From: Acidimicrobiia bacterium
GTDB taxonomy: Bacteria; Acidobacteriota; Vicinamibacteria; Vicinamibacterales; UBA2999
Length of the DNA stretch: 64,000 bases
Assembly (NCBI GenBank): GCA_038144855.1
Contig: JAYQOO010000006.1
Location: forward strand, 9,597 to 73,596
Direction: 5' to 3'
Shown piece after piece: positions 1 to 64,000 of the stretch. The stretch's first letter is position 1; each line of letters starts with the position of its first letter. Position numbers and translations under genes: made by a program. The notes beneath the pieces are model-generated. The model made no database searches, was not told where the DNA came from, and saw nothing but the letters and a program-made list of their open reading frames with translations.

Positions 1-55
1 AGGCAAGAGCGGAAAGGGCTATGCGCATGCGCGCAAGCTTACCCCGATCGGGGCG

Positions 56-862
56 GTGCGGACCGACCGCTGGGGTAGTAGAATCGCGGCCGAGTCCGTG
101 AATCATTCGCTTCGTTCCACAGGTTGTTTCGTTGCCGCGGTCGTCGCGGCTGTCGTGCTGGCGCCGGTGATCGCCGGCGCCTCTCAACCGCCCGCCGCCG
201 GCGGTGAGCAGGTGCCGTTCGCGCAGGCCTCAACGGTGCTCGAGGGCCTGAGCGAAATCCGCGTCGCATTCATCCGGTTGCCGCTGGCCGCGCTGTTCGG
301 GACGGCGCTGGCGTTCCGCCCACGGCGCCGCGCCCAGGGCGCGCGCAAGGTTGTTGTCATGCAGACGCAGATCATGCTTGCCGTCGTCAGCGCGGTCATC
401 ATGCTCGTTGTCGGCAACAGCCTCTCTCGCGCGTTCGGCATTGTCGGTGCGGCGGGACTGATCCGCTATCGATCGACGATTGCGGATCCGAAGGACGCGG
501 TCGTGATGTTGTGCGCGCTCGCCTCCGGCCTGTCGGTGGGAGTCGGGTTGTACCAGATCGGCGCGGTCGCGACCGCGTTCATGATGTTGTTGCTGTGGCT
601 GATCGAGTTCCTCGAGCCACCGGCCCGCCGCCGCTTCGAGCTCAGGATTGAAGTCAAAGATCCTGAGTTCAGGGCCAAGGCCGAGAGCGTCATCAAGGGC
701 CTGGGCCTCGAGTTCGAGCTCCTGCTCGAAGACGATGAGCAGTTGCGCTACAGCATTTCGGCGCCGGTGCAGGTGCATACGCGCGACGTGTCCGACACGC
801 TGCGCCTGGTCGCCGGCACGCCGATCGTCGTCCGCTGGGAAGAAAAGCGGAACACCTTGTAG
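56..862 (+). CDS. DUF4956-like integral membrane protein
   Basis: 268-aa ORF with several hydrophobic helices. The core GIVGAAGLIRYRSTIADPKD resembles the DUF4956 signature as I remember it. The frame stays open to the left window edge, so the true start is uncertain. TAG stop. Confidence 0.5.
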   Translation: MRTDRWGSRIAAESVNHSLRSTGCFVAAVVAAVVLAPVIAGASQPPAAGGEQVPFAQASTVLEGLSEIRVAFIRLPLAALFGTALAFRPRRRAQGARKVVVMQTQIMLAVVSAVIMLVVGNSLSRAFGIVGAAGLIRYRSTIADPKDAVVMLCALASGLSVGVGLYQIGAVATAFMMLLLWLIEFLEPPARRRFELRIEVKDPEFRAKAESVIKGLGLEFELLLEDDEQLRYSISAPVQVHTRDVSDTLRLVAGTPIVVRWEEKRNTL

Positions 863-887
863 CGACCCGCCCCCAACGCGGGGCGAC

Positions 888-3059
888 CTATCGATGCAGC
901 GAGTACGTCGCCTTGAGAACCAGCGAGCGGTTCGATCGGCCGTCAAACGCCCCGGCCGTGAACGCGCTCTCGTTGTAGACCAGGTAGACGTTGTCGATGC
1001 TGCGGAAGATGTAATTGAGCCGGACCTGCGTCGCCGCCACTTGCCCAGCGCTGTTGTACTGCACGAACAGCGAGGTGAGCAGGTTGGTGGAGAACGACAC
1101 GTTCGCGCGCAGGCCGAACAGGTGTGTCACAAACGCGCCGCGCGACAGGCGCACGTCGTTGACCTGGTAGCTGGGGTTGAACGACAACAGCCGGCTCGGC
1201 CTCAAGTCTCCATTCACGGTGAACGTGGTCTTGTTACCGTCGTAAAAGTCGCCGACGCTGAGCGACGCATTGCTGCTGACTTTGCGCCCGTTGTACGAGC
1301 GCAGGCCGAGCGTGACGCCCTGCCAGTCATATTCGCCCGGTGACACCGTCACGCCGGAACCGATCGGGAATGGCCGCACCACTCGCTCGTAGCTGCTGAA
1401 CGGCACGAGCTCGATGCGGTCGCCGCTGTTGAACGAGGTGGCCAGCGTGAGGTTCGACTCGCGGCTCCGCAATACCGAATCGGCGTCGTGGTACCACACG
1501 CTGCTCGGGGTGAACTCGAATTGCCGCACGCCCCACCGGCCGGGCCGCGGCTTGATCGATCCGCGCGCGCCCGTCATGCGCTCGCGCACGCGCACGTAGC
1601 CGATGCCGGCGTTGAACGCCGGATCGATGTCGATGTAATTGGCGCCGAGTTCGATCAGGTCGTCGCGCCACTCGGCGCCGAGCTGTTTGGCCCATTGGCC
1701 CGGCCGGCCGCGGTCGTCGGCGCGCACGGCCATGCCCATCACGTTGAGGTAGTTGAAGAAGTTGAAGCGGGCATCGGCACCGATCAGCGTGTTGCGATGT
1801 CCACCGCCCTGACGGTTGGTGGCAATCGCGCCGATGTACGAGCGGCCCAGCACTTCCTTGCGCACGCGCGCGATCGTGAAGTTCTCGCCCTGCTGCGCGC
1901 CGCTGTCCTCGGTCTGCGTGTTGAGCACGCCGATGTCGAAGCCCGCGGCCTTGCCGGTCAGCTTGCCGCCGACCGGAATGCCGATCGGCGTGCCGGCGCT
2001 CGACAGGCCGATGTTACGCGTGTAGACGATCTCGAGCGGCGGCGGGCCGAAGTGCAGCAACCCGACGCCCATGCGCAGCGAGTCGGCGCCTTCGATGAAG
2101 AACTGCCGCTTCTCAGGGAAGAACAAGCTGAAGCGGGTCAGGTTGACCTGCTGTGCGTCAACCTCGGTCTGCGCGAAGTCAGGGTTGGCGGCGAGGTCGG
2201 CGGTCAGCGTCGAGGTGACCTGCCACTTCAAGTCGTCAATACCGACTTCGGTGATGCGTCGCGCCCCGGCGGGAGTGGCGACCGCGTCGATATCTTCGCC
2301 GCCGGCGATCACGTATGGGCGCAACCGCACGCGCTCGGCTTGCTTGATCCCCGCCAGCCCCGTGAGCCTGCCGGCCTGCGAGACGTTGTGGAAGGTGAAG
2401 TTCCGGTTCCAGCCGCTCCAGTAGGTCAACTCGTTCTTGCGCTTGATGACGCGTTCGAAGTTCAGGCCCCAGGTCTGTGTCGGCGCATTGCGGAAGCGGA
2501 GGATCTTGAACGGCACCGCGATCTCGAGCGACCAGCCGGTGGCGGTGATGGTCGCGGCCGCCGTCCATTGCTCGTCCCAATCGGAGTAGTAGAAGCGCGA
2601 CTCATTTCGAATCAGCGCGTCGAACCGGGTGCCGCGCGGATTGATGCGAAACACGAACGCATTGCGGTTGTCGAGATACGTATCGAGCAGCACCGAGAAC
2701 GTGTCGTCGCTCTCGAGCGTGTTGTCGCGGCGCAGTTCTGAGGCGCGAATTGCCGCCGCTTCGCTGTCGGTCAGCTCAGCGCCGATGTAGAGATTGGTGT
2801 CGTCGTACAACACGCGAACCGAGGTCGGTTCGCTGGCATTGGCGCCTTCCTCGGGCTCGCGTTGCTTGAAGCCGTCGATGACCTTCGCCGTTTTCCAACC
2901 CGCGTCATCGAGCCGGCCGTCGATCTTTGGTGGCGCGGCAATCTTTCCCGCGGCGGCCTGTGAGGTCTGCGGCGCTTGCGCCGCGACGGAGGCAGGGTGA
3001 AACAGGAGCCACGCAAGGACGACGATTACGCTACGAAGCACAATCCCCGACCATATCAC
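888..3059 (-). CDS. Secreted CBM9/DOMON-like plus DUF5916 family protein
   Basis: 723-aa ORF with a signal peptide (VLAWLLFHPASVAAQA). The N-terminal IDGRLDDAGWKTA motif is typical of carbohydrate-binding family 9. The long beta-rich C-terminal region is consistent with DUF5916. Confidence 0.55.
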   Translation of the reverse strand: MIWSGIVLRSVIVVLAWLLFHPASVAAQAPQTSQAAAGKIAAPPKIDGRLDDAGWKTAKVIDGFKQREPEEGANASEPTSVRVLYDDTNLYIGAELTDSEAAAIRASELRRDNTLESDDTFSVLLDTYLDNRNAFVFRINPRGTRFDALIRNESRFYYSDWDEQWTAAATITATGWSLEIAVPFKILRFRNAPTQTWGLNFERVIKRKNELTYWSGWNRNFTFHNVSQAGRLTGLAGIKQAERVRLRPYVIAGGEDIDAVATPAGARRITEVGIDDLKWQVTSTLTADLAANPDFAQTEVDAQQVNLTRFSLFFPEKRQFFIEGADSLRMGVGLLHFGPPPLEIVYTRNIGLSSAGTPIGIPVGGKLTGKAAGFDIGVLNTQTEDSGAQQGENFTIARVRKEVLGRSYIGAIATNRQGGGHRNTLIGADARFNFFNYLNVMGMAVRADDRGRPGQWAKQLGAEWRDDLIELGANYIDIDPAFNAGIGYVRVRERMTGARGSIKPRPGRWGVRQFEFTPSSVWYHDADSVLRSRESNLTLATSFNSGDRIELVPFSSYERVVRPFPIGSGVTVSPGEYDWQGVTLGLRSYNGRKVSSNASLSVGDFYDGNKTTFTVNGDLRPSRLLSFNPSYQVNDVRLSRGAFVTHLFGLRANVSFSTNLLTSLFVQYNSAGQVAATQVRLNYIFRSIDNVYLVYNESAFTAGAFDGRSNRSLVLKATYSLHR

Positions 3060-3075
3060 GAACAGATGAACTGGA

Positions 3076-5460
3076 TTAGTCCTTGAGCTCGACGATCGTC
3101 GCGCCGCCCCCGCCCTGGTTCTCCGGGGCCGGCGTGTACTTCATGACGAGCGGGTGTCCCTTCAGGAACTGGTGCAACCCCTTGCGCAACTGGCCGGTGC
3201 CGTGACCGTGCACGATACGCACCTCGTGAATGTCGGTGACGAGCGTATCGTCGAGGAAACGGGAGACGCGATCGATCGCCTCGTCGACGGTCATGCCGAT
3301 GACGTTGACTTCGCTCAACATGCCCTCGCGCGGCCTGAGGTCGACGTTGACGCGCACCTTCGCGGGCTGTTGCGCCGGTGGACCGCCGATGACACGAAGT
3401 TCTTTCAGCTTCGCCTGTATGCGCTTGCCGCGCACGTCGATCTCGGCGCGGTTGCCGTCGATTCCGATGACCACACCCTCGAGACCGAGCCCTCCAACCG
3501 TGACCTTCGACCCCACTTCGGGTGCGGACGCGGCGGGCGGCGGCGCCTGGGCGCCGACGGAACCTGGTGCCGCTGGATGCCGGAGGTCTTCGACGATTCG
3601 GTCGATCTGGGCGCGCGCTTCGGCCCTGGCCGATCCCGTTTCTCCGGTGTTGACGACGGCGCGCAGCGAGGCCTTTTCGGCGATGGCGTCTGACTTCTCG
3701 CGCAACTGGTCGATCACCGCATCCACGTCGCGGCGCGCCTGTCGCAGTCGCTCGTCGAGCCGTTCATTGAGCCGCTTCTTGAAGACGTCTTCACGCTCGG
3801 CCAGCGAGCGTTCGCGCTTGCTGAGTTCGGCGTTGGTCTCGTTGAAGGCGCGACGGTCGCGCTCGAGCTTGACCCGATCGGCTTCGAGCGCGCGCGCCTG
3901 GGCGTCGAGTCTCGACAGATGGGCCTGCAGCCGCTTCTGGTCGTCGCTGAGATAGCCGCGCGCGGCGGTGATCACGGCTTGCGGTAAGCCGAGGCGCTGC
4001 GCCATCTCGATTGCCAGGCTGCGGCCCGGCGCGCCGTACAGCAGCTTGTAGGTCGGCGCAAAGTTCTGGGGATCGAACGCGAAGGCCGCCACCGCGACGC
4101 CGTCGGTGCCGATGCCCCACGTCTTCACGGCATCGAAGTGCGTGGTGGCGATCAGCAGCGCGCCGCGCTGCCGGAAATGCTGGACGATCGCCGTCGCCAA
4201 CGCGCCGCCTTCGTTCGGATCGGTGCCCGTGCCCACTTCATCGAGCAGGACCAACGCCGGCAACTGCAGTTCGCGATCCATCGCGACCAGGTTGCTGATA
4301 TGCGACGAAAACGTGCTCAGGCTTGCTTCGATCGACTGCGCGTCGCCGATGTCGGCAAACACGCTGCGGAAGACCGGCAGTTTCGCAGCGGCGGCCGGGA
4401 CGTGCAGTCCGGCCTGCGCCATCAAGGCAAACAGTCCCGCCGTCTTCAAGGCCACCGTCTTGCCGCCGGTGTTGGGGCCGGTAATCAGCAGCACGCGATT
4501 GGGCGGGTCGAGCAGCACGTCGACCGGCACCGCGCGTTCGAGCATCGGGTGACGCGCGCCCTTCAGGTGCAGGCTGGTATCGATCGTGAACTGCGGCGCA
4601 ATGCCGTTCACCTTCGAGCTGTAGCGCGCTTTCGCCTGCAGCACATCGAGCGACCGCGCCACCTCGCGGCTCACCTCCATGTCGGGCGGGCGCGCGCGAA
4701 AGCGATCGGTCAGCTCGAGCAGGATGCGAAAGATCTCTTCGCGCTCGCGATCCTCGAGCTCGACGATGTCGTTGTTGATCTCCACCGTCGCCGACGGTTC
4801 AAGGAACAGCGTGGCGCCGGTCGTCGACGAGCCGTGGACGATGCCCGGCACGTTGCCGCGATGCTCGGCGCGCACCATCAGCACGAAGCGCCCGTTACGC
4901 TCGGTGATGACCTCATCCTGCAGGTGCTTGGCCGATGCGCCGCGGGTGAACTGCTCCAGCGTGCCGCGCAGCTTCGCGCGTTTCTGCTTGAGGTCGTGAC
5001 GGATGCGGCGCAGTTCCGGGCTGGCGCTGTCGAGGACCTCGCCGCCGGCGTCAATCGCGTCGCGAACGGCGCCGACTTCGCTCTTGAAAGACGTGACCGT
5101 GGCGACCAGCTCACGCAGGATCGGGAAGCCGTCGCCGGCGCGGCCGATGCCGGCACGTGCCTGATCGACCGAATCAAAGAAGTCGGCCACCAACCGCAAC
5201 TGCTGAGGGTCAAGGGGCCGCCCGACGACCGCCAGCGCCTCGAGGGCGTCCGGCAGCGCTTCGCCGGCGCGCAATGGAAACAGCGGATGCCGTTCCAGGA
5301 ACGTGACCGTTTCGCTCGTCGCATCCTGCGACGCGACCACTACCTTCGGGTCGCTCGACGGCGCGAGCGCCGACAGCGCTTCCTCGCCAAGCGGCGTCAG
5401 GGCCATCGCGGTCACGGCTTCGACGACACGGTCAAATTCGAGGGTGCGTGCGGACGTCAT
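3076..5460 (-). CDS. mutS2: Endonuclease MutS2 (MutS domain V plus Smr)
   Basis: 794 aa. Walker A GPNTGGKTVALKT, a central coiled coil, and a C-terminal Smr domain (VRIVHGHGTGQLRKGLHQFLKGHPLV). Confidence 0.9.
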   Translation of the reverse strand: MTSARTLEFDRVVEAVTAMALTPLGEEALSALAPSSDPKVVVASQDATSETVTFLERHPLFPLRAGEALPDALEALAVVGRPLDPQQLRLVADFFDSVDQARAGIGRAGDGFPILRELVATVTSFKSEVGAVRDAIDAGGEVLDSASPELRRIRHDLKQKRAKLRGTLEQFTRGASAKHLQDEVITERNGRFVLMVRAEHRGNVPGIVHGSSTTGATLFLEPSATVEINNDIVELEDREREEIFRILLELTDRFRARPPDMEVSREVARSLDVLQAKARYSSKVNGIAPQFTIDTSLHLKGARHPMLERAVPVDVLLDPPNRVLLITGPNTGGKTVALKTAGLFALMAQAGLHVPAAAAKLPVFRSVFADIGDAQSIEASLSTFSSHISNLVAMDRELQLPALVLLDEVGTGTDPNEGGALATAIVQHFRQRGALLIATTHFDAVKTWGIGTDGVAVAAFAFDPQNFAPTYKLLYGAPGRSLAIEMAQRLGLPQAVITAARGYLSDDQKRLQAHLSRLDAQARALEADRVKLERDRRAFNETNAELSKRERSLAEREDVFKKRLNERLDERLRQARRDVDAVIDQLREKSDAIAEKASLRAVVNTGETGSARAEARAQIDRIVEDLRHPAAPGSVGAQAPPPAASAPEVGSKVTVGGLGLEGVVIGIDGNRAEIDVRGKRIQAKLKELRVIGGPPAQQPAKVRVNVDLRPREGMLSEVNVIGMTVDEAIDRVSRFLDDTLVTDIHEVRIVHGHGTGQLRKGLHQFLKGHPLVMKYTPAPENQGGGGATIVELKD

Positions 5461-5547
5461 GTGAAAAAGGGCGGACTGCTAGTGTAGCGGAACGACGCTG
5501 GTCCCCCTGGGTCGCCCCAGGCGTTGAGGTAACATGGCGCTGGTCGG

Positions 5548-6021
5548 ATGAAACGCAGTCTTGCAGCGGTAGTCGGCGCGCTCGCCATATTCCACGGCTG
5601 GATCTTCGGAACACAGCTGTGGGCCGGCCAGCTGTCTGAGCCTGGCCTCATCGCGCGATGGCTGCTCGCCGCCGGCCTCACGGCCGGACTCGTAGCACTG
5701 GCTCGCAGCGGCGAGTCGGTCTTCTGGGGCCGCAAGACCGTCTCGATCTGGTTGCTGGCGGCCTTGCTCCACGGCCCGGCCATGGCCGATGGGCGGCTGT
5801 CCGCGCTCGACCAGCCGTCACTGCCAGAAGTGGCCACCGTGATGCTGCAGGTCGTGGCCGCTGCGGCTCTCGGCCTGGGCCTCGCCCTCGCGACACGTTC
5901 GTCCAGCCGATTCCCCGTCGTCCTGTCCAGCCGCGCGTTCGCGACCGTTGGTGTCCGCAGCCCGCGGCAGGCGCGCTATGCGGGACGGTTCGCCCCTCGA
6001 CCTCCTCCCCGCCACCAGTAA
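5548..6021 (+). CDS. Hypothetical membrane protein
   Basis: 157-aa ORF with 3-4 hydrophobic segments and GC-rich third positions. No family recognised. Divergent from mutS2. Confidence 0.4.
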   Translation: MKRSLAAVVGALAIFHGWIFGTQLWAGQLSEPGLIARWLLAAGLTAGLVALARSGESVFWGRKTVSIWLLAALLHGPAMADGRLSALDQPSLPEVATVMLQVVAAAALGLGLALATRSSSRFPVVLSSRAFATVGVRSPRQARYAGRFAPRPPPRHQ

Positions 6022-6142
6022 CCCGCGCAGTAGTCAGCCGGCCGCCGAGCGGCATGGCGTTGTGTGTTTCCGGTTACAGAAGCGACGTGCGTCTGCGCGC
6101 GTCGCCATGGGCGTGAGCAATGCCCAGGTGAAGGACAAAGAC

Positions 6143-8791
6143 ATGGTGAAGTGCAGGTTGGCAATGTTGACCCTGGTCGCGGTGTGCCTTGCCGCGGCCG
6201 CCGAGGCCGCGACGGTTCGTGGCCTGGTGACGGATGGCAGCGGCGCGGCGATCGCGAACACGCGCGTCGTCGTGCGCGACGTCGCGACGCGTCAGGAGTT
6301 GGTGGTCGAGACGGGCGCGGACGGCAGGTTTGAAGCAGAGGTCCCCAGAGCGGGCACCTACATCGTGACGGCGGCACGCGAGGGGTTCTCCGAAGCCGCC
6401 GAGACGGTCGTTGTCGAAAGTGCCGGCGCGGCGGTGGACGTGCCGCTGACGCTCAGGGTGGGTTCCGTCTCGTCGGCGGTGGTGGTCACGGCCGCGCGCG
6501 CCGAGCGCGAAGTCCGGCAAATTCCGCTGCACGTCGACACCATCTCCCGCGGCGCGATCGAGCAATCCAACCAGGTGTCGACCGGCGATGCCCTGACCAC
6601 GGCGGCGAACATCACGCCCGTTGGCGGCGGCCCGTTTGGCGTGCGCCCTCGGCTGCGCGGCCTTGATTCGACGCGCCTGCTGGTGCTGGTCGACGGCGAA
6701 CGCCTCAATACGGCTCGCCAGGCCACGGAGCGCACCGGCGCGGAAGTCGGCCTGGTGTCGCCGGATGCGGTGGCGCGGATGGAGGTCGTGAACGGCGCCG
6801 GCACGCTGATGTACGGATCGGATGCGCTCGCCGGAACGATCAACATCATCACCAACGAGTCACGTTTCTCCGAGAGCCGTCGCTGGCTGTACGGCTTCAG
6901 CGGATTGTTCAGCTCCAACGAGCAGGGCGTGCGCGGGACCGGAACGGTCGGCTACTCGTCGCCACGCGTCACCTTCCGTGTGCAGGCCGGCGCGGAGCGT
7001 TTCGAGAGCTACAAGGCCGGCAAGCTCGATCAGCCCGAGAACACGCAGACGCTGCACGACAACGGCACGCTGCGGCGAGTCGATACGATCGACAGCAATT
7101 TTGGCTTCGCCTTCAAGGCGTTCCCGGATCCGTTCAACGCCGCCTATCTACGAACCGACAGCGAAGTGCCGAACTCCCAGGCCAACGGTAACTACGTGAA
7201 TGTCTCCGGCGCGTTCGCCATCAACTCGCGGCAGTCGCTACGTCTTCGCTATCAGCGGCGCCGGATGGAAGACATTGGCTTCCCGGACTTCGCGAGTCCG
7301 TACTTTTTCAACGACACGTCATTGCCGTACAGCAATCTCGACCGCGCATCGCTGCGCTACGAGGCGCAGGCGATTACCCCGTGGCTCGCCAACGTGTCTG
7401 CGACGGCCTACTTCCAGCGCACCGAGCGCCTGCTGCGTAATCGCCTGCCGGTGCAGTTTCCCGCGCCGACGCCGGTTGCGTTCTTCCCGATCGCGGTGAT
7501 GCGGCTCGACGTGCTGTCGGACACCGAGCAGAAGGTCGATTCGCCCGGCCTCGATGTGCAGGCGGTGTTCGTGCCGGCCAAGAATCACCTGCTCACCGCC
7601 GGCTTCACGCTCTACCAGGACAACAGCCGTGACCAGCGTTCGACGCTCACCCAGACCAGCATGGTCGGGCAGGTCGTGCTTGGCGCCCGTGGACCCCAGG
7701 CGGTGGTCTTCCCGTCGCTCGTGCCGCTCGGTCCGCCGTCATCGGCCAATCCGGTTCGTGTGCCGGATGCGAGCCTGCGAGACACCGCCTTCTTCGTGCA
7801 GGACGAGTGGCGTGTGCTGCCGCGCGTGTCGGTGATCGCCGGGCTTCGCTCCGACTGGTGGAACGTGACCTCTGAAGCGACGCCTGGACACGAGGTCGCC
7901 TCCCTCATCGCGGGCGCGACGCCGGCGATCAACGTCTCGACGTTGCCGAATCCTGCTGGCGCGACCTACAGCAGGCAGTCGTTGACCGGTGACATCGGCC
8001 TGGTGGCCAACGCCGACGGCGTGCTGAGCCCGTTCGTGCGCTTCGGACGCAGCTTCCGGCATCCCAACCTCGAGGAGATGTTCTTCGCGGGGCCAGCCAC
8101 CGTCGGCACCATCGTGCCGAACGTCGAGGTGAAGCCGGAGACCGGCAACAACTTCGATGCCGGCGCGAAGTTCGCCATTGGCCGCGTCAGCGGCGGCGCC
8201 TACCTGTTCCTGAATCAGTACAACGATTTCATCGCGCAGGACCTGGTCGTGGCCTCGACCGCGAGCGGCCCGCTGACGCAGACCACCAACTACGCCGACG
8301 TCCGCATCTCCGGCGTTGAGTTCAACGTCGATGCGCCGATCGTGCTGGGGCGCAACGTCCTCACACTGACGGCATCCGGCGCGTTCACGCGCGGTACGGT
8401 CACCGACGGTGTGAACCCGGTGAACGGTGCGGCGCTGGACGGCACTCCCGCCGACAACATCACGCCGTCGAAAATCGTTGCCGCCGCCCGCTACACCGGC
8501 TCGTCCGGTCGATGGTGGGTGGAGTACGGGATCCGCGCGCAGGGCGAGGTGACGCGCGTTGCCGACACGCTGCTCGACTCGCCGTTCCTGATCGCGCAGG
8601 ACATCTATTCGCTCGAAGGCTTTGCGGTGCAGCGCGTAGGGTTTGGCATCAACCTGTCAGGCCGGCGTGACCGCCTCGGGCTGAGCTTCGCAGTCGAGAA
8701 CCTGACGGATCGCTACTATCGCGAGCACTTCCAATTCGCGCCGATGCGCGGACGCACCTTCACCGTCGGCTTGAACGTCGGCGCGTTCTAG
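6143..8791 (+). CDS. TonB-dependent receptor with carboxypeptidase-regulatory-like N-domain
   Basis: Start moved to ATG 6143, in front of the signal peptide (LTLVAVCLAAAAEAA). CarboxypepD_reg-like segment (TVRGLVTDGSGAAIANTRVVVRD...DGRFEAEV). Plug region (VEVVNGAGTLMYGSDALAGTINIIT). The barrel ends in ...GLNVGAF followed by TAG. Confidence 0.85.
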   Translation: MVKCRLAMLTLVAVCLAAAAEAATVRGLVTDGSGAAIANTRVVVRDVATRQELVVETGADGRFEAEVPRAGTYIVTAAREGFSEAAETVVVESAGAAVDVPLTLRVGSVSSAVVVTAARAEREVRQIPLHVDTISRGAIEQSNQVSTGDALTTAANITPVGGGPFGVRPRLRGLDSTRLLVLVDGERLNTARQATERTGAEVGLVSPDAVARMEVVNGAGTLMYGSDALAGTINIITNESRFSESRRWLYGFSGLFSSNEQGVRGTGTVGYSSPRVTFRVQAGAERFESYKAGKLDQPENTQTLHDNGTLRRVDTIDSNFGFAFKAFPDPFNAAYLRTDSEVPNSQANGNYVNVSGAFAINSRQSLRLRYQRRRMEDIGFPDFASPYFFNDTSLPYSNLDRASLRYEAQAITPWLANVSATAYFQRTERLLRNRLPVQFPAPTPVAFFPIAVMRLDVLSDTEQKVDSPGLDVQAVFVPAKNHLLTAGFTLYQDNSRDQRSTLTQTSMVGQVVLGARGPQAVVFPSLVPLGPPSSANPVRVPDASLRDTAFFVQDEWRVLPRVSVIAGLRSDWWNVTSEATPGHEVASLIAGATPAINVSTLPNPAGATYSRQSLTGDIGLVANADGVLSPFVRFGRSFRHPNLEEMFFAGPATVGTIVPNVEVKPETGNNFDAGAKFAIGRVSGGAYLFLNQYNDFIAQDLVVASTASGPLTQTTNYADVRISGVEFNVDAPIVLGRNVLTLTASGAFTRGTVTDGVNPVNGAALDGTPADNITPSKIVAAARYTGSSGRWWVEYGIRAQGEVTRVADTLLDSPFLIAQDIYSLEGFAVQRVGFGINLSGRRDRLGLSFAVENLTDRYYREHFQFAPMRGRTFTVGLNVGAF

Positions 8792-8802
8792 CGCACGGAC
8801 AC

Positions 8803-8835
8803 GATGGGCGACGGTCATGGACACCGCCGCCCATC
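8803..8835. terminator. Hairpin between convergent genes (candidate bidirectional terminator)
   Basis: GATGGGCGACGG, a 9-nt loop, then CCGCCGCCCATC: 11 of 12 bp pair. No long T tract. Confidence 0.4.
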
Positions 8836-8853
8836 CATGCCCGACTCGGATCG

Positions 8854-9498
8854 TCAGGAGCGGAGAAACGCCAGGACCGCCAGCACCCGGCGATGGTCGG
8901 AATCGTCCGGCTCGAGTGCCAGCTTCGAGAAGATATGGGTGACGTGCTTCTCAACGGCACCGTGACCGATCTGCAGGCGATCGGCAATCGCTGCGTTACT
9001 GCGCCCCTCGGCCATCAGCGCCAACACGTCCCGTTCTCGCGGCGTCAGCGGCGTCAACACATCGGCGCGGCGTCTGCGAGCCATGACCTGCGCGACGACT
9101 TCCGGGTCGAGCGCAGTACCGCCCCGAGCGACCCGCCGGACGGCGTCGATGAAGTCCGAGACGTCGGCCACGCGATCCTTGAGCAGGTACCCGATGCCGC
9201 CTGCTCCGGTCGCCAGGAGGTCCTGCGCGGCCGGTTCCTCAACGTACTGGGACAGGACCAGGACCCCGACGTCCGGATGGCGGCGTCGCAGTTCCACGGC
9301 GGCCCGCAACCCCTCGTCCGAAAAACCTGGCGGCATTCGCACGTCAACGATGGCGACCTGTGGTTGCTGCTGCGCGACCGCTGCTAACAGTCCCGGACTG
9401 TCGCCCACCGACGCCACCACGTTGAACCCGGCGTCTGCAAGCAGGCGTTCGAGGCCTGCTCGCAGTAACACCGAGTCATCTGCGATCACGACCCGCAA
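8854..9498 (-). CDS. LuxR/NarL-family response regulator
   Basis: REC domain (RVVIADDSVLLRAGL, DVRMPP) plus a LuxR HTH (LTPRERDVLALMAEGRSNAAIADRLQIGHGAVEKHVTHIFSKL). The start is TTG 9498 or GTG 9489; the latter forms a GTGA overlap with the kinase stop. Confidence 0.85.
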   Translation of the reverse strand: MRVVIADDSVLLRAGLERLLADAGFNVVASVGDSPGLLAAVAQQQPQVAIVDVRMPPGFSDEGLRAAVELRRRHPDVGVLVLSQYVEEPAAQDLLATGAGGIGYLLKDRVADVSDFIDAVRRVARGGTALDPEVVAQVMARRRRADVLTPLTPRERDVLALMAEGRSNAAIADRLQIGHGAVEKHVTHIFSKLALEPDDSDHRRVLAVLAFLRS

Positions 9499-10775
9499 GG
9501 CAGTTCCACTCTCAGGACGGTCGGCCCTCCCGAGGTGCTCGAGATCGAGACGCGGCCGCCCAGCGCATCCACCCGATCGATCAGGCCGGCGAGGCCGCCG
9601 CCCCGCTCCGAACGCGCGCCACCCACGCCGTCATCACGCACCTCGATCGTCAGCCACTGCTCGTCACGGCGCGCGGTGACCAGCACCTCGGTCGCCTGAG
9701 AGTGGCGGGCGACATTGGTCAGGGCTTCAGACACGACGAAGTACGCCGCCGATTCAATGGCCGCTTCGGGTCGCGGGTGTATGGTGGCGTCGACACGGGT
9801 GGCGATGGGGCACCGGGCCGCCAGCGCCGGCAGTGCGGCGTCAAGTCCGTGGTCGGTCAGCACAGCAGGGTGCAGGCCACGCGCCAGGTCTCGCAGGTCC
9901 TGCAGCGCACGCTTCGCTTCCTCATGCGCTTCCTTGACGAGTCGCGCCCCCTGCTCGGGATTGGTGGCCAGCTTCTGTTGCGCCAGCCCTAATGTCATCG
10001 CCAGGGAGACGATGCGTTGTTGCGCGCCGTCGTGCAGGTCACGTTCGAGCCGGCGGCGTTCCCGATCGGCGAGGCTGATGGTGCGACTGCGGCTGCGAGC
10101 CATGTCGTCCACGCGGCGCTGCAGTTCTTCCGGCGAGGCCGCGAGCAGTGCTGCGGCCAGGAGGTTCTCGAGTTTGGCCAATCCGTACGTGACACCCGCT
10201 GCCGCCACGAACAAGATCGCACCCGCACCTGTTGCCACCAGCATCGCTTCTGGACCGTCGACGACCCAGCGACCCACGTTGATCTGGAACAGTCCCAGCC
10301 AGTAGAACACCGGAGACAGCAGCAAGCTGATGGCCACGGACCAAACCCCCACCATGGCGGTGAAGGTGAATAGTCCGACGGGGAGTCGCAACAGCAGGAA
10401 CACCAGATCACGCCACGTCGCGGCGTCCTTCGCGACCGCTGACAGACGGGCGACCCATCCCGCTTCGACCGGCAGGGAATGGTGGGGCCGCAGACTGGTG
10501 CCGAGAAACGCGTTCAGTCGCGCCCGTTCGAAGTTGCTCAGGGCTCGGGTGACACTCGCCATGCCGATCAGAATGGGCATGCCCAGCAGCGTAATCAGCA
10601 GTCCTGTACCGAGTGACAGGCCCACGGCGAGCACGGCAAAGTAGAAAACGCCCAGCGGTAGATTGAGCAGCAGGTGCACCAGGGCAAGCCCCGTGGACGC
10701 CAGCCACTTGCGGCCGGCCCAGGGGCCGGTGTGCGACGCAGGTTGGACGATCGAGGCAGCGGGGGACGACGTCAT
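9486..10775 (-). CDS. Membrane sensor histidine kinase (HisKA_3 type)
   Basis: Multi-TM N-terminal region, H-box ERDLHDGAQQRIVSLAM, and an ATPase domain (EVRDDGVGGA, GLAGLIDRVDALGGRVSISS). Operonic with the regulator. Confidence 0.85.
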   Translation of the reverse strand: MTSSPAASIVQPASHTGPWAGRKWLASTGLALVHLLLNLPLGVFYFAVLAVGLSLGTGLLITLLGMPILIGMASVTRALSNFERARLNAFLGTSLRPHHSLPVEAGWVARLSAVAKDAATWRDLVFLLLRLPVGLFTFTAMVGVWSVAISLLLSPVFYWLGLFQINVGRWVVDGPEAMLVATGAGAILFVAAAGVTYGLAKLENLLAAALLAASPEELQRRVDDMARSRSRTISLADRERRRLERDLHDGAQQRIVSLAMTLGLAQQKLATNPEQGARLVKEAHEEAKRALQDLRDLARGLHPAVLTDHGLDAALPALAARCPIATRVDATIHPRPEAAIESAAYFVVSEALTNVARHSQATEVLVTARRDEQWLTIEVRDDGVGGARSERGGGLAGLIDRVDALGGRVSISSTSGGPTVLRVELPCGS

Positions 10776-10965
10776 CGAGAGCCTTCCGTTTCTATCACGC
10801 CCGGTCTTGGGTGTGATGGCTCACGATACGGTTCGGCGGCGCGGCGCCAAACCCGGCCGGCCCCACACGCGAAGGTAGGGTTATCCCCCCGTTGCCACAA
10901 GACGCGTTTTGGCGCCGTCGTTGCCGACAATCAGCGGCGAAGTCAGTGCCACTGCTCGTCCGGCG

Positions 10966-11352
10966 CTATGCGCGGCGGATGTCGGTCTTGGTGAAATCGT
11001 TCCCGACAAACAGCAGCGAGTCACCGGCCGTGGCCGCGGCTGCGTAGGCGAGGCAATCCCCGAAATTCAGTCCGGCCGCGTGGCGGCCGCGCCCCAATCG
11101 GTCGTAGGCGGAGGCGGCCGCCTGCCACTCGTCGGCGCCGAACGGGACGACCGTGACCCCGAGCTCGTCGATCAGCCGCTGAACTTCCTGGTGCGACGGT
11201 TTGCCGCGACGGCTGCTGAGCACGATCGCCGTCTCGACCAGCGTGGGTGTGCTGACACGAACGACCTCGGCCTCCAGGATTTGGTCGACCAGGTCCAACG
11301 CTCCGGCTTCAGACACGAGAATCGAGATCAGCGCCGAGGAGTCGAGCGTCAT
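10966..11352 (-). CDS. vapC: Type II toxin VapC (PIN domain)
   Basis: 128 aa with a PIN-like N-terminus (MTLDSSALISIL) and a C-terminal FGDCLAYAAA. ATGA overlap with the upstream antitoxin gene. Confidence 0.8.
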   Translation of the reverse strand: MTLDSSALISILVSEAGALDLVDQILEAEVVRVSTPTLVETAIVLSSRRGKPSHQEVQRLIDELGVTVVPFGADEWQAAASAYDRLGRGRHAAGLNFGDCLAYAAAATAGDSLLFVGNDFTKTDIRRA

Positions 11353-11618
11353 ACCCCGGTTGGCCCAAAACCGAGAATCGCGTCTTCCTCGGCGCGTGTC
11401 GGCCTGCGGCCGAGAAATTTGGCGGGGATGGTCGGCCAGACGTCCTTCTTCAGAAAGCGCACCACCCGAAGGCGCCGTTCGGCGACCGACGGGCCCTTGA
11501 GTCGTCTGCGCCGCTCATCCAGGGCTTTCCGGATGGCCTCGGTCTTGGACTCACCGGTGAGGCGGGCCAGCTCTTCGGCGAGACGCTCGACGGTGGGATT
11601 CTTGATATTCAGGGCCAT
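11349..11618 (-). CDS. vapB: Type II antitoxin (VapB-like)
   Basis: 89 aa. MALNIKNPTVERLAEELARLTGESKTEAIRKALDERRRRL is a typical antitoxin N-terminus. Translationally coupled to vapC. Confidence 0.7.
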   Translation of the reverse strand: MALNIKNPTVERLAEELARLTGESKTEAIRKALDERRRRLKGPSVAERRLRVVRFLKKDVWPTIPAKFLGRRPTRAEEDAILGFGPTGV

Positions 11619-11664
11619 GCGCCAGTATACCGCGCCATGGGTGTAATGGTGTAAGCCCGGTCCG

Positions 11665-12429
11665 CTACTGGTGGTTGATCATCGACGCGATGCAACCCGC
11701 TCCGTAGCCGTTGTCGATGTTCACGACCGACACGCCATTCGCGCACGAGTTGAGCATCCCTAACAGCGCGGCAATGCCGCCGAAGCTCGCGCCGTAGCCG
11801 ATGCTGGTCGGCACCGCGATCACCGGCACGCCGACCATCCCCGCCACGACCGACGGCAGGGCGCCTTCCATGCCGGCGACCACGATCACCACGCGCGCCG
11901 CGTCGAGCCTTGCGCGCTGGGCGAGCACGCGGTGAATGCCGGCGACGCCGACGTCATATAACCGATCGACGGTGTTGCCGAGCAGCTCGGCTGTCACTGC
12001 GGCCTCTTCGGCAACCGGGATATCTGACGTCCCTGCGGAGCACAGCACGATGGTGCCCTTGCCCGGTGGGATCTCGCCCTTGAGCGTGATGCAGCGCGCG
12101 GCGGCGTGAAATTCCGCCCCTGGCACCTCGGCCTTGACGGCGATCCACGCCTCTTCGGTCGTCCGGGTGACCAAAAGCGGATGTCCGCGGCCGGCAATCT
12201 GTCTGGAAATGGACGCCACCTGTTCCGGGGTCTTTCCGAGGCCCAGCACGACCTCGGGGAACCCCTGCCGGATGGGGCGGTGGTGGTCAACCTTGGCAAA
12301 CCCAAGGTCCGCAAAGGGTTGTTCGCGAAGGGCCTCGGTGAGGCGCGCGAGAGCCTCCGCCGGCTTCGTCGTGCCTTCGCGCACGGCGTCGAGTAAACCC
12401 TGTAGTTCGTTGACTTTAAGAGGCATCAA
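11665..12429 (-). CDS. larB: Nickel-pincer cofactor biosynthesis protein LarB (AIR-carboxylase-like)
   Basis: 254 aa with the PurE-like core GTSDIPVAEEA ... AGMEGALPSVVAGMVGVPVIAVPTSIGYG. Confidence 0.8.
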   Translation of the reverse strand: MMPLKVNELQGLLDAVREGTTKPAEALARLTEALREQPFADLGFAKVDHHRPIRQGFPEVVLGLGKTPEQVASISRQIAGRGHPLLVTRTTEEAWIAVKAEVPGAEFHAAARCITLKGEIPPGKGTIVLCSAGTSDIPVAEEAAVTAELLGNTVDRLYDVGVAGIHRVLAQRARLDAARVVIVVAGMEGALPSVVAGMVGVPVIAVPTSIGYGASFGGIAALLGMLNSCANGVSVVNIDNGYGAGCIASMINHQ

Positions 12430-12475
12430 TCCGTATTATTATTGTTTAGGCTGGGGCCAGAAACCCCCATCATAG

Positions 12476-13972
<1,497 letters not shown>

Positions 13973-14019
13973 ACACCCGCAGTTGAAGTCGACCGGCCAT
14001 CCTGGACTAGGATGGCCGG

Positions 14020-15390
14020 ATGCGACTTTTCTCTCTTCTCGCCGCGGCGCTGCTGTTCGTCCCAGCGTCCGTCCCAGCGCAGACCTTCACGGTTCCCGTC
14101 GAATACTTCAAGCTCGATAACGGCCTGAAGGTCGTTGTCAGCCAGGATCGATCCGCTCCGGTGGTGCTGGTCGAAGTGATCTACAACATCGGCTTCCGCG
14201 TGGAGCCGAAAGGCCGCACCGGCTTTGCGCACTTGTTCGAGCACATGATGTTCCAGGGCTCGGCGAACGTGAAGAAGATGCAGCACGTCTCGCTGATGCA
14301 GGAGGCCGGCGGCATCGTCAACGGCTCGACCCGCTTCGACTACACCAACTACTTCCAGTCGCTGCCGTCCAACGGCCTCGAACGCGCGTTGTTCCTCGAG
14401 GCGGATCGCATGCGCTCACTCGACGTGACGGCCGAGAACCTGAAGAACCAGCAGAACGTGGTCAGCGAGGAAGTGCGCGTCAACGTGCTCAACCAGCCGC
14501 ACGGTGCCTTCGACTGGATCGAGATCTGGGAGAAGGCCAACACCAACTGGCACAACGCCCACGACTTCTACGGCGCGCTGCAGGAACTGGAAGCGGCCAC
14601 CATCGAGGACGTGCGGTCGTTCTTCAAGACCTACTACGCGCCGAACAACGCGGTGCTGGTGGTGGCCGGTGACACGACGGTCGAGGAAGTGAAGCGCCTC
14701 GCCGAGAAGCATTTTGGATCCATTCCGCAGCAGCCGCAGCCGGCACCCGCGGATCTGTCGGAACCGGCGCAGACCGCGCCGAAGAGCTTCACGCGCTCCG
14801 ACAAGCTGGCGCGGACACCGGCAATCGCCGTGGCGTGGCACCTGCCGCCGCGCATGACCAAGGACTTCTTCGCACTCAGCGTGCTCGATCCGCTGCTCAA
14901 TAGCGACGATAGCGCGCGGATGTATCGCAAACTCGTTCGCGACGATCGTCTTGCCATGGCCAGCTCGGGCGGCTTCAACTTCCTTGGCTCCAACTGGGAT
15001 ATGAAGGGGCCGATGCTCTACACGATGCGCGTCGACTACTTCAACGACAAGACCGCCGACCAGGTGGTAGGCGCGATCGAGTCGGTGCTCGACGACGTCC
15101 GCAAGAACGGCATCACCGCTGAGGAACTGACGCGCGCCAAGACGGCGATGCGCTCGTCGTTCTTCGACGAGATGGAAGGCGGCGGCATGCCGCTCTTCGG
15201 CCGCGCCAACCTGCTCGGAATCTTTGCCTTGTTCGACGACAATCCGGCACGGATCAACACCATCCTTGCCGAGATCGACAAGGTGACCCTTGACGACGTG
15301 AAGGCGGCCGCCAACAAGTGGTTCGTGCCGGCCAATCGCACGTCGCTCGACAGCCGTCCGGAAGCCAAGCCCACAGGGGGTGCGCAGTGA
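14020..15390 (+). CDS. M16 (pitrilysin) family zinc peptidase, catalytic subunit
   Basis: Signal peptide and inverted zincin motif HLFEHMMFQGS (HxxEH). Confidence 0.85.
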   Translation: MRLFSLLAAALLFVPASVPAQTFTVPVEYFKLDNGLKVVVSQDRSAPVVLVEVIYNIGFRVEPKGRTGFAHLFEHMMFQGSANVKKMQHVSLMQEAGGIVNGSTRFDYTNYFQSLPSNGLERALFLEADRMRSLDVTAENLKNQQNVVSEEVRVNVLNQPHGAFDWIEIWEKANTNWHNAHDFYGALQELEAATIEDVRSFFKTYYAPNNAVLVVAGDTTVEEVKRLAEKHFGSIPQQPQPAPADLSEPAQTAPKSFTRSDKLARTPAIAVAWHLPPRMTKDFFALSVLDPLLNSDDSARMYRKLVRDDRLAMASSGGFNFLGSNWDMKGPMLYTMRVDYFNDKTADQVVGAIESVLDDVRKNGITAEELTRAKTAMRSSFFDEMEGGGMPLFGRANLLGIFALFDDNPARINTILAEIDKVTLDDVKAAANKWFVPANRTSLDSRPEAKPTGGAQ

Positions 15391-16811
15391 AGCGTCGACT
15401 TTCGTTTGTCGCGCTGGCCGCGCTCCTGGGCGCGGCGACGGTTGCGTCCGCCCAGGCACAGTTGCCGGCGGTTGGCCCCGAGCGCCCGTTCGCGCCGGCA
15501 CCCCGCACTGAACGGACGCTGCCCAACGGGCTGCAGATCATCACCTTGGGTCATGCGACCGTGCCGAAGGTGACCGCGATCCTCGGCATCAAGTCTGGTC
15601 TGGCCGCCGAAGCCGCGGAGAAAGCCGGGCTCGCCCAGTTCGTGGTCGATCTTGCCCAGGAGGGCACGACCACGAAGTCGAGCGAGCAGATCAAGCGCGA
15701 AGTGTTCGCCATGGGCGCCAGCCTCACCGGTGCCGCCGGCCAGGACGCGTCGACATTCCAGATGCGCGGCCTCAACAGCACGCTGCCGCAGATGCTGGCG
15801 ATGATGGCCGACGTGGTGCGGAACCCGGCGTTCCCGCAAGCGGAGCTCGACTTGCTGAAGGCAAGGACGGAGCAGCAGCTGCAGGCGCAGACCGCGTCGC
15901 CGCAATACGTGAACAACAAGATGTTCCGTCTGGCGTTGTTCGGTAGCCATCCGTACTCGCGCACCGGTGTCACGCCGGAAACGCTGCCGGCGATCGACCG
16001 TGCTTCGATCGTCAGCTACCAGCAGACGTTCTATCGTCCGAACAACGCGTTTCTCGTCGTCGTCGGCGACGTCGCGGCTGACGCGGTGGTTGCGGCGGCG
16101 GAGAAGGCATTCGGCAGCTGGGAACGCCGCGACATTCCGCCAGCGAAGACGGCGCCGCTGCCGGCGTTGAAGGGGCGCAACCTCGTGTTCGTGCAGCGTC
16201 CGAACAGCGTGCAGTCGTCGATCTCGGTCGGCAACTTCACGCCGCAGCGCGACGATCCGCGCTGGTACACGCTGCAGCTCGCCAACCAGATCTTCGGCGC
16301 GGCGTTCGATTCACGCCTGGTCCGCAACATCCGCGAAGAGAAGGGCTATACCTACTCGCCGCAATCGATCTTCCAGTCAATGGCACAGGGTGGTCTCTAT
16401 CGGGCCGTTGCCGACGTCAGGAATGAAGTCACCGGTGCCACGATCAAGGAGATCTATGCCGAGATCGACAAGCTCCGCGAAGGCGGTCCCGAGACCGAGG
16501 AACTGAGCGACGCGAAGCAATACTCGCGCGGGCTGTTCGTGCTGCAGAATGCGTCGCAGTCCGGGCTGGCGATGACGCTCAACACCATGACGACCTTCAA
16601 TTTGCCGAAGGATTATCCGGAGACGTTCCAGCGCCAGATCTCACAGCCCTCTGGCGAAGCGATCAAGACCGGCGCGCAGATGTTGCTCGGGTCGATGGAT
16701 TCGGTCGTGACGATCGTTGGTGATTACACCAAGGTGAAGGATCAGCTCACGGGGTTCGCCAACATCAAGTTCTACGACCTGACAGGGAAGCCGATCGCCG
16801 AACCAAAATAG
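15387..16811 (+). CDS. M16 family peptidase, non-catalytic partner
   Basis: Start set at GTG 15387 (GTGA overlap with the upstream stop), in front of the signal peptide KRRLSFVALAALLGAATVASAQA. M16 fold, but the HxxEH position is degenerate (AQFVVDLAQEG). Confidence 0.75.
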   Translation: MKRRLSFVALAALLGAATVASAQAQLPAVGPERPFAPAPRTERTLPNGLQIITLGHATVPKVTAILGIKSGLAAEAAEKAGLAQFVVDLAQEGTTTKSSEQIKREVFAMGASLTGAAGQDASTFQMRGLNSTLPQMLAMMADVVRNPAFPQAELDLLKARTEQQLQAQTASPQYVNNKMFRLALFGSHPYSRTGVTPETLPAIDRASIVSYQQTFYRPNNAFLVVVGDVAADAVVAAAEKAFGSWERRDIPPAKTAPLPALKGRNLVFVQRPNSVQSSISVGNFTPQRDDPRWYTLQLANQIFGAAFDSRLVRNIREEKGYTYSPQSIFQSMAQGGLYRAVADVRNEVTGATIKEIYAEIDKLREGGPETEELSDAKQYSRGLFVLQNASQSGLAMTLNTMTTFNLPKDYPETFQRQISQPSGEAIKTGAQMLLGSMDSVVTIVGDYTKVKDQLTGFANIKFYDLTGKPIAEPK

Positions 16812-16863
16812 CCGGACTGATTTAAGCTAGGTCAACGGCGTCTCCCCCCAAGGAGTTGCCTTC

Positions 16864-17898
16864 ATGCCTGTTCGGTTGACGCTCGCACTCGTGGCGCTGC
16901 TGCCCATGGCGGTCTGGGCGCAGTTGCCGCGACCCGCTGACCTCGGCGGCATCGTCCGCAGAATGCCCTCGCTCGAGCGGTTCATCAGTAACCGGCCGCT
17001 CGAGACCGACTTCGACGACACGGCCGGCCAGGTGCGGATGCTCGATCGCCTCGAGCGCACGCGCCAGCCTGGTGACTTGCGATCGCTGCCGCGAACCAGC
17101 GGTGGCGCCTTCGTGTTGCGGCCCGGCCTCTGGGAAGGTTCGTTTGAAAGCTTCTGCCTGCGCACGGCGACGTGGGCCCCGGGCGCCGGCGACGGCTACC
17201 TGTGGGCGCCGATCAAGGGATCGCGCTCCGGCGCGATTGCCACCATCCTGCGCAGCGCCGCTCGCCATCCGAATGTGCCGCGCGGCGACATCCAGATGCT
17301 GCTGTGGGCGATCCTGTCGCGAACACGGGTCAGCGAGATGCCGCCGGCGCTACAGGCCGCCGCCCGTGCGCTGCTGCCGGCCGCTGAGATCAACGCCATC
17401 AACGCATCCGGTTTTCAGGCCATCGACATTGCCGAGCGGACGCAACTGTTCCGCGGGGTGAGCGGTCCCATCAGGCAGGCGCTCGAGATCGAATCCGATC
17501 TTCGCTATGAATTTTCAAAGGCCAACGCCAACTACGCCGAAATCGAAAAGATCGCGGTGCTGAGCGGTGCGCCGCCGCCGGAGAATCGCAATGCCATCAC
17601 GCGCGGCCAATGGTCGCGTCATCCCGGCGGCTTCTTCATTCGCTACCTGCCGGATTCGTTCTCGAACATGACGGTGCAGGTGCTCAAGCCCGCGCCGGTC
17701 GTCATCGCGCGCGATCGGCTGAACCGCATCACGCTGATTGAAGACGCGCGGGGCCGAACCGAACTGACCTACAACGACGCGATCGCACCCCGTCCGCACC
17801 CGACCAACAAGCGCCTGGTTGCATACGCGTTCAAGCACATCCGCATCACCAGGCGCGGCGCCGGCGGCGCCATGGAAGTGATCGAGTATCGTGACTAG
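16864..17898 (+). CDS. Secreted hypothetical protein, upstream part ending at in-frame TAG 17896-17898
   Basis: AAGGAG Shine-Dalgarno sequence 9 nt upstream; signal peptide MPVRLTLALVALLPMAVWAQ. No family recognised. The same frame continues as ORF 17941..18354. Confidence 0.6.
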   Translation: MPVRLTLALVALLPMAVWAQLPRPADLGGIVRRMPSLERFISNRPLETDFDDTAGQVRMLDRLERTRQPGDLRSLPRTSGGAFVLRPGLWEGSFESFCLRTATWAPGAGDGYLWAPIKGSRSGAIATILRSAARHPNVPRGDIQMLLWAILSRTRVSEMPPALQAAARALLPAAEINAINASGFQAIDIAERTQLFRGVSGPIRQALEIESDLRYEFSKANANYAEIEKIAVLSGAPPPENRNAITRGQWSRHPGGFFIRYLPDSFSNMTVQVLKPAPVVIARDRLNRITLIEDARGRTELTYNDAIAPRPHPTNKRLVAYAFKHIRITRRGAGGAMEVIEYRD

Positions 17899-17940
17899 GG
17901 CTACACTTTCCACCAGTCGAAACCACGCAGCCGGGGCTTC

Positions 17941-18354
17941 ATGGAAGTGGTGGCTGACGCTGCGACCGCGCTGATCGAACTGGTGACCGGCACACCGCTC
18001 GAGGTGAGGCAGGGGTGGGCGGGCTGGGCTGAACGCGTGGAACGTGCCCAGGAGGTCTACGTAGACGCCGAGTATCTCCGCGACCGCATCGACGCTACCA
18101 CTACGACCGGCGACGCGTCGTCGGTTGATGACGCGGCCGACGCCGGCCACGTCCGCGACGGCGTGATCGTCATCGTAGTTGGCGACACCAGCGACCGCGT
18201 CGGCTTCATTACCGAAATGCAAGAGCGCTTCAACGAGATGCTCGAGTACGCCATCAGTGTGTTGAACACGCTGCCCGACGGCAGCTACGACCCGGGCGGA
18301 GGAGTGGCGGTGCCTTCAGGGGGCGGCCAGACGCTCGGCTCGTCGGGGCGGTAG
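17941..18354 (+). CDS. Hypothetical protein, same frame as 16864..17898 (probable downstream part of one gene)
   Basis: 137-aa ORF with GC-rich third positions. The 14 codons between TAG 17896 and ATG 17941 are also open and coding-like. Confidence 0.5.
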   Translation: MEVVADAATALIELVTGTPLEVRQGWAGWAERVERAQEVYVDAEYLRDRIDATTTTGDASSVDDAADAGHVRDGVIVIVVGDTSDRVGFITEMQERFNEMLEYAISVLNTLPDGSYDPGGGVAVPSGGGQTLGSSGR

Positions 18355-18368
18355 GGGACCTACCGCCC
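18346..18368. terminator. Perfect 10-bp hairpin containing both convergent TAG stop codons
   Basis: GGGCGGTAGG gga CCTACCGCCC. It embeds the stop of the + gene (18352-18354) and the stop of the - gene (18360-18362). Confidence 0.4.
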
Positions 18369-19781
18369 GATCCGATACAGCTTCGTCTGCGTTCGCAGGA
18401 AGATCGCATCCGGCGCGAGCGCGGGCGAGGCAAGACTCATCTCGTCGAGGCTGTTCTTGGCCAGCTCCATGTACTTGTCGCCGGCTTCGATCACGAATGT
18501 GAAGCCGTCCTCGCTCAGCAGGTAGATCTTGCCGTCGGCAGCCCACGGCGACGCTGAGAAGGTGTTGCCGGGCCCGCCGGCGCGTGCCTTGTAGATCTCC
18601 TTGCCGGTCTGCGAGTCGAACACGGTGAGAATGCCATTGTCGTTCACGACGTACATCCGTCCGCGATAGACCAGTGGAGACGAGGTGTAGGCGGACGCGC
18701 GCGGATGGAACCATTTCACGTAGGCGTTGCTCTCCTCGCCCTTCGCGAGCGAGATGTCGCCGCTCGCACCGGGCCGGACCGCGAATACCGGGCGATTGCT
18801 TTCGCCCTGCGAACCGGTCGCGAGGTACAGCAGTCCGTCGGCCGCAACGGGACTCGGCGTGGACTGGCCGGTCAGTCCGCGCATCCGCCACAGTTCCTTG
18901 CCGGTTTCGGGCGAGTAGGAAACGGCGTGCTGGCGTCCGATCACGATCACCTCGGTGCGCTGGCCGTGCTTCCACACAAACGGCGACGACCAGCCCGAGC
19001 CTTGTGGCGCCGTGATGTCGCGCTCGGTCTTCCACAGTTGCTTTCCGGTCCTGGCGTCGACGGCGGCCACGAACGACTGGCCTTCGTTGTCGTTCACCAC
19101 GAACACGCGCCCGTCGTGCACGACCGGTGACGCCGCGGTGCCGAAGTCGAGGTACATCGGCTGCGGATCGAAACGCGCCGTCCACAACGGCCTGCCGTCG
19201 AGCGCGTAGGCAAACAGCCCGACGTTGCCGAAGTACGCATACAGGCGCTCGCCGTCGGTGGCCGGCGTCTCAGACGCGAACGTGTTCTTGCGATGGCGCC
19301 CGCCGAATGGCGCGCCCTTGTGCGCTTCACGTTCCCACGTCAATCGTCCGCTGCCGGCATCGAAAGCGTAGACCATGTAGCGGACCTCGCCGCTTTCGGC
19401 GGTCAGTTCGATGTCACGCGCGATCACGCGCTTGTTGACCTCGTCGTCGGGAAGGCCCTGTTTCATCAGCTCGGCGACGTAGTCGTTGCCGAAAATGCCC
19501 GTGGACGGCGCCTTGAATGCGCCGGGGCTGATCGCGGAGGTGAGGAAAACGTTGTCGGCCCAGGCGATTGGCGACGACCAGCCTCGGCCTTTCACGTCGA
19601 CGCTCCACTTCACGTTGTCCTTTGTGGACCACGACACGGGCAGCTTGCCCTCGCTCAGGATGCCGGCGCCGGATGGGCCCCGGAACTGGGGCCAGGCCAC
19701 TGAAGGCTCAGAGCTCTGCACCAAGGCCGCAGAAAGCACAGAAAGCGCGGAAACGAATGCGGCGAGTCTCAGCGGACGCAT
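18360..19781 (-). CDS. PQQ-like / BamB-like beta-propeller repeat protein, secreted
   Basis: Signal peptide MRPLRLAAFVSALSVLSAA from ATG 19781 (the ORF opens at 19799). Repeated blade motifs: GRVFVVNDNEG, GRMYVVNDNG, DGKIYLLSEDG. Confidence 0.7.
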   Translation of the reverse strand: MRPLRLAAFVSALSVLSAALVQSSEPSVAWPQFRGPSGAGILSEGKLPVSWSTKDNVKWSVDVKGRGWSSPIAWADNVFLTSAISPGAFKAPSTGIFGNDYVAELMKQGLPDDEVNKRVIARDIELTAESGEVRYMVYAFDAGSGRLTWEREAHKGAPFGGRHRKNTFASETPATDGERLYAYFGNVGLFAYALDGRPLWTARFDPQPMYLDFGTAASPVVHDGRVFVVNDNEGQSFVAAVDARTGKQLWKTERDITAPQGSGWSSPFVWKHGQRTEVIVIGRQHAVSYSPETGKELWRMRGLTGQSTPSPVAADGLLYLATGSQGESNRPVFAVRPGASGDISLAKGEESNAYVKWFHPRASAYTSSPLVYRGRMYVVNDNGILTVFDSQTGKEIYKARAGGPGNTFSASPWAADGKIYLLSEDGFTFVIEAGDKYMELAKNSLDEMSLASPALAPDAIFLRTQTKLYRIGR

Positions 19782-19845
19782 TGAGGCAACGTAGCACATC
19801 GAAGCGGCACGGTCCGAGTCTTGTGACGGATCGTTCTCCTGACGG

Positions 19846-19880
19846 CCTGTTGGCCTGTTCGCCTGTTCCCCTGTTCGCCT
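19846..19880. repeat. Tandem 8-nt repeat CCTGTTNN, about 4.4 copies
   Basis: cctgttgg cctgttcg cctgttcc cctgttcg cct, in the divergent intergenic region ending 12 nt before the citrate synthase ATG. Confidence 0.6.
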
Positions 19881-19891
19881 ATCATTTAGTC

Positions 19892-21031
19892 ATGGCCTCA
19901 GCAGAAAAACCCAAGGGCGGTCTCGAAGACGTCGTCGCCACGTCGTCGCGCATCTGTTTCCTTGACGGCGATCGCGGCGTGCTCGCGTATTGCGGACACG
20001 ACATCCACGAACTGGCACGCAATGCGACGTTCGAGGAGACTTGCTACTTGCTCTGGCACGCGCGGCTGCCAAACCGCGCCGAGCTTGGCGATCTGCAGAC
20101 ACAGCTGGCGGCCGCGCGCCCGCTGCCTGAGCCGATCCTGCGGCTGATGAAGATGCTGCCGCCCTCCGACGGCATGGACGCGTTGCGCACGATTACCTCG
20201 GCCCTTGGGCACTACGACCAGGACGCGCACGACAACTCGCTGCCGGCCGCCTATCGCAAGGCGGTGCGCCTCACGGGACAGATCGCCAGCATCGTGGCCA
20301 CGTGGGGTCGCATGCAGCAGGGCCTCGGGCCGATCGCGCCCGACCCGGCGATGGGGCATGCGGCGAACTTTCTCTACATGCTGTTCGGCCGGCGCCCGAA
20401 TCCGACCGAGATTCGCGCGATGGACATCGCGCTCACGCTGCACGCCGATCATGAGCTCAACGCGTCGACGTTTGCGGCGCGCGTGGCGGCGGCGACCCTC
20501 ACCGACATTCACTCTGCGATCGTCGCCGGCATCGGCACCTTGAAGGGACCGCTGCACGGCGGAGCGAACGCGGAAGTCATGAAGATGCTGATCGAGATCG
20601 GGCAGGATGCGCCGGCCGACCGTATCGACGGTTACGTGAAGGACAAGTTCGCCAAGAAGGCCAAGATTTCAGGCTTCGGGCATCGGGTCTACAACACGGA
20701 AGATCCCCGTGCCACGCACCTGCGCAAGATGTCCAAGGAACTCGGGCAGAAGGCCGGCAATACCAAGTGGTTCGAGATGAGCGAGCGGATCGAAGGGCTC
20801 GTCAAGGCCGAGAAGAAGCTGTTTCCGAACGTCGACTTCTATTCGGCGTCCACGTATTACACGATGGGCATTGCGATCGATCTGTACACGCCAATTTTTG
20901 CCGTCAGCCGTATCAGCGGCTGGACGGCGCATGTGCTCGAACAATTGGCCAATAACCGCCTGATTCGGCCCAGGGCCGACTACACCGGTCCCTCGTATCC
21001 CCAGGGGTGGATTCCGCTCGATCAGCGGTAA
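19892..21031 (+). CDS. gltA: Citrate synthase (about 380-aa type)
   Basis: Start at ATG 19892 (MASAEKPKGGLEDVV). Motifs HADHELNAST and GFGHRVY. The ORF's upstream extension from 19568 is Arg/Pro-rich and antisense to the neighbouring gene. Confidence 0.9.
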   Translation: MASAEKPKGGLEDVVATSSRICFLDGDRGVLAYCGHDIHELARNATFEETCYLLWHARLPNRAELGDLQTQLAAARPLPEPILRLMKMLPPSDGMDALRTITSALGHYDQDAHDNSLPAAYRKAVRLTGQIASIVATWGRMQQGLGPIAPDPAMGHAANFLYMLFGRRPNPTEIRAMDIALTLHADHELNASTFAARVAAATLTDIHSAIVAGIGTLKGPLHGGANAEVMKMLIEIGQDAPADRIDGYVKDKFAKKAKISGFGHRVYNTEDPRATHLRKMSKELGQKAGNTKWFEMSERIEGLVKAEKKLFPNVDFYSASTYYTMGIAIDLYTPIFAVSRISGWTAHVLEQLANNRLIRPRADYTGPSYPQGWIPLDQR

Positions 21032-21041
21032 GATCACGGGG

Positions 21042-21587
21042 ATGATGCGAATAGGGAAAGTGTGTCTCGCCATCACTCTGGTGGCGCTGGCGCCGCATGT
21101 CCACGCCCAGACGCCGGCCAACCCCGTCACGCAGGCGCTGCGCAGCGCCTGGAATTCCGTCAAGATGAACGTACGCCGCTCGGCAGACGTCATGCCGGAA
21201 GCAAAATTCAACTTCAAGCCGGTCGACAACGTGCGCACCTTCGGAGCGCTGCTGTCGCACGTTGCCGGCGCGTCGTACGAATTCTGCGCCGCAGCGAAAG
21301 GAGAGAAGCCGCCGTTTGCTGAGGACGCGTTCGAGAAGTCCGCAAAGACCAAGGCCGAGATCGTCAAGGCCCTCGACGGCGCCATTGCCTATTGCGACGA
21401 GATCTACAAGATGCTGGACGACGCCAAGGCCGCGCAGCTCACGGGCGGCGCCTTTGGCGGTCCGCAGGGGGCGCGCGCGGCAAACCTGATCGGCAACACC
21501 GGGCACTTCCAGGAACACTACGGGAACCTCGTGACGTATTTGCGGATCAACGGCCTCGTGCCGCCAAGTTCCGCGCCGCAACAGTAG
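21042..21587 (+). CDS. DinB-family protein with signal peptide
   Basis: 181 aa. Signal peptide LVALAPHVHAQ and a helical-bundle pattern with conserved His residues (LLSHVAG, GHFQEHYGNL). Confidence 0.55.
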   Translation: MMRIGKVCLAITLVALAPHVHAQTPANPVTQALRSAWNSVKMNVRRSADVMPEAKFNFKPVDNVRTFGALLSHVAGASYEFCAAAKGEKPPFAEDAFEKSAKTKAEIVKALDGAIAYCDEIYKMLDDAKAAQLTGGAFGGPQGARAANLIGNTGHFQEHYGNLVTYLRINGLVPPSSAPQQ

Positions 21588-21621
21588 CGTAATCGTCGTC
21601 GTTATCAGCCAGCAGGAGTCG

Positions 21622-23058
21622 ATGATGAAGAAGTCTTTGGCAGTGGCGTTTGCGGCACTCGCGGCCGCCGTCGTCTGGTCGGGCAGTTCAGTGAATGCGG
21701 AGCAGGCCGCCGCGAGCGCAGCGGCGCCGACGTTCACCAAGGATGTGGCGCCGATCTTCTTTGCGAACTGCACCAGTTGCCATCGGCCGGGCGACATCGC
21801 GCCGATGTCGCTGCTGACTTACAAGGACGCGCGCCCATGGGCGAAGTCCATTGCCAGCAAGGTTGCCGACGGCTCGATGCCGCCGTGGCACGCCGATCCG
21901 AAATACGGCTCGTTCTCAACCGCACGCAGCCTGACCGATGCGCAAAAGCAGACGATCACCAGGTGGGTTGCGGCCGGCGCTCCCGAAGGCAAGGCGAGTG
22001 ACCTGCCTGCGGCGCCGGTCTACACGGATGAATGGAACATCGGCACGCCGGACGCGGTGCTGTCGATGACCGAGGACTATCCGATTCCGGCGACTGGTGA
22101 GATTCCCTACCAGTACCTGATCGTGCCGGCGAACTTCGCCGAGGATCGCTTCATTACCGATTGGGAGATTCGTCCTGGCGATCGTCAGGCGGTGCATCAT
22201 TTGTTGCTCTACCTGTTGGCACCGAAGGAAATCGCCGAAGCGCAGGCGAAGCAGCGGCAGCAGGCGATGCTCGGACGGATGTTCGGTCCGGCACCTGCCG
22301 CCGGCACTCCGCGACCGGTCGCACCGTTTGAGTTTGCGTGCTGCGTGCAGATTCCCAACGGCGAAGAAGGCGGTCGTCCGCTGCCGCCGGAACTGCGCCA
22401 GGATCCGGGTCCCAACTACCGCGCGCGCCCGGTGGGTATGGCGCAGGGCATGGGCGGCTTCTCGCCCGGTGGATCGGTCCGCCATTTCCCCGAGGGTATG
22501 GGCATGCGCATTCCTAAGGGCTATTCGCTCGTGTTCCAGATGCACTACACGGCCTACGGGAAGGCCAGCACCGATCGCTCGAAGATCGGCTTGAAGTTTG
22601 CGAAGACGCCGCCCAAGACGATCCTCAACACCCTTGCGTTGATCAATGCGTCGCTGTCGATTCCGCCGGGGGCGACCAATCATCTGGTCGAGAACACGAT
22701 GACGTTCAACCGCGACACGATGATTTACAGCCTGATCCCGCACACCCACGTGCGCGGTACTGGCTGGCACTACGAGGCCACCTACCCGGACGGCCGCAAG
22801 GAAGTGATCCTCTCGGTGCCGAAGTACGATTTCAACTGGCAGCACGAATACGTCTTCTCACAGCCGTGGAAGGTTCCGGCCGGCACCAAGCTCCTCGCCA
22901 AGGCGTGGTACGACAACTCGGCGAAGAACAAGTCGAATCCTGATCCGACCAAGACGGTGACGTGGGGCGACCAGACGTGGGAGGAGATGATGTACACGTC
23001 CATCACCTACGCTTTCGCTCCGGCGCCGACCGCCACCCCCGCGCGCCAGCAACAGTAG
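21622..23058 (+). CDS. Secreted heme-c-like (CxxCH) plus PHM/DBH-like copper monooxygenase domain protein, paralog 1
   Basis: Signal peptide; FTKDVAPIFFANCTSCHRPGDIAPMSLLTY ... GSMPPWHADP. This is followed by the copper-ligand pattern VHHLL, FQMHYT, PHTHVRG, WEEMMY (HH..H..HxH..M). Confidence 0.7.
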   Translation: MMKKSLAVAFAALAAAVVWSGSSVNAEQAAASAAAPTFTKDVAPIFFANCTSCHRPGDIAPMSLLTYKDARPWAKSIASKVADGSMPPWHADPKYGSFSTARSLTDAQKQTITRWVAAGAPEGKASDLPAAPVYTDEWNIGTPDAVLSMTEDYPIPATGEIPYQYLIVPANFAEDRFITDWEIRPGDRQAVHHLLLYLLAPKEIAEAQAKQRQQAMLGRMFGPAPAAGTPRPVAPFEFACCVQIPNGEEGGRPLPPELRQDPGPNYRARPVGMAQGMGGFSPGGSVRHFPEGMGMRIPKGYSLVFQMHYTAYGKASTDRSKIGLKFAKTPPKTILNTLALINASLSIPPGATNHLVENTMTFNRDTMIYSLIPHTHVRGTGWHYEATYPDGRKEVILSVPKYDFNWQHEYVFSQPWKVPAGTKLLAKAWYDNSAKNKSNPDPTKTVTWGDQTWEEMMYTSITYAFAPAPTATPARQQQ

Positions 23059-23075
23059 TGCACGCCGGGCCCTGG

Positions 23076-23108
23076 CTGACGCGGCGGCGGAACCGTTCGC
23101 CGCGTCAG
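23076..23108. terminator. Perfect 11-bp hairpin between convergent genes
   Basis: CTGACGCGGCG, an 11-nt loop, then CGCCGCGTCAG. It overlaps the TGA stop of the minus-strand esterase gene. Confidence 0.5.
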
Positions 23109-23707
23109 CGCAAGCCTTCGAAGTAACTGAACATCGCGCCCCAGGCGTCGGCGTTCTTGGCGAGCCCGCCATGTGCGCCGGTTGGATCCTCGTAGAGGCG
23201 CTCGACGTATCCGCCGTAGCTCGTGATCCAGGTGCGTGCCATCCGCATTCCGTCGCACATCGGCCAGCCCTGCACGGAGTCCAGGGCGCCGCAGTACATC
23301 CAGAATTTGGCGCTGTTGTAGGCGGTGGTCTCACTGCGCGCCGCGATGTCTTCCATGACCGGCACCATCGGTCCGCCCGGCGACCACGAGCCTGAGTTGT
23401 TGCCGGTGGCCTTGAACATCCGCCGATCCTTCAGGTCGCGATAGGTGACCGGAAAGCTCTCCGCCGATCCCCGGGAGAAGCCGACCAGGAACATCGACGG
23501 CGAGCCATAGGCACATGACCGCGTGACGTCATCGATCATCGCCTTGATGTTCGCGTAGATCGTGCTGTCGTCATCGTGGACGCCGGTTGTGTCGTCCACA
23601 TACTTGAGGCCGATGTAGGCCCAGCCTCGAGCTGACAGGATGTCTTTCCAGTCGACCGACCATTCGGTTTCGGGTGCTCCGCCGGTGCCATGCAGCCCAA
23701 TCAGCAC
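23105..23707 (-). CDS. Alpha/beta-hydrolase (esterase/depolymerase-like), downstream part of a TAG-interrupted gene
   Basis: Begins inside the oxyanion-hole segment (V)LIGLHGTGG and carries the nucleophile elbow GFSRGS. Same frame as 23729..24037. Confidence 0.65.
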   Translation of the reverse strand: MLIGLHGTGGAPETEWSVDWKDILSARGWAYIGLKYVDDTTGVHDDDSTIYANIKAMIDDVTRSCAYGSPSMFLVGFSRGSAESFPVTYRDLKDRRMFKATGNNSGSWSPGGPMVPVMEDIAARSETTAYNSAKFWMYCGALDSVQGWPMCDGMRMARTWITSYGGYVERLYEDPTGAHGGLAKNADAWGAMFSYFEGLR

Positions 23708-23728
23708 GCGACGGGTCGTAGACGACGC

Positions 23729-24037
23729 CTAGCTCGACGGAAACCACATCGCAAAGTAGCGGCTGTTCACGGCGCGGACGCCGCCGCCGGCGGCATAGAG
23801 CGATTCTCGCTGCGTCTGCACCTCGCCGCGGCCGGCCGGCACGCCGGTTGCGCGTTGAGTGGCCGCCCACGTGGCGCACGCGGTCTGCGTCACCGTCGTT
23901 GCCACGCTTGTGCTTGCCGTAGTGGTGGCCGGGGAGGGAGAAGTCGGCCCGCTGCTGCCGCATGCGGCCGCCCCCAGGATGGCGGCCAGACCGGCACCGA
24001 TCCGGCACGCGCGTCGCAACCCAGGGAGCATCGACAT
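23729..24037 (-). CDS. Lipoprotein-signal N-terminal part of the esterase, ending at in-frame TAG (23731..23729)
   Basis: MSMLPGLRRACRIGAGLAAILGAAAC is lipobox-like. It ends ...RYFAMWFPSS, which runs through the TAG into ASSTTRRVLIGLHG. Confidence 0.6.
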   Translation of the reverse strand: MSMLPGLRRACRIGAGLAAILGAAACGSSGPTSPSPATTTASTSVATTVTQTACATWAATQRATGVPAGRGEVQTQRESLYAAGGGVRAVNSRYFAMWFPSS

Positions 24038-24068
24038 GCTCAGTCAGACCATCCTCGCAGCAGGAAGT

Positions 24069-25439
24069 TTAACGGTCGCGACGCCGGATGGGCGACGCCA
24101 GCAGGACGCCGACGCAGAAGGCGAGGGTGGCTACCGCCGCGGCATTCAGCCACCCAAACATGGCGGGCACCTTCCAATGCGGTTGTTGCCTGGCGGCGAA
24201 CCGTTCCAGGTCATCGCGCTCGGTGGCGCGAATCAGGTCGAACGGCTGGAGGCCGTTCAACTCCGGAAACAGCAGGCTCGACGCATTGGTCAGGTTCAGC
24301 GCGCCGTCCCGCTCCAGCGTGATGGCGCCTTCGCGCACCTTTGGCGTGAAGTACTCGTTGTCGTAACCAAACAGCGGTTCGTAGACGAGTTGACTGCTGG
24401 CGTTCTCGGCGATGGCCCGGTCGTCGGTGATGAGGTCGTTGCGGAGGACCGGGAATGTCTCGCCGGCGCGGATGCGCTCGTGGACGCGCACCGAAGCCGA
24501 TACGTCAAAGGTGCGGCGATGCACGTAGTCCGGCAGGGTGAGATAGAAGAGCGGTGCGGCGACCGCGATCGCAACGGCGAGGTTGACCAGCGATCGCCGT
24601 GCCGTGCGTTGCCAGCGATCGAAGAGTAACGCGGCCGCGATGGTCAGCGGCAGGATCAGCACCGCCGCGACGCGATGGTTGACGTGCATCGAGCGAAGAA
24701 CCGGCAGCGACTTCAGCCAGGGATACAGCACGCCCTTTGCGAGCGTGGTCTCGATCGTGATCCAGGTCATGAGCGCAAGGCCGGCGATCGCGACGGCCAT
24801 CGCCGGCGAGGGCCGCTGCAGCCCATGTCTCCACAGCCGCACGCCGCCCAGAACCGCGCCTGAGACCAGCGTCAGCGTCACGACTGGTGACAACGCCGTG
24901 TCGATTTCCCAGAGATGAACGCCGGCGCCTGTCGCCCAGATAAGCGCGTCGTCGAGTCGCTGCGGGAGATAGCCGCCAGCGACCAGGATCGGAAGGATGG
25001 TCAGGCCGCCGGCAAGCTGCGAGCCGAGGCCAAACAGCGCATGGCCGAATCCGATCGGGTAGCTGTCAAACAGTTCGCGAGGAAAGCGGCCCATCAACGC
25101 CTGGACCGCGACGATCTTCGAGGCGCACAGACCGATCGTCAGCGGCAGCGCGCGCGCAAGGATGCCGACGAGCGACGCCCAATTGATTGCGGGGCGTCCC
25201 GCGACCTGCAGCACCTGGAGCGCCAGCACGAGCGTGCCGCTGCACAGCACGAGGATCAGGGCCCCGCCTTGATGCAGCATCAACGCCGCGCAGAGCGCGA
25301 TGACGCAGGCATTCTCGATCGGTCGTCCTTGCGGGCGGGTCAGCGCATGGAGCATGGTCGACACCAGCGGGAACAGCAGGAAGCCGACGTGACCGACGAT
25401 GGCATGTTCGATGGAGAAGCCGTTGGCGGCGAGCCCCAC
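24069..25439 (-). CDS. Polytopic membrane protein, downstream part of a TAG-interrupted gene
   Basis: 456-aa ORF with at least 9 hydrophobic helices, then a soluble domain and a final TM helix. Same frame as 25479..25814. Function unknown; a large membrane glycosyltransferase or polymerase is only a guess. Confidence 0.6.
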   Translation of the reverse strand: MGLAANGFSIEHAIVGHVGFLLFPLVSTMLHALTRPQGRPIENACVIALCAALMLHQGGALILVLCSGTLVLALQVLQVAGRPAINWASLVGILARALPLTIGLCASKIVAVQALMGRFPRELFDSYPIGFGHALFGLGSQLAGGLTILPILVAGGYLPQRLDDALIWATGAGVHLWEIDTALSPVVTLTLVSGAVLGGVRLWRHGLQRPSPAMAVAIAGLALMTWITIETTLAKGVLYPWLKSLPVLRSMHVNHRVAAVLILPLTIAAALLFDRWQRTARRSLVNLAVAIAVAAPLFYLTLPDYVHRRTFDVSASVRVHERIRAGETFPVLRNDLITDDRAIAENASSQLVYEPLFGYDNEYFTPKVREGAITLERDGALNLTNASSLLFPELNGLQPFDLIRATERDDLERFAARQQPHWKVPAMFGWLNAAAVATLAFCVGVLLASPIRRRDR

Positions 25440-25478
25440 GGCGCCAATGATGCTGGCCGAGGGCGCAAGCCCCAGGGT

Positions 25479-25814
25479 CTATGACAGCAACAAGTACATG
25501 GACCAGTAGCCCACGCCGGTGGCGATGGCGATCGTGGCCGCGACCGCAAACCACGGAGTGGTCGCAAACAGCAGCGCCTGGAGCGGCGAATACTGCATGT
25601 GCTGCGGGTTGGCGAAGGCAGGCAGGCCGCCACAGAAACTCGGCGTGTACCACTGAACGCCGAGGCCGTTCAGCCGCAGATGCAGGTCGGTGTCGAGGAG
25701 GCGAGGCACGAAGTACGCGAAATCGTGCCCCACGAGCGGATAGTCACGCCCCACGATCAGCAACAGGATGCCGACCGTGGCGGCGCAGCAGATGAGCGGG
25801 AACGCCCTCGTCAA
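25479..25814 (-). CDS. N-terminal part of the polytopic membrane protein, ending at in-frame TAG (25481..25479)
   Basis: 111 aa with 3 TM helices. TTG start 11 nt after the amidohydrolase stop. The 13 codons after the TAG (TLGLAPSASIIGA) remain hydrophobic and coding-like. Confidence 0.55.
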   Translation of the reverse strand: MTRAFPLICCAATVGILLLIVGRDYPLVGHDFAYFVPRLLDTDLHLRLNGLGVQWYTPSFCGGLPAFANPQHMQYSPLQALLFATTPWFAVAATIAIATGVGYWSMYLLLS

Positions 25815-25825
25815 TCTCGCGGCGG

Positions 25826-27028
25826 CTATTGCGGCCAGCCGGTTTGCGGCAGGCCCTTGAAGACCTTCAGCGCCGTCTTGTAATACACGCTCTTGAGCAC
25901 CTCATCCGACAACCCCATGCCGTACATCTTCCACGTGGCGTGGTAGTCGCGGTAGTAGTCGAAGTACTCGTCGTTGGTCTCGAACACGCGCCAGTAGTAG
26001 GGATATTCCTCGGGCTGGAACGAATCCTTGCCGAACATGATGCGGTCCTTGTACTTCGTGAAGAACTCGCGCGCGGCGCGGGGCTGGCGGCCGAGGTCGT
26101 AGAGAATGGCGCCGGCCTCGATCGTCACGTTCGGGAACTCATCGAGCATCTTCGCGGCGCGCGCCAGGTCGTTGGCGTGCCAGCCGAAGTGGGCGGCGAC
26201 AAAGCGCGTCTTCGGATGCTTGCGGAACACGTTGTTGCGCTCCGTCATCAACTGTTCGAACGTCACCTGGCCAGGCTGGTTGTTGCGCCGATCCGGGAAC
26301 AGCGACAGCTCGAGCCAGCGTTCGTTCTTGTAGTCGAGCGGCTGGAAGAACTCCTGCGGCTCGGCGGTGTGAATGAAGGCCGGCACGTCGAGGCGCGCAA
26401 ACGCCGCCCACAGCGGATCCAGTTCTGGATCGTCGATCTTCAACCGTGAGCCGTCGGGCTTGGTGGTGCGGAGCCCGAACGACTTCGGCACTTCGCCGAC
26501 GCCGATGGCGCCGGCCTTGACGTCGGCTTCGAGTTGCTGCGCCGCCTTCTGGCCCCAGCCCGGCCCGACGTTGCGTAAATCGATCCCGGCGAGCACGCGG
26601 AAGCGTTCCTTGTGCGGCGAGGCATTCAACGCTTCGAGCGTGCGGGTGAGGCGCTCGCCCGAGACGTTCTCGGCGACGAGCATGACCTTGAGGTTCAGCG
26701 AGTCCATGATGCCGATCACGCGGTTGATCTGCTCAGGCGTGGTCAAGGCGCCGGGATGCCCGTGGACGTCGACCGCCGGGAACTTCGCCTTCGGCACCTT
26801 GTGCTCGGCGGTCACCAGCGTGCCGCGCGGGCGGTAATCCAGGATGCTTGGCGCGGGCTCCGACGGCGCCTGGCAATTGCCCGGGCGCACTTCCGTCGTG
26901 CCCGGCGGGCATTCCTGTCCCGGATTGATTCGAGTCCCGCCGCTCATGCCTTGCGCCGCGAGCCCGGCGCCGACGAGGCCACTGAAGATGACGATAAGGG
27001 GCGTTCGTGAAAGTCGCATTGACAACAT
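25826..27028 (-). CDS. Amidohydrolase-family metal-dependent hydrolase, membrane-anchored or secreted
   Basis: Start set at ATG 27028 (MLSMRLSRTPLIVIFSGLVGAGLAAQG). Motifs FPAVDVHGHPG (HxH) and AAHFGWHAND. The upstream part of the ORF is Arg/Ser-rich and antisense to the CoA-transferase gene. Confidence 0.75.
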   Translation of the reverse strand: MLSMRLSRTPLIVIFSGLVGAGLAAQGMSGGTRINPGQECPPGTTEVRPGNCQAPSEPAPSILDYRPRGTLVTAEHKVPKAKFPAVDVHGHPGALTTPEQINRVIGIMDSLNLKVMLVAENVSGERLTRTLEALNASPHKERFRVLAGIDLRNVGPGWGQKAAQQLEADVKAGAIGVGEVPKSFGLRTTKPDGSRLKIDDPELDPLWAAFARLDVPAFIHTAEPQEFFQPLDYKNERWLELSLFPDRRNNQPGQVTFEQLMTERNNVFRKHPKTRFVAAHFGWHANDLARAAKMLDEFPNVTIEAGAILYDLGRQPRAAREFFTKYKDRIMFGKDSFQPEEYPYYWRVFETNDEYFDYYRDYHATWKMYGMGLSDEVLKSVYYKTALKVFKGLPQTGWPQ

Positions 27029-27080
27029 TATGAACCGTCCGCCGAACGTACGTCGAACGTGGCCGGACGCCCGGGGGTGG

Positions 27081-28271
27081 TTACCCGACGGCTCCCGTCG
27101 AGCGCAGTTGTTCGATCTCGTTATCGCTGTAGCCCACCCACTGCAGGACTTCGTCGGTGTGTTCCCCGAGCATGGGGCTGCGCCGCTTCGGATTGAGAGG
27201 CGTCTCCGACATCTTGATCGGGGTGCCAAGCGTGCGCAGGGCGCCGAGGGTTGGGTGGTCGACCTCGACAGTCATGTCGCGCGCCGTCGCCTGCGGCGTC
27301 GCCAGGGCATCGTGGTAATCGAGAATCGGACCGCAGGGAATACCGGCGGATTCGAGTTCGGCGATCCAGTGGGCGCGCGGCTGCTCGACGGTGACGGCCT
27401 CGATCAGCGCCGCCAGTTGATCACGGTGCGCGACCCGTTGGTGGTCGGCGGAGAACCGTGGGTCGACAAGCCATTCGTGGTGACCGAGCAGGCGCGCCAG
27501 TTTCATGAAGTTGCGATCGTTCGCCGCGCCGATCGTGATGTAGCCGTCGGCGCACTTGAACGCCTGGTAGGGCGCCGTCATGCGATGCGCGGATCCCAGC
27601 GGGCCCGGCACCTGTCCCGACGAGAAGTACTCGGTGACTTCCCATACCGACAGCGCGAGGCCGGCGTCGACCAGCGAGGTGTCGATCTGTTGCCCCGTCC
27701 CCGTGATGTCACGATGCCGCAGCGCCGCGAGGATGCCGATCAGTGCAAACAGCCCTGCGCCCAGGTCCGTCAGCGGGACGCCAGCCTTGACCGGTGCCTC
27801 ATTCGGGCGGCCGGTCACCGACATCACGCCGGACAACCCTTGCGCGATCAGGTCGAAACCACCTTTCGAAGCCCATGGCCCGGTCTGGCCGTGACCTGAG
27901 ATCGATCCGTAGATCAGCCGTGGGTTCTCCGCGCGCAAGGAGGCATAGTCGAGCCCGAGCCGCGTCATCACGCCCGGCCGGTAGTTTTCGACCAGGATGT
28001 CCGACGAGCGAGCCAGGCGCCGGAACACATCGCGGCCGCTCTCGGTGTTAAGATCGAGGACAATGCCTTGCTTGCCGCGATTAACGGCGTTGTAGGCGGG
28101 ACTGTCGTTGCCGCGCGCGCCGGCCATGCTGCGCGTCGAATCACCGGCCGGCGGCTCGACTTTGATGACGCGCGCGCCCATGTCCGCCAGTAACATCGCG
28201 CAATAGGGCCCGGCCATGACCTGGGTCGCATCGAGAACGACTATGCCATCCAGTAACGTCAGCTTTGACAT
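27081..28271 (-). CDS. Family III CoA-transferase (CaiB/BaiF)
   Basis: Start at ATG 28271. MSKLTLLDGIVVLDATQVMAGPYCAMLLADMGARVIKVEPP is the classic family N-terminus. Confidence 0.85.
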   Translation of the reverse strand: MSKLTLLDGIVVLDATQVMAGPYCAMLLADMGARVIKVEPPAGDSTRSMAGARGNDSPAYNAVNRGKQGIVLDLNTESGRDVFRRLARSSDILVENYRPGVMTRLGLDYASLRAENPRLIYGSISGHGQTGPWASKGGFDLIAQGLSGVMSVTGRPNEAPVKAGVPLTDLGAGLFALIGILAALRHRDITGTGQQIDTSLVDAGLALSVWEVTEYFSSGQVPGPLGSAHRMTAPYQAFKCADGYITIGAANDRNFMKLARLLGHHEWLVDPRFSADHQRVAHRDQLAALIEAVTVEQPRAHWIAELESAGIPCGPILDYHDALATPQATARDMTVEVDHPTLGALRTLGTPIKMSETPLNPKRRSPMLGEHTDEVLQWVGYSDNEIEQLRSTGAVG

Positions 28272-29019
28272 CAACGGTTCCGTCGCGATTGTTTCCCTGC
28301 AACGCCCCGAAGCGCGCAACGCGCTCACCTGGGAGATGTACGACGCCGTGGTCGAGGCCTGCGACAAGGCCGAGGCCAATCCAGGCGTGCGCGTGCTCAT
28401 CATACGCGGATCGGGCGGCGCCTTCGCGGCGGGAACCGACATCCAGCAGTTCAAGGACTTTGCCGACGGCCAGGCCGGCATCGACTACGAACGCCGCCTC
28501 GACGCGGTAATCGATCGCATCGAGCGCGTCTCGATTGCGACCATTGCGGAAGTCGATGGTGTCGCCGCCGGCGGCGGCTGTGCGATCGCGATGGCGTGCG
28601 ACCTGCGCATCTGTTCCGATCGCGCGCGCTTCGGCGTGCCGGTGTCACGCACGCTTGGCAATTGCCTGTCGATGGCCAACACGGCGCGCATGGTTGATCT
28701 GATCGGACCCGCGCTGACGCGCGAGCTGTTGCTCACGGGTCGGTTGGTTGATGCGAACGAAGCGCTTGCCGGAGGGCTCGCGACCGTCGTGGTGCCGGCC
28801 AGCGATGTTCAGCAGGAGACCGCAAAGGTCGCGGCTGAACTGTCGACGCGTGCGCGCAGCACGATCGCCGCAACGAAGGCGATGATGATCCGGTTGCGCG
28901 ACCATCGGCGACCGCCAGCCGGACTCGCCGATGACATCATCAGCGCGTGCTATGGATCAGAGGAGTTCCGCGAAGACGTCCGCGCGTTTCTTGGCGGACG
29001 GCGACCGGAATGGAAGTAA
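28243..29019 (+). CDS. Enoyl-CoA hydratase/isomerase (crotonase) family
   Basis: Start at ATG 28243. Motifs GGAFAAGTDI and AEVDGVAAGGGCAIAMACDLRI. Confidence 0.85.
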   Translation: MPSSNVSFDINGSVAIVSLQRPEARNALTWEMYDAVVEACDKAEANPGVRVLIIRGSGGAFAAGTDIQQFKDFADGQAGIDYERRLDAVIDRIERVSIATIAEVDGVAAGGGCAIAMACDLRICSDRARFGVPVSRTLGNCLSMANTARMVDLIGPALTRELLLTGRLVDANEALAGGLATVVVPASDVQQETAKVAAELSTRARSTIAATKAMMIRLRDHRRPPAGLADDIISACYGSEEFREDVRAFLGGRRPEWK

Positions 29020-29020
29020 C

Positions 29021-29034
29021 GGCTACCGGCTACC
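29021..29034. repeat. Two tandem GGCTACC heptamers at a convergent gene junction
   Basis: ggctacc ggctacc lies directly after the TAA stop (29017-29019) of the + gene. It contains the TAG stop (29032..29030) of the - gene. Confidence 0.4.
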
Positions 29035-30304
29035 GAAACAACACCCAGCAGATCACGGCGCCGACCAGCATCATCGACAGACCCCACCATAGCAGCTGAT
29101 TGAACAGCTTCTTGGCGTCGGCTTCGTTGTGCAGCGCCGCGATGCAAAGCGCGCCGATGGTTGACAGCGGCGACAGGTCGACGAGGTGACCGCCGACATA
29201 CATCGAGGCCGCAATCGCCAGCGGATCGACGGCCATCCGCTCGGCCAGTCCAGGCACCGTCGGCAGGAATGCCGGTAAGACCACACCAGACGTGCTGCTA
29301 TAGACCGAGACCGCGCCGGTGACGAACGCGATCATGAACGTGACGGAGCCAGGTGTGGCGATTTTCGCGAGCAGGTCGGTGAACAACTCCATCCCGCGCT
29401 GCGCCGACAACACGCCGATCAGCACCGTGACGCCGCACACCATCAAGATGACGCTCCACGGCATCTTCTTGATCGCGTCCTTCTCGTCGGCGGCCTTCAG
29501 CAGCGAAAGAACGGTTGCACCGGTGAGGGCGGCAAGGCCGACATGCGCCTTGAACTCGATCACGGCGACGACCAGCGCGATGAGGACGCTGAGCGTCAAC
29601 CAGTGCTTGGCGGCGAACGGCTCGACGTCGACAATGTCCTGGTCGGCGCGCGCGCCGGCCTGATCCGATTGGGACATCGCTGGCGCCATCCGTGGCCGCG
29701 TGAACAGCTTCCAGCCGCCGAAGATGAAATAGGCGACAAAGGTGACCACCACGTGGGCCATCAGGTTGTTCAGGAACGTCCCGGTCTCGTGTCCGCCAAG
29801 ACCGATCTTCTCCATATTGGTGTTGACGATGATTCCGGTCGGCGCGAAGCGCGACAGCGCACCGGCCTGTGCGCCGTTGCCGACCATCAGCGCCATCAGG
29901 AATGGTGGAATGGCCGCGCGAGTGGCCACTGCCATCGCCATCGGCGCCATGATCGCCGTCGTCGCGATGTTGCCGGGCCCGATGCTCGACAGCGTCACCG
30001 CAATGGCGAATAGCATGATCGGGATCACGCCGGCATTACCGCGGCAGGCGCGGACCGCGCGGGCGGCGATCCGTCCGAGCGTGCCGTTGTTGTTGGCCAT
30101 GCCGAAGAGCAGCGTGACGCCGACCAGGTTGAGCAGCAGGTCGATCGGGAACGTGCCAATCACCTTGGCCAGCGGCATGCCGCCCAGGTAGACACCGACG
30201 ATCCACGCCATCGCCAGCGACACGACGCCGACGTTCATGCTCGTGACCATGCTCAGCGTGATCGCCACGATCAACGCCGCCAGGGATACCCAGGCCAGAT
30301 CCAT
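29030..30304 (-). CDS. Anion permease (ArsB/NhaD / SLC13-DASS-like)
   Basis: Start at ATG 30304 (MDLAWVSLAALIVAITL). About 424 aa with many TM helices and duplicated permease halves. Confidence 0.65.
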   Translation of the reverse strand: MDLAWVSLAALIVAITLSMVTSMNVGVVSLAMAWIVGVYLGGMPLAKVIGTFPIDLLLNLVGVTLLFGMANNNGTLGRIAARAVRACRGNAGVIPIMLFAIAVTLSSIGPGNIATTAIMAPMAMAVATRAAIPPFLMALMVGNGAQAGALSRFAPTGIIVNTNMEKIGLGGHETGTFLNNLMAHVVVTFVAYFIFGGWKLFTRPRMAPAMSQSDQAGARADQDIVDVEPFAAKHWLTLSVLIALVVAVIEFKAHVGLAALTGATVLSLLKAADEKDAIKKMPWSVILMVCGVTVLIGVLSAQRGMELFTDLLAKIATPGSVTFMIAFVTGAVSVYSSTSGVVLPAFLPTVPGLAERMAVDPLAIAASMYVGGHLVDLSPLSTIGALCIAALHNEADAKKLFNQLLWWGLSMMLVGAVICWVLFR

Positions 30305-30314
30305 CAGCACTCCC

Positions 30315-33221
30315 TCATCGCTGTAACAGAGACCGCAAGAGTATCGCCGGATGCACCGCCTCGACACTAGCGAGATCGGCCACCTGGTGGCGGCACGAGG
30401 TGCCACCGGCCACCAGCACTGAGCCCTCCTTCATCGCGCGGGCCGCCGGCAGCAGCTTTCGCTCCGCGATCGCGGACGAGACGTCGTAGTGGTCTTTCGT
30501 ATAGCCAAACGATCCTGCCATGCCGCAGCATCCGGCCTCGAGATCGACCACCGACGCCCCCGGGATCCTCGAGAGCAGCGCCTTGGCAGGCGCAGCGAGG
30601 CCCATCGACCGCTGGTGGCAGTGCGGATGCAAGAGGATCTGAGACGGCCCGGGCTTCACCGGCAGCTCCGCGCGGCCTTCCGCGCACTCGCGTTCGAGAA
30701 ACTCTTCGAAGAGGACTGACTGGCTGGCGATCACCCGCGCCCGTCGCTGCTGCTCGCCGCGCAGCAGATCCGGCGCGTCTTCGCGGACGGCTGACAGGCA
30801 GCTTGGCTCGACGAACACGATCGCCTGCCCGCGTTCGGCCGCGTCGAACAGCGCGTTCACATTGGCCTCGGCTTGATACCGCGCCTCCGCAAGCCGTCCC
30901 TGTGAGATCAACGGACGCCCGCAACACCGATTGGGCGCAATCGCGGTGGAGATGCCGGCAGCGTTCATCACCTCGAGCGCCGCCAGCCCGATCTCCGGGT
31001 CTGCATTGTTGGTAAACGTGTCGGCAAACAGGAGCGCTTTCGCGGATCCCTGGTGCCCGAATCCAGACCCCTGTTTCCGTAACGTCGCTCGCGTCCACTG
31101 TGGGAGTGAGCGCCTGCGGTCGAGGCCAATCAGTTTCTCTGCGGCCCACCGGCCGAGTGCGCTGTTGGCGATGGTGTTCGACAGCGGCGCCAATCGGCTG
31201 CCCCACACCGCGGCGGCGTGACCGTCCCCAAACGCGCGAGCGCCCACCGACATGCCGTGCCGTTCCCAGTAGCCGGCGAGGAACTCGCTCTTGTATCGAG
31301 CGACGTCGACGCCGACCGGGCACTCGCTCTTGCAGGCGCGGCATTCAAGGCACAAGTCGAGGACCTCGTGCACGTCCTTGTCTGCCCGTTGCTGGTCGCC
31401 AAGCTGTCCAGCCATCGCCAGCCGCAGCGTGTTGGCGCGGCCGCGAGTGGAGTCCGCTTCATCGCGCGTCACCATGTACGACGGGCACATCGTGCCTTCG
31501 CGCTTCTTGCGGCACAGGCCGACACCACTGCACGACTCGACGGCCCGGCCAAAACCTTCGGCCCCCGAGAAATCGAAGAACGTGACCGGCTGCGGCGTGA
31601 TGTACCCAGCGCCATAGCGCAGGTGCGATGTGATCGGCGGCGTGTCGACAATGCGGCCGGGGTTGAAGATGCCCTGAGGATCAAAGGTCTTCTTCACCTG
31701 GCGGAACGCGCCGTACAGCTCGGAGCCGAACATCTTCTCGTTGAAGGCACCGCGCACGAGGCCGTCGCCGTGTTCGCCCGATAGCGCGCCGCCAAACGCG
31801 AGCACCAGGTCGGCGACCTCATTGGCGATGGCCTCGAACATCGCCACGCCCTCAGCGGTCTTCAGGTTCACGACCGGCCGCACGTGCAGGCAGCCGACGG
31901 AGGCGTGCGCGTAAACACCGGCCGTCGTGTGGTGACGTTTCACGATGCCGATGAATTGCTCGATGTAGTCACGCAGCTTCTCTGGCGCCACGGCCGTGTC
32001 TTCGACGAACGAGATCGCCTTGCCGTCCGACGTTGTCGCCGTCGACAGGCCGAGCGCGGCTTCGCGGAAACTCCAGATCCGCGCCTGAGCGCCGGCATCG
32101 ATCACCTGTCGTACCGCCCGCGGTGAGGCCGCCGCCACATCTCTGGCGAGACCGTCCATGCGCGAGCGCAGTTCGTCGACCGTGTCGGCGTAGAACTCCA
32201 CGCACAGCAGCGCCGAGCCGTCAGCCGTCAACATCGCCTGCCGCTGCGCGTTCAGGACGGGATGGCCCTTGGCGTGCGACAGGATGAAGTCGTCCATCAC
32301 CTCGACCGCGGACGGTCGGTGCTTGAGGATCAAGGGGGTTGCGCCCAAGGCGTCGAGCAGTCGATCGAACTCGATCGTCATCACCGACTTCTGCGCCGGC
32401 AGGGGGACCAGGTTGATCTTGGCGTCGACGATGAAGCCGAGCGTGCCCTCGGAGCCAACCATGATCCGCGTCAGGTCCACCGGCGTCGCGGCGCTGACGA
32501 AGGCGTCGAGGTTGTAACCGCCGACGCGTCGCAGGACTTTCGGGAACCGCCGGTCGATCTCCGCTGCGTGCCGCAGCCCGAGAGCCGGAATCTCGCGATA
32601 GGCGCGCGCTTCTATGCTGTCGCCCTGTTGCGCCAGAGCGGCGGCCGATGCGTCAAGCGGCCTGAGGTGGGCGAGCCTGGCGTCGGCCAGCACCACACGC
32701 TGCGCGAGGACGTGATCGATCGTCTTGCCGTACAACACCGATCGCGCGCCGCTCGAGTTGTTGGCCATCATGCCGCCAACGGTGGCGCGGCTGGCCGACG
32801 ACACATCAGGAGCGAAGCGCAGGTGGTGTTGACGCAGCTGCGCGTTCAGTTCATCGAGCACGACGCCGGGTTCGACCCGCGCCCAACGCTGATCCGGGTT
32901 CACTTCGAGGACGCGGTTCAGGTGCTTCGACGTATCGAGCACCAGTCCTGCACCAATCGACTGACCGGCCTGTGACGTGCCGCCGCCGCGGGGCGTGATC
33001 GGCACACCGTGCCGCGCCGCGATCTCGACGGCGCGCGCGACGCCTTCCGCCGATCTCGGAATCACGACGCCGAGCGGTTCGATCTGGTAGACGCTGGCGT
33101 CGGTCGAATACAACGCCCGCGTCATCTTGTCGAAGCGGACTTCGCCGTCGACCGCGTGCGTCAGTTCGCGCTGTAGAGAGGACGACACTACTGGGACTTG
33201 CCGCGCGCGGCGATGGGCCAC
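30315..33221 (-). CDS. Fused FAD-binding oxidase plus Fe-S/CCG-domain protein (GlcD-GlcF-like 2-hydroxyacid dehydrogenase)
   Basis: FAD_binding_4 motif ITPRGGGTSQAGQS, ferredoxin motif CLECRACKSECP, and C-terminal CCG motif AGCCGMAGSFG. An alternative GTG start at 33188 abuts the upstream TAG. Confidence 0.85.
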   Translation of the reverse strand: MAHRRARQVPVVSSSLQRELTHAVDGEVRFDKMTRALYSTDASVYQIEPLGVVIPRSAEGVARAVEIAARHGVPITPRGGGTSQAGQSIGAGLVLDTSKHLNRVLEVNPDQRWARVEPGVVLDELNAQLRQHHLRFAPDVSSASRATVGGMMANNSSGARSVLYGKTIDHVLAQRVVLADARLAHLRPLDASAAALAQQGDSIEARAYREIPALGLRHAAEIDRRFPKVLRRVGGYNLDAFVSAATPVDLTRIMVGSEGTLGFIVDAKINLVPLPAQKSVMTIEFDRLLDALGATPLILKHRPSAVEVMDDFILSHAKGHPVLNAQRQAMLTADGSALLCVEFYADTVDELRSRMDGLARDVAAASPRAVRQVIDAGAQARIWSFREAALGLSTATTSDGKAISFVEDTAVAPEKLRDYIEQFIGIVKRHHTTAGVYAHASVGCLHVRPVVNLKTAEGVAMFEAIANEVADLVLAFGGALSGEHGDGLVRGAFNEKMFGSELYGAFRQVKKTFDPQGIFNPGRIVDTPPITSHLRYGAGYITPQPVTFFDFSGAEGFGRAVESCSGVGLCRKKREGTMCPSYMVTRDEADSTRGRANTLRLAMAGQLGDQQRADKDVHEVLDLCLECRACKSECPVGVDVARYKSEFLAGYWERHGMSVGARAFGDGHAAAVWGSRLAPLSNTIANSALGRWAAEKLIGLDRRRSLPQWTRATLRKQGSGFGHQGSAKALLFADTFTNNADPEIGLAALEVMNAAGISTAIAPNRCCGRPLISQGRLAEARYQAEANVNALFDAAERGQAIVFVEPSCLSAVREDAPDLLRGEQQRRARVIASQSVLFEEFLERECAEGRAELPVKPGPSQILLHPHCHQRSMGLAAPAKALLSRIPGASVVDLEAGCCGMAGSFGYTKDHYDVSSAIAERKLLPAARAMKEGSVLVAGGTSCRHQVADLASVEAVHPAILLRSLLQR

Positions 33222-34288
33222 ACGTCGTCGACGCGATCACCGCGCAGGCAGTAGATCCGATCGTAGAGATTGACCGTCGGATCGATGTGTGGCGGGATGA
33301 ACTCGACCCGGTCGCCGACCTGGAACTCCCGCGACGACTGCGACGTGTCCAGGCGGCCGTGCTCGTCTCCCGCCCAGTGGTACGTCACCTCGTCGAGGCC
33401 GACCGCACGCGGCGTGAACGGCCGATCGGTGGAGAACGCCTTGTAGCCGCCATCGACGATCGCGATCCCGGCGGAACGCGACACGATCGTCGTCACCACC
33501 GTCAGCGAATTCTTGAAGTCACGGTACTCGGTGCCGTCCGGTCCGCCGATCATCCCGTACTCCATGTCCATGAACACGAAGCTGCCCGGCTGGATCTCGG
33601 TGATACCCGGATTCTCGGAGTCGACGCGATAGGTGCCGGTCGATCCTGCGGTCACCATCGGGCAGGCGATGCCGGCGCGCTCGATCAGCGCTTTCGTCTC
33701 GATCGCCTTCGCCATGTTGGTGTTGGTGCGGACCGCCCGCGCGTCAAAGGGCGTCGTGTGCGCGGCGGCGCCGTCGTACGACTGCAGGCCAACCAGCGTC
33801 ACGTGCGGCAACTTATCGATCAACTGCGCCAGCTCTACTGCCGGCTGACCTGGCTGGATGCCGGTGCGGCCAAAGAACAGGTCGATTGCCAGCTTGATCG
33901 GCTCGCCGCCGCCCCTGGCTGCGGCAGCGTCGTTGAGGTCGCGTACGTTCTGGCGGTTGTCCACCACGTAGATCGTGTCGGGCGCCTTCGTGGCGAGGTC
34001 GATCGCGCGCGCGATCTTGTCGCGGCCAATGACGGCGGTCGTGATCAGCAGGCCCGGAATCCCGCTCTCAGCAAACACCTCGGCCTCGCTCAGCCTGGCG
34101 GCACAGCACCCGATCGCACCCGCGCGCAGCAGCGCCTTGGCGACCTCAGGGCACTTGTGCGTCTTGCCGTGCGGTCGAAACGCCTTCTGCCGCGTTCTGA
34201 GATGCGACGACATCTTCGCGATGTTGTCTTCGAAGGCGTCGAGGTCGAGAAGAAGGGCTGGGGTTGGAACGTCGCCGCGCAACTGCAT
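33188..34288 (-). CDS. DSD1-family PLP enzyme (D-serine / D-threo-3-hydroxyaspartate dehydratase or D-threonine aldolase-like)
   Basis: N-terminal alanine-racemase-like barrel with FRPHGKTHKCPEVA (PLP lysine), and a C-terminal D-serine-dehydratase-like domain. Confidence 0.8.
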   Translation of the reverse strand: MQLRGDVPTPALLLDLDAFEDNIAKMSSHLRTRQKAFRPHGKTHKCPEVAKALLRAGAIGCCAARLSEAEVFAESGIPGLLITTAVIGRDKIARAIDLATKAPDTIYVVDNRQNVRDLNDAAAARGGGEPIKLAIDLFFGRTGIQPGQPAVELAQLIDKLPHVTLVGLQSYDGAAAHTTPFDARAVRTNTNMAKAIETKALIERAGIACPMVTAGSTGTYRVDSENPGITEIQPGSFVFMDMEYGMIGGPDGTEYRDFKNSLTVVTTIVSRSAGIAIVDGGYKAFSTDRPFTPRAVGLDEVTYHWAGDEHGRLDTSQSSREFQVGDRVEFIPPHIDPTVNLYDRIYCLRGDRVDDVWPIAARGKSQ

Positions 34289-34458
34289 GGAACGCCGAAT
34301 GCTAGCACTGTGTCACGAGGTTGCGCATCCCTGTCATCGCGTGCTCGGCGCAGCTTGGTGCGCGCCGGCGCCTCACTCGTAACCGTTCCGCCCAATCCAA
34401 AGCAGGATCCAGGAGCCACTCGTCATGGCCACGACCTGGGCACGTCGGATCCAATGCG

Positions 34459-35121
34459 TTAGCGGTCCCAGTCGAACTCCAGCCGGTTGGCTCGCAAGGT
34501 GTCGCGAATCGTGCCGGGCAGCACGTTTGACCGCCTCGCGTCTTGCACCGCTCGTTGCATCAGACCGCGGAACTGCTGGATGTCGCTCTGCAGGGCGCCA
34601 TAGAGCGTGACGCAGCCGGCGGCGGCGTCGCCGGGGATGCCCCGCGGCACGAGCACGGCAAACCATTCGCGGTCGTAGCTGCCGGCGATCGGCGAGGTGT
34701 AGCACTGCCGGCGAAATCGCTGCCAGGCCGTGTCGAGCTGCGAGGCACCGGAGACCAACTGTCGAATCGCCGCCCGGAACCCCTCGTCGCCCTGTTGCTG
34801 CAGCCGTTCGCTTTCGGAGCCTCGCACTTGCGACTGGATGTCGGTCAGGCCGCCCGACGCGCCGAGGTTCGCCTGGCGCCCGTCGAGCAGATCCTTCGCG
34901 TGATCGATCGCGACACCAAAGTTCAGGCCCTGCGCGCCCTTGTAGCCCATCGTCGTGATCGCGACGACCGCGCCGTTGCGGTCGAGCATCGGGCCGCCAC
35001 TGTTGCCGGTGTTGGTCGCGGCGTCGGTCTGCACCAGCGTGACGCCGCCCGCGGATCGAAGACCACTCATGACGCCGCGCGAGACGCTGTTTTGCAATGT
35101 GCCGAGGGCCGAGCCGATCAC
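34459..35121 (-). CDS. Trypsin-like serine protease, downstream part (catalytic Ser) of a TAG-interrupted gene
   Basis: TDAATNTGNSGGPMLD (catalytic Ser motif) followed by an unrecognised, roughly 140-aa C-terminal domain. Same frame as 35149..35787. Confidence 0.7.
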   Translation of the reverse strand: MIGSALGTLQNSVSRGVMSGLRSAGGVTLVQTDAATNTGNSGGPMLDRNGAVVAITTMGYKGAQGLNFGVAIDHAKDLLDGRQANLGASGGLTDIQSQVRGSESERLQQQGDEGFRAAIRQLVSGASQLDTAWQRFRRQCYTSPIAGSYDREWFAVLVPRGIPGDAAAGCVTLYGALQSDIQQFRGLMQRAVQDARRSNVLPGTIRDTLRANRLEFDWDR

Positions 35122-35148
35122 GATGATCTCCTGGCCCGCGCGAAGGGA

Positions 35149-35787
35149 CTACGACGTCCCCATGGTGATGGTCGGCTGTGACGGCAGGGGCTGCGTCACC
35201 TTCAGCACGGCGACGTCGAAGGCCGGCGCGCGAGATTCCACCCGGGCCTGCGCGGTGGTGCCATCGTGCTTGCGCAGCGTGGCGTAGTTGTCGTTCTGCA
35301 CGACGTGCACGTTGGTCATCAGCGTGTCGTGACGCACGAAGAATCCGCTGCCCCGGCCGCTGGTGGTCTCGATCAGGACGATGGCGGGCATGGCCTTTGC
35401 GACCATCTCCTCGATCGTTGCCGCCGATGCGGGAACAACCGGGGCGGCGGGCACATTGCTGCCAGGCACGAGCGGCGGCAGCGACCTGGCGGCGGCGTCC
35501 CACGCGCGAGCTTCTGGTGACGCGTCGCCTGCCTGCGCGCGCTCGTCGGTCTGCTCGGTGTCGTCAGCGGGTGCCTCGCCGACCTCGGCGGCCGGCGGCC
35601 TCAGAAAGATCCAGTAGCCGCTGCTGGCGACCGTCAGCGTCAGGACGACGGCCAGCACAACGGGCCCCACTGTTGAGGAGGCCGGCGCTGTGGGCGCGAC
35701 CGCTGGCTCCGGCCCGGCCGCTGGAAGGGGGGATTCGACGAGGGGTAACTCAGTGCCACAGCGGTAATTGGCCACCGTATTCGGCAC
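35149..35787 (-). CDS. Trypsin-like serine protease, N-terminal part (TM anchor, catalytic His and Asp), ending at in-frame TAG (35151..35149)
   Basis: TM helix VGPVVLAVVLTLTVASSGYWIF, GSGFFV, TNVHVV (His) and FDVAVLKV (Asp). Ends ...ITMGTS then TAG, then SLRAGQEIIVIGSALG. Confidence 0.7.
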   Translation of the reverse strand: MPNTVANYRCGTELPLVESPLPAAGPEPAVAPTAPASSTVGPVVLAVVLTLTVASSGYWIFLRPPAAEVGEAPADDTEQTDERAQAGDASPEARAWDAAARSLPPLVPGSNVPAAPVVPASAATIEEMVAKAMPAIVLIETTSGRGSGFFVRHDTLMTNVHVVQNDNYATLRKHDGTTAQARVESRAPAFDVAVLKVTQPLPSQPTITMGTS

Positions 35788-35900
35788 CCGCCGTCCGCAC
35801 GAAGGGCAGACCCTGCTGAAGGCGGCCTGGTCCCGCCCTGCCCTGCCCTGAGCTCAGTCGAAGGGTCGGGCATGAGTCATAATAAAGGACTGAATCGCCG

Positions 35901-37703
<1,803 letters not shown>

Positions 37704-37705
37704 CC

Positions 37706-38353
37706 ATGAGCGACGCGACGTTCCAGAAGTCCACGCTGCGCGAGTACTTCGAATCGATCGTCGTGGCCGTCATCCTGGCCCTGTTCGTGCGGACGTTCGT
37801 GTTCCAGGCCTTCAAGATCCCGACCGGATCGATGAAGCCGAACCTGCTGGTCGGCGACCACCTGCTGGTCAACAAGTTCATGTTTGCGCCGGCGGCGACG
37901 GCCTTCGAGAAGGCGATCCTGCCGATGCGCGAGGTGCGGCGCGGCGACATCCTGGTCTTCAAGTTCCCGGAAGAGCCGGAGCGAGATTTCATCAAGAGAA
38001 CGATCGGGTTGCCGGGCGACACCGTCGAGCTGAAGAACCAGACGATCCTGATCAACGGCCAGCCGCTCGCCGAACCGTACGCCCACTACCTGTTCCCGCC
38101 TGCGGACGACACGCAGACCGACAGCTTCGACATCCGCCGGAAGTACGGCCCCGTCACCGTGCCCGACGGGCTCTATTTCATGATGGGCGACAATCGCGAC
38201 GATTCGCAGGACAGCCGGTTCTGGGGCTTCCTCCCGGCCAACTACGTCAAGGGCCGGGCGCTGTTCATCTATTGGTCGTTCGATGTGCCCGATGACGGAT
38301 CGAGCGCGGGATTTGCGCCGCGGTGGGGCCGGTTGTTCCACCAGATTCACTAG
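37706..38353 (+). CDS. lepB: Signal peptidase I
   Basis: Start at ATG 37706, 2 nt after the lepA stop. Motifs IPTGSMKPNLLVGDHLLVNK and GDNRDDSQDSRFWG. Confidence 0.9.
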   Translation: MSDATFQKSTLREYFESIVVAVILALFVRTFVFQAFKIPTGSMKPNLLVGDHLLVNKFMFAPAATAFEKAILPMREVRRGDILVFKFPEEPERDFIKRTIGLPGDTVELKNQTILINGQPLAEPYAHYLFPPADDTQTDSFDIRRKYGPVTVPDGLYFMMGDNRDDSQDSRFWGFLPANYVKGRALFIYWSFDVPDDGSSAGFAPRWGRLFHQIH

Positions 38354-38433
38354 CCGGCCATCCGCTAAAGCTGTAGCGAGGCAAGCCGACAATAGAGATA
38401 GGCCCGCGTCCCCTCGCGACGCCTGGGAGACCC

Positions 38434-38781
38434 ATGAAGGCGCTGATCAAAATCCTCATCGGAGCCGCCATGCTCGTCGCCTGCGTCAACGCGACCCGGG
38501 CGGCGTTTGCCGACTACCAGTTCACCGACGCGGTGCACGAGGCCTTGCTGTTCGACAGCCGCCTGTCTGATGAAGAGGTCGTCGACATCGTCATGAAGCT
38601 CGCGACGCAGTACGAGATTCCGCTCGCCGAAGAAGACGTCAAGGTGCGCTGGGTCGGCCCCGAGCTCAATGTGGATATGACCTACACGTCCAACGTGGTG
38701 CTGATCCCCGGCGTGTTCGCGCGGGATTGGACCTTCTCGCCCACCACGTCGGTGCGGCGGCTCGCCGGAACCGGCCGCTAG
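38434..38781 (+). CDS. Hypothetical small secreted/membrane protein
   Basis: 115 aa with an N-terminal hydrophobic segment (ILIGAAMLVACVNA). Its stop shares the palindrome CTAG with the convergent gene. Confidence 0.45.
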   Translation: MKALIKILIGAAMLVACVNATRAAFADYQFTDAVHEALLFDSRLSDEEVVDIVMKLATQYEIPLAEEDVKVRWVGPELNVDMTYTSNVVLIPGVFARDWTFSPTTSVRRLAGTGR

Positions 38782-39401
38782 TTCGCGGCCGATCGCAGCG
38801 CCGCGGCCGCGTGGCTGGCGGCCGTCTCAGACAGCCGGGACGTTTCCGTTTCCGTTGCGGCGACAAACGCCGCGTCTTTCAGCGACCCCAGGTTGATACG
38901 CACATTCGCCGCGGCTCCATCTGCTGCGGCCTTCAGCAGCCCAACAGCGACGCCGGCATCACTGGCTGCTGAGCGGTTGCCGTGCTCGGCAACCGCGCGT
39001 CCGTGCGACAGCGCCTCGACGCATGCGCGCAGCGTATCGAGCGGGACCAGGGTCGCGCCACGCGTGGCCGACTGAATCGCTGCCGACCGCGCGGCCTTCT
39101 CGTCGTCGGTCGCCTTCGGCAACTTGAAAGCCGCCATCACGGCGTTGAAGGCTTCGGTGTCGGTGTCGGCCAGGCGCGTGAGGGCCGCGCCGATTGGTTC
39201 GAGGGCGGTGCGCGCCGTTGCCAGCGCCGCCTTTTCTTCATCCGCGTTGGTCCGCGACTTCGCGAGTCCCGTGACCATGACCAGCAGGGAGGTGCCCATC
39301 GCGCCGGCGACGGCGGCCGCGGTGCCGCCGCCAGGCGTGGGGTCGGAGCTGGCGAGCGCCGCCAGCAACTGGGCCACGGTCATGTCTGCAAATCGGGTCA
39401 C
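38778..39401 (-). CDS. Cyclodeaminase/cyclohydrolase family protein (FTCD C-terminal domain)
   Basis: 207 aa, all-helical, with the signature SSDPTPGGGTAAAVAGAMG. Overlaps the hutI stop (ATGA-type coupling). Confidence 0.8.
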   Translation of the reverse strand: MTRFADMTVAQLLAALASSDPTPGGGTAAAVAGAMGTSLLVMVTGLAKSRTNADEEKAALATARTALEPIGAALTRLADTDTEAFNAVMAAFKLPKATDDEKAARSAAIQSATRGATLVPLDTLRACVEALSHGRAVAEHGNRSAASDAGVAVGLLKAAADGAAANVRINLGSLKDAAFVAATETETSRLSETAASHAAAALRSAAN

Positions 39402-40657
39402 GATTCCATCCTTGTGTGAACGACGCGGCCGCGCTTGAGCACGTGCTTGACGACCGGACCGCCGACGCGAATCAAGTCCGTGAGCATGCCCGCGACGATG
39501 ACCGCGTCCAGTTGCTTACCGACCTCGAGGCTGCCGACCGTGTCGTGGCGGTCAATCGACGCCGCGGCGTTGAGCGTGGCGCCGATCAAGGCTTCCTCGA
39601 GCGTCAGGTTCATGCCGAAGCACGCCAGGGACATCACAAACGGCATCGAGGTGGTGAAGCCGCCGCCGGGATTGAGGTCGCTGGCCAGCGCCACCGCGGC
39701 GCCCTTTTCGATCAGGAGGCGCGCCGGCGCGTAGCGGCCAAGTTTCAGGAAGAATGCCGCCGACGGCAGCAGCGTCGCAACGACGTTCGCCTCCGCCAGC
39801 ATCACGGCGTGCGGCTCGTCAACGAAGATCAAGTGGTCGGCCGATCGGGCGCCGACCTCCGCCGCCACACGCGATCCACCGCTCAACGCCAGTTCGTCGG
39901 CGTGAATCCGCGCCTTCAGGCCGCGTTGTTGCCCGGCGACCAGGATGTCGCGCGATTCCTCCGGAGTGAACACGCCCTGCTCGCAGAACACGTCGCACCA
40001 TTCGGCAATCCCCTCGTCGGCGATCGCGGGAATCATTTCGTCGATCACCATCCGGACGTAGTCCCGGCGACGTCCGCGGAACTCGACCGGCACCTCGTGC
40101 GCGCCCATGAACGTGGCCGTGATCTCGATCGGCTGCCCCTGCGCGACCGTGCGGATCGCGCGCAGCATCTTGCGCTCGGATGGCAGCCCCAGCCCGTAGC
40201 CGCTCTTGGCTTCCGCTGTCGTGGTGCCGAACGCGAGCATTTCGGCGAGCCGCTTGCGCGCACCCTCCACAAGGTCGTGTTCGCTGGCCAGCCGAGTGGC
40301 ATCCACCGTCTTGACGATGCCGCCGCCCGACTGGGCGATGTCCGCATAGCTGGCGCCGGCCAGCCGACGCCGCAGTTCATCGCGGCGATCACCGGCGAAT
40401 ACCAGGTGGGTGTGGGGATCGACAAAGCCAGGCACGACGGTGCAGCCCTGCGCGTCGATGATTTGCGCGTGGGGTGCGAGGCTGATCGCCGCCTTGGCGT
40501 CTTCCTCGGATCCCACAAACACGATCCTGCCCTCGAAGCCGGCGACCGTGGCGTTGGCGATCGCGCTGATCTCGCGCTGCGCCGATCCTCGCCTGGGGCC
40601 CGGGCCGGCACACGTCGCCACGAGATCGGCGTTGCGGATCAGGACGTCAGCGAGCAC
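39398..40657 (-). CDS. hutI: Imidazolonepropionase
   Basis: 419 aa with GFVDPHTHLVFAGDRRDEL, IHADELA and the amidohydrolase fold. Confidence 0.9.
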   Translation of the reverse strand: MLADVLIRNADLVATCAGPGPRRGSAQREISAIANATVAGFEGRIVFVGSEEDAKAAISLAPHAQIIDAQGCTVVPGFVDPHTHLVFAGDRRDELRRRLAGASYADIAQSGGGIVKTVDATRLASEHDLVEGARKRLAEMLAFGTTTAEAKSGYGLGLPSERKMLRAIRTVAQGQPIEITATFMGAHEVPVEFRGRRRDYVRMVIDEMIPAIADEGIAEWCDVFCEQGVFTPEESRDILVAGQQRGLKARIHADELALSGGSRVAAEVGARSADHLIFVDEPHAVMLAEANVVATLLPSAAFFLKLGRYAPARLLIEKGAAVALASDLNPGGGFTTSMPFVMSLACFGMNLTLEEALIGATLNAAASIDRHDTVGSLEVGKQLDAVIVAGMLTDLIRVGGPVVKHVLKRGRVVHTRMES

Positions 40658-40660
40658 GCT

Positions 40661-40906
40661 TCAGACTACCAGCTTTGACAGGATCTGGTCCCGCTCCATG
40701 CCGTTGATGCGCACGCGTTTTGATCGCGAGCGCTCGCCGCTGACGATGATGATGTCGCGTTTGGGAATCTTCAGGGCGGCTGCCAGCAGGGCGATCAGCT
40801 GATCGTTGGCGGCGCCGTCAACCGGAGCGGCGGCGAGCTTGATCTGCAGCACGCCGTCGCGCACGCCCGACACCTGGGTGCGGCCGGCGCGGGGCGTGAC
40901 GCGCAC
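40661..40906 (-). CDS. DUF167 (YggU) family protein
   Basis: AAAPVDGAANDQLIALLAAALKIPKRDIIIVSGERSRSK. The conserved first strand (LDLDVRV) lies upstream of the first canonical start (GTG 40906), so the start is uncertain. Confidence 0.65.
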   Translation of the reverse strand: MRVTPRAGRTQVSGVRDGVLQIKLAAAPVDGAANDQLIALLAAALKIPKRDIIIVSGERSRSKRVRINGMERDQILSKLVV

Positions 40907-40919
40907 GTCAAGATCCAGG

Positions 40920-41471
40920 CTAGGACCCGGTATCGGCCTTCGGCGTCATCATCGGCTGCGCCGGTGGCAATTCCTGTGCGCGCGGACGGTGCAGCAGGAT
41001 GCGTTCGTCACGGGCGCGGGCGTCCTGCTCGCGTATGAACTCGAGCGTGCTGTTCAGGGTGCGGACCAGGCCCTCGATTTCGTTCTCGACCTCGCGGCGC
41101 TTCATGCGCAGCGCTTCGATCTCGCGCTGCACGTCTTCAAGACGCGCCTGTGCTTTCTGCAGGATCAGGTCGCGCTGGCCTTCGGCCTCACGCAGGATCA
41201 GGCCGGCTTCCTTCTGCGCCTGCTCCTTGACCTCATCGGCGAGCTTCTGGGCGGTCAGCAGCGTGTTGCGGAGGTTGCGTTCCTGGCCGCGGTGCTCGCC
41301 GAGGACGGCGTCGAGCTTGGCAACGTCCTGGCGCAGGCGATCGTTCTCGCGCAGCGCGTTCTCGTAGTCGCCGGCGGCCTCGAGCAGGAAGGCCTGCACT
41401 TCGCCGCGATCGTAGCCGCGCATTACGGTCTTGAAGCGCTGCTGCCTGAGATCCAGTGGCGTCACTTTCAT
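40920..41471 (-). CDS. DivIVA domain protein
   Basis: MKVTPLDLRQQRFKTVMRGYDRGEVQAFL followed by a coiled coil. Confidence 0.8.
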   Translation of the reverse strand: MKVTPLDLRQQRFKTVMRGYDRGEVQAFLLEAAGDYENALRENDRLRQDVAKLDAVLGEHRGQERNLRNTLLTAQKLADEVKEQAQKEAGLILREAEGQRDLILQKAQARLEDVQREIEALRMKRREVENEIEGLVRTLNSTLEFIREQDARARDERILLHRPRAQELPPAQPMMTPKADTGS

Positions 41472-42175
41472 GGGTAATGCCTCTCTCCAAAAATCGCCGT
41501 GCCCACGCGCACCATCGTCGCGCCTTCTTCGATGGCCACTTCGAAATCGTGGCTCATGCCCATCGACAGTTCACGCAACCGGCCGGCAGGAACACCCTGC
41601 GCCAGCAACTCGTCGCGCACCGCGCGGAGCCGCGCGAACCATGGCCGCGCGTCCTGCGGATTGTCGACGAGTGGCGGCAGCAGCATCAGTCCCGTGAGCT
41701 GCGCCGCCGAGCACTCGGCGGCGGCATGGATCACCGCCGGCAGGTCCTCGACCGGGGCGCCATGCTTGGTCTCTTCCAGTGCCAGATCGACCTGGATCAG
41801 CACGTCAACCGTCCGGCCCGCCTCGCGAGCCGCCTGGTCGACGCGCTTCAGCAGATCGACGCTGTCGACAGCGTGAATGGCGCCCACCGCACCCGCTGCT
41901 TTTCGGGCCTTATTCGACTGCAGGTGGCCGATGAGATGCCACCGCAGGCTTGTATCGGCCGATTGTGCAATTTTCTGCAGGGCTTCCTGGACCTTGTTCT
42001 CGCCGAAGTCGCGTTGTCCTGCTTCGGCGGCGGCCCGGACGGCTTCGATGGGGTGGGTCTTGGAGACGGCAATCAGCCTGACGTCGTCTGGTGATCGCCC
42101 GGCGCGGCCGGCGGCATCCGCAATGCGATTGCGAATCTCCGCCAGCCGCTGAGGAATGTGTTCGTACACTGGCAA
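41468..42175 (-). CDS. yggS: YggS-family PLP homeostasis protein
   Basis: VRLIAVSKTHP (PLP lysine) and LSMGMSHDFEVAIEEGATMVRVGTAIFG. TTG start at 42175. Confidence 0.85.
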   Translation of the reverse strand: MPVYEHIPQRLAEIRNRIADAAGRAGRSPDDVRLIAVSKTHPIEAVRAAAEAGQRDFGENKVQEALQKIAQSADTSLRWHLIGHLQSNKARKAAGAVGAIHAVDSVDLLKRVDQAAREAGRTVDVLIQVDLALEETKHGAPVEDLPAVIHAAAECSAAQLTGLMLLPPLVDNPQDARPWFARLRAVRDELLAQGVPAGRLRELSMGMSHDFEVAIEEGATMVRVGTAIFGERHYP

Positions 42176-42177
42176 CC

Positions 42178-42197
42178 GGCTACTGGCTACCGGCTAC
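42178..42197. repeat. Three tandem GGCTAC[T/C] heptamers filling the TPR-gene/yggS intergenic gap
   Basis: ggctact ggctacc ggctac. On the coding (minus) strand this gives TAG at 42196, 42189 and 42182, one in each reading frame. Confidence 0.55.
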
Positions 42198-43144
42198 TTC
42201 TTCAATTGCGCGATCATGCCTTTCGCCTGCGTCGCATACTGCCCATCCGGGGCCAGCTTGACGTAGGCTTCAAACGACGCGACCGCCTCCGGCAACTTGC
42301 CTTCGTTGAGCAGGGCCATGCCGAGCTGGTAGTTCGCATCGGCGTGGTTGGCGTTCATCTTCAGCGTCTCTTCGAACTTCACCTTGGCATCGGCGATCTT
42401 GCCCTGGTTCCACAGGATGATGCCCTGGTTGAAGACGGCGTCGGCACTGCCGGCACCACCGCCGGCCGCGGCCTTGGCGCTCATGGCCGCCGCTTCGTCG
42501 AAGCGCTTCTGGTTGTTGTACAGCGTCGACAGCGCGGTCAGGGCCTCGGAATAGTCGGCCTTGAGCTCGAGCGCTTTCTTCCACGATTCTTCAGCGGCCT
42601 TCTCTTCCTTCTTCGCCATCTGCGCCACGCCGATGTTGAACAGGCAGTCGAAGCACGCGGGCGAGATCGCCAGCGCCGCGTTGAACTTCGCGATCGCGGC
42701 GTCGTGCTGGTTGGCGCGGCTCGCGGCCACGCCTTCCTCGAAGATCTTCTTCAACTCGGCGGCCTTGGCCGCATCGTTGGCCGCCGTCGACGGCACCAGC
42801 ACGATCGTCATCTCCGACACCTTGCCGAGCACGATGCGGGTGTCGTTGAAGGCGCTGCCGATCTTGGGGTCGGACGCCGTAACGCGATACATGCCGGAGC
42901 TGGTGAGCAACTGCACGAACTCACCCTTCTTGTCGGTCTTGGTGGTGAGCTTGCGGCCCGATCCGTCCTGCGACTCGACGACGATCGTGACGCCGACCAG
43001 CGGTTGTTGCTTGGCGTCGATCACCTTGCCGCGAACCATCGTTGACTGTGCCAGCACCGCGGGTGCCAGGCCGAGCAGCAGGGCGACCATCAGCGCGCCC
43101 GCACGAGCCGTGAAATTCTGTGTCATGGAAATCTTGCCTCTCAC
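42194..43144 (-). CDS. Secreted carboxypeptidase-regulatory-like plus TPR repeat protein
   Basis: Signal peptide, then a CarboxypepD_reg-like beta domain (VRGKVIDAKQQPLVGVTIVVES), then several TPR motifs. Confidence 0.65.
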   Translation of the reverse strand: MRGKISMTQNFTARAGALMVALLLGLAPAVLAQSTMVRGKVIDAKQQPLVGVTIVVESQDGSGRKLTTKTDKKGEFVQLLTSSGMYRVTASDPKIGSAFNDTRIVLGKVSEMTIVLVPSTAANDAAKAAELKKIFEEGVAASRANQHDAAIAKFNAALAISPACFDCLFNIGVAQMAKKEEKAAEESWKKALELKADYSEALTALSTLYNNQKRFDEAAAMSAKAAAGGGAGSADAVFNQGIILWNQGKIADAKVKFEETLKMNANHADANYQLGMALLNEGKLPEAVASFEAYVKLAPDGQYATQAKGMIAQLKK

Positions 43145-43166
43145 TATCAGTGTAAATCCAGTCTAG

Positions 43167-45146
43167 TCACTTGGCGAAAAACGCGCTGATCGCCTCGGGG
43201 TTCTGCGTCACCGGTGCCGGCGGAAACGAATCCAGGAAACGCCGCCCGTAGCCCATGGTCCGCAGCCGCGGGTCGAGCACCGCAAGCACCCCACGATCGG
43301 TGCGATGGCGGATCAGCCGGCCCAGGCCCTGCAGCATGGCGAGGATCGCCAATGGCACCTGGTAATCGCGAAACGCATTGCCGCCGTCGGCGTTGATGGC
43401 CTCGATTCGGGCGGCAGTGATCGGATCGCCCGGAGAGGCGAACGGCAGCTTGTCGATGATCACGCAGCTGAGCTGTTCGCCGACGACGTCGACGCCTTGC
43501 CAGAACGATGAGGTCGCAAACAGCACCGCGTTGGGCGTCGCGCGAAACTGCGACAGCAGCGCGCTGCGCGGGGCCGTGCCCTGCAGGATGATCGGGTACG
43601 GCACGTCTTCCGCCACGCGGTCCTTGACCGACCGCATCATCGCGTAGCTGGTGAACAGCACAAACGCGCGGCCTTCGCTGCGCAGCAGCAGGTCCCGGAC
43701 TTCCCGCGCCACGGCGTCGCCGTATTGCGACGAGTTGGGCGGCGGCATCTGTCTGGGCAGGTAGAGAATCGCCTGCTCGGTGAAGTCAAACTCTGACGCG
43801 ACCCTCAGGCTCTCGGCGTCGTAGACACCGAGCCGGCCCTTGACGTAGTCGAACGATCCTTCGACCGTCAGCGTCGCCGACGTCATCACGGTGGCCTGCA
43901 TCCGGTCGAACAGCATCTCGCGGATGATCTTCGACACGTCGATCGGCGCCGCGCGCAGGAACACGCCGCGGTTGCGGGTCTCGAGGAAGTAGACATACGA
44001 CGTGTCCGCGGCCTCGAGCAGGAACGAGAGGTGATCGCGCAGCTCCGCGGCCCGGCGTCCGAGCGTGGCCGCATCCTCATTCGGCTGCGCGCCCGCTTCA
44101 TCCGTGCCGGCCTTCTTCTGCATCGCCTCGTCGAGGCCGTTCAGCGCCGCGATCAGCCCGAGGCCGTCGTCGAGCACATCACCGAACCATCCCGGGCCGA
44201 TGCGCAGCCGCTCCTCGAATCCGCCGCGCGCGTGCCGCGCCATCTGCAGCGCGCCGAAAAAGGTCAGCGAGTGGTCGTCGACGCGCGTGACGGCATGACG
44301 CAGTTCCGAGTCGTAGTCCTCGATCATCCCGAGATTGAGCGCGCGCTCGCAGTCGCGGACCAGGTCGGCGACGCGCCAGTTGCTGACGGCGATCCCGAAG
44401 TACTGCGTGGCGACATCCTCGAGTTGGTGCGCCTCGTCGACGATCGCGAAGTGGCAGTCAGGAATCACCTCACCGTAGGTGCTTTGGCGCACCGATGCGT
44501 CCGCGCACAGCAGGTGATGGTTGACGATGACCAGGTCGGATTCGGCGGCACGCTGCCGCATCCTGGTCACGTAGCACTCGCGATATTGCGGACAGTCCTG
44601 GCCGAGACACGTCTCGGCGATCGCCGACACGTCGTGCCACAACGACGAGTCTTCCTCGAGCCCGGTCAGTTCGGCGCGATCGCCCGTTTCCGTCACCCTC
44701 CGCCACTCGTCCATCGTCGAAATGAAGTCCATCGGCGCGGCCGGGTGCGAGCGCAACTGGTCGAGCCGGTGCAGGCAGAGGTAGTTGGCGCGGCCCTTCA
44801 TGTAGGTGGCCGTGAACGGCACACCCAGGGCGTCCCGCAGCGCCGGGATGTCCTTGAAGTAGATCTGCTCCTGCAGGTTCTTGGTGCCCGTGGAGATCAG
44901 CACGCGCTGGCGATTCAGGATCGCCGGGACGAGGTAGGCGAGCGTCTTGCCGGTGCCGGTACCGGCCTCAGCCAGCAACACGCCGCCGTTGTCGAGCGTG
45001 TCGGCGACCGCCGCCGCCATCGCGCGCTGGCCTGATCGCGGTTCGAAGTGATCGACGGCGCGGACAAGGAGGCCCGAGTCCGCAAACGCCGCGTCGACCG
45101 CCGCCCTTAAGCGAGGCGTTCCGGGTACAGCGGGAACTTCCTGCAC
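43167..45146 (-). CDS. DinG/XPD-like ATP-dependent DNA helicase
   Basis: [16 protein letters not shown] (Walker A), VDEAHQLED (DEAH box), and a Cys cluster [15 protein letters not shown] (Fe-S). Start provisionally at GTG 45146, because the 825-aa ORF otherwise runs through glyA. Confidence 0.75.
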
Positions 45147-46372
45147 AGCGCTTCGACTTCCGCCTTCACCTTCGCGAGCACCGTGCCGTCCTCTGGCGCC
45201 GCGAGCACGCGGCTGATGAACTCCGCGATCTGGTCCATCTCCGCTTCGCCCATGCCACGCGTGGTGACCGCGGGAGTGCCGAGACGAACGCCGCTTGCCA
45301 CCATCGGCGGATTCTGGTCGAACGGGATCGCGTTCTTGTTGACGGTGATACCCGCATGGCCGAGCGCCGCTTCCGCGACCTTGCCCGTGATGCCCTTCGA
45401 GAACACGTCCACCAGCACGATGTGATTGTCGGTGCCGCCGCTGACGATGCGGAAGCCTGCGGTGGTAATCGCCATCGCGAGACGGGCCGCGTTCTTCACG
45501 AGCTGACGCTGATAGGCGGCAAATTCCGGCGACGCGGCTTCCTTGAAGCACACGGCCTTGGCCGCGATGATGTGCATCAGCGGGCCGCCCTGCACGCCCG
45601 GAAACACCGTGCGATCGAGGTCCTTGGCGTAACTCTCGCGGCACATCACCATGCCGCCGCGTGGCCCACGCAGCGTCTTGTGCGTGGTGGTGGTGACGAA
45701 ATCCGCGTGGGGCACCGGGCTTGGATGCACGCCGCCGGCCACCAGGCCCGCGATGTGCGCCATGTCGACCATCAACGGCGCACCGACGCGCCTGGCGACT
45801 GCGCCCATGCGCTCGAAGTCGATGGTGCGCGGATAGGCACTGGCGCCGACGATGATCATCTTCGGCTTGTGCTGGTCGGCCAGACTCTCGAACTCGTCGT
45901 AGTCGATTCGCTCATCGTCCTTGCGGACGCCGTAAGGGACGATGTTGTAAAGCTTCCCCGAAAAATTCAGCGGATGGCCGTGGGTGAGGTGGCCGCCGTG
46001 CGCCAGGTTCATGCCGAGCACGGTGTCGCCGGGCTTCAGCAGCGTCAGGTAGACGCTCATGTTCGCCTGTGCGCCCGAATGCGGCTGCACGTTGACGTGA
46101 TCGGCGCCGAACAACGTCTTCGCGCGCGCGATCGCCAGCGACTCCGCAACGTCGACGAATTCGCAACCACCGTAATAGCGCTTGCCGGGGTACCCCTCGG
46201 CGTACTTGTTGGTCATCACCGACCCGGCGGCTTCAAGCACGGCGGAGCTGACGAAGTTTTCCGACGCGATCAGTTCGAGGCCTTCGGCCTGGCGCGTCGT
46301 TTCATGCGCAATCGCCGCCGCGATTTTCGGGTCGGCCTGCGCGAGCGTGCGTGACATCAGGGATTGAGACAT
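45107..46372 (-). CDS. glyA: Serine hydroxymethyltransferase
   Basis: ELIASENF and [14 protein letters not shown] (PLP lysine). Start at ATG 46372 or 46357. Confidence 0.95.
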
Positions 46373-46447
46373 GCGGGATGCACATTTTGACACTAAAGCC
46401 TGTGCGTTCAAAGGATTCAGAGGACCGTTGCGTTACAGAACCTTAAT

Positions 46448-46468
46448 GTTATATAACCATATTGTTAT
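46448..46468. promoter_or_regulatory. Candidate ArsR-family operator (GTTAT/ATAAC inverted repeats)
   Basis: GTTATATAAC is a perfect 10-bp palindrome. It is followed by catatt and GTTAT in an AT-rich island that overlaps the arsR-like ATG. Confidence 0.3.
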
Positions 46469-46823
46469 GAACGAGACCGAACTGCTGAACGCGACCTTTG
46501 CGGCGCTGGCCGACCCGACACGCCGCGCGATTCTCGCGAGGCTGGCGACCGGCGAGGCCACGGTGACGGAGCTCGCCGAACCGTTCGAGATGAGCCAGCC
46601 GGCGATCTCGAAGCACCTCAAGGTGCTCGAGCGGGCCGGCCTCGTGGTTCCCGGCCAGGATGCGCAGCGGCGCCCTCGCAAGCTCAATCCGAAGCCGCTC
46701 GCCGAGGCGTCGATCTGGATCGAAACGTATCGCAAACAGTGGGAAGCCGCATTTGCTCGACTCGATGTGGTGCTCGAAGAACTCAAGCCAGAGAAGAAAG
46801 ACCGGAGGCGCAGACAACGATGA
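46467..46823 (+). CDS. ArsR/SmtB-family transcriptional regulator
   Basis: ALADPTRRAILARLATGEATVTELAEPFEMSQPAISKHLKVLERAGLV. Start at ATG 46467. Confidence 0.85.
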   Translation: MNETELLNATFAALADPTRRAILARLATGEATVTELAEPFEMSQPAISKHLKVLERAGLVVPGQDAQRRPRKLNPKPLAEASIWIETYRKQWEAAFARLDVVLEELKPEKKDRRRRQR

Positions 46824-47299
46824 TGGCTGAACACATCACGGTAACGATCACGACACCGTCCGATCGCGAGGCGGTCGTCACCCGCGATTTCAATGCGCCC
46901 GCCGCACTGGTCTTCGCCGCAGTGACGCAGGCAGACCTGATCAAGCGATGGTATGGCGCCCACGGATCGGTTGACTCGTGCGAGAGCGACGTGCGGGTCG
47001 GCGGCAAGTGGCGATTTGCCTTCACCGTCGGCGGCAATCAGATGGCGAAGTACGGCGTCTACACCGAGATCGATCCGCCGCGCCGGTTCGTTCGCACGGA
47101 GCGCTTCGAAGGCTGGGACGCCTACGAAGCGGTGATGACCGTTGATCTCGTCGAACGCCAAGGCACGACGACCATGACGCAGCACTTCCTCTTTCCGTCG
47201 CAGGAGTTGCGCGATCAGGTGATGAAGACCGGCCTGACGCCACAGGGCATGAGTGCGTTCTACGCGCGGCTCGACGTGATGCTGGGAGAGGTGTCGTGA
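46820..47299 (+). CDS. SRPBCC / AHSA1-domain protein, copy 1
   Basis: ATGA overlap with the arsR stop. ITVTITTPSDREAVVTRDFNAPAALVFAAVTQADLIKRWYG. Confidence 0.8.
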   Translation: MMAEHITVTITTPSDREAVVTRDFNAPAALVFAAVTQADLIKRWYGAHGSVDSCESDVRVGGKWRFAFTVGGNQMAKYGVYTEIDPPRRFVRTERFEGWDAYEAVMTVDLVERQGTTTMTQHFLFPSQELRDQVMKTGLTPQGMSAFYARLDVMLGEVS

Positions 47300-47769
47300 G
47301 CGACGGCATCACCGTCACGATCACGACGCCGTCCGAGCGCGAAGCCGTGATCACGCGCCGGTTCCACGCGCCCGCCGGCGTCGTGTTCGACGCGCTGACC
47401 AAGCCGGATCTGATCACGCGGTGGTACGGTCCTCCCGGATCGATCGAGGCGTGTGAGAGCGATGCGCGCATCGGTGGTGCGTGGCGCTTCGTCAGCCAGG
47501 TGCGCGGCAAACAGATCGTGCAGTACGGCATCTACCAGGAGGTGAACCCTCCGCATCGTTTCGTGCGGACAGAGCGATGGGAGGACTGGGATCCAGGCGA
47601 GACGCTGGTGACGGTCGATCTTGTCGAGTCCGGCGGCATCACCACGATGACGCAGCGCATCCTGTTTCCGACACAGGAAGTCCGCGACGTGGTGATGAAA
47701 GGCGGGTTGACGCTGAAAGGAACGAGCGAGTTCTACGAACGGCTCGACGACATGCTCAAGACGCTGTAG
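47296..47769 (+). CDS. SRPBCC / AHSA1-domain protein, copy 2 (tandem paralog)
   Basis: GTGA overlap. ITVTITTPSEREAVITRRFHAPAGVVFDALTKPDLITRWYG is collinear with copy 1. Confidence 0.8.
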   Translation: MSDGITVTITTPSEREAVITRRFHAPAGVVFDALTKPDLITRWYGPPGSIEACESDARIGGAWRFVSQVRGKQIVQYGIYQEVNPPHRFVRTERWEDWDPGETLVTVDLVESGGITTMTQRILFPTQEVRDVVMKGGLTLKGTSEFYERLDDMLKTL

Positions 47770-47779
47770 GACGAACCCG

Positions 47780-48217
47780 TCAGGTTCGGCTGCGCTCGAT
47801 CTTTCCGACGCGGATGGCGTGGCGTCCACCCTGGAATGGAGTGTCGAGGAACGCTTTCACGATCTCTCGGGCGCGCGCCTCCGGCAGGACTCGCGCGCCG
47901 AGCGTCAAGACATTGAGGTCGTTGTGTTCGCGTGCGAGTCGGGCGGTGTCGATGTCGACGATCGCCGCCGCGCGAACGCCACTCACCTTGTTGGCCGCGA
48001 TCGCCATGCCGACGCCGGTGCCGCACACCAGGATGCCGCGGTCGAACCTGCCTGCAGCCACACCTTCAGCGACTGCCTGCGCGAAGTCCGGATAGTCCAC
48101 CGACTGTTCGCTCGACGTACCGAAGTCCTCGTAGACGATCGCCATCTCGTCGAGCAGCTTCTTCAGCGAGTCCTTGAGCTGATAACCGGCGTGATCAGCC
48201 CCGATCGCGATCTTCAT
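47780..48217 (-). CDS. rpiB: Ribose-5-phosphate isomerase B
   Basis: MKIAIGADHAGYQLK and GILVCGTGVGMAIAANK. Only the last 145 codons of the 547-aa ORF are real. Confidence 0.9.
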   Translation of the reverse strand: MKIAIGADHAGYQLKDSLKKLLDEMAIVYEDFGTSSEQSVDYPDFAQAVAEGVAAGRFDRGILVCGTGVGMAIAANKVSGVRAAAIVDIDTARLAREHNDLNVLTLGARVLPEARAREIVKAFLDTPFQGGRHAIRVGKIERSRT

Positions 48218-48241
48218 TGCCGATAGTATAGACGTGCAGCC

Positions 48242-49417
48242 ATGGCCACAGTGACTCTGAAACCGAAGGGCGAAGAGCGAGTCCGCGGCGGACACCCGTG
48301 GGTGTATCGCTCCGACATCGCCGACGTCGTTGACCCCGAACCCGGCGCGATCGTCGAGGTGCGCGGCGCGCGCGGCAAGGTGCTTGGCCACGCGCTGTTC
48401 AGCGACCAGTCGCAGATCACCATCCGGATGATCTCGCGCGCCGCGTCTCCCGATGATCCGCCAGTCGACGATGCGTTCTGGCGCGCGCGGCTCGAGTCGG
48501 CGATTCGCTTCCGCGAGTCGCTCAATCTGAACGCCTCCGCGTTCCGCCTCGTGCACGGCGAGGCCGACCTGCTGCCGTCGCTGATCGTGGACCGCTACGC
48601 CGATTACCTCGCGATGCAGACGCTGTCGCAGGGCATGGATCGGCTGACGCCGACGCTCGTCCGGCTGCTCGTGGAGATCACCGGCGCCAAAGGCATTCTC
48701 GCGCGCAACGACCCGAAGGTGCGGCGACTTGAAGGGCTCGAGCAGGAGATCAAGGTCCTGTCTGGCGACGTGCCCGCCAGTATCCCCGTGCAGGAGCTGG
48801 GCATTTCGTATTCCGTCGATCCGTGGCACGGCCAGAAGACCGGATTGTTCCTCGATCAGCGTGAGAACAGGGAAGCCGCCGCGCGTTACGCCCACGGTCG
48901 CCTGCTTGACTGCTTCAGCTACAACGGTGGGTTCGCCCTCGCCCTCGCTGCGAAATGCACGTCCGTCGAGGCGCTGGACATCTCCGCCGACGCGGTGGAG
49001 CGCATCACCGCCAACGCCCAGGCCAACGGCGTCGCCAACCTGACCGCGCGCGAAGCCAACGTCTTCGACGAGTTGCGACACCTGGAACGCGAAGGCGCGC
49101 GCTACGACACAGTCGTGCTGGATCCGCCGGCCTTTGCCAAGAACAAAGCCTCGATCCCCAACGCGCTTGCCGGCTACAAGGAGATCAACCTGCGGGCGCT
49201 CCGCCTCTTGAACCCCGGGGGCTACCTCATCACCTGCAGTTGTTCCTATAACGTCGACGAGGCAATGTTCGCCGAGGCGGTGTTTGGAGCCTCTGCGGAC
49301 GCCCATATTCCGGTTTCCGTCGTCGAAAAACGTATGCAGGGGCGCGACCATCCAGTCCTGCTTGGTGTGCCGGAGACCTACTACCTGAAGAGCCTTATTC
49401 TCAGGAAACTGGCCTAA
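48242..49417 (+). CDS. RlmI-like class I SAM-dependent rRNA methyltransferase (PUA plus MTase)
   Basis: GGHPWVYRSDI (PUA-like), LDCFSYNGGFALA, VVLDPPAFAKNK. Confidence 0.8.
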   Translation: MATVTLKPKGEERVRGGHPWVYRSDIADVVDPEPGAIVEVRGARGKVLGHALFSDQSQITIRMISRAASPDDPPVDDAFWRARLESAIRFRESLNLNASAFRLVHGEADLLPSLIVDRYADYLAMQTLSQGMDRLTPTLVRLLVEITGAKGILARNDPKVRRLEGLEQEIKVLSGDVPASIPVQELGISYSVDPWHGQKTGLFLDQRENREAAARYAHGRLLDCFSYNGGFALALAAKCTSVEALDISADAVERITANAQANGVANLTAREANVFDELRHLEREGARYDTVVLDPPAFAKNKASIPNALAGYKEINLRALRLLNPGGYLITCSCSYNVDEAMFAEAVFGASADAHIPVSVVEKRMQGRDHPVLLGVPETYYLKSLILRKLA

Positions 49418-49522
49418 ACTCACGAATTAGGCGACCGATACGGTCGAAGAGGCCCCCGGGCGGGGCTCAAATCTGGGCGGTTTTATTCGTGTAAGTGATG
49501 GGAGCCATTAGACGTTTGAGGA

Positions 49523-49551
49523 GTGACAGCCTTGTAAGGGCGTTGTACACT
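49523..49551 (+). promoter_or_regulatory. Candidate sigma70-type promoter for paralog 2
   Basis: GTGACA, 17 nt, TACACT in a lower-GC intergenic region about 100 nt upstream of ATG 49655. Confidence 0.25.
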
Positions 49552-49654
49552 CCCCAACCGCTGTAATTTTACTTTGGCGATCGCTGCGCGTATGCAGAGG
49601 CGATCGGGTTCTCGCCGCGCGAGCGAGGCAAATAGCAACATTTCGGAGGGGAAG

Positions 49655-51016
49655 ATGGCTAATCGTATCGTCGGCCGAATCGTGATTGGGGCGGTGGGCG
49701 CAATGGGCCTCCTGGCTCTGCCTGCAACGCTGTCAGCACAGACGGCCACGCCAACGTTCACCAAGGACGTTGCGCCGATTTTCCAGAACAAGTGCGAGTC
49801 GTGCCATCGGCCGGACTCGATCGCACCGATGTCGCTCCAGACGTATCAGGAAGTGCGTCCGTGGGCGCGCTCGATCCGCGACCGCGTGGCGTCGCGCAAC
49901 ATGCCGCCCTGGCACATCGATCCGGGTGTGGGCATTCAGCACTACCAGAATGACCGCTCGCTGACGCAGAAGGAAATCGACACCATCGTGAAGTGGGCCA
50001 GCAACGGCGCGCCGCAGGGCAACCCTGCCGACATGCCGGCGCCTGTGAAGTGGGCCGGTGGCAACGACTGGAACTATGCGAAGAAGTTCGGCGGACCGCC
50101 GGACATCATCGTCCGCTCGCCCAAGTACAAGCAGAAGGGCGGCGCGATGGATGCGTGGTACAAGCCCGTCTCCGAGGTGCCGCTGACCGAACCCCGCTGG
50201 GTGCGCGCCATCGAAATGCGTCCGGGCACGATCAAGGGCCGCAAGATCACCCATCACGCGCTCGCTTACCTGATGCAGGACGAAAAGGAAGCCATCGCGC
50301 AGGGCCTGATCAGTGCCGACAACGACAGCGGCGCTGGCCTCTTCATGGAATGGGCCGTCAACAAGGAAGGCGAGATCATGCGCCCCAACACCGGCAAGCT
50401 CCTGATGCCGGGCGCGAAGATGCGCTGGGACATCCACTACAGCGACGGCGGTGAAGACATCGAAGACACCGTCGAGATGGGCATCTACCTGTACCCGAAG
50501 GGCCAGGAGCCGAAGTTCCGCACGATGCTGTCGCTCTACAGCGGCGTCACCGGCGGCAACCGCAACCTCGACATCGCGCCGAACTCGATCAGCGTGGGCC
50601 AGAACTTCCACGTGATGCGCAAGGCCGGCCGCGTCGAGAACTTCCAGCCGCACATGCACCTGCGCGGCAAGGCGATGATGGTCGAGGCCATTCTCCCGAA
50701 CGGCACGCAGCAGGTTCTCGGCCACGTGCCGAACTTCGAGTTCAACTGGATGAACAACTACGTGTTCGCGGATGACTACGCGCCGCTGCTGCCGAAGGGT
50801 ACGATCCTGAAGATCACCGCGTGGCACGACAACACCGCCGCGAAGAAGAGCAATCCGGATCCCAACCAGTGGATCGGCTGGGGCGACCGCACGGTGGACG
50901 AAATGGCCCACGCGTGGATCAACATCACCTACATGAGCGACGACGACTTCAACAAGGAAGTCGAGGCGCGCAAGGCGAAGATGGCGACCACCACCGATCG
51001 CCAGCAACAGCAGTAA
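49655..51016 (+). CDS. Secreted heme-c-like (CxxCH) plus PHM/DBH-like copper monooxygenase domain protein, paralog 2
   Basis: GGAGGGGAAG Shine-Dalgarno sequence; signal peptide; FTKDVAPIFQNKCESCHRPDSIAPMSLQTY ... RNMPPWHIDP. Ligand pattern ITHHAL, WDIHYS, PHMHLRG, VDEMAH. Confidence 0.7.
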   Translation: MANRIVGRIVIGAVGAMGLLALPATLSAQTATPTFTKDVAPIFQNKCESCHRPDSIAPMSLQTYQEVRPWARSIRDRVASRNMPPWHIDPGVGIQHYQNDRSLTQKEIDTIVKWASNGAPQGNPADMPAPVKWAGGNDWNYAKKFGGPPDIIVRSPKYKQKGGAMDAWYKPVSEVPLTEPRWVRAIEMRPGTIKGRKITHHALAYLMQDEKEAIAQGLISADNDSGAGLFMEWAVNKEGEIMRPNTGKLLMPGAKMRWDIHYSDGGEDIEDTVEMGIYLYPKGQEPKFRTMLSLYSGVTGGNRNLDIAPNSISVGQNFHVMRKAGRVENFQPHMHLRGKAMMVEAILPNGTQQVLGHVPNFEFNWMNNYVFADDYAPLLPKGTILKITAWHDNTAAKKSNPDPNQWIGWGDRTVDEMAHAWINITYMSDDDFNKEVEARKAKMATTTDRQQQQ

Positions 51017-51033
51017 GGAACGCGACCTATCGA

Positions 51034-51080
51034 ACGCCGGGGTTTTCGGCAGGCAAGTTCCGAAAACACCCGGCGTTTTT
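51034..51080 (+). terminator. Rho-independent terminator
   Basis: Two-part stem, ACGCCGG/CCGGCGT and TTTTCGG/CCGAAAA, followed by TTTT. Confidence 0.6.
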
Positions 51081-51133
51081 GCGTTCAGTCACAGCGGAGC
51101 CGTTGGGAAGGCGGCTTTGTTTCAGGAGCTTCG

Positions 51134-52036
51134 ATGATGTCATTGAAAGTGCAGTTCGGGCGCGCGATCGCGGGAGTTGCAGCGGTGGCCTGTTTGGCAG
51201 GCACGCCGGCCGTTGGCCAGACACTGGCCGTTGAACCGCTGAAGGATTCGGGATCCAACATCTACCCGGCCTTCGAGGGTTGGTACCAGAACGCTGACGG
51301 CACCTACACGCTGCTCGTCGGCTACTACAACCGCAACAAGAAGCAGGTGCTCGACATTCCGATCGGTCCCGAGAACCGGATCGAACCGGGCGGTCCCGAC
51401 CAGGGGCAGCCGACGCACTTCACGATCGGCCGCGGCTGGGGAACGATCGCGATCAAGGTGCCGAAAGATTTCGGCGACAAGAAGTTGACCTGGACGCTCA
51501 CGGCCAATGGCCGCACCGTGTCGGTGCCCTTCGGCCTCACCAAGGGCTACCAGATCGAGCCGTTCCTTGATGCCGCCATGGGCAACAAGCCGCCGGTGAT
51601 CCGGTGGACCGAAAAAGGCGCGGACCTCACGGGTCCTCCGGCGCCGCTATCGGCGGCCCAGGTGTTTAGCGGCGCGGTCGGTGAAGACGTCACGCTGACC
51701 TATTGGGTGACCGACGATGGCCACGAAGAACCGCCGACGGGTGGCTCGGCGGCGGCTCCGCCACCGGGGGGCGCCCAGGCGCCGCCCCGTCGTCCACGGG
51801 TCAGCACCACGCTGACGAAGTACCGTGGTCCCGGCGATATCACCTTCGTCGACAACACGCCCTCGATCGAGAAGGACAAGGTCACGACGACCGCGAAGTT
51901 CTCGGCGCCAGGTGAGTACATCATTCGCATTGAAGCGAACGACTCGTCAGGTGTGGGCGGCGGCGGCTTCCAGTGCTGCTGGACGACCGCCTACATGAAG
52001 GTCAACGTGAAGGCTGCCAACACCGGCGGCAAGTAA
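51134..52036 (+). CDS. Secreted hypothetical protein (300 aa)
   Basis: CAGGAG Shine-Dalgarno sequence; signal peptide AVACLAGTPAVGQT. Beta-rich with an internal Pro/Gly/Ala linker and a C-terminal GGGGFQCCWTTAY containing vicinal cysteines. No family recognised. Confidence 0.6.
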   Translation: MMSLKVQFGRAIAGVAAVACLAGTPAVGQTLAVEPLKDSGSNIYPAFEGWYQNADGTYTLLVGYYNRNKKQVLDIPIGPENRIEPGGPDQGQPTHFTIGRGWGTIAIKVPKDFGDKKLTWTLTANGRTVSVPFGLTKGYQIEPFLDAAMGNKPPVIRWTEKGADLTGPPAPLSAAQVFSGAVGEDVTLTYWVTDDGHEEPPTGGSAAAPPPGGAQAPPRRPRVSTTLTKYRGPGDITFVDNTPSIEKDKVTTTAKFSAPGEYIIRIEANDSSGVGGGGFQCCWTTAYMKVNVKAANTGGK

Positions 52037-52065
52037 GCGCTGCATCAGCTATTCGCATCACATCG

Positions 52066-52100
52066 AACGCCGTGACTCATCGAATGGGTCGCGGCGTTTT
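52066..52100 (+). terminator. Rho-independent terminator
   Basis: AACGCCGTGAC, an 11-nt loop, then GTCGCGGCGTT (one G-U pair), followed by a T-rich tail. Confidence 0.55.
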
Positions 52101-52151
52101 CATTTGCAGGGCTAATTCCAATTTTCTGAATAGCGCTATAAGCAATCCTAT

Positions 52152-52180
52152 TTGACTGTCGAGTTTCATCGCTGTAAGTT
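52152..52180 (+). promoter_or_regulatory. Candidate sigma70-type promoter of the TonB-dependent receptor gene
   Basis: TTGACT, 17 nt, TAAGTT in an AT-rich intergenic island about 80 nt upstream of ATG 52263. Confidence 0.35.
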
Positions 52181-52262
52181 CATTGGTGCTTTTGGCTAGG
52201 AGCGCCCGCCATCTCTTAGCGGCAGGTGTGTTTGGGGCTCGTTCGCTGATTGGGGGAATCAG

Positions 52263-55200
52263 ATGGCGCGTAAGTTCGTTGTACGAACGTTTTTGTTTGT
52301 ACTGGCTGGTGTTGTGCTCGTGCCCGCCTTGGCGAGTGCACAGAGCGTGTTTACGGGAACAGTGAAAGACACGTCGGGCGCCGTGATGCCCGGTGTGACG
52401 GTCGAAGCAGCCAGTCCGGTGCTGATCGAAAAGGTGAAGTCCGCAATTACCGACGAGAACGGCTTGTACCGCATCGTCGACCTTCGTCCTGGCACCTACA
52501 CCATCACGTTCACGCTGCCGGGCTTCAACACCCAGACGCGCGAAGGTGTGGAACTGCAGTCCAACTTCACCGCCACCATCAACGTCGAGTTGAGCGTCGG
52601 CACGTTGCAGGAATCGGTGACGGTCTCCGGCGCATCGCCTGTGGTGGACGTGCAGCAGAACGTCAAGCAGCAGGTGCTGTCGCGCGAAGTCCTCGACGCG
52701 GTTCCGACCGCGAAGACGATTCAGGGCCTCGGCCAGCTGGTGCTGGGCGTGACCTTGAACTCGCCGGACGTCGGCGGTTCGCGCGCCATGCAGCAGACCT
52801 ACTTCGCGATTCGCGGCACGGGTGGTGCGCAGTCGGTGGTGCTGGTCGACGGCATGATGACCAACGGCCTGATGGGCGACGGCGCCGTGCAGGCGTATCA
52901 CAACGAGGCGATGTCGCAGGAAATGGTCTATCAGACCGCCGGCGGCTCGGCTGAAACGCAGACCGGAGGCATCACCATGAACCTGGTGCCGAAGGACGGC
53001 GGCAACCAGTTCAAGGGCGGCGCCAAGTGGGCGCGCTCGCCGGAGTCGTGGCAGGGCAACAACCTGACCGACGATCTCAAGGCCAAGGGCGTCACTGGCG
53101 TCGACAAGATCGCGCACTTCGAAGAGTTCAACGTCGAACTTGGTGGTCCGATCGTCAAGAACAAGCTGTGGTTCTTCGGCGCGTTCCGCCAGGCCTACTA
53201 CGACAAGCCGATCGCCAACACCTTTGTGACCGACGGCAGCCAGGCGTATCCGCAGGCGTATGCGGCTTGCGCGGCTTCGGGCAAGTGCGAACAGGGCGTG
53301 TCGGACGAGAAGATGGCCAACCCGGTCGTCCGCCTCACCTGGCAGATGTCTGAACGCAACAAGTTCGCGGTCTACATGGATCGCGCGCTGCGTCTGCGCG
53401 GCCACGCGATGGGCGCGCTGACGGATCCGAACACGGCGTCGGTGATCTGGAACACGCCGCAGTTCACGACCGGATCGGCGAAGTGGACCTCGACGCTGTC
53501 GTCGAAGCTGCTGCTTGAAGCCGGCCTGTCGTTCAACCGCGAGTACTACGACAACCGCTACCAGCCCGGCATCTACGCGGAACGCGGTACGCCGGCCTGG
53601 TATCGCAACGTCCGCAAGGACGATACCAGCACGGGCTTCCTCTGGAACGCCTCCGGCGCCCAGCTCGGCAACTATCCCGACCGCTTCGTGTGGCAGGGCT
53701 CGCTGTCGTACGTGTCCGGGGCGCACAACGTCAAGGTTGGCGCGAACCACCAGTCGGGCAAGTATCGCCGTTACAACAACGCCAACGCCGACCTCTACCA
53801 GACCTACAACAACGGCGTGCCTCTCCGCGTGACGGTGCTCAACACGCCGCTCGAAGTGCAGGAGAACCTGGACCACAACATCGGCATCTACGCGCAGGAC
53901 TCGTGGAACCTGGGCAAGCTGACCCTGAACTACGGTGCGCGCTTCGACACAAACCGCGCGCGCATTGTCGGTCAGAAGGCGATGCAGGGCCGATTCGCCA
54001 ACGTCGCGGCCTACGACGACATCAAGATGCCGGTGTGGAACGACTTCTCGCCGCGCGTCTCGGCCGTCTACAACCTGTCGGGTGACGGCAAGACCGCCGT
54101 CCGCGTCGGCTACAACAAGTTCGTGACCGCGCAGACCACCGGCTTCGCGCAGCTCTACAACCCGACGGCGTTGACCACGCAGCAGCTCGCGTGGACCGAC
54201 GTCAACGGCAACGACATCGCCGACGGCGAGCGCGGCTGCACCGGCTATCCGACGGTGGGTTGCGAAATCAACTTCGCCGGCCTGCCGGCCAACTTCGGTG
54301 TGCGCTCGCTGGCGCAGTTCGATCCGGACCTGAAGCGCCCGTACCAGCTGGCGTTCAACGCCGGTATCACGCACGAGGTGTTCGCGGGCGTCACGGCGAC
54401 CTTCGAGTACTTCCGCAGCGACTTCCGCAACATCACCGTGCGCCAGAACTCGCTGCGCACGGCCGCCAGCTACGACCAGTTCACGATTGCGAGCCCGCTT
54501 GACGGCAGCGCCGTGAACGTGTGGCTGCCGAAGCCCGGTGTGGCGTCGCAGGTGGCAAACATCGACAGCACCAGTGACGACATGAAGCGCGCCTACAACG
54601 GCTTCGACTTCTCGTTCAACGCCCGCATGCGCGGCGGCATCCGCGCGTTCGGTGGCTTCAGCCTCGAGCGCACGATCAACGACGTGTGCGTCTCGGCGGC
54701 GAGCGATCCGAACCGCAGCCTCTACTGCAACCAGGCCGACAGCGGCATTCCCTGGCAGAAGCAGGTCAAGGCCACCATCGTGTACCCGATTCCGTTCCAG
54801 CAGATCACGCTGAGCGTGGCCTACCAGGGCCTGAACGGATACCTGGCCGGCACCGCGGCCCAGGCCTACGGCGGCTTCACCGCCGGCACCGGCTTCGACA
54901 ACCCGCGCGGCCTCGGCACGTTCTACCAGATCGCGCCGACGACGCGTTACGCGGCGAACTGCCAGGGCGCCTGCACGCCGGGCGCGCTGGTGCTGCCGGC
55001 GATGGCGGCCAGCGGTCTTGCGACGATCAGCGTGCCGCTCGTAGCTCCGGAAACCGAGTTCACGCCGCGCATCAACCAGGTCGACATTTCGCTGAGCAAG
55101 GCCGTTGATCTGGGCCGCGTCCGCATCATGCCGAAGCTGGACATCTTCAACGCGCTCAACTCGGATGACTACACGTCGGTGGCGACCATGCAGTATGGCG

Positions 55201-55274
55201 CCGCGACCTACCAGCGTCCCTCGGTGATCCTCCAGGGCCGCATCGTCCGCATCGGCGCGAACGTGACGTTCTAA
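52263..55274 (+). CDS. TonB-dependent receptor with carboxypeptidase-regulatory-like N-domain
   Basis: Signal peptide; FTGTVKDTSGAVMPGVTVEAASPVLIEKVKSAITDENGLYRIVDLRPGTYTITFTLPGF; the plug and a long barrel ending in ...GANVTF. Confidence 0.85.
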   Translation: MARKFVVRTFLFVLAGVVLVPALASAQSVFTGTVKDTSGAVMPGVTVEAASPVLIEKVKSAITDENGLYRIVDLRPGTYTITFTLPGFNTQTREGVELQSNFTATINVELSVGTLQESVTVSGASPVVDVQQNVKQQVLSREVLDAVPTAKTIQGLGQLVLGVTLNSPDVGGSRAMQQTYFAIRGTGGAQSVVLVDGMMTNGLMGDGAVQAYHNEAMSQEMVYQTAGGSAETQTGGITMNLVPKDGGNQFKGGAKWARSPESWQGNNLTDDLKAKGVTGVDKIAHFEEFNVELGGPIVKNKLWFFGAFRQAYYDKPIANTFVTDGSQAYPQAYAACAASGKCEQGVSDEKMANPVVRLTWQMSERNKFAVYMDRALRLRGHAMGALTDPNTASVIWNTPQFTTGSAKWTSTLSSKLLLEAGLSFNREYYDNRYQPGIYAERGTPAWYRNVRKDDTSTGFLWNASGAQLGNYPDRFVWQGSLSYVSGAHNVKVGANHQSGKYRRYNNANADLYQTYNNGVPLRVTVLNTPLEVQENLDHNIGIYAQDSWNLGKLTLNYGARFDTNRARIVGQKAMQGRFANVAAYDDIKMPVWNDFSPRVSAVYNLSGDGKTAVRVGYNKFVTAQTTGFAQLYNPTALTTQQLAWTDVNGNDIADGERGCTGYPTVGCEINFAGLPANFGVRSLAQFDPDLKRPYQLAFNAGITHEVFAGVTATFEYFRSDFRNITVRQNSLRTAASYDQFTIASPLDGSAVNVWLPKPGVASQVANIDSTSDDMKRAYNGFDFSFNARMRGGIRAFGGFSLERTINDVCVSAASDPNRSLYCNQADSGIPWQKQVKATIVYPIPFQQITLSVAYQGLNGYLAGTAAQAYGGFTAGTGFDNPRGLGTFYQIAPTTRYAANCQGACTPGALVLPAMAASGLATISVPLVAPETEFTPRINQVDISLSKAVDLGRVRIMPKLDIFNALNSDDYTSVATMQYGAATYQRPSVILQGRIVRIGANVTF

Positions 55275-55311
55275 GACAGACCGTCAGGCTCACTGGCCAA
55301 CAGGCCATCGG

Positions 55312-55346
55312 GAAGGCGGGGCTAAGCGCCCCGCCTTCTTTTTTTC
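55312..55346 (+). terminator. Strong rho-independent terminator
   Basis: GAAGGCGGGGC, a 5-nt loop, then GCCCCGCCTTC, followed by TTTTTTT. Confidence 0.75.
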
Positions 55347-55365
55347 TATACTGACCTCACCACCA

Positions 55366-55818
55366 ATGCTGGCGACGCTGGCGCTGACCGTCTACATCTT
55401 CACGACGACCGATTGCCCCATCTCCAATCGGTACGCGCCGGAGATCCAGCGTCTCGCAGCCGCGTTCGGATCGCAGGCCCGGTTCGTGCTCGTCTACCCG
55501 GTCCCTTCCGACACCGAGCCGTCGATTCGCGAGCACAAGAAGAAATTCGGCTTCAGCATGCCGTCGGTTCGCGATGCGGATCTCAAGCTGGTGAAGCAGG
55601 TCGGGGCGACCGTCACGCCCGAGGTGGCCGTGATGAAGGGCAGCGAGCTGCTGTATCGCGGCCGCATCGACGATCGCTACATCGACTTTGGCAAGGATCG
55701 CATCAAGCCCACGACGCATGATCTTCAGGATGCGCTGACAGCGGCGATCGCCGGCAAGCCGGTCGCCGTGAAAGAAACACGAGCCGTCGGCTGTTTTCTC
55801 GCGGAGCTCGTGAAGTGA
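55366..55818 (+). CDS. Thioredoxin-fold (redoxin-like) protein with CxxS motif
   Basis: 150 aa. VYIFTTTDCPISNRY sits at the thioredoxin active-site position and TPEVAVM at the cis-Pro loop. No signal peptide is visible. GTGA overlap with the next gene. Confidence 0.6.
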   Translation: MLATLALTVYIFTTTDCPISNRYAPEIQRLAAAFGSQARFVLVYPVPSDTEPSIREHKKKFGFSMPSVRDADLKLVKQVGATVTPEVAVMKGSELLYRGRIDDRYIDFGKDRIKPTTHDLQDALTAAIAGKPVAVKETRAVGCFLAELVK

Positions 55819-57590
55819 GGATCGTTCTTTTCACGACTCTCTTCTCGCTCCTCGCTTCCTCTTCGCTCGCGCAGACGTTCGCGCGCGACGTCGCCCCGAT
55901 CATCTATGACGCCTGCGTGTCGTGCCACCGCACGGGCGGTCCGGGTCCGTTCCCGCTCACCACCTACGACGAGGTGCGCCGCCGCGCGACGCAGGTCGCG
56001 CAGGTGACGCGCAGCCGCTTCATGCCGCCGTGGAAGGTCGAGCCTGGAGTCAGTCACTTCGTTGGGCAGCGATTGCTCACGGACAAGGAGATCGACACGA
56101 TCGCGCAATGGGTGAAGTCGGGGGCCCCGCAGGGCGAGACGGCGGCTCCGAAGCCACCGACCTTCGCAGACGGCTGGCTGCTCGGCAAGCCCGATCTCGT
56201 CGTGAAGCCCGAGGCGCCGTTCTCACTGCTGGCGCTTGACACCGATGCGTTCAGGATCTTTGCGATTCGAATTCCGATCAAGCAGCGGGCCTATGTCACG
56301 GGCATCGAGTTCCATCCAGGGAACGCGCGGGTCGTGCACCACGCCAACATCCGCATCGATCGCACCAACGCCACCCGCGCGCTTGATGAGGCCGATCCGC
56401 TGCCGGGGTATGACGGATTGATGCCGCGATCTGCCGAGTATCCGGATGGTCACTTTCTTGGCTGGACGCCGGGCCAGGTTGCGCCCCTCGTGCAACCCGA
56501 ACTCGCGTGGGCGCTCGATCCGGGCAGCGATCTCGTGGTGCAGCTGCATCTCCAGCCGAGCGGCGCCGTCGAGGAAGTCCTGCCGGAGATCGGCCTGTAT
56601 TTCACCAACCGCGAGCCGCGCCAGACGCCGACGATCCTGCGGCTTGGCTCGCAGGGGATCGACATTCCGCCCGGCGAATCACGCTACGTGATTCGCGACT
56701 CCTACGTGCTGCCGGTCGATGTGCAGTTGCTGGCCGTGCAGCCGCACGCGCATTACCGTGCCAGGGAGATTCGCGGCACCGCGACGTTGCCGGATGGCTC
56801 GACTCGCCTGGTGATGCACATCCGCGACTGGGACTTCCGCTGGCAGCACGTCTACCGCGAGCAGACGCCGATCCCGCTGCCCAAAGGCACGCGGCTGGCG
56901 ATGGAATACACCTACGACAATTCGGCGGCCAACGTGCGCAACCCGGAGGTGCCGCCGGCGCGCGTGTTCTGGGGGCAGCGTTCGCGTGACGAGATGGGCG
57001 ACCTCTGGTTCCAACTGCTCGCGTCGAACGAGTCCGACCGTGCGCGGATGAGCGCCGAGATCAACGCCAAGATGACCGGCGAAGACATCGTGGGCTACGA
57101 GACGATGCTGAAGGTGACGCCCAACGATCCCGAGCTGCATGACGACGTGGCGATGCTGTATCTGGGGATGGGCTTTGCGGCCAATGCCGTCCGGCATTTT
57201 CAGGCGTCGGCGACGCTCAAGCCGGATTCGCCCGCGGCGCAATTCAACCTCGGCACCGCGCTGGCGCAGTCGGGGCGCTTCGATGAATCCATTCGCGCCT
57301 TCCGCCAGGCGCTGACGTTACGGCCGGACTATGGGCTTGCGCACGGCAATCTCGGCCGGGTCTTGCTCGTGAAGGGCGAGACGAGCGACGCCTTGAAGCA
57401 TCTGGAAGAAGCGGTGCGGCTCGAGCCGATCAATCCGCAGAACCTGCTGGGCCTGGCGGAGGCCCATGCGGCGCGCGGCAGCTACGACCGCGCGATCGAG
57501 ATGCTCGAACGCGCGATGCGGTTGCCGCTGCCTGAGGCGCTTGCGAAAGAGTTGTTCGCGAAGCGCGCGGAGTATCTGAAAAGGAAGTAG
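55815..57590 (+). CDS. Secreted heme-c-like (CxxCH) plus PHM/DBH-like copper monooxygenase domain plus TPR protein, paralog 3
   Basis: Signal peptide; FARDVAPIIYDACVSCHRTGGPGPFPLTTY ... RFMPPWKVEP. Ligand pattern VVHHAN, VQLHLQ, PHAHYRA, RDEMGD. C-terminal TPR repeats. Confidence 0.7.
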   Translation: MRIVLFTTLFSLLASSSLAQTFARDVAPIIYDACVSCHRTGGPGPFPLTTYDEVRRRATQVAQVTRSRFMPPWKVEPGVSHFVGQRLLTDKEIDTIAQWVKSGAPQGETAAPKPPTFADGWLLGKPDLVVKPEAPFSLLALDTDAFRIFAIRIPIKQRAYVTGIEFHPGNARVVHHANIRIDRTNATRALDEADPLPGYDGLMPRSAEYPDGHFLGWTPGQVAPLVQPELAWALDPGSDLVVQLHLQPSGAVEEVLPEIGLYFTNREPRQTPTILRLGSQGIDIPPGESRYVIRDSYVLPVDVQLLAVQPHAHYRAREIRGTATLPDGSTRLVMHIRDWDFRWQHVYREQTPIPLPKGTRLAMEYTYDNSAANVRNPEVPPARVFWGQRSRDEMGDLWFQLLASNESDRARMSAEINAKMTGEDIVGYETMLKVTPNDPELHDDVAMLYLGMGFAANAVRHFQASATLKPDSPAAQFNLGTALAQSGRFDESIRAFRQALTLRPDYGLAHGNLGRVLLVKGETSDALKHLEEAVRLEPINPQNLLGLAEAHAARGSYDRAIEMLERAMRLPLPEALAKELFAKRAEYLKRK

Positions 57591-57647
57591 CAAGTAGCAA
57601 GTAGTAAGTAGCAAGAACAGCACTTCTTGCTACTTGCTACCTGCTAC
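57587..57647. terminator. 24-bp hairpin built from inverted GTAGCAA heptamer arrays (bidirectional terminator candidate)
   Basis: The left arm is four GTAG[C/T]AA copies (57587-57614). The right arm is three [T/C]TGCTAC copies (57627-57647). 57594-57617 pairs with 57647-57624 with one mismatch and one G-U pair, around a 6-nt loop. Confidence 0.6.
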
Positions 57648-58595
57648 TTCGGTAATTTTCCGAATCAACGGCTCCAGCTGTTCCACCGTCGGCTGACCTG
57701 GCAGGTAGGTCGAGACCTTGCCGTCGCGATCGATCAGCACGTAGGTCGGCGTCGTCGACACGCCATAGCGCGAGTAGACTTCGTCGCTTACCGGCGCGGA
57801 CACCGTCTTCATCCACGGATAGAACTCATCGCGGACCTGCTCGATGTACTTCAGTTCTTCAGCGGGGCCGACCGGGCGGCGCTTCTCGGCGTAGCCGAAA
57901 CGCTGGGTGGGCGCGATCACCGTGATGCCGCTGCTCTTGTATTTGTTGACGAGCCCGTCGAGGATCGGTCCCTGCTTCTTGCAGTCGCCGCACCAGTGCG
58001 CCCACAGAAACACGACGACCGGCTTGCCTTTGAGGTCGGCGAGTGCCGGTGGCTTGGGCCCGAGCCATTCCGTGGTGGTCCACGGCAGCGCCGGTTCGCC
58101 TTCCAGGCCGATCAGGTTCACGTTCTTGTTGAGGCGGGTAATGATCGAGGTGCCGTTGTAGCGCTCGATTTCGCGCTGCAAGTGCATCAACGCCTCGGAT
58201 CGACGGTTCTGGCCGGCCATGGCCTGCGCCTGCGTTTCGATCGCTGCGCCGAGCGCGATCGGCAGGCGCGCCTCATCATCCAGCTTGCGAGTCTTCAGCT
58301 GTTCCTCAACGATCTCGTAGGTCCGCGCCGCGTAGGTCATGGCGGCGTCATAGTTCTTCGCGGCCAGGTAGCCGCGCCCGAGCCATGAGAACGCTTCGAT
58401 CGCAATCGGCGTGGTGCCGTTGCCGGCCATGTCGTCGAGCACGAGCTTCTCGGCCTTCTTGAGATCGTTCTCGGCGATCGCGTCACGCACGAGTTGGACG
58501 ATCGTCTTCGGCGGAGCCGCGGCAGGCGCGGTCTGCGCGAACGCCGACGCAGTGACAACCAGAGACAAAACCATCAGCAATGCGATGCGCTTCAT
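57630..58595 (-). CDS. Secreted TlpA-like thiol:disulfide oxidoreductase with N-terminal helical (TPR-like) domain
   Basis: Signal peptide MKRIALLMVLSLVVTASAFAQ and thioredoxin motif VFLWAHWCGDCKKQ. Confidence 0.75.
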   Translation of the reverse strand: MKRIALLMVLSLVVTASAFAQTAPAAAPPKTIVQLVRDAIAENDLKKAEKLVLDDMAGNGTTPIAIEAFSWLGRGYLAAKNYDAAMTYAARTYEIVEEQLKTRKLDDEARLPIALGAAIETQAQAMAGQNRRSEALMHLQREIERYNGTSIITRLNKNVNLIGLEGEPALPWTTTEWLGPKPPALADLKGKPVVVFLWAHWCGDCKKQGPILDGLVNKYKSSGITVIAPTQRFGYAEKRRPVGPAEELKYIEQVRDEFYPWMKTVSAPVSDEVYSRYGVSTTPTYVLIDRDGKVSTYLPGQPTVEQLEPLIRKITEVAGSK

Positions 58596-58695
58596 GACTG
58601 GTGAGAATACCTCGAACTCGCTTCCCTGATCTCTGGATCCCTCAGGCTTTGGACCCTTCGTCCCTGATCCGGAGCGCCGATCCCCGATTTATAGT

Positions 58696-60864
58696 GTGCG
58701 GATGCGCAAAGCTCTTCCGCTGCTCCTTGTCACTTTTGCACTCGTCTCCGCGACCTCCCCCACGGCGCAGGTGCGTCCGATCCGCGGCTTTCCAGATGAC
58801 GCCGTGGCCGCGCAGCGCCAGCGTGAAGAGCAGTACCGCAAGATTCCGGACGCGGCGCGGCTGAAGGAATACATGGAGGCGATGGCGGGAGACTCGCACG
58901 TCGCCGGGCAGCCGTCGTCGAAGCGCGTCGCCGACTACGCGCTCGCGAAGTTCAAGTCGTTCGGCCTCGATGCGCGGCTCGAGGAATTCGAGGCGATGAT
59001 GCCGTGGCCGATCGAGACCACCGTCGAAGTGGTTGGCCCTGAAAAGTACACGCTCCGGGTGAAGGAGCCGGTGTTGCCGGAGGATCCGGACTCCGGTGAC
59101 CAGACGCCGCTCTATAACGCCTACTCCGGCGATGGCGATGTCACCGGCGAAGTGATCTACGTCAACTACGGCATGCCCGCCGATTACGACCGCCTGAAGG
59201 AGCTGGGCGTCGACGTCAAGGGCAAGATCGTGATTGCGCGTTACGGTGCCGGCTGGCGCGGCATCAAGCCAAAGGTTGCCTACGAGCATGGCGCGATCGG
59301 CTGCCTGATCTATTCCGATCCCCGGGACGACGGCTACTACCCGGGTGATGTCTATCCGGCCGGTCCGTACCGTCCGGAGTTCGGCGCGCAGCGCGGCAGC
59401 GTGATGGACATGCCGGTGCACGCCGGCGATCCGCTGACGCCAGGGTGGGGCAGTGAGGCCGGCGGCAAGAAGCTGCGGATCGAAGAATCGCAGACCATCC
59501 TCAAGATCCCCGTGCTGCCGATCTCCTACGGCGACGCGTTGCCGATCCTGCGACAGCTCAAGGGCAAGGTCGTGCCGAACGAATGGAAGGGCGCGCTGCC
59601 GATCACCTATCACGTCGGCCCCGGCCCCGCCCGCGTCCACATGAACCTGAAGTTCGAGTGGAAGAATCGCCCGCTTTACAACGTCGTGGCGCGCATTCCC
59701 GGCGCGACGCGCCCGGACGAATGGGTGATCTTCGGCAACCATCACGATGCCTGGGTGATGGGGGCGGATGACCCGATCAGCGGCGCATCGGCGTTGATGG
59801 AAACGGCGCGTGGCCTCGGCGAAATGCTCAAGACCGGCTGGCGTCCGTCGCGTACGATCGTGCTGGCGCTCTGGGACGGCGAAGAGTGGGGCTTGCTTGG
59901 GTCGACCGAATGGGCCGAGAAGCACGGCGCCGAACTGAAGCAGAAGGCCGCGATCTACATCAATACGGACGGCACCGGGAAGGGCTGGCTCAACACCGGT
60001 GGATCCCACAGCCTGCAGCAACTGATGGGCGAGGTCGCAAAAGAGGTGATGGATCCCCGCACCGGCAAGCCGGTGTTCGACGAGGCTCGTCGTCGCGCGA
60101 TCCTGGGCGAGGCAGAGGCCGATCGGAAAGCCGCCGAGGCAGACCCATCGCTGCGGCTCTCACCGCTTGGTTCGGGCTCAGACTTCACGCCCTTCCTGCA
60201 GCATCTCACCACGTCGGTATTGAACGTCGGCTTCGGTGGCGAGAGTCCTGGTGGCGTCTATCACTCGGCCTACGACACGGTGAAGTGGTATCAGACCTAC
60301 TCGGATGGTGACTACACCTACGGACGCACGCTGTCGCAACTGACGGGCACCCTGATCATGCGACTCGCGGATGCGCCGGTGCTGCCGTTCCAGTTCACCG
60401 ACACGGCGGACACGCTGATGCGCTACGTTGTCGAACTCGAGAAACTCGCCGAGTCGAAGAAGGACTCCAGGGTGGACATGAAGCCGGTGCGAAGCGCCGT
60501 GGAATCGCTGCGCTCGGCCGCGCAGGCGTTCGAGAAGGCCTATGCAGCAGTGCCGAAATCCAGCACCCAGGCGCTGATGGCGAAGCAGGAACTCACGCAG
60601 CTCAACTCGCTGCTGCTCACGTCCGAACAGAAGCTCGGCAACCGTGAAGGGCTGCCGCGTCGTGACTGGTTCAAGCACCAGATCTACGCGCCTGGCTTCT
60701 ACACCGGCTACGGCGTCAAGACGATGCCGCAGATCCGAGAGGGCCTGGAAGAGAATCGCTTCACCGAAGCGCAGGGCGGCGTGCGAACGGTGTCGGCGGC
60801 GATCAACGCCCTGGCCGCGCAGGTGAATGACGCAGCCGCGAAACTCCAGGGAGCTGTGAAGTAG
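58696..60864 (+). CDS. M28-family peptidase, glutamate carboxypeptidase II / transferrin-receptor-like
   Basis: Signal peptide and PA domain. Zinc-site segments FGNHHDAW and ALWDGEEWGLLGSTEW. C-terminal TfR-like dimerisation helices. Confidence 0.85.
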   Translation: MRMRKALPLLLVTFALVSATSPTAQVRPIRGFPDDAVAAQRQREEQYRKIPDAARLKEYMEAMAGDSHVAGQPSSKRVADYALAKFKSFGLDARLEEFEAMMPWPIETTVEVVGPEKYTLRVKEPVLPEDPDSGDQTPLYNAYSGDGDVTGEVIYVNYGMPADYDRLKELGVDVKGKIVIARYGAGWRGIKPKVAYEHGAIGCLIYSDPRDDGYYPGDVYPAGPYRPEFGAQRGSVMDMPVHAGDPLTPGWGSEAGGKKLRIEESQTILKIPVLPISYGDALPILRQLKGKVVPNEWKGALPITYHVGPGPARVHMNLKFEWKNRPLYNVVARIPGATRPDEWVIFGNHHDAWVMGADDPISGASALMETARGLGEMLKTGWRPSRTIVLALWDGEEWGLLGSTEWAEKHGAELKQKAAIYINTDGTGKGWLNTGGSHSLQQLMGEVAKEVMDPRTGKPVFDEARRRAILGEAEADRKAAEADPSLRLSPLGSGSDFTPFLQHLTTSVLNVGFGGESPGGVYHSAYDTVKWYQTYSDGDYTYGRTLSQLTGTLIMRLADAPVLPFQFTDTADTLMRYVVELEKLAESKKDSRVDMKPVRSAVESLRSAAQAFEKAYAAVPKSSTQALMAKQELTQLNSLLLTSEQKLGNREGLPRRDWFKHQIYAPGFYTGYGVKTMPQIREGLEENRFTEAQGGVRTVSAAINALAAQVNDAAAKLQGAVK

Positions 60865-60903
60865 TGCGAGGGTGCGTAAGTGCGAGGGTGCGAGGGTGCG
60901 CTC
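60864..60903. repeat. Tandem 8-nt repeat GTGCGNNN, five copies, across a stop/start junction
   Basis: gtgcgagg gtgcgtaa gtgcgagg gtgcgagg gtgcgctc, beginning on the last base of the M28 TAG stop. Confidence 0.55.
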
Positions 60904-62015
60904 TTGCAGCTGTCGTGTTGCTTGGAGGCTGCGGAGCGCCGCCGGCCGAGGCGCCATCGCCCGCACCAGCGACGGAACTGGCTCCAAAGACGGTGCCGGA
61001 GCTTGCGCAGCTCACTGAAGCCAGCGCGTCGAACTTCGCGCAACTCGCGCTGAAATGCGTCCAGAAGACGTATCCCAACCAGCCGCAGTTGATCCTCGGC
61101 AAGCCCGAAGATGTCATGCCGCCGGAACAGGCGCACCCGTCCTTCTACGGCTGCTATGACTGGCACTCCTCAGTGCACGGCCACTGGATGCTCGCGCGTG
61201 TACTACGCATGTTTCCCAACCTGCCAGAGGCACCGCAAATCAAGAAGGCGCTGACCGCCAATCTGTCGGCGAAGAACATCGCGGTCGAGGCCGCCTATTT
61301 CAACCGTCCGGATGCGAAGGCGTTTGAGCGCATGTATGGCTGGGCCTGGTCGCTGAAGCTTGCGGAAGAACTGAACCAAGGTGAGTCGGCGGATGCGAAG
61401 GCGTGGGCGGCAAACGTGAAGCCGCTTGCCGACACGCTGGTTGCGCGCTATCTGGATTTCCTGCCGAAACAGGTCTATCCGATTCGCACAGGCCTGCACC
61501 CCAACACCGCCTTCGGACTTGCGTTCGCGCTCGACTATGCCAACTCGGTCAACGACACCAGGCTGAAAGAGCTGCTGATCGCGCGAAGCCGCGACTATTT
61601 CGCGAACGACACAGACTATTCTGCGAAGCTCGAACCAGGTGGTTCCGACTTCCTGTCGCCGGCCCTGATGGAAGCGGACCTGATGCAGCGCGTCATGCCG
61701 CCCGATCAGTTTGCCACCTGGTTCCGCGCGTTCTTGCCCGGGATTGCGAAGGGCGAACCCAAAAACCTGCTCGAGATTGCCATCGTGAGCGACCGGACCG
61801 ATCCGCAGCTTGGGCACCTCGATGGCCTGAACCTGAGTCGCGCGTGGAGCATGCGCCACATTGCCGCGAGGTTGCCCGCCGGCGACCCGGCGCGAGCGGT
61901 GCTTGAAGAGTCTGCCTATACGCACGCCACCGATGCGTTAAAGAACGTCGCCTCCGGCCACTACGAAGGCGAGCACTGGCTCGGGTCCTTCGCGGTCTAC
62001 CTGCTTACGGAGTAG
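60864..62015 (+). CDS. DUF2891-family protein (lipoprotein signal)
   Basis: FYGCYDWHSSVHGHWMLARVL matches my memory of DUF2891. Lipobox-like VVLLGGC. The start is GTG 60864 or the in-frame GTG 60888. Confidence 0.6.
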   Translation: MRGCVSARVRGCALAAVVLLGGCGAPPAEAPSPAPATELAPKTVPELAQLTEASASNFAQLALKCVQKTYPNQPQLILGKPEDVMPPEQAHPSFYGCYDWHSSVHGHWMLARVLRMFPNLPEAPQIKKALTANLSAKNIAVEAAYFNRPDAKAFERMYGWAWSLKLAEELNQGESADAKAWAANVKPLADTLVARYLDFLPKQVYPIRTGLHPNTAFGLAFALDYANSVNDTRLKELLIARSRDYFANDTDYSAKLEPGGSDFLSPALMEADLMQRVMPPDQFATWFRAFLPGIAKGEPKNLLEIAIVSDRTDPQLGHLDGLNLSRAWSMRHIAARLPAGDPARAVLEESAYTHATDALKNVASGHYEGEHWLGSFAVYLLTE

Positions 62016-63372
62016 CGATCACGCGGTTCGTTCCGCCTGCCTCAGTAATCTTGCGGTTCACGCGATCCTGCAGCCAGTGCGCATCCCACCATTCGACAGG
62101 ATTAACCGGCACACCTTGCAGCAACATCGTGAAATGCAGGTGGTCGCCCCCGGCCAGCCCCGTCGCGCCGCTGCGGCCAAGCTCCTGGCCCTTCGTCACT
62201 GAGTCGCCGACCTTCACGCCGATCTGCGAAAGGTGCGCGTAGAGCGACTGCACGCCAAGGCCGTGATCAACAATCACGCAGTTGCCGTAAATGCCGAGGA
62301 AATCAGCGTGAACGACGACACCGGCGTTGGACGCATGAATCGGCGCCTGCTGCACCGACGCGAGGTCGAAGCCCAGGTGGACCTGTCTGTCGATCTCCTG
62401 ATCCCCGAAGAAGTAGGTGCGGCGATCGGCAAAGCGTGACTCGACCTGCGAGTTGCCCATCTGCGCAAACGCCTCGGTCCATAACATGCGCGGCTGGCTC
62501 TTCTGCGCGAGTGACGCGATGTAGTCGCCGTTCTGCTTGCGCAGGTTGCCGTTGATCTCCAGGAAGCCCTTCAGCAGGCCGTCTGGTGAACTCGTGTCGA
62601 CCTTGATGCCTGGCGTATTCGACGCAATGGCCGGCACGACGCGATCGAGGAAGCGCTGGTCGATCGGAATCTTCGACTGCAGAAATTTCTTCACGAACGG
62701 TTGTCGGTCGACCGGAGTCGTGACCTGGTTGCCGGCGGCATCGCGTGCATACGCGATGATGCGCGTGTTGACGTCCTGGTCGTGCTGCAGCGCGAAGAAC
62801 CCGACGCGAACGGCCGGATCGCTGATGCCCACGGCTGAACCCGGGTAGGCGCGGAACTTCACCTCGCCGACCTGGATGCCGGCATCGACATCCTCCGGCG
62901 TCGCCCGCATCACCACGAACTCAGCTCCGCCCAGATTAATGAAGTGATGGGTCGAGATGACCGAGACTCTCGGCGGGTCGACCCGGGCGGTCAGCTCCCG
63001 CGACACCGAGCTGTGCGCCGTGCGCAGCCCGAAGAACGTCGTTCGTGCCGCATCGACCGTCAAGCGGACCGGACCGTTGGTGGCGTCATTGCCCACCACG
63101 CCGCTCATCACGGTCTTGTTGTCGGTGCGGTCGGTCTTGACGTCGGCGGTCGCGAGCGGCTTGCCGCCCTGCTCAAAGTAGAACGTCGCACCGGTGATCT
63201 CGGTCGGTGACTCGAACGTGATCGAGAACGGCGTGCCCCTGCCGATGTATTTCTCGGGGCCATTGATGGTGATCGACGGTCCAGGTTCGTTGCCGGCACG
63301 GAAGTACATGAATCCAGCGCCGGCAAGTACCGCGAGCGTCACGCCAACAACGATCAGCTTGAAGAATCTCAC
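62005..63372 (-). CDS. M23-family metallopeptidase
   Basis: N-terminal TM anchor, VDHGLGVQSLYAHLS, and GATGLAGGDHLHF. An 11-nt convergent overlap with the DUF2891 gene. Confidence 0.85.
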   Translation of the reverse strand: MRFFKLIVVGVTLAVLAGAGFMYFRAGNEPGPSITINGPEKYIGRGTPFSITFESPTEITGATFYFEQGGKPLATADVKTDRTDNKTVMSGVVGNDATNGPVRLTVDAARTTFFGLRTAHSSVSRELTARVDPPRVSVISTHHFINLGGAEFVVMRATPEDVDAGIQVGEVKFRAYPGSAVGISDPAVRVGFFALQHDQDVNTRIIAYARDAAGNQVTTPVDRQPFVKKFLQSKIPIDQRFLDRVVPAIASNTPGIKVDTSSPDGLLKGFLEINGNLRKQNGDYIASLAQKSQPRMLWTEAFAQMGNSQVESRFADRRTYFFGDQEIDRQVHLGFDLASVQQAPIHASNAGVVVHADFLGIYGNCVIVDHGLGVQSLYAHLSQIGVKVGDSVTKGQELGRSGATGLAGGDHLHFTMLLQGVPVNPVEWWDAHWLQDRVNRKITEAGGTNRVIATP

Positions 63373-63414
63373 TCCACGATCATAAACGGGCGAAACGCCG
63401 TTCGCCGCGACGAT

Positions 63415-64000
63415 TTATTCTTCGCGCAGCGTCCTGATCGGATCCAGCGCGGCCGCACGCCTCGCCGGCAGCAGGCACGCCGTGCCGGCGACGACGGTGA
63501 GGGTGCCGATCACGCCGGCGTAGGTGATCGGATCCATGGGCTTGATGCCGATCAACAGGCTTTGCAATCCGAAGCCGACGCCCAACGACAGCAGCAGCCC
63601 GATCGCCAGGCCGCTGCCGATCAGCCGGGCGCCGTTGCCGGCAATCAGCCGGAACACGTCGCCCTGCGTCGCGCCGATGGCCAGGCGGATGCCGATTTCG
63701 CGGCGCCGCATGCCGACCAGGTACGAGAGCACACCGTAGCTGCCGATGCCGGCAAGCGCGAGCGCGAGCGCGCCAAACACGACCAGCAGGTTGCCGGCCA
63801 TCTTCTGCTGGAAGGTGGCTGCCTTGGTGTGATCGGCCAACAGGCTGACGTTGTAGAACGGGACCTGGGGATCGATCTCCCGCAGCGCGCGCTGCAGGGC
63901 GCCGCCCATCGCCGTTTCGTCGCTCGCCGTCCGCACCATCAACACGCTCGTTGCCGAATAGAACTGCAGCGTCGGGATGACAAACGCGGGCACCGCCCGC
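63415..64000 (-). CDS. FtsX/MacB-type ABC transporter permease, C-terminal part (gene continues beyond the window)
   Basis: C-terminal FtsX helices (RRREIGIRLAIGATQGDVFRLI ...). The frame is open to the right edge. Confidence 0.75.
   Translation of the reverse strand, partial: RAVPAFVIPTLQFYSATSVLMVRTASDETAMGGALQRALREIDPQVPFYNVSLLADHTKAATFQQKMAGNLLVVFGALALALAGIGSYGVLSYLVGMRRREIGIRLAIGATQGDVFRLIAGNGARLIGSGLAIGLLLSLGVGFGLQSLLIGIKPMDPITYAGVIGTLTVVAGTACLLPARRAAALDPIRTLREE

Follow-up and report, generated by a model that had tools for sequence, protein, structure and literature searches.

Four genes for exported or membrane proteins, all within one 64-kb stretch of DNA (the whole stretch analysed, hereafter the window), each carry a single in-frame TAG codon. 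Very probably, these codons are true nonsense mutations of recent origin in dispensable exported/envelope-protein genes and do not reflect an altered genetic code. Within a single lineage of a freshwater, Vicinamibacterales-like acidobacterium that is uncultivated, the four genes would have been truncated by single G:C>A:T transitions and would now be pseudogenes, or loss-of-function alleles that are still segregating, with no recoding involved. In closely related strains, these few genes have been inactivated repeatedly by differing lesions, while nearby genes of metabolism and housekeeping are undamaged.

Interrupted genes

Translation of the window bore out an earlier note, made from the sequence alone, which had described four pairs of same-frame open reading frames (ORFs), each split by one TAG. 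The frame is otherwise continuous, and the next start codon lies 14, 7, 13 and 9 codons from the TAG in g1 to g4, respectively. The four genes are as follows.

g1, 16864..18354, plus strand: secreted protein of 496 codons with a signal peptide, family unassigned; TAG at codon 345 (17896-17898)
g2, 23105..24037, minus strand: lipoprotein of 310 codons, labelled "predicted esterase" by JGI; TAG at codon 103 (23729-23731)
g3, 24069..25814, minus strand: polytopic membrane protein of 581 codons, family unassigned; TAG at codon 112 (25479-25481)
g4, 34459..35787, minus strand: membrane-anchored trypsin-like serine protease (Trypsin_2); TAG at 35149-35151

The products were also said to be exported or membrane proteins, and the corresponding marks were found (signal peptide, lipobox, many transmembrane segments and transmembrane anchor, in g1 to g4 order). 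Searches of Pfam and NCBIfam did not place g1, g2 or g3 in any family. In g4, the Pfam Trypsin_2 domain spans residues 146-277 and the TAG (residue 213) falls inside it; sister strains start this gene near 35661, giving 399-400 amino acids (aa). The export signals of g2 and g4 are upstream of the TAG, and the GFSRGS serine motif of g2 (invariant among orthologues) and the GNSGGP serine motif of g4 are downstream. Truncation would remove these putative catalytic-serine motifs, and the position of the TAG suggests that g1 and g3 would also lose an essential part; the truncated products are thus predicted to be non-functional.

No gene in the window contains an in-frame TGA or TAA, and a scan of the whole window for any stop with coding-like GC3 on both sides detected no further interrupted gene. 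Same-frame pairs at TGA 40661, TAA 51014 and TAA 63415 proved to be separate intact neighbours; the pair at TAG 42194 was likewise no disruption, nor were the ORFs that overlap at 43.2-46.4 kb, all of these being separate intact genes.

Reproducibility of the alleles

The window belongs to a metagenome-assembled genome, which was recovered from a mixed population, and all four changes are of the transition type that cytosine deamination damage produces; both points would fit TAGs that are artefacts of assembly, consensus or sequencing. Per-run Logan assemblies were compared, together with ENA, NCBI and Logan assemblies of other projects. Contigs independently assembled from SRR26337511, SRR26337512 and SRR26337522 were 100% identical to the window, TAGs included, and the g2 and g3 TAGs recur in the assemblies of the other projects (ENA, NCBI and Logan); the g3 TAG is also in SRR20069388. 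The overall substitution spectrum against a sister strain is symmetric (C>T, 258; T>C, 258), and a global G:C>A:T excess caused by damage or a deaminase was rejected on this basis. Since separate assemblies, made from several runs and by several projects, give identical alleles, an artefact is excluded as highly improbable.

Ancestral codons

Alignment of orthologues at each TAG identified ordinary Gln and Trp codons in close strains. Strains from other metagenomes that are 92-99.9% identical have CAG, TGG, CAG and CAG at the g1, g2, g3 and g4 sites, respectively (ancestral Gln in g1, g3 and g4; Trp in g2), so each TAG derives from a single G:C>A:T transition (three CAG>TAG and one TGG>TAG). 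For g1, loci L013 and L017-L019 have CAG (intact at 496 aa in L017/L018), and L027/L028, both 100% identical to the window, have TAG. For g2, TGG was found in L013, L014, L038 and L039 and TAG in L015-L021 and L023-L026, covering at least 10 samples. The g3 TAG is common to the window, L015 and L016; P0001, an uninterrupted form of the protein (581 aa), carries Q112 and G61. For g4, L013 and L038-L042 have CAG, and L029-L031, all 100% identical to the window, have TAG.

Orthologues of all four genes are uninterrupted ORFs. The residue aligned with the TAG is W, F or H among orthologues of g2 and K, L, Q, M, A or S in more distant orthologues of g4, and site 112 of g3 is variable among 28 homologues. 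The TAG alleles are confined to strains that have diverged by no more than 0.3%, and each TAG maps to one clade. When the C-terminal fragment of g3 was searched against species-representative genomes, no relative was found.

These observations bear on the possibility that UAG is recoded at specific sites, as pyrrolysine or some other non-standard residue, which we consider exceedingly improbable. Its sole support is that UAG is the interrupting codon in all four genes. Against it, close strains have ordinary Gln or Trp codons, distant orthologues are variable or merely aromatic at the sites, and the TAGs are not conserved beyond strains that are about 0.3% diverged. None of g1 to g4 (a protease, a predicted esterase and two unassigned envelope proteins) is a methylamine methyltransferase, the 64-kb window contains no pyl gene or tRNA, and the TAGs share no sequence context. 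The base after the TAG is G, G, A and T (g1 to g4) with no common downstream motif, as the earlier note had stated; programmed stop-codon read-through was rejected on this ground, on the restriction of the TAGs to strains ≤0.3% diverged and on the few differences between TAG-bearing alleles, which look unconstrained (see below).

Fifteen recent changes could be polarised along the branch leading to the window, and 9 of them are G:C>A:T transitions. A methylation-type motif (CCWGG>CTAGG) was rejected as a common cause: only g1 fits (CAG within CCAGG in the sister strain), the g2 change is TGG>TAG rather than C>T, and the numbers of CTAGG/CCTAG match expectation.

TAG as a terminator

TAG is the commonest true terminator in the window, closing 18 of 33 confidently called ORFs; at these gene ends the TAG is kept in every strain, mostly with no back-up stop close by. 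The TonB-dependent receptor ends in VGLNVGAF followed by TAG, with a C-terminal Phe, as had been reported. Exclusion of genome-wide UAG reassignment within this window therefore stands, given the 18 of 33 ORFs that end in TAG. The accompanying statement that TAG stops sit in terminator hairpins did not hold, since terminator-like sites number 13, versus 12.3 in shuffled sequence.

Two further features to which the earlier note had drawn attention are not statistically remarkable. Under this codon usage, 62-67% of random nonsense mutations would give TAG, so that four of four amber codons has a P value of about 0.16-0.20. About half of the window's genes are exported or membrane genes by our own count, so four of four such products has a P value of about 0.05. 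The predominance of TAG is attributable to the abundance of CAG, TGG, GAG, TCG, AAG and TAC codons in this 65% GC genome, each one step from TAG, and to recent mutations in the lineage being mostly G:C>A:T.

Recurrent lesions in sister strains

These genes also carry other lesions. In g1, L013 and L032 have a 286-bp out-of-frame deletion, independent of the TAG. The g2 TAG allele of L015 has also lost 1 nucleotide (nt) at nt 35. In g3, 1 nt is inserted at nt 563 in L017-L026, L032-L037 lack 2 nt at nt 658, and L038/L039 lack the gene altogether. The 2-nt deletion is the only lesion located within a short (GC)n run. A fifth gene, intact in the window, also belongs to the repeatedly broken set.

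PQQ gene, 18360..19799, minus strand: PQQ-like beta-propeller exported protein of 479 aa, with Pfam and NCBIfam PQQ/BamB-like matches

This gene has TGG>TAG at codon 256 in L013, L032 and L037 (with an additional AAA>TAA at codon 70 in L037) and has lost 1 nt at nt 50 in L017 and L019. Altogether, about 12 independent lesions are spread over 5 of the 16 genes; the remaining 11, which are interleaved with these, have none and are intact in all strains compared. The rough probability of this clustering is 4e-4 (0.016 within the best-covered four-gene block). One observation counts against ordinary decay: the window's line of descent has four amber lesions out of four and no indel, compared with one TAG, one TAA and six indels, deletions or absences in other lineages (Fisher's exact test, post hoc: P = 0.01 for TAG versus other lesions and P = 0.06 for nonsense versus indel).

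The earlier note had left open pseudogenisation, suppression or recoding, and artefact. The frameshifts, deletions and TAA found in the same genes of sister strains, evidence of the sort that the note itself had set as refuting the exotic options, support the first and, together with the evidence above, count against the others.

Constraint and the fate of the alleles

Long-term dN/dS values of 0.12-0.18 imply that g1 and g4 were functional until recently. After interruption, the few differences present among TAG-bearing alleles gave no sign of purifying selection. The two g3 alleles with TAG112 differ by zero synonymous and three nonsynonymous changes. One window-specific change, G61C (25632-25634), lies in a conserved motif of g3 whose Gly is at least 90% conserved over 28 homologues. 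In g1, window-specific changes run toward rare A/T-ending codons. Second lesions have arisen on TAG alleles, with TAA over TAG256 in the PQQ gene (L037) and the 1-nt deletion over TAG103 in g2 (L015). The g2 TAG allele is widespread, with a second lesion in 1 of about 12 copies, and its divergence (≤0.3%) is too low to separate decay from maintenance.

Leaky termination or an amber suppressor tRNA, with full-length proteins still made and amber alleles nearly neutral, is unlikely. It would account for the exclusively amber, indel-free lesions on the window's descent line, for the variable, tolerant positions of the g3 and g4 TAGs and for the frequency of the g2 TAG allele across samples, and a published survey argues that bacterial in-frame stops are often read through (PMC7918605). 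However, TAG ends about half of the genes, is conserved there and mostly lacks a close second stop, so that suppression would add extensions to a large part of the proteome. The frameshifts, deletions and TAA in the same genes, the second lesions on TAG alleles, the radical change at a conserved Gly and the chance expectation for four ambers given above also argue against it. Neither the window nor the related loci (23 loci, about 250 kb) yielded a tRNA gene, which also counts against a suppressor here and is uninformative on suppressors elsewhere in the genome. A variant confined to the window's lineage, in which a suppressor tRNA or weakened RF1 makes UAG leaky and amber alleles near-neutral while TAG is still the main terminator, is very unlikely.

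Another reading takes the stops as a reversible regulatory device, with CAG<->TAG toggling that lowers surface-protein expression, as proposed by Belinky et al. 2021; we find it decidedly unlikely here. In its favour, the stops vary within the population and lie in genes that are otherwise conserved (long-term dN/dS below 1), they resemble the CAG/TAG example in that survey (PMC7918605), and the affected genes encode exported/envelope proteins. Yet no reversion is visible, each TAG being in a single clade, and the same genes carry irreversible lesions (the 286-bp deletion and whole-gene absence). Point mutation also has no elevated site-specific switching rate, and only the 2-nt deletion allele of g3 lies in a (GC)n run.

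Ordinary, recent and recurrent gene loss remains the preferred explanation, with selection possibly in its favour. Loss of these proteins would be tolerated, or may even be favoured, for example through escape from phages or grazers or through cost saving.

Relation to known systems

The result takes one candidate for genetic-code variation off the list. In GC-rich genomes, in-frame stops will mostly be amber by mutation alone, which is useful to consider in recoding screens. The locus is also a possible natural example of parallel, perhaps adaptive, gene loss in an uncultivated freshwater acidobacterial population, and it flags unannotated exported/envelope proteins as conditionally dispensable.

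Parallel adaptive loss of surface or exported proteins occurs in natural bacterial populations. The present case is similar in that many independent nonsense, frameshift and deletion alleles fall in a few envelope genes with intact neighbours; it differs in that selection would have to be deduced from the pattern, which relaxed constraint alone could also give. In nature, UAG is recoded by the pyrrolysine system (pylTSBCD) and by amber suppressor tRNAs, and some phages and ciliates have reassigned TAG to Gln. The in-frame UAGs followed by sequence that is still coding-like resemble such systems. Unlike them, TAG is the dominant terminator here, sister strains have Gln or Trp at the sites, non-TAG lesions are found in the same genes, and the window contains no tRNA or pyl genes.

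Belinky et al. 2021 surveyed in-frame stop polymorphisms in bacteria and proposed a regulatory role for them (PMC7918605). As in the surveyed cases, the TAGs described here are single-base changes (CAG or TGG to TAG) in otherwise conserved genes, confined to very close strains with identical flanks. Unlike those cases, several neighbouring genes are affected in one strain, with independent lesions in sister strains; such clustered, independent lesions argue for gene-specific relaxed or positive selection for loss, and not for scattered neutral polymorphism or read-through.

Translation across four ORF pairs singled out in an earlier note gave one unbroken frame in each, interrupted by a single in-frame TAG as claimed, with G, G, A, and T as the 3′ bases described for the four genes:

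17896–17898 (+), TAG of g1 (secreted protein with a signal peptide)
23729–23731 (−), TAG of g2 (lipoprotein, predicted esterase)
25479–25481 (−), TAG of g3 (polytopic membrane protein)
35149–35151 (−), TAG of g4 (membrane-anchored Trypsin_2 serine protease)

The Trypsin_2 domain of g4 (residues 146 to 277) straddles the TAG (residue 213), and g4 is therefore a single split gene, not two genes. Scanning the window (GC content, 65%) for stops with coding-like GC3 on both sides found no further interrupted genes, and the amber-only pattern was confirmed there (four in-frame ambers; zero in-frame opals or ochres). Other same-frame ORF pairs parted by TGA or TAA (DUF167-like/HutI, two exported proteins, and FtsX/M23 peptidase) were rejected as broken genes, being distinct genes; TPR/YggS, parted by TAG, were also separate genes. 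A helicase ORF overlapping SHMT was rejected as a disruption, being a GC-rich shadow upstream of the true helicase start.

TAG was a normal conserved terminator in the window, and the earlier exclusion of genome-wide UAG reassignment stands. Among 33 confidently called ORFs, 18 ended in TAG, 10 in TAA, and 5 in TGA; each terminal stop was conserved across strains, and the TonB-dependent receptor ends in GAF-TAG as stated. The next in-frame stop was distant after most terminal TAGs, so an efficient suppressor would lengthen a large part of the proteome. GC-rich bacteria usually prefer TGA stops; stop usage in the window was TAG-rich and TGA-poor for 65% GC, and TAG was also frequent in related Vicinamibacterales loci. 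The tetranucleotide CTAG was strongly depleted (15 observed versus 64 expected from trinucleotide frequencies).

The nearest species-level relatives were Vicinamibacterales (Acidobacteriota) MAGs (protein identity, 71 to 80%). Exact-protein look-ups (JGI, ENA, NCBI, and Logan assemblies) recovered strain-level contigs (labeled by L numbers here; 92 to 100% DNA identity), one of which carries a freshwater metagenome label. At the TAG sites, strain-level relatives encode CAG (g1), TGG (g2), CAG (g3), and CAG (g4), each one G:C>A:T transition from TAG. Besides these Gln and Trp codons, the ortholog alignment proposed in the earlier note gave variable residues in distant orthologues for g3 and g4 (K, L, Q, M, A, or S in g4) and aromatic residues for g2 (W, F, or H). 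Contig L013 was 99.5 to 100% identical to the window over a block of ∼9 kb (∼17850 to 27050) and 89 to 95% identical on both sides, a mosaic that indicates recent recombination or a sweep between lineages.

The TAGs are not assembly artefacts, since they recur in independent assemblies of several runs and samples: those of g1, g3, and g4 in separately assembled contigs of SRR26337511, SRR26337512, and SRR26337522 (100% identical to the window), that of g3 also in SRR20069388, and that of g2 in 11 contigs, which represent at least 10 samples. Relative to a 96%-identical sister contig, the substitution spectrum as a whole was symmetric (C>T, 258; T>C, 258), so the damage-like bias of an artefact is absent.

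Given the codon usage of the window (CAG, 3.2%; TGG, 1.3%; GAG, 3.1%; TCG, 2.6%; AAG, 3.0%; CAA, CGA, and TCA, ∼0.4 to 0.5% each), TAG makes up 62 to 67% of random single-base nonsense mutations at any reasonable transition:transversion ratio, and the probability of four ambers out of four is therefore ∼0.16 to 0.20. Among the 15 recent changes that could be polarised on the window branch, 9 were G:C>A:T transitions, the class converting CAG and TGG to TAG. That all four products are exported was correct, but is statistically weak because about half of the window genes encode exported or membrane proteins.

Disabling lesions were surveyed in 16 genes across all strains.

Lesions and intact alleles in the five affected genes
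g1: TAG, window clade; out-of-frame 286-bp deletion, L013 and L032; intact, L017 to L019
g2: TAG103; extra −1 nt in L015
g3: TAG112, window, L015, and L016; +1 nt at nt 563, L017 to L026; −2 nt within a (GC)n run at nt 658, L032 to L037; gene wholly absent, L038 and L039; intact, L013, L014, and three database proteins
g4: TAG, window clade only
PQQ-propeller gene: TGG>TAG at codon 256, L013, L032, and L037; AAA>TAA at codon 70, added to the codon-256 TAG, L037; −1 nt at nt 50, L017 and L019; intact, window

The ∼12 independent disabling events (5 TAG, 1 TAA, 5 indels, and 1 absence) were confined to these 5 of 16 genes (rough clustering probability, 4e-4, or 0.016 when limited to the four best-sampled genes). 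The other 11 (two M16 peptidases, citrate synthase, DinB, a 478-amino-acid [aa] exported protein, amidohydrolase, CoA-transferase, enoyl-CoA hydratase, CitMHS, FAD oxidase, and D-Ser dehydratase) had no disabling lesions in any strain compared.

Three side observations concern this region. In the freshwater-metagenome strains L038 and L039 (13875 to 13962, equivalent to window 23968 to 25824), g3 is missing and a 331-aa version of g2 comes immediately after the amidohydrolase gene. In L017 to L026, all 30 g3 codons differing from the window (codons 2 to 189; window 25248 to 25811) lie upstream of codon 189, so a recombination breakpoint coincides with the +1 frameshift (codon 188). The 478-aa exported protein (21622 to 23058, +; family unknown), intact in all 16 strains, had a pN/pS of ∼1 among close strains (4 to 6 nonsynonymous versus 1 to 2 synonymous) and may be under diversifying or relaxed selection.

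The TAG alleles themselves show signs of decay. Second lesions occur on top of TAGs in L015 and L037, and the two TAG112-bearing g3 alleles differ by three nonsynonymous and no synonymous changes. One of the three, the window-specific G61C (GGT>TGT, 25632 to 25634, −), falls within the near-invariant QWYTPSFGGGLPA motif of g3, at a position occupied by Gly in every other strain and in at least 90% of homologues. In g1 and the 3′ end of the PQQ gene next to it (17568 to 18555), the window carries seven private derived changes within 1 kb (∼10× the substitution density elsewhere in the near-identical region). Every one of them, the g1 TAG included, is a G:C>A:T transition; those other than the TAG and one A>V create rare A/T-ending synonymous codons. 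Their density could stem from g1 decaying neutrally or from locally clustered mutation. For g1 and g4, long-term dN/dS (0.12 to 0.18 versus a 92%-identical strain) implies that both were functional until recently.

The four TAGs are thus real, recent nonsense mutations in dispensable exported/envelope-protein genes, which this population repeatedly loses. g2 and g3 adjoin on one strand, and the g2 TAG is the older lesion, common to two clades; g3 was then disabled independently in several sub-lineages. Such a pattern is typical of a decaying functional unit, which the pair may represent. Positive selection for loss, beyond mere tolerance, is possible but somewhat less likely than not.

Amber suppression making UAG leaky in the window's lineage is very improbable. 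The amber-only line of descent is the sole feature that it also predicts: all four lesions there are amber, whereas other lineages carry mostly indels (Fisher's P, 0.01 for TAG versus other lesions and 0.06 for nonsense versus indel, both post hoc with small numbers). The transition-dominated recent spectrum, however, adequately explains this. No tRNA genes of any kind were found in the window or the related sequences scanned. Membership of any recoding system was rejected: the testable features that define reassignment, pyrrolysine recoding, or programmed read-through were lacking.

A published survey (PMC7918605) argues that in-frame stops in bacteria are frequently short-lived polymorphisms that may undergo read-through. 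Here the alleles with frameshifts, deletions, or TAA speak against any need for read-through; the present stops match the short-lived-polymorphism part of that survey and are a new instance of an already-known phenomenon, nonsense pseudogenes and loss-of-function polymorphism.
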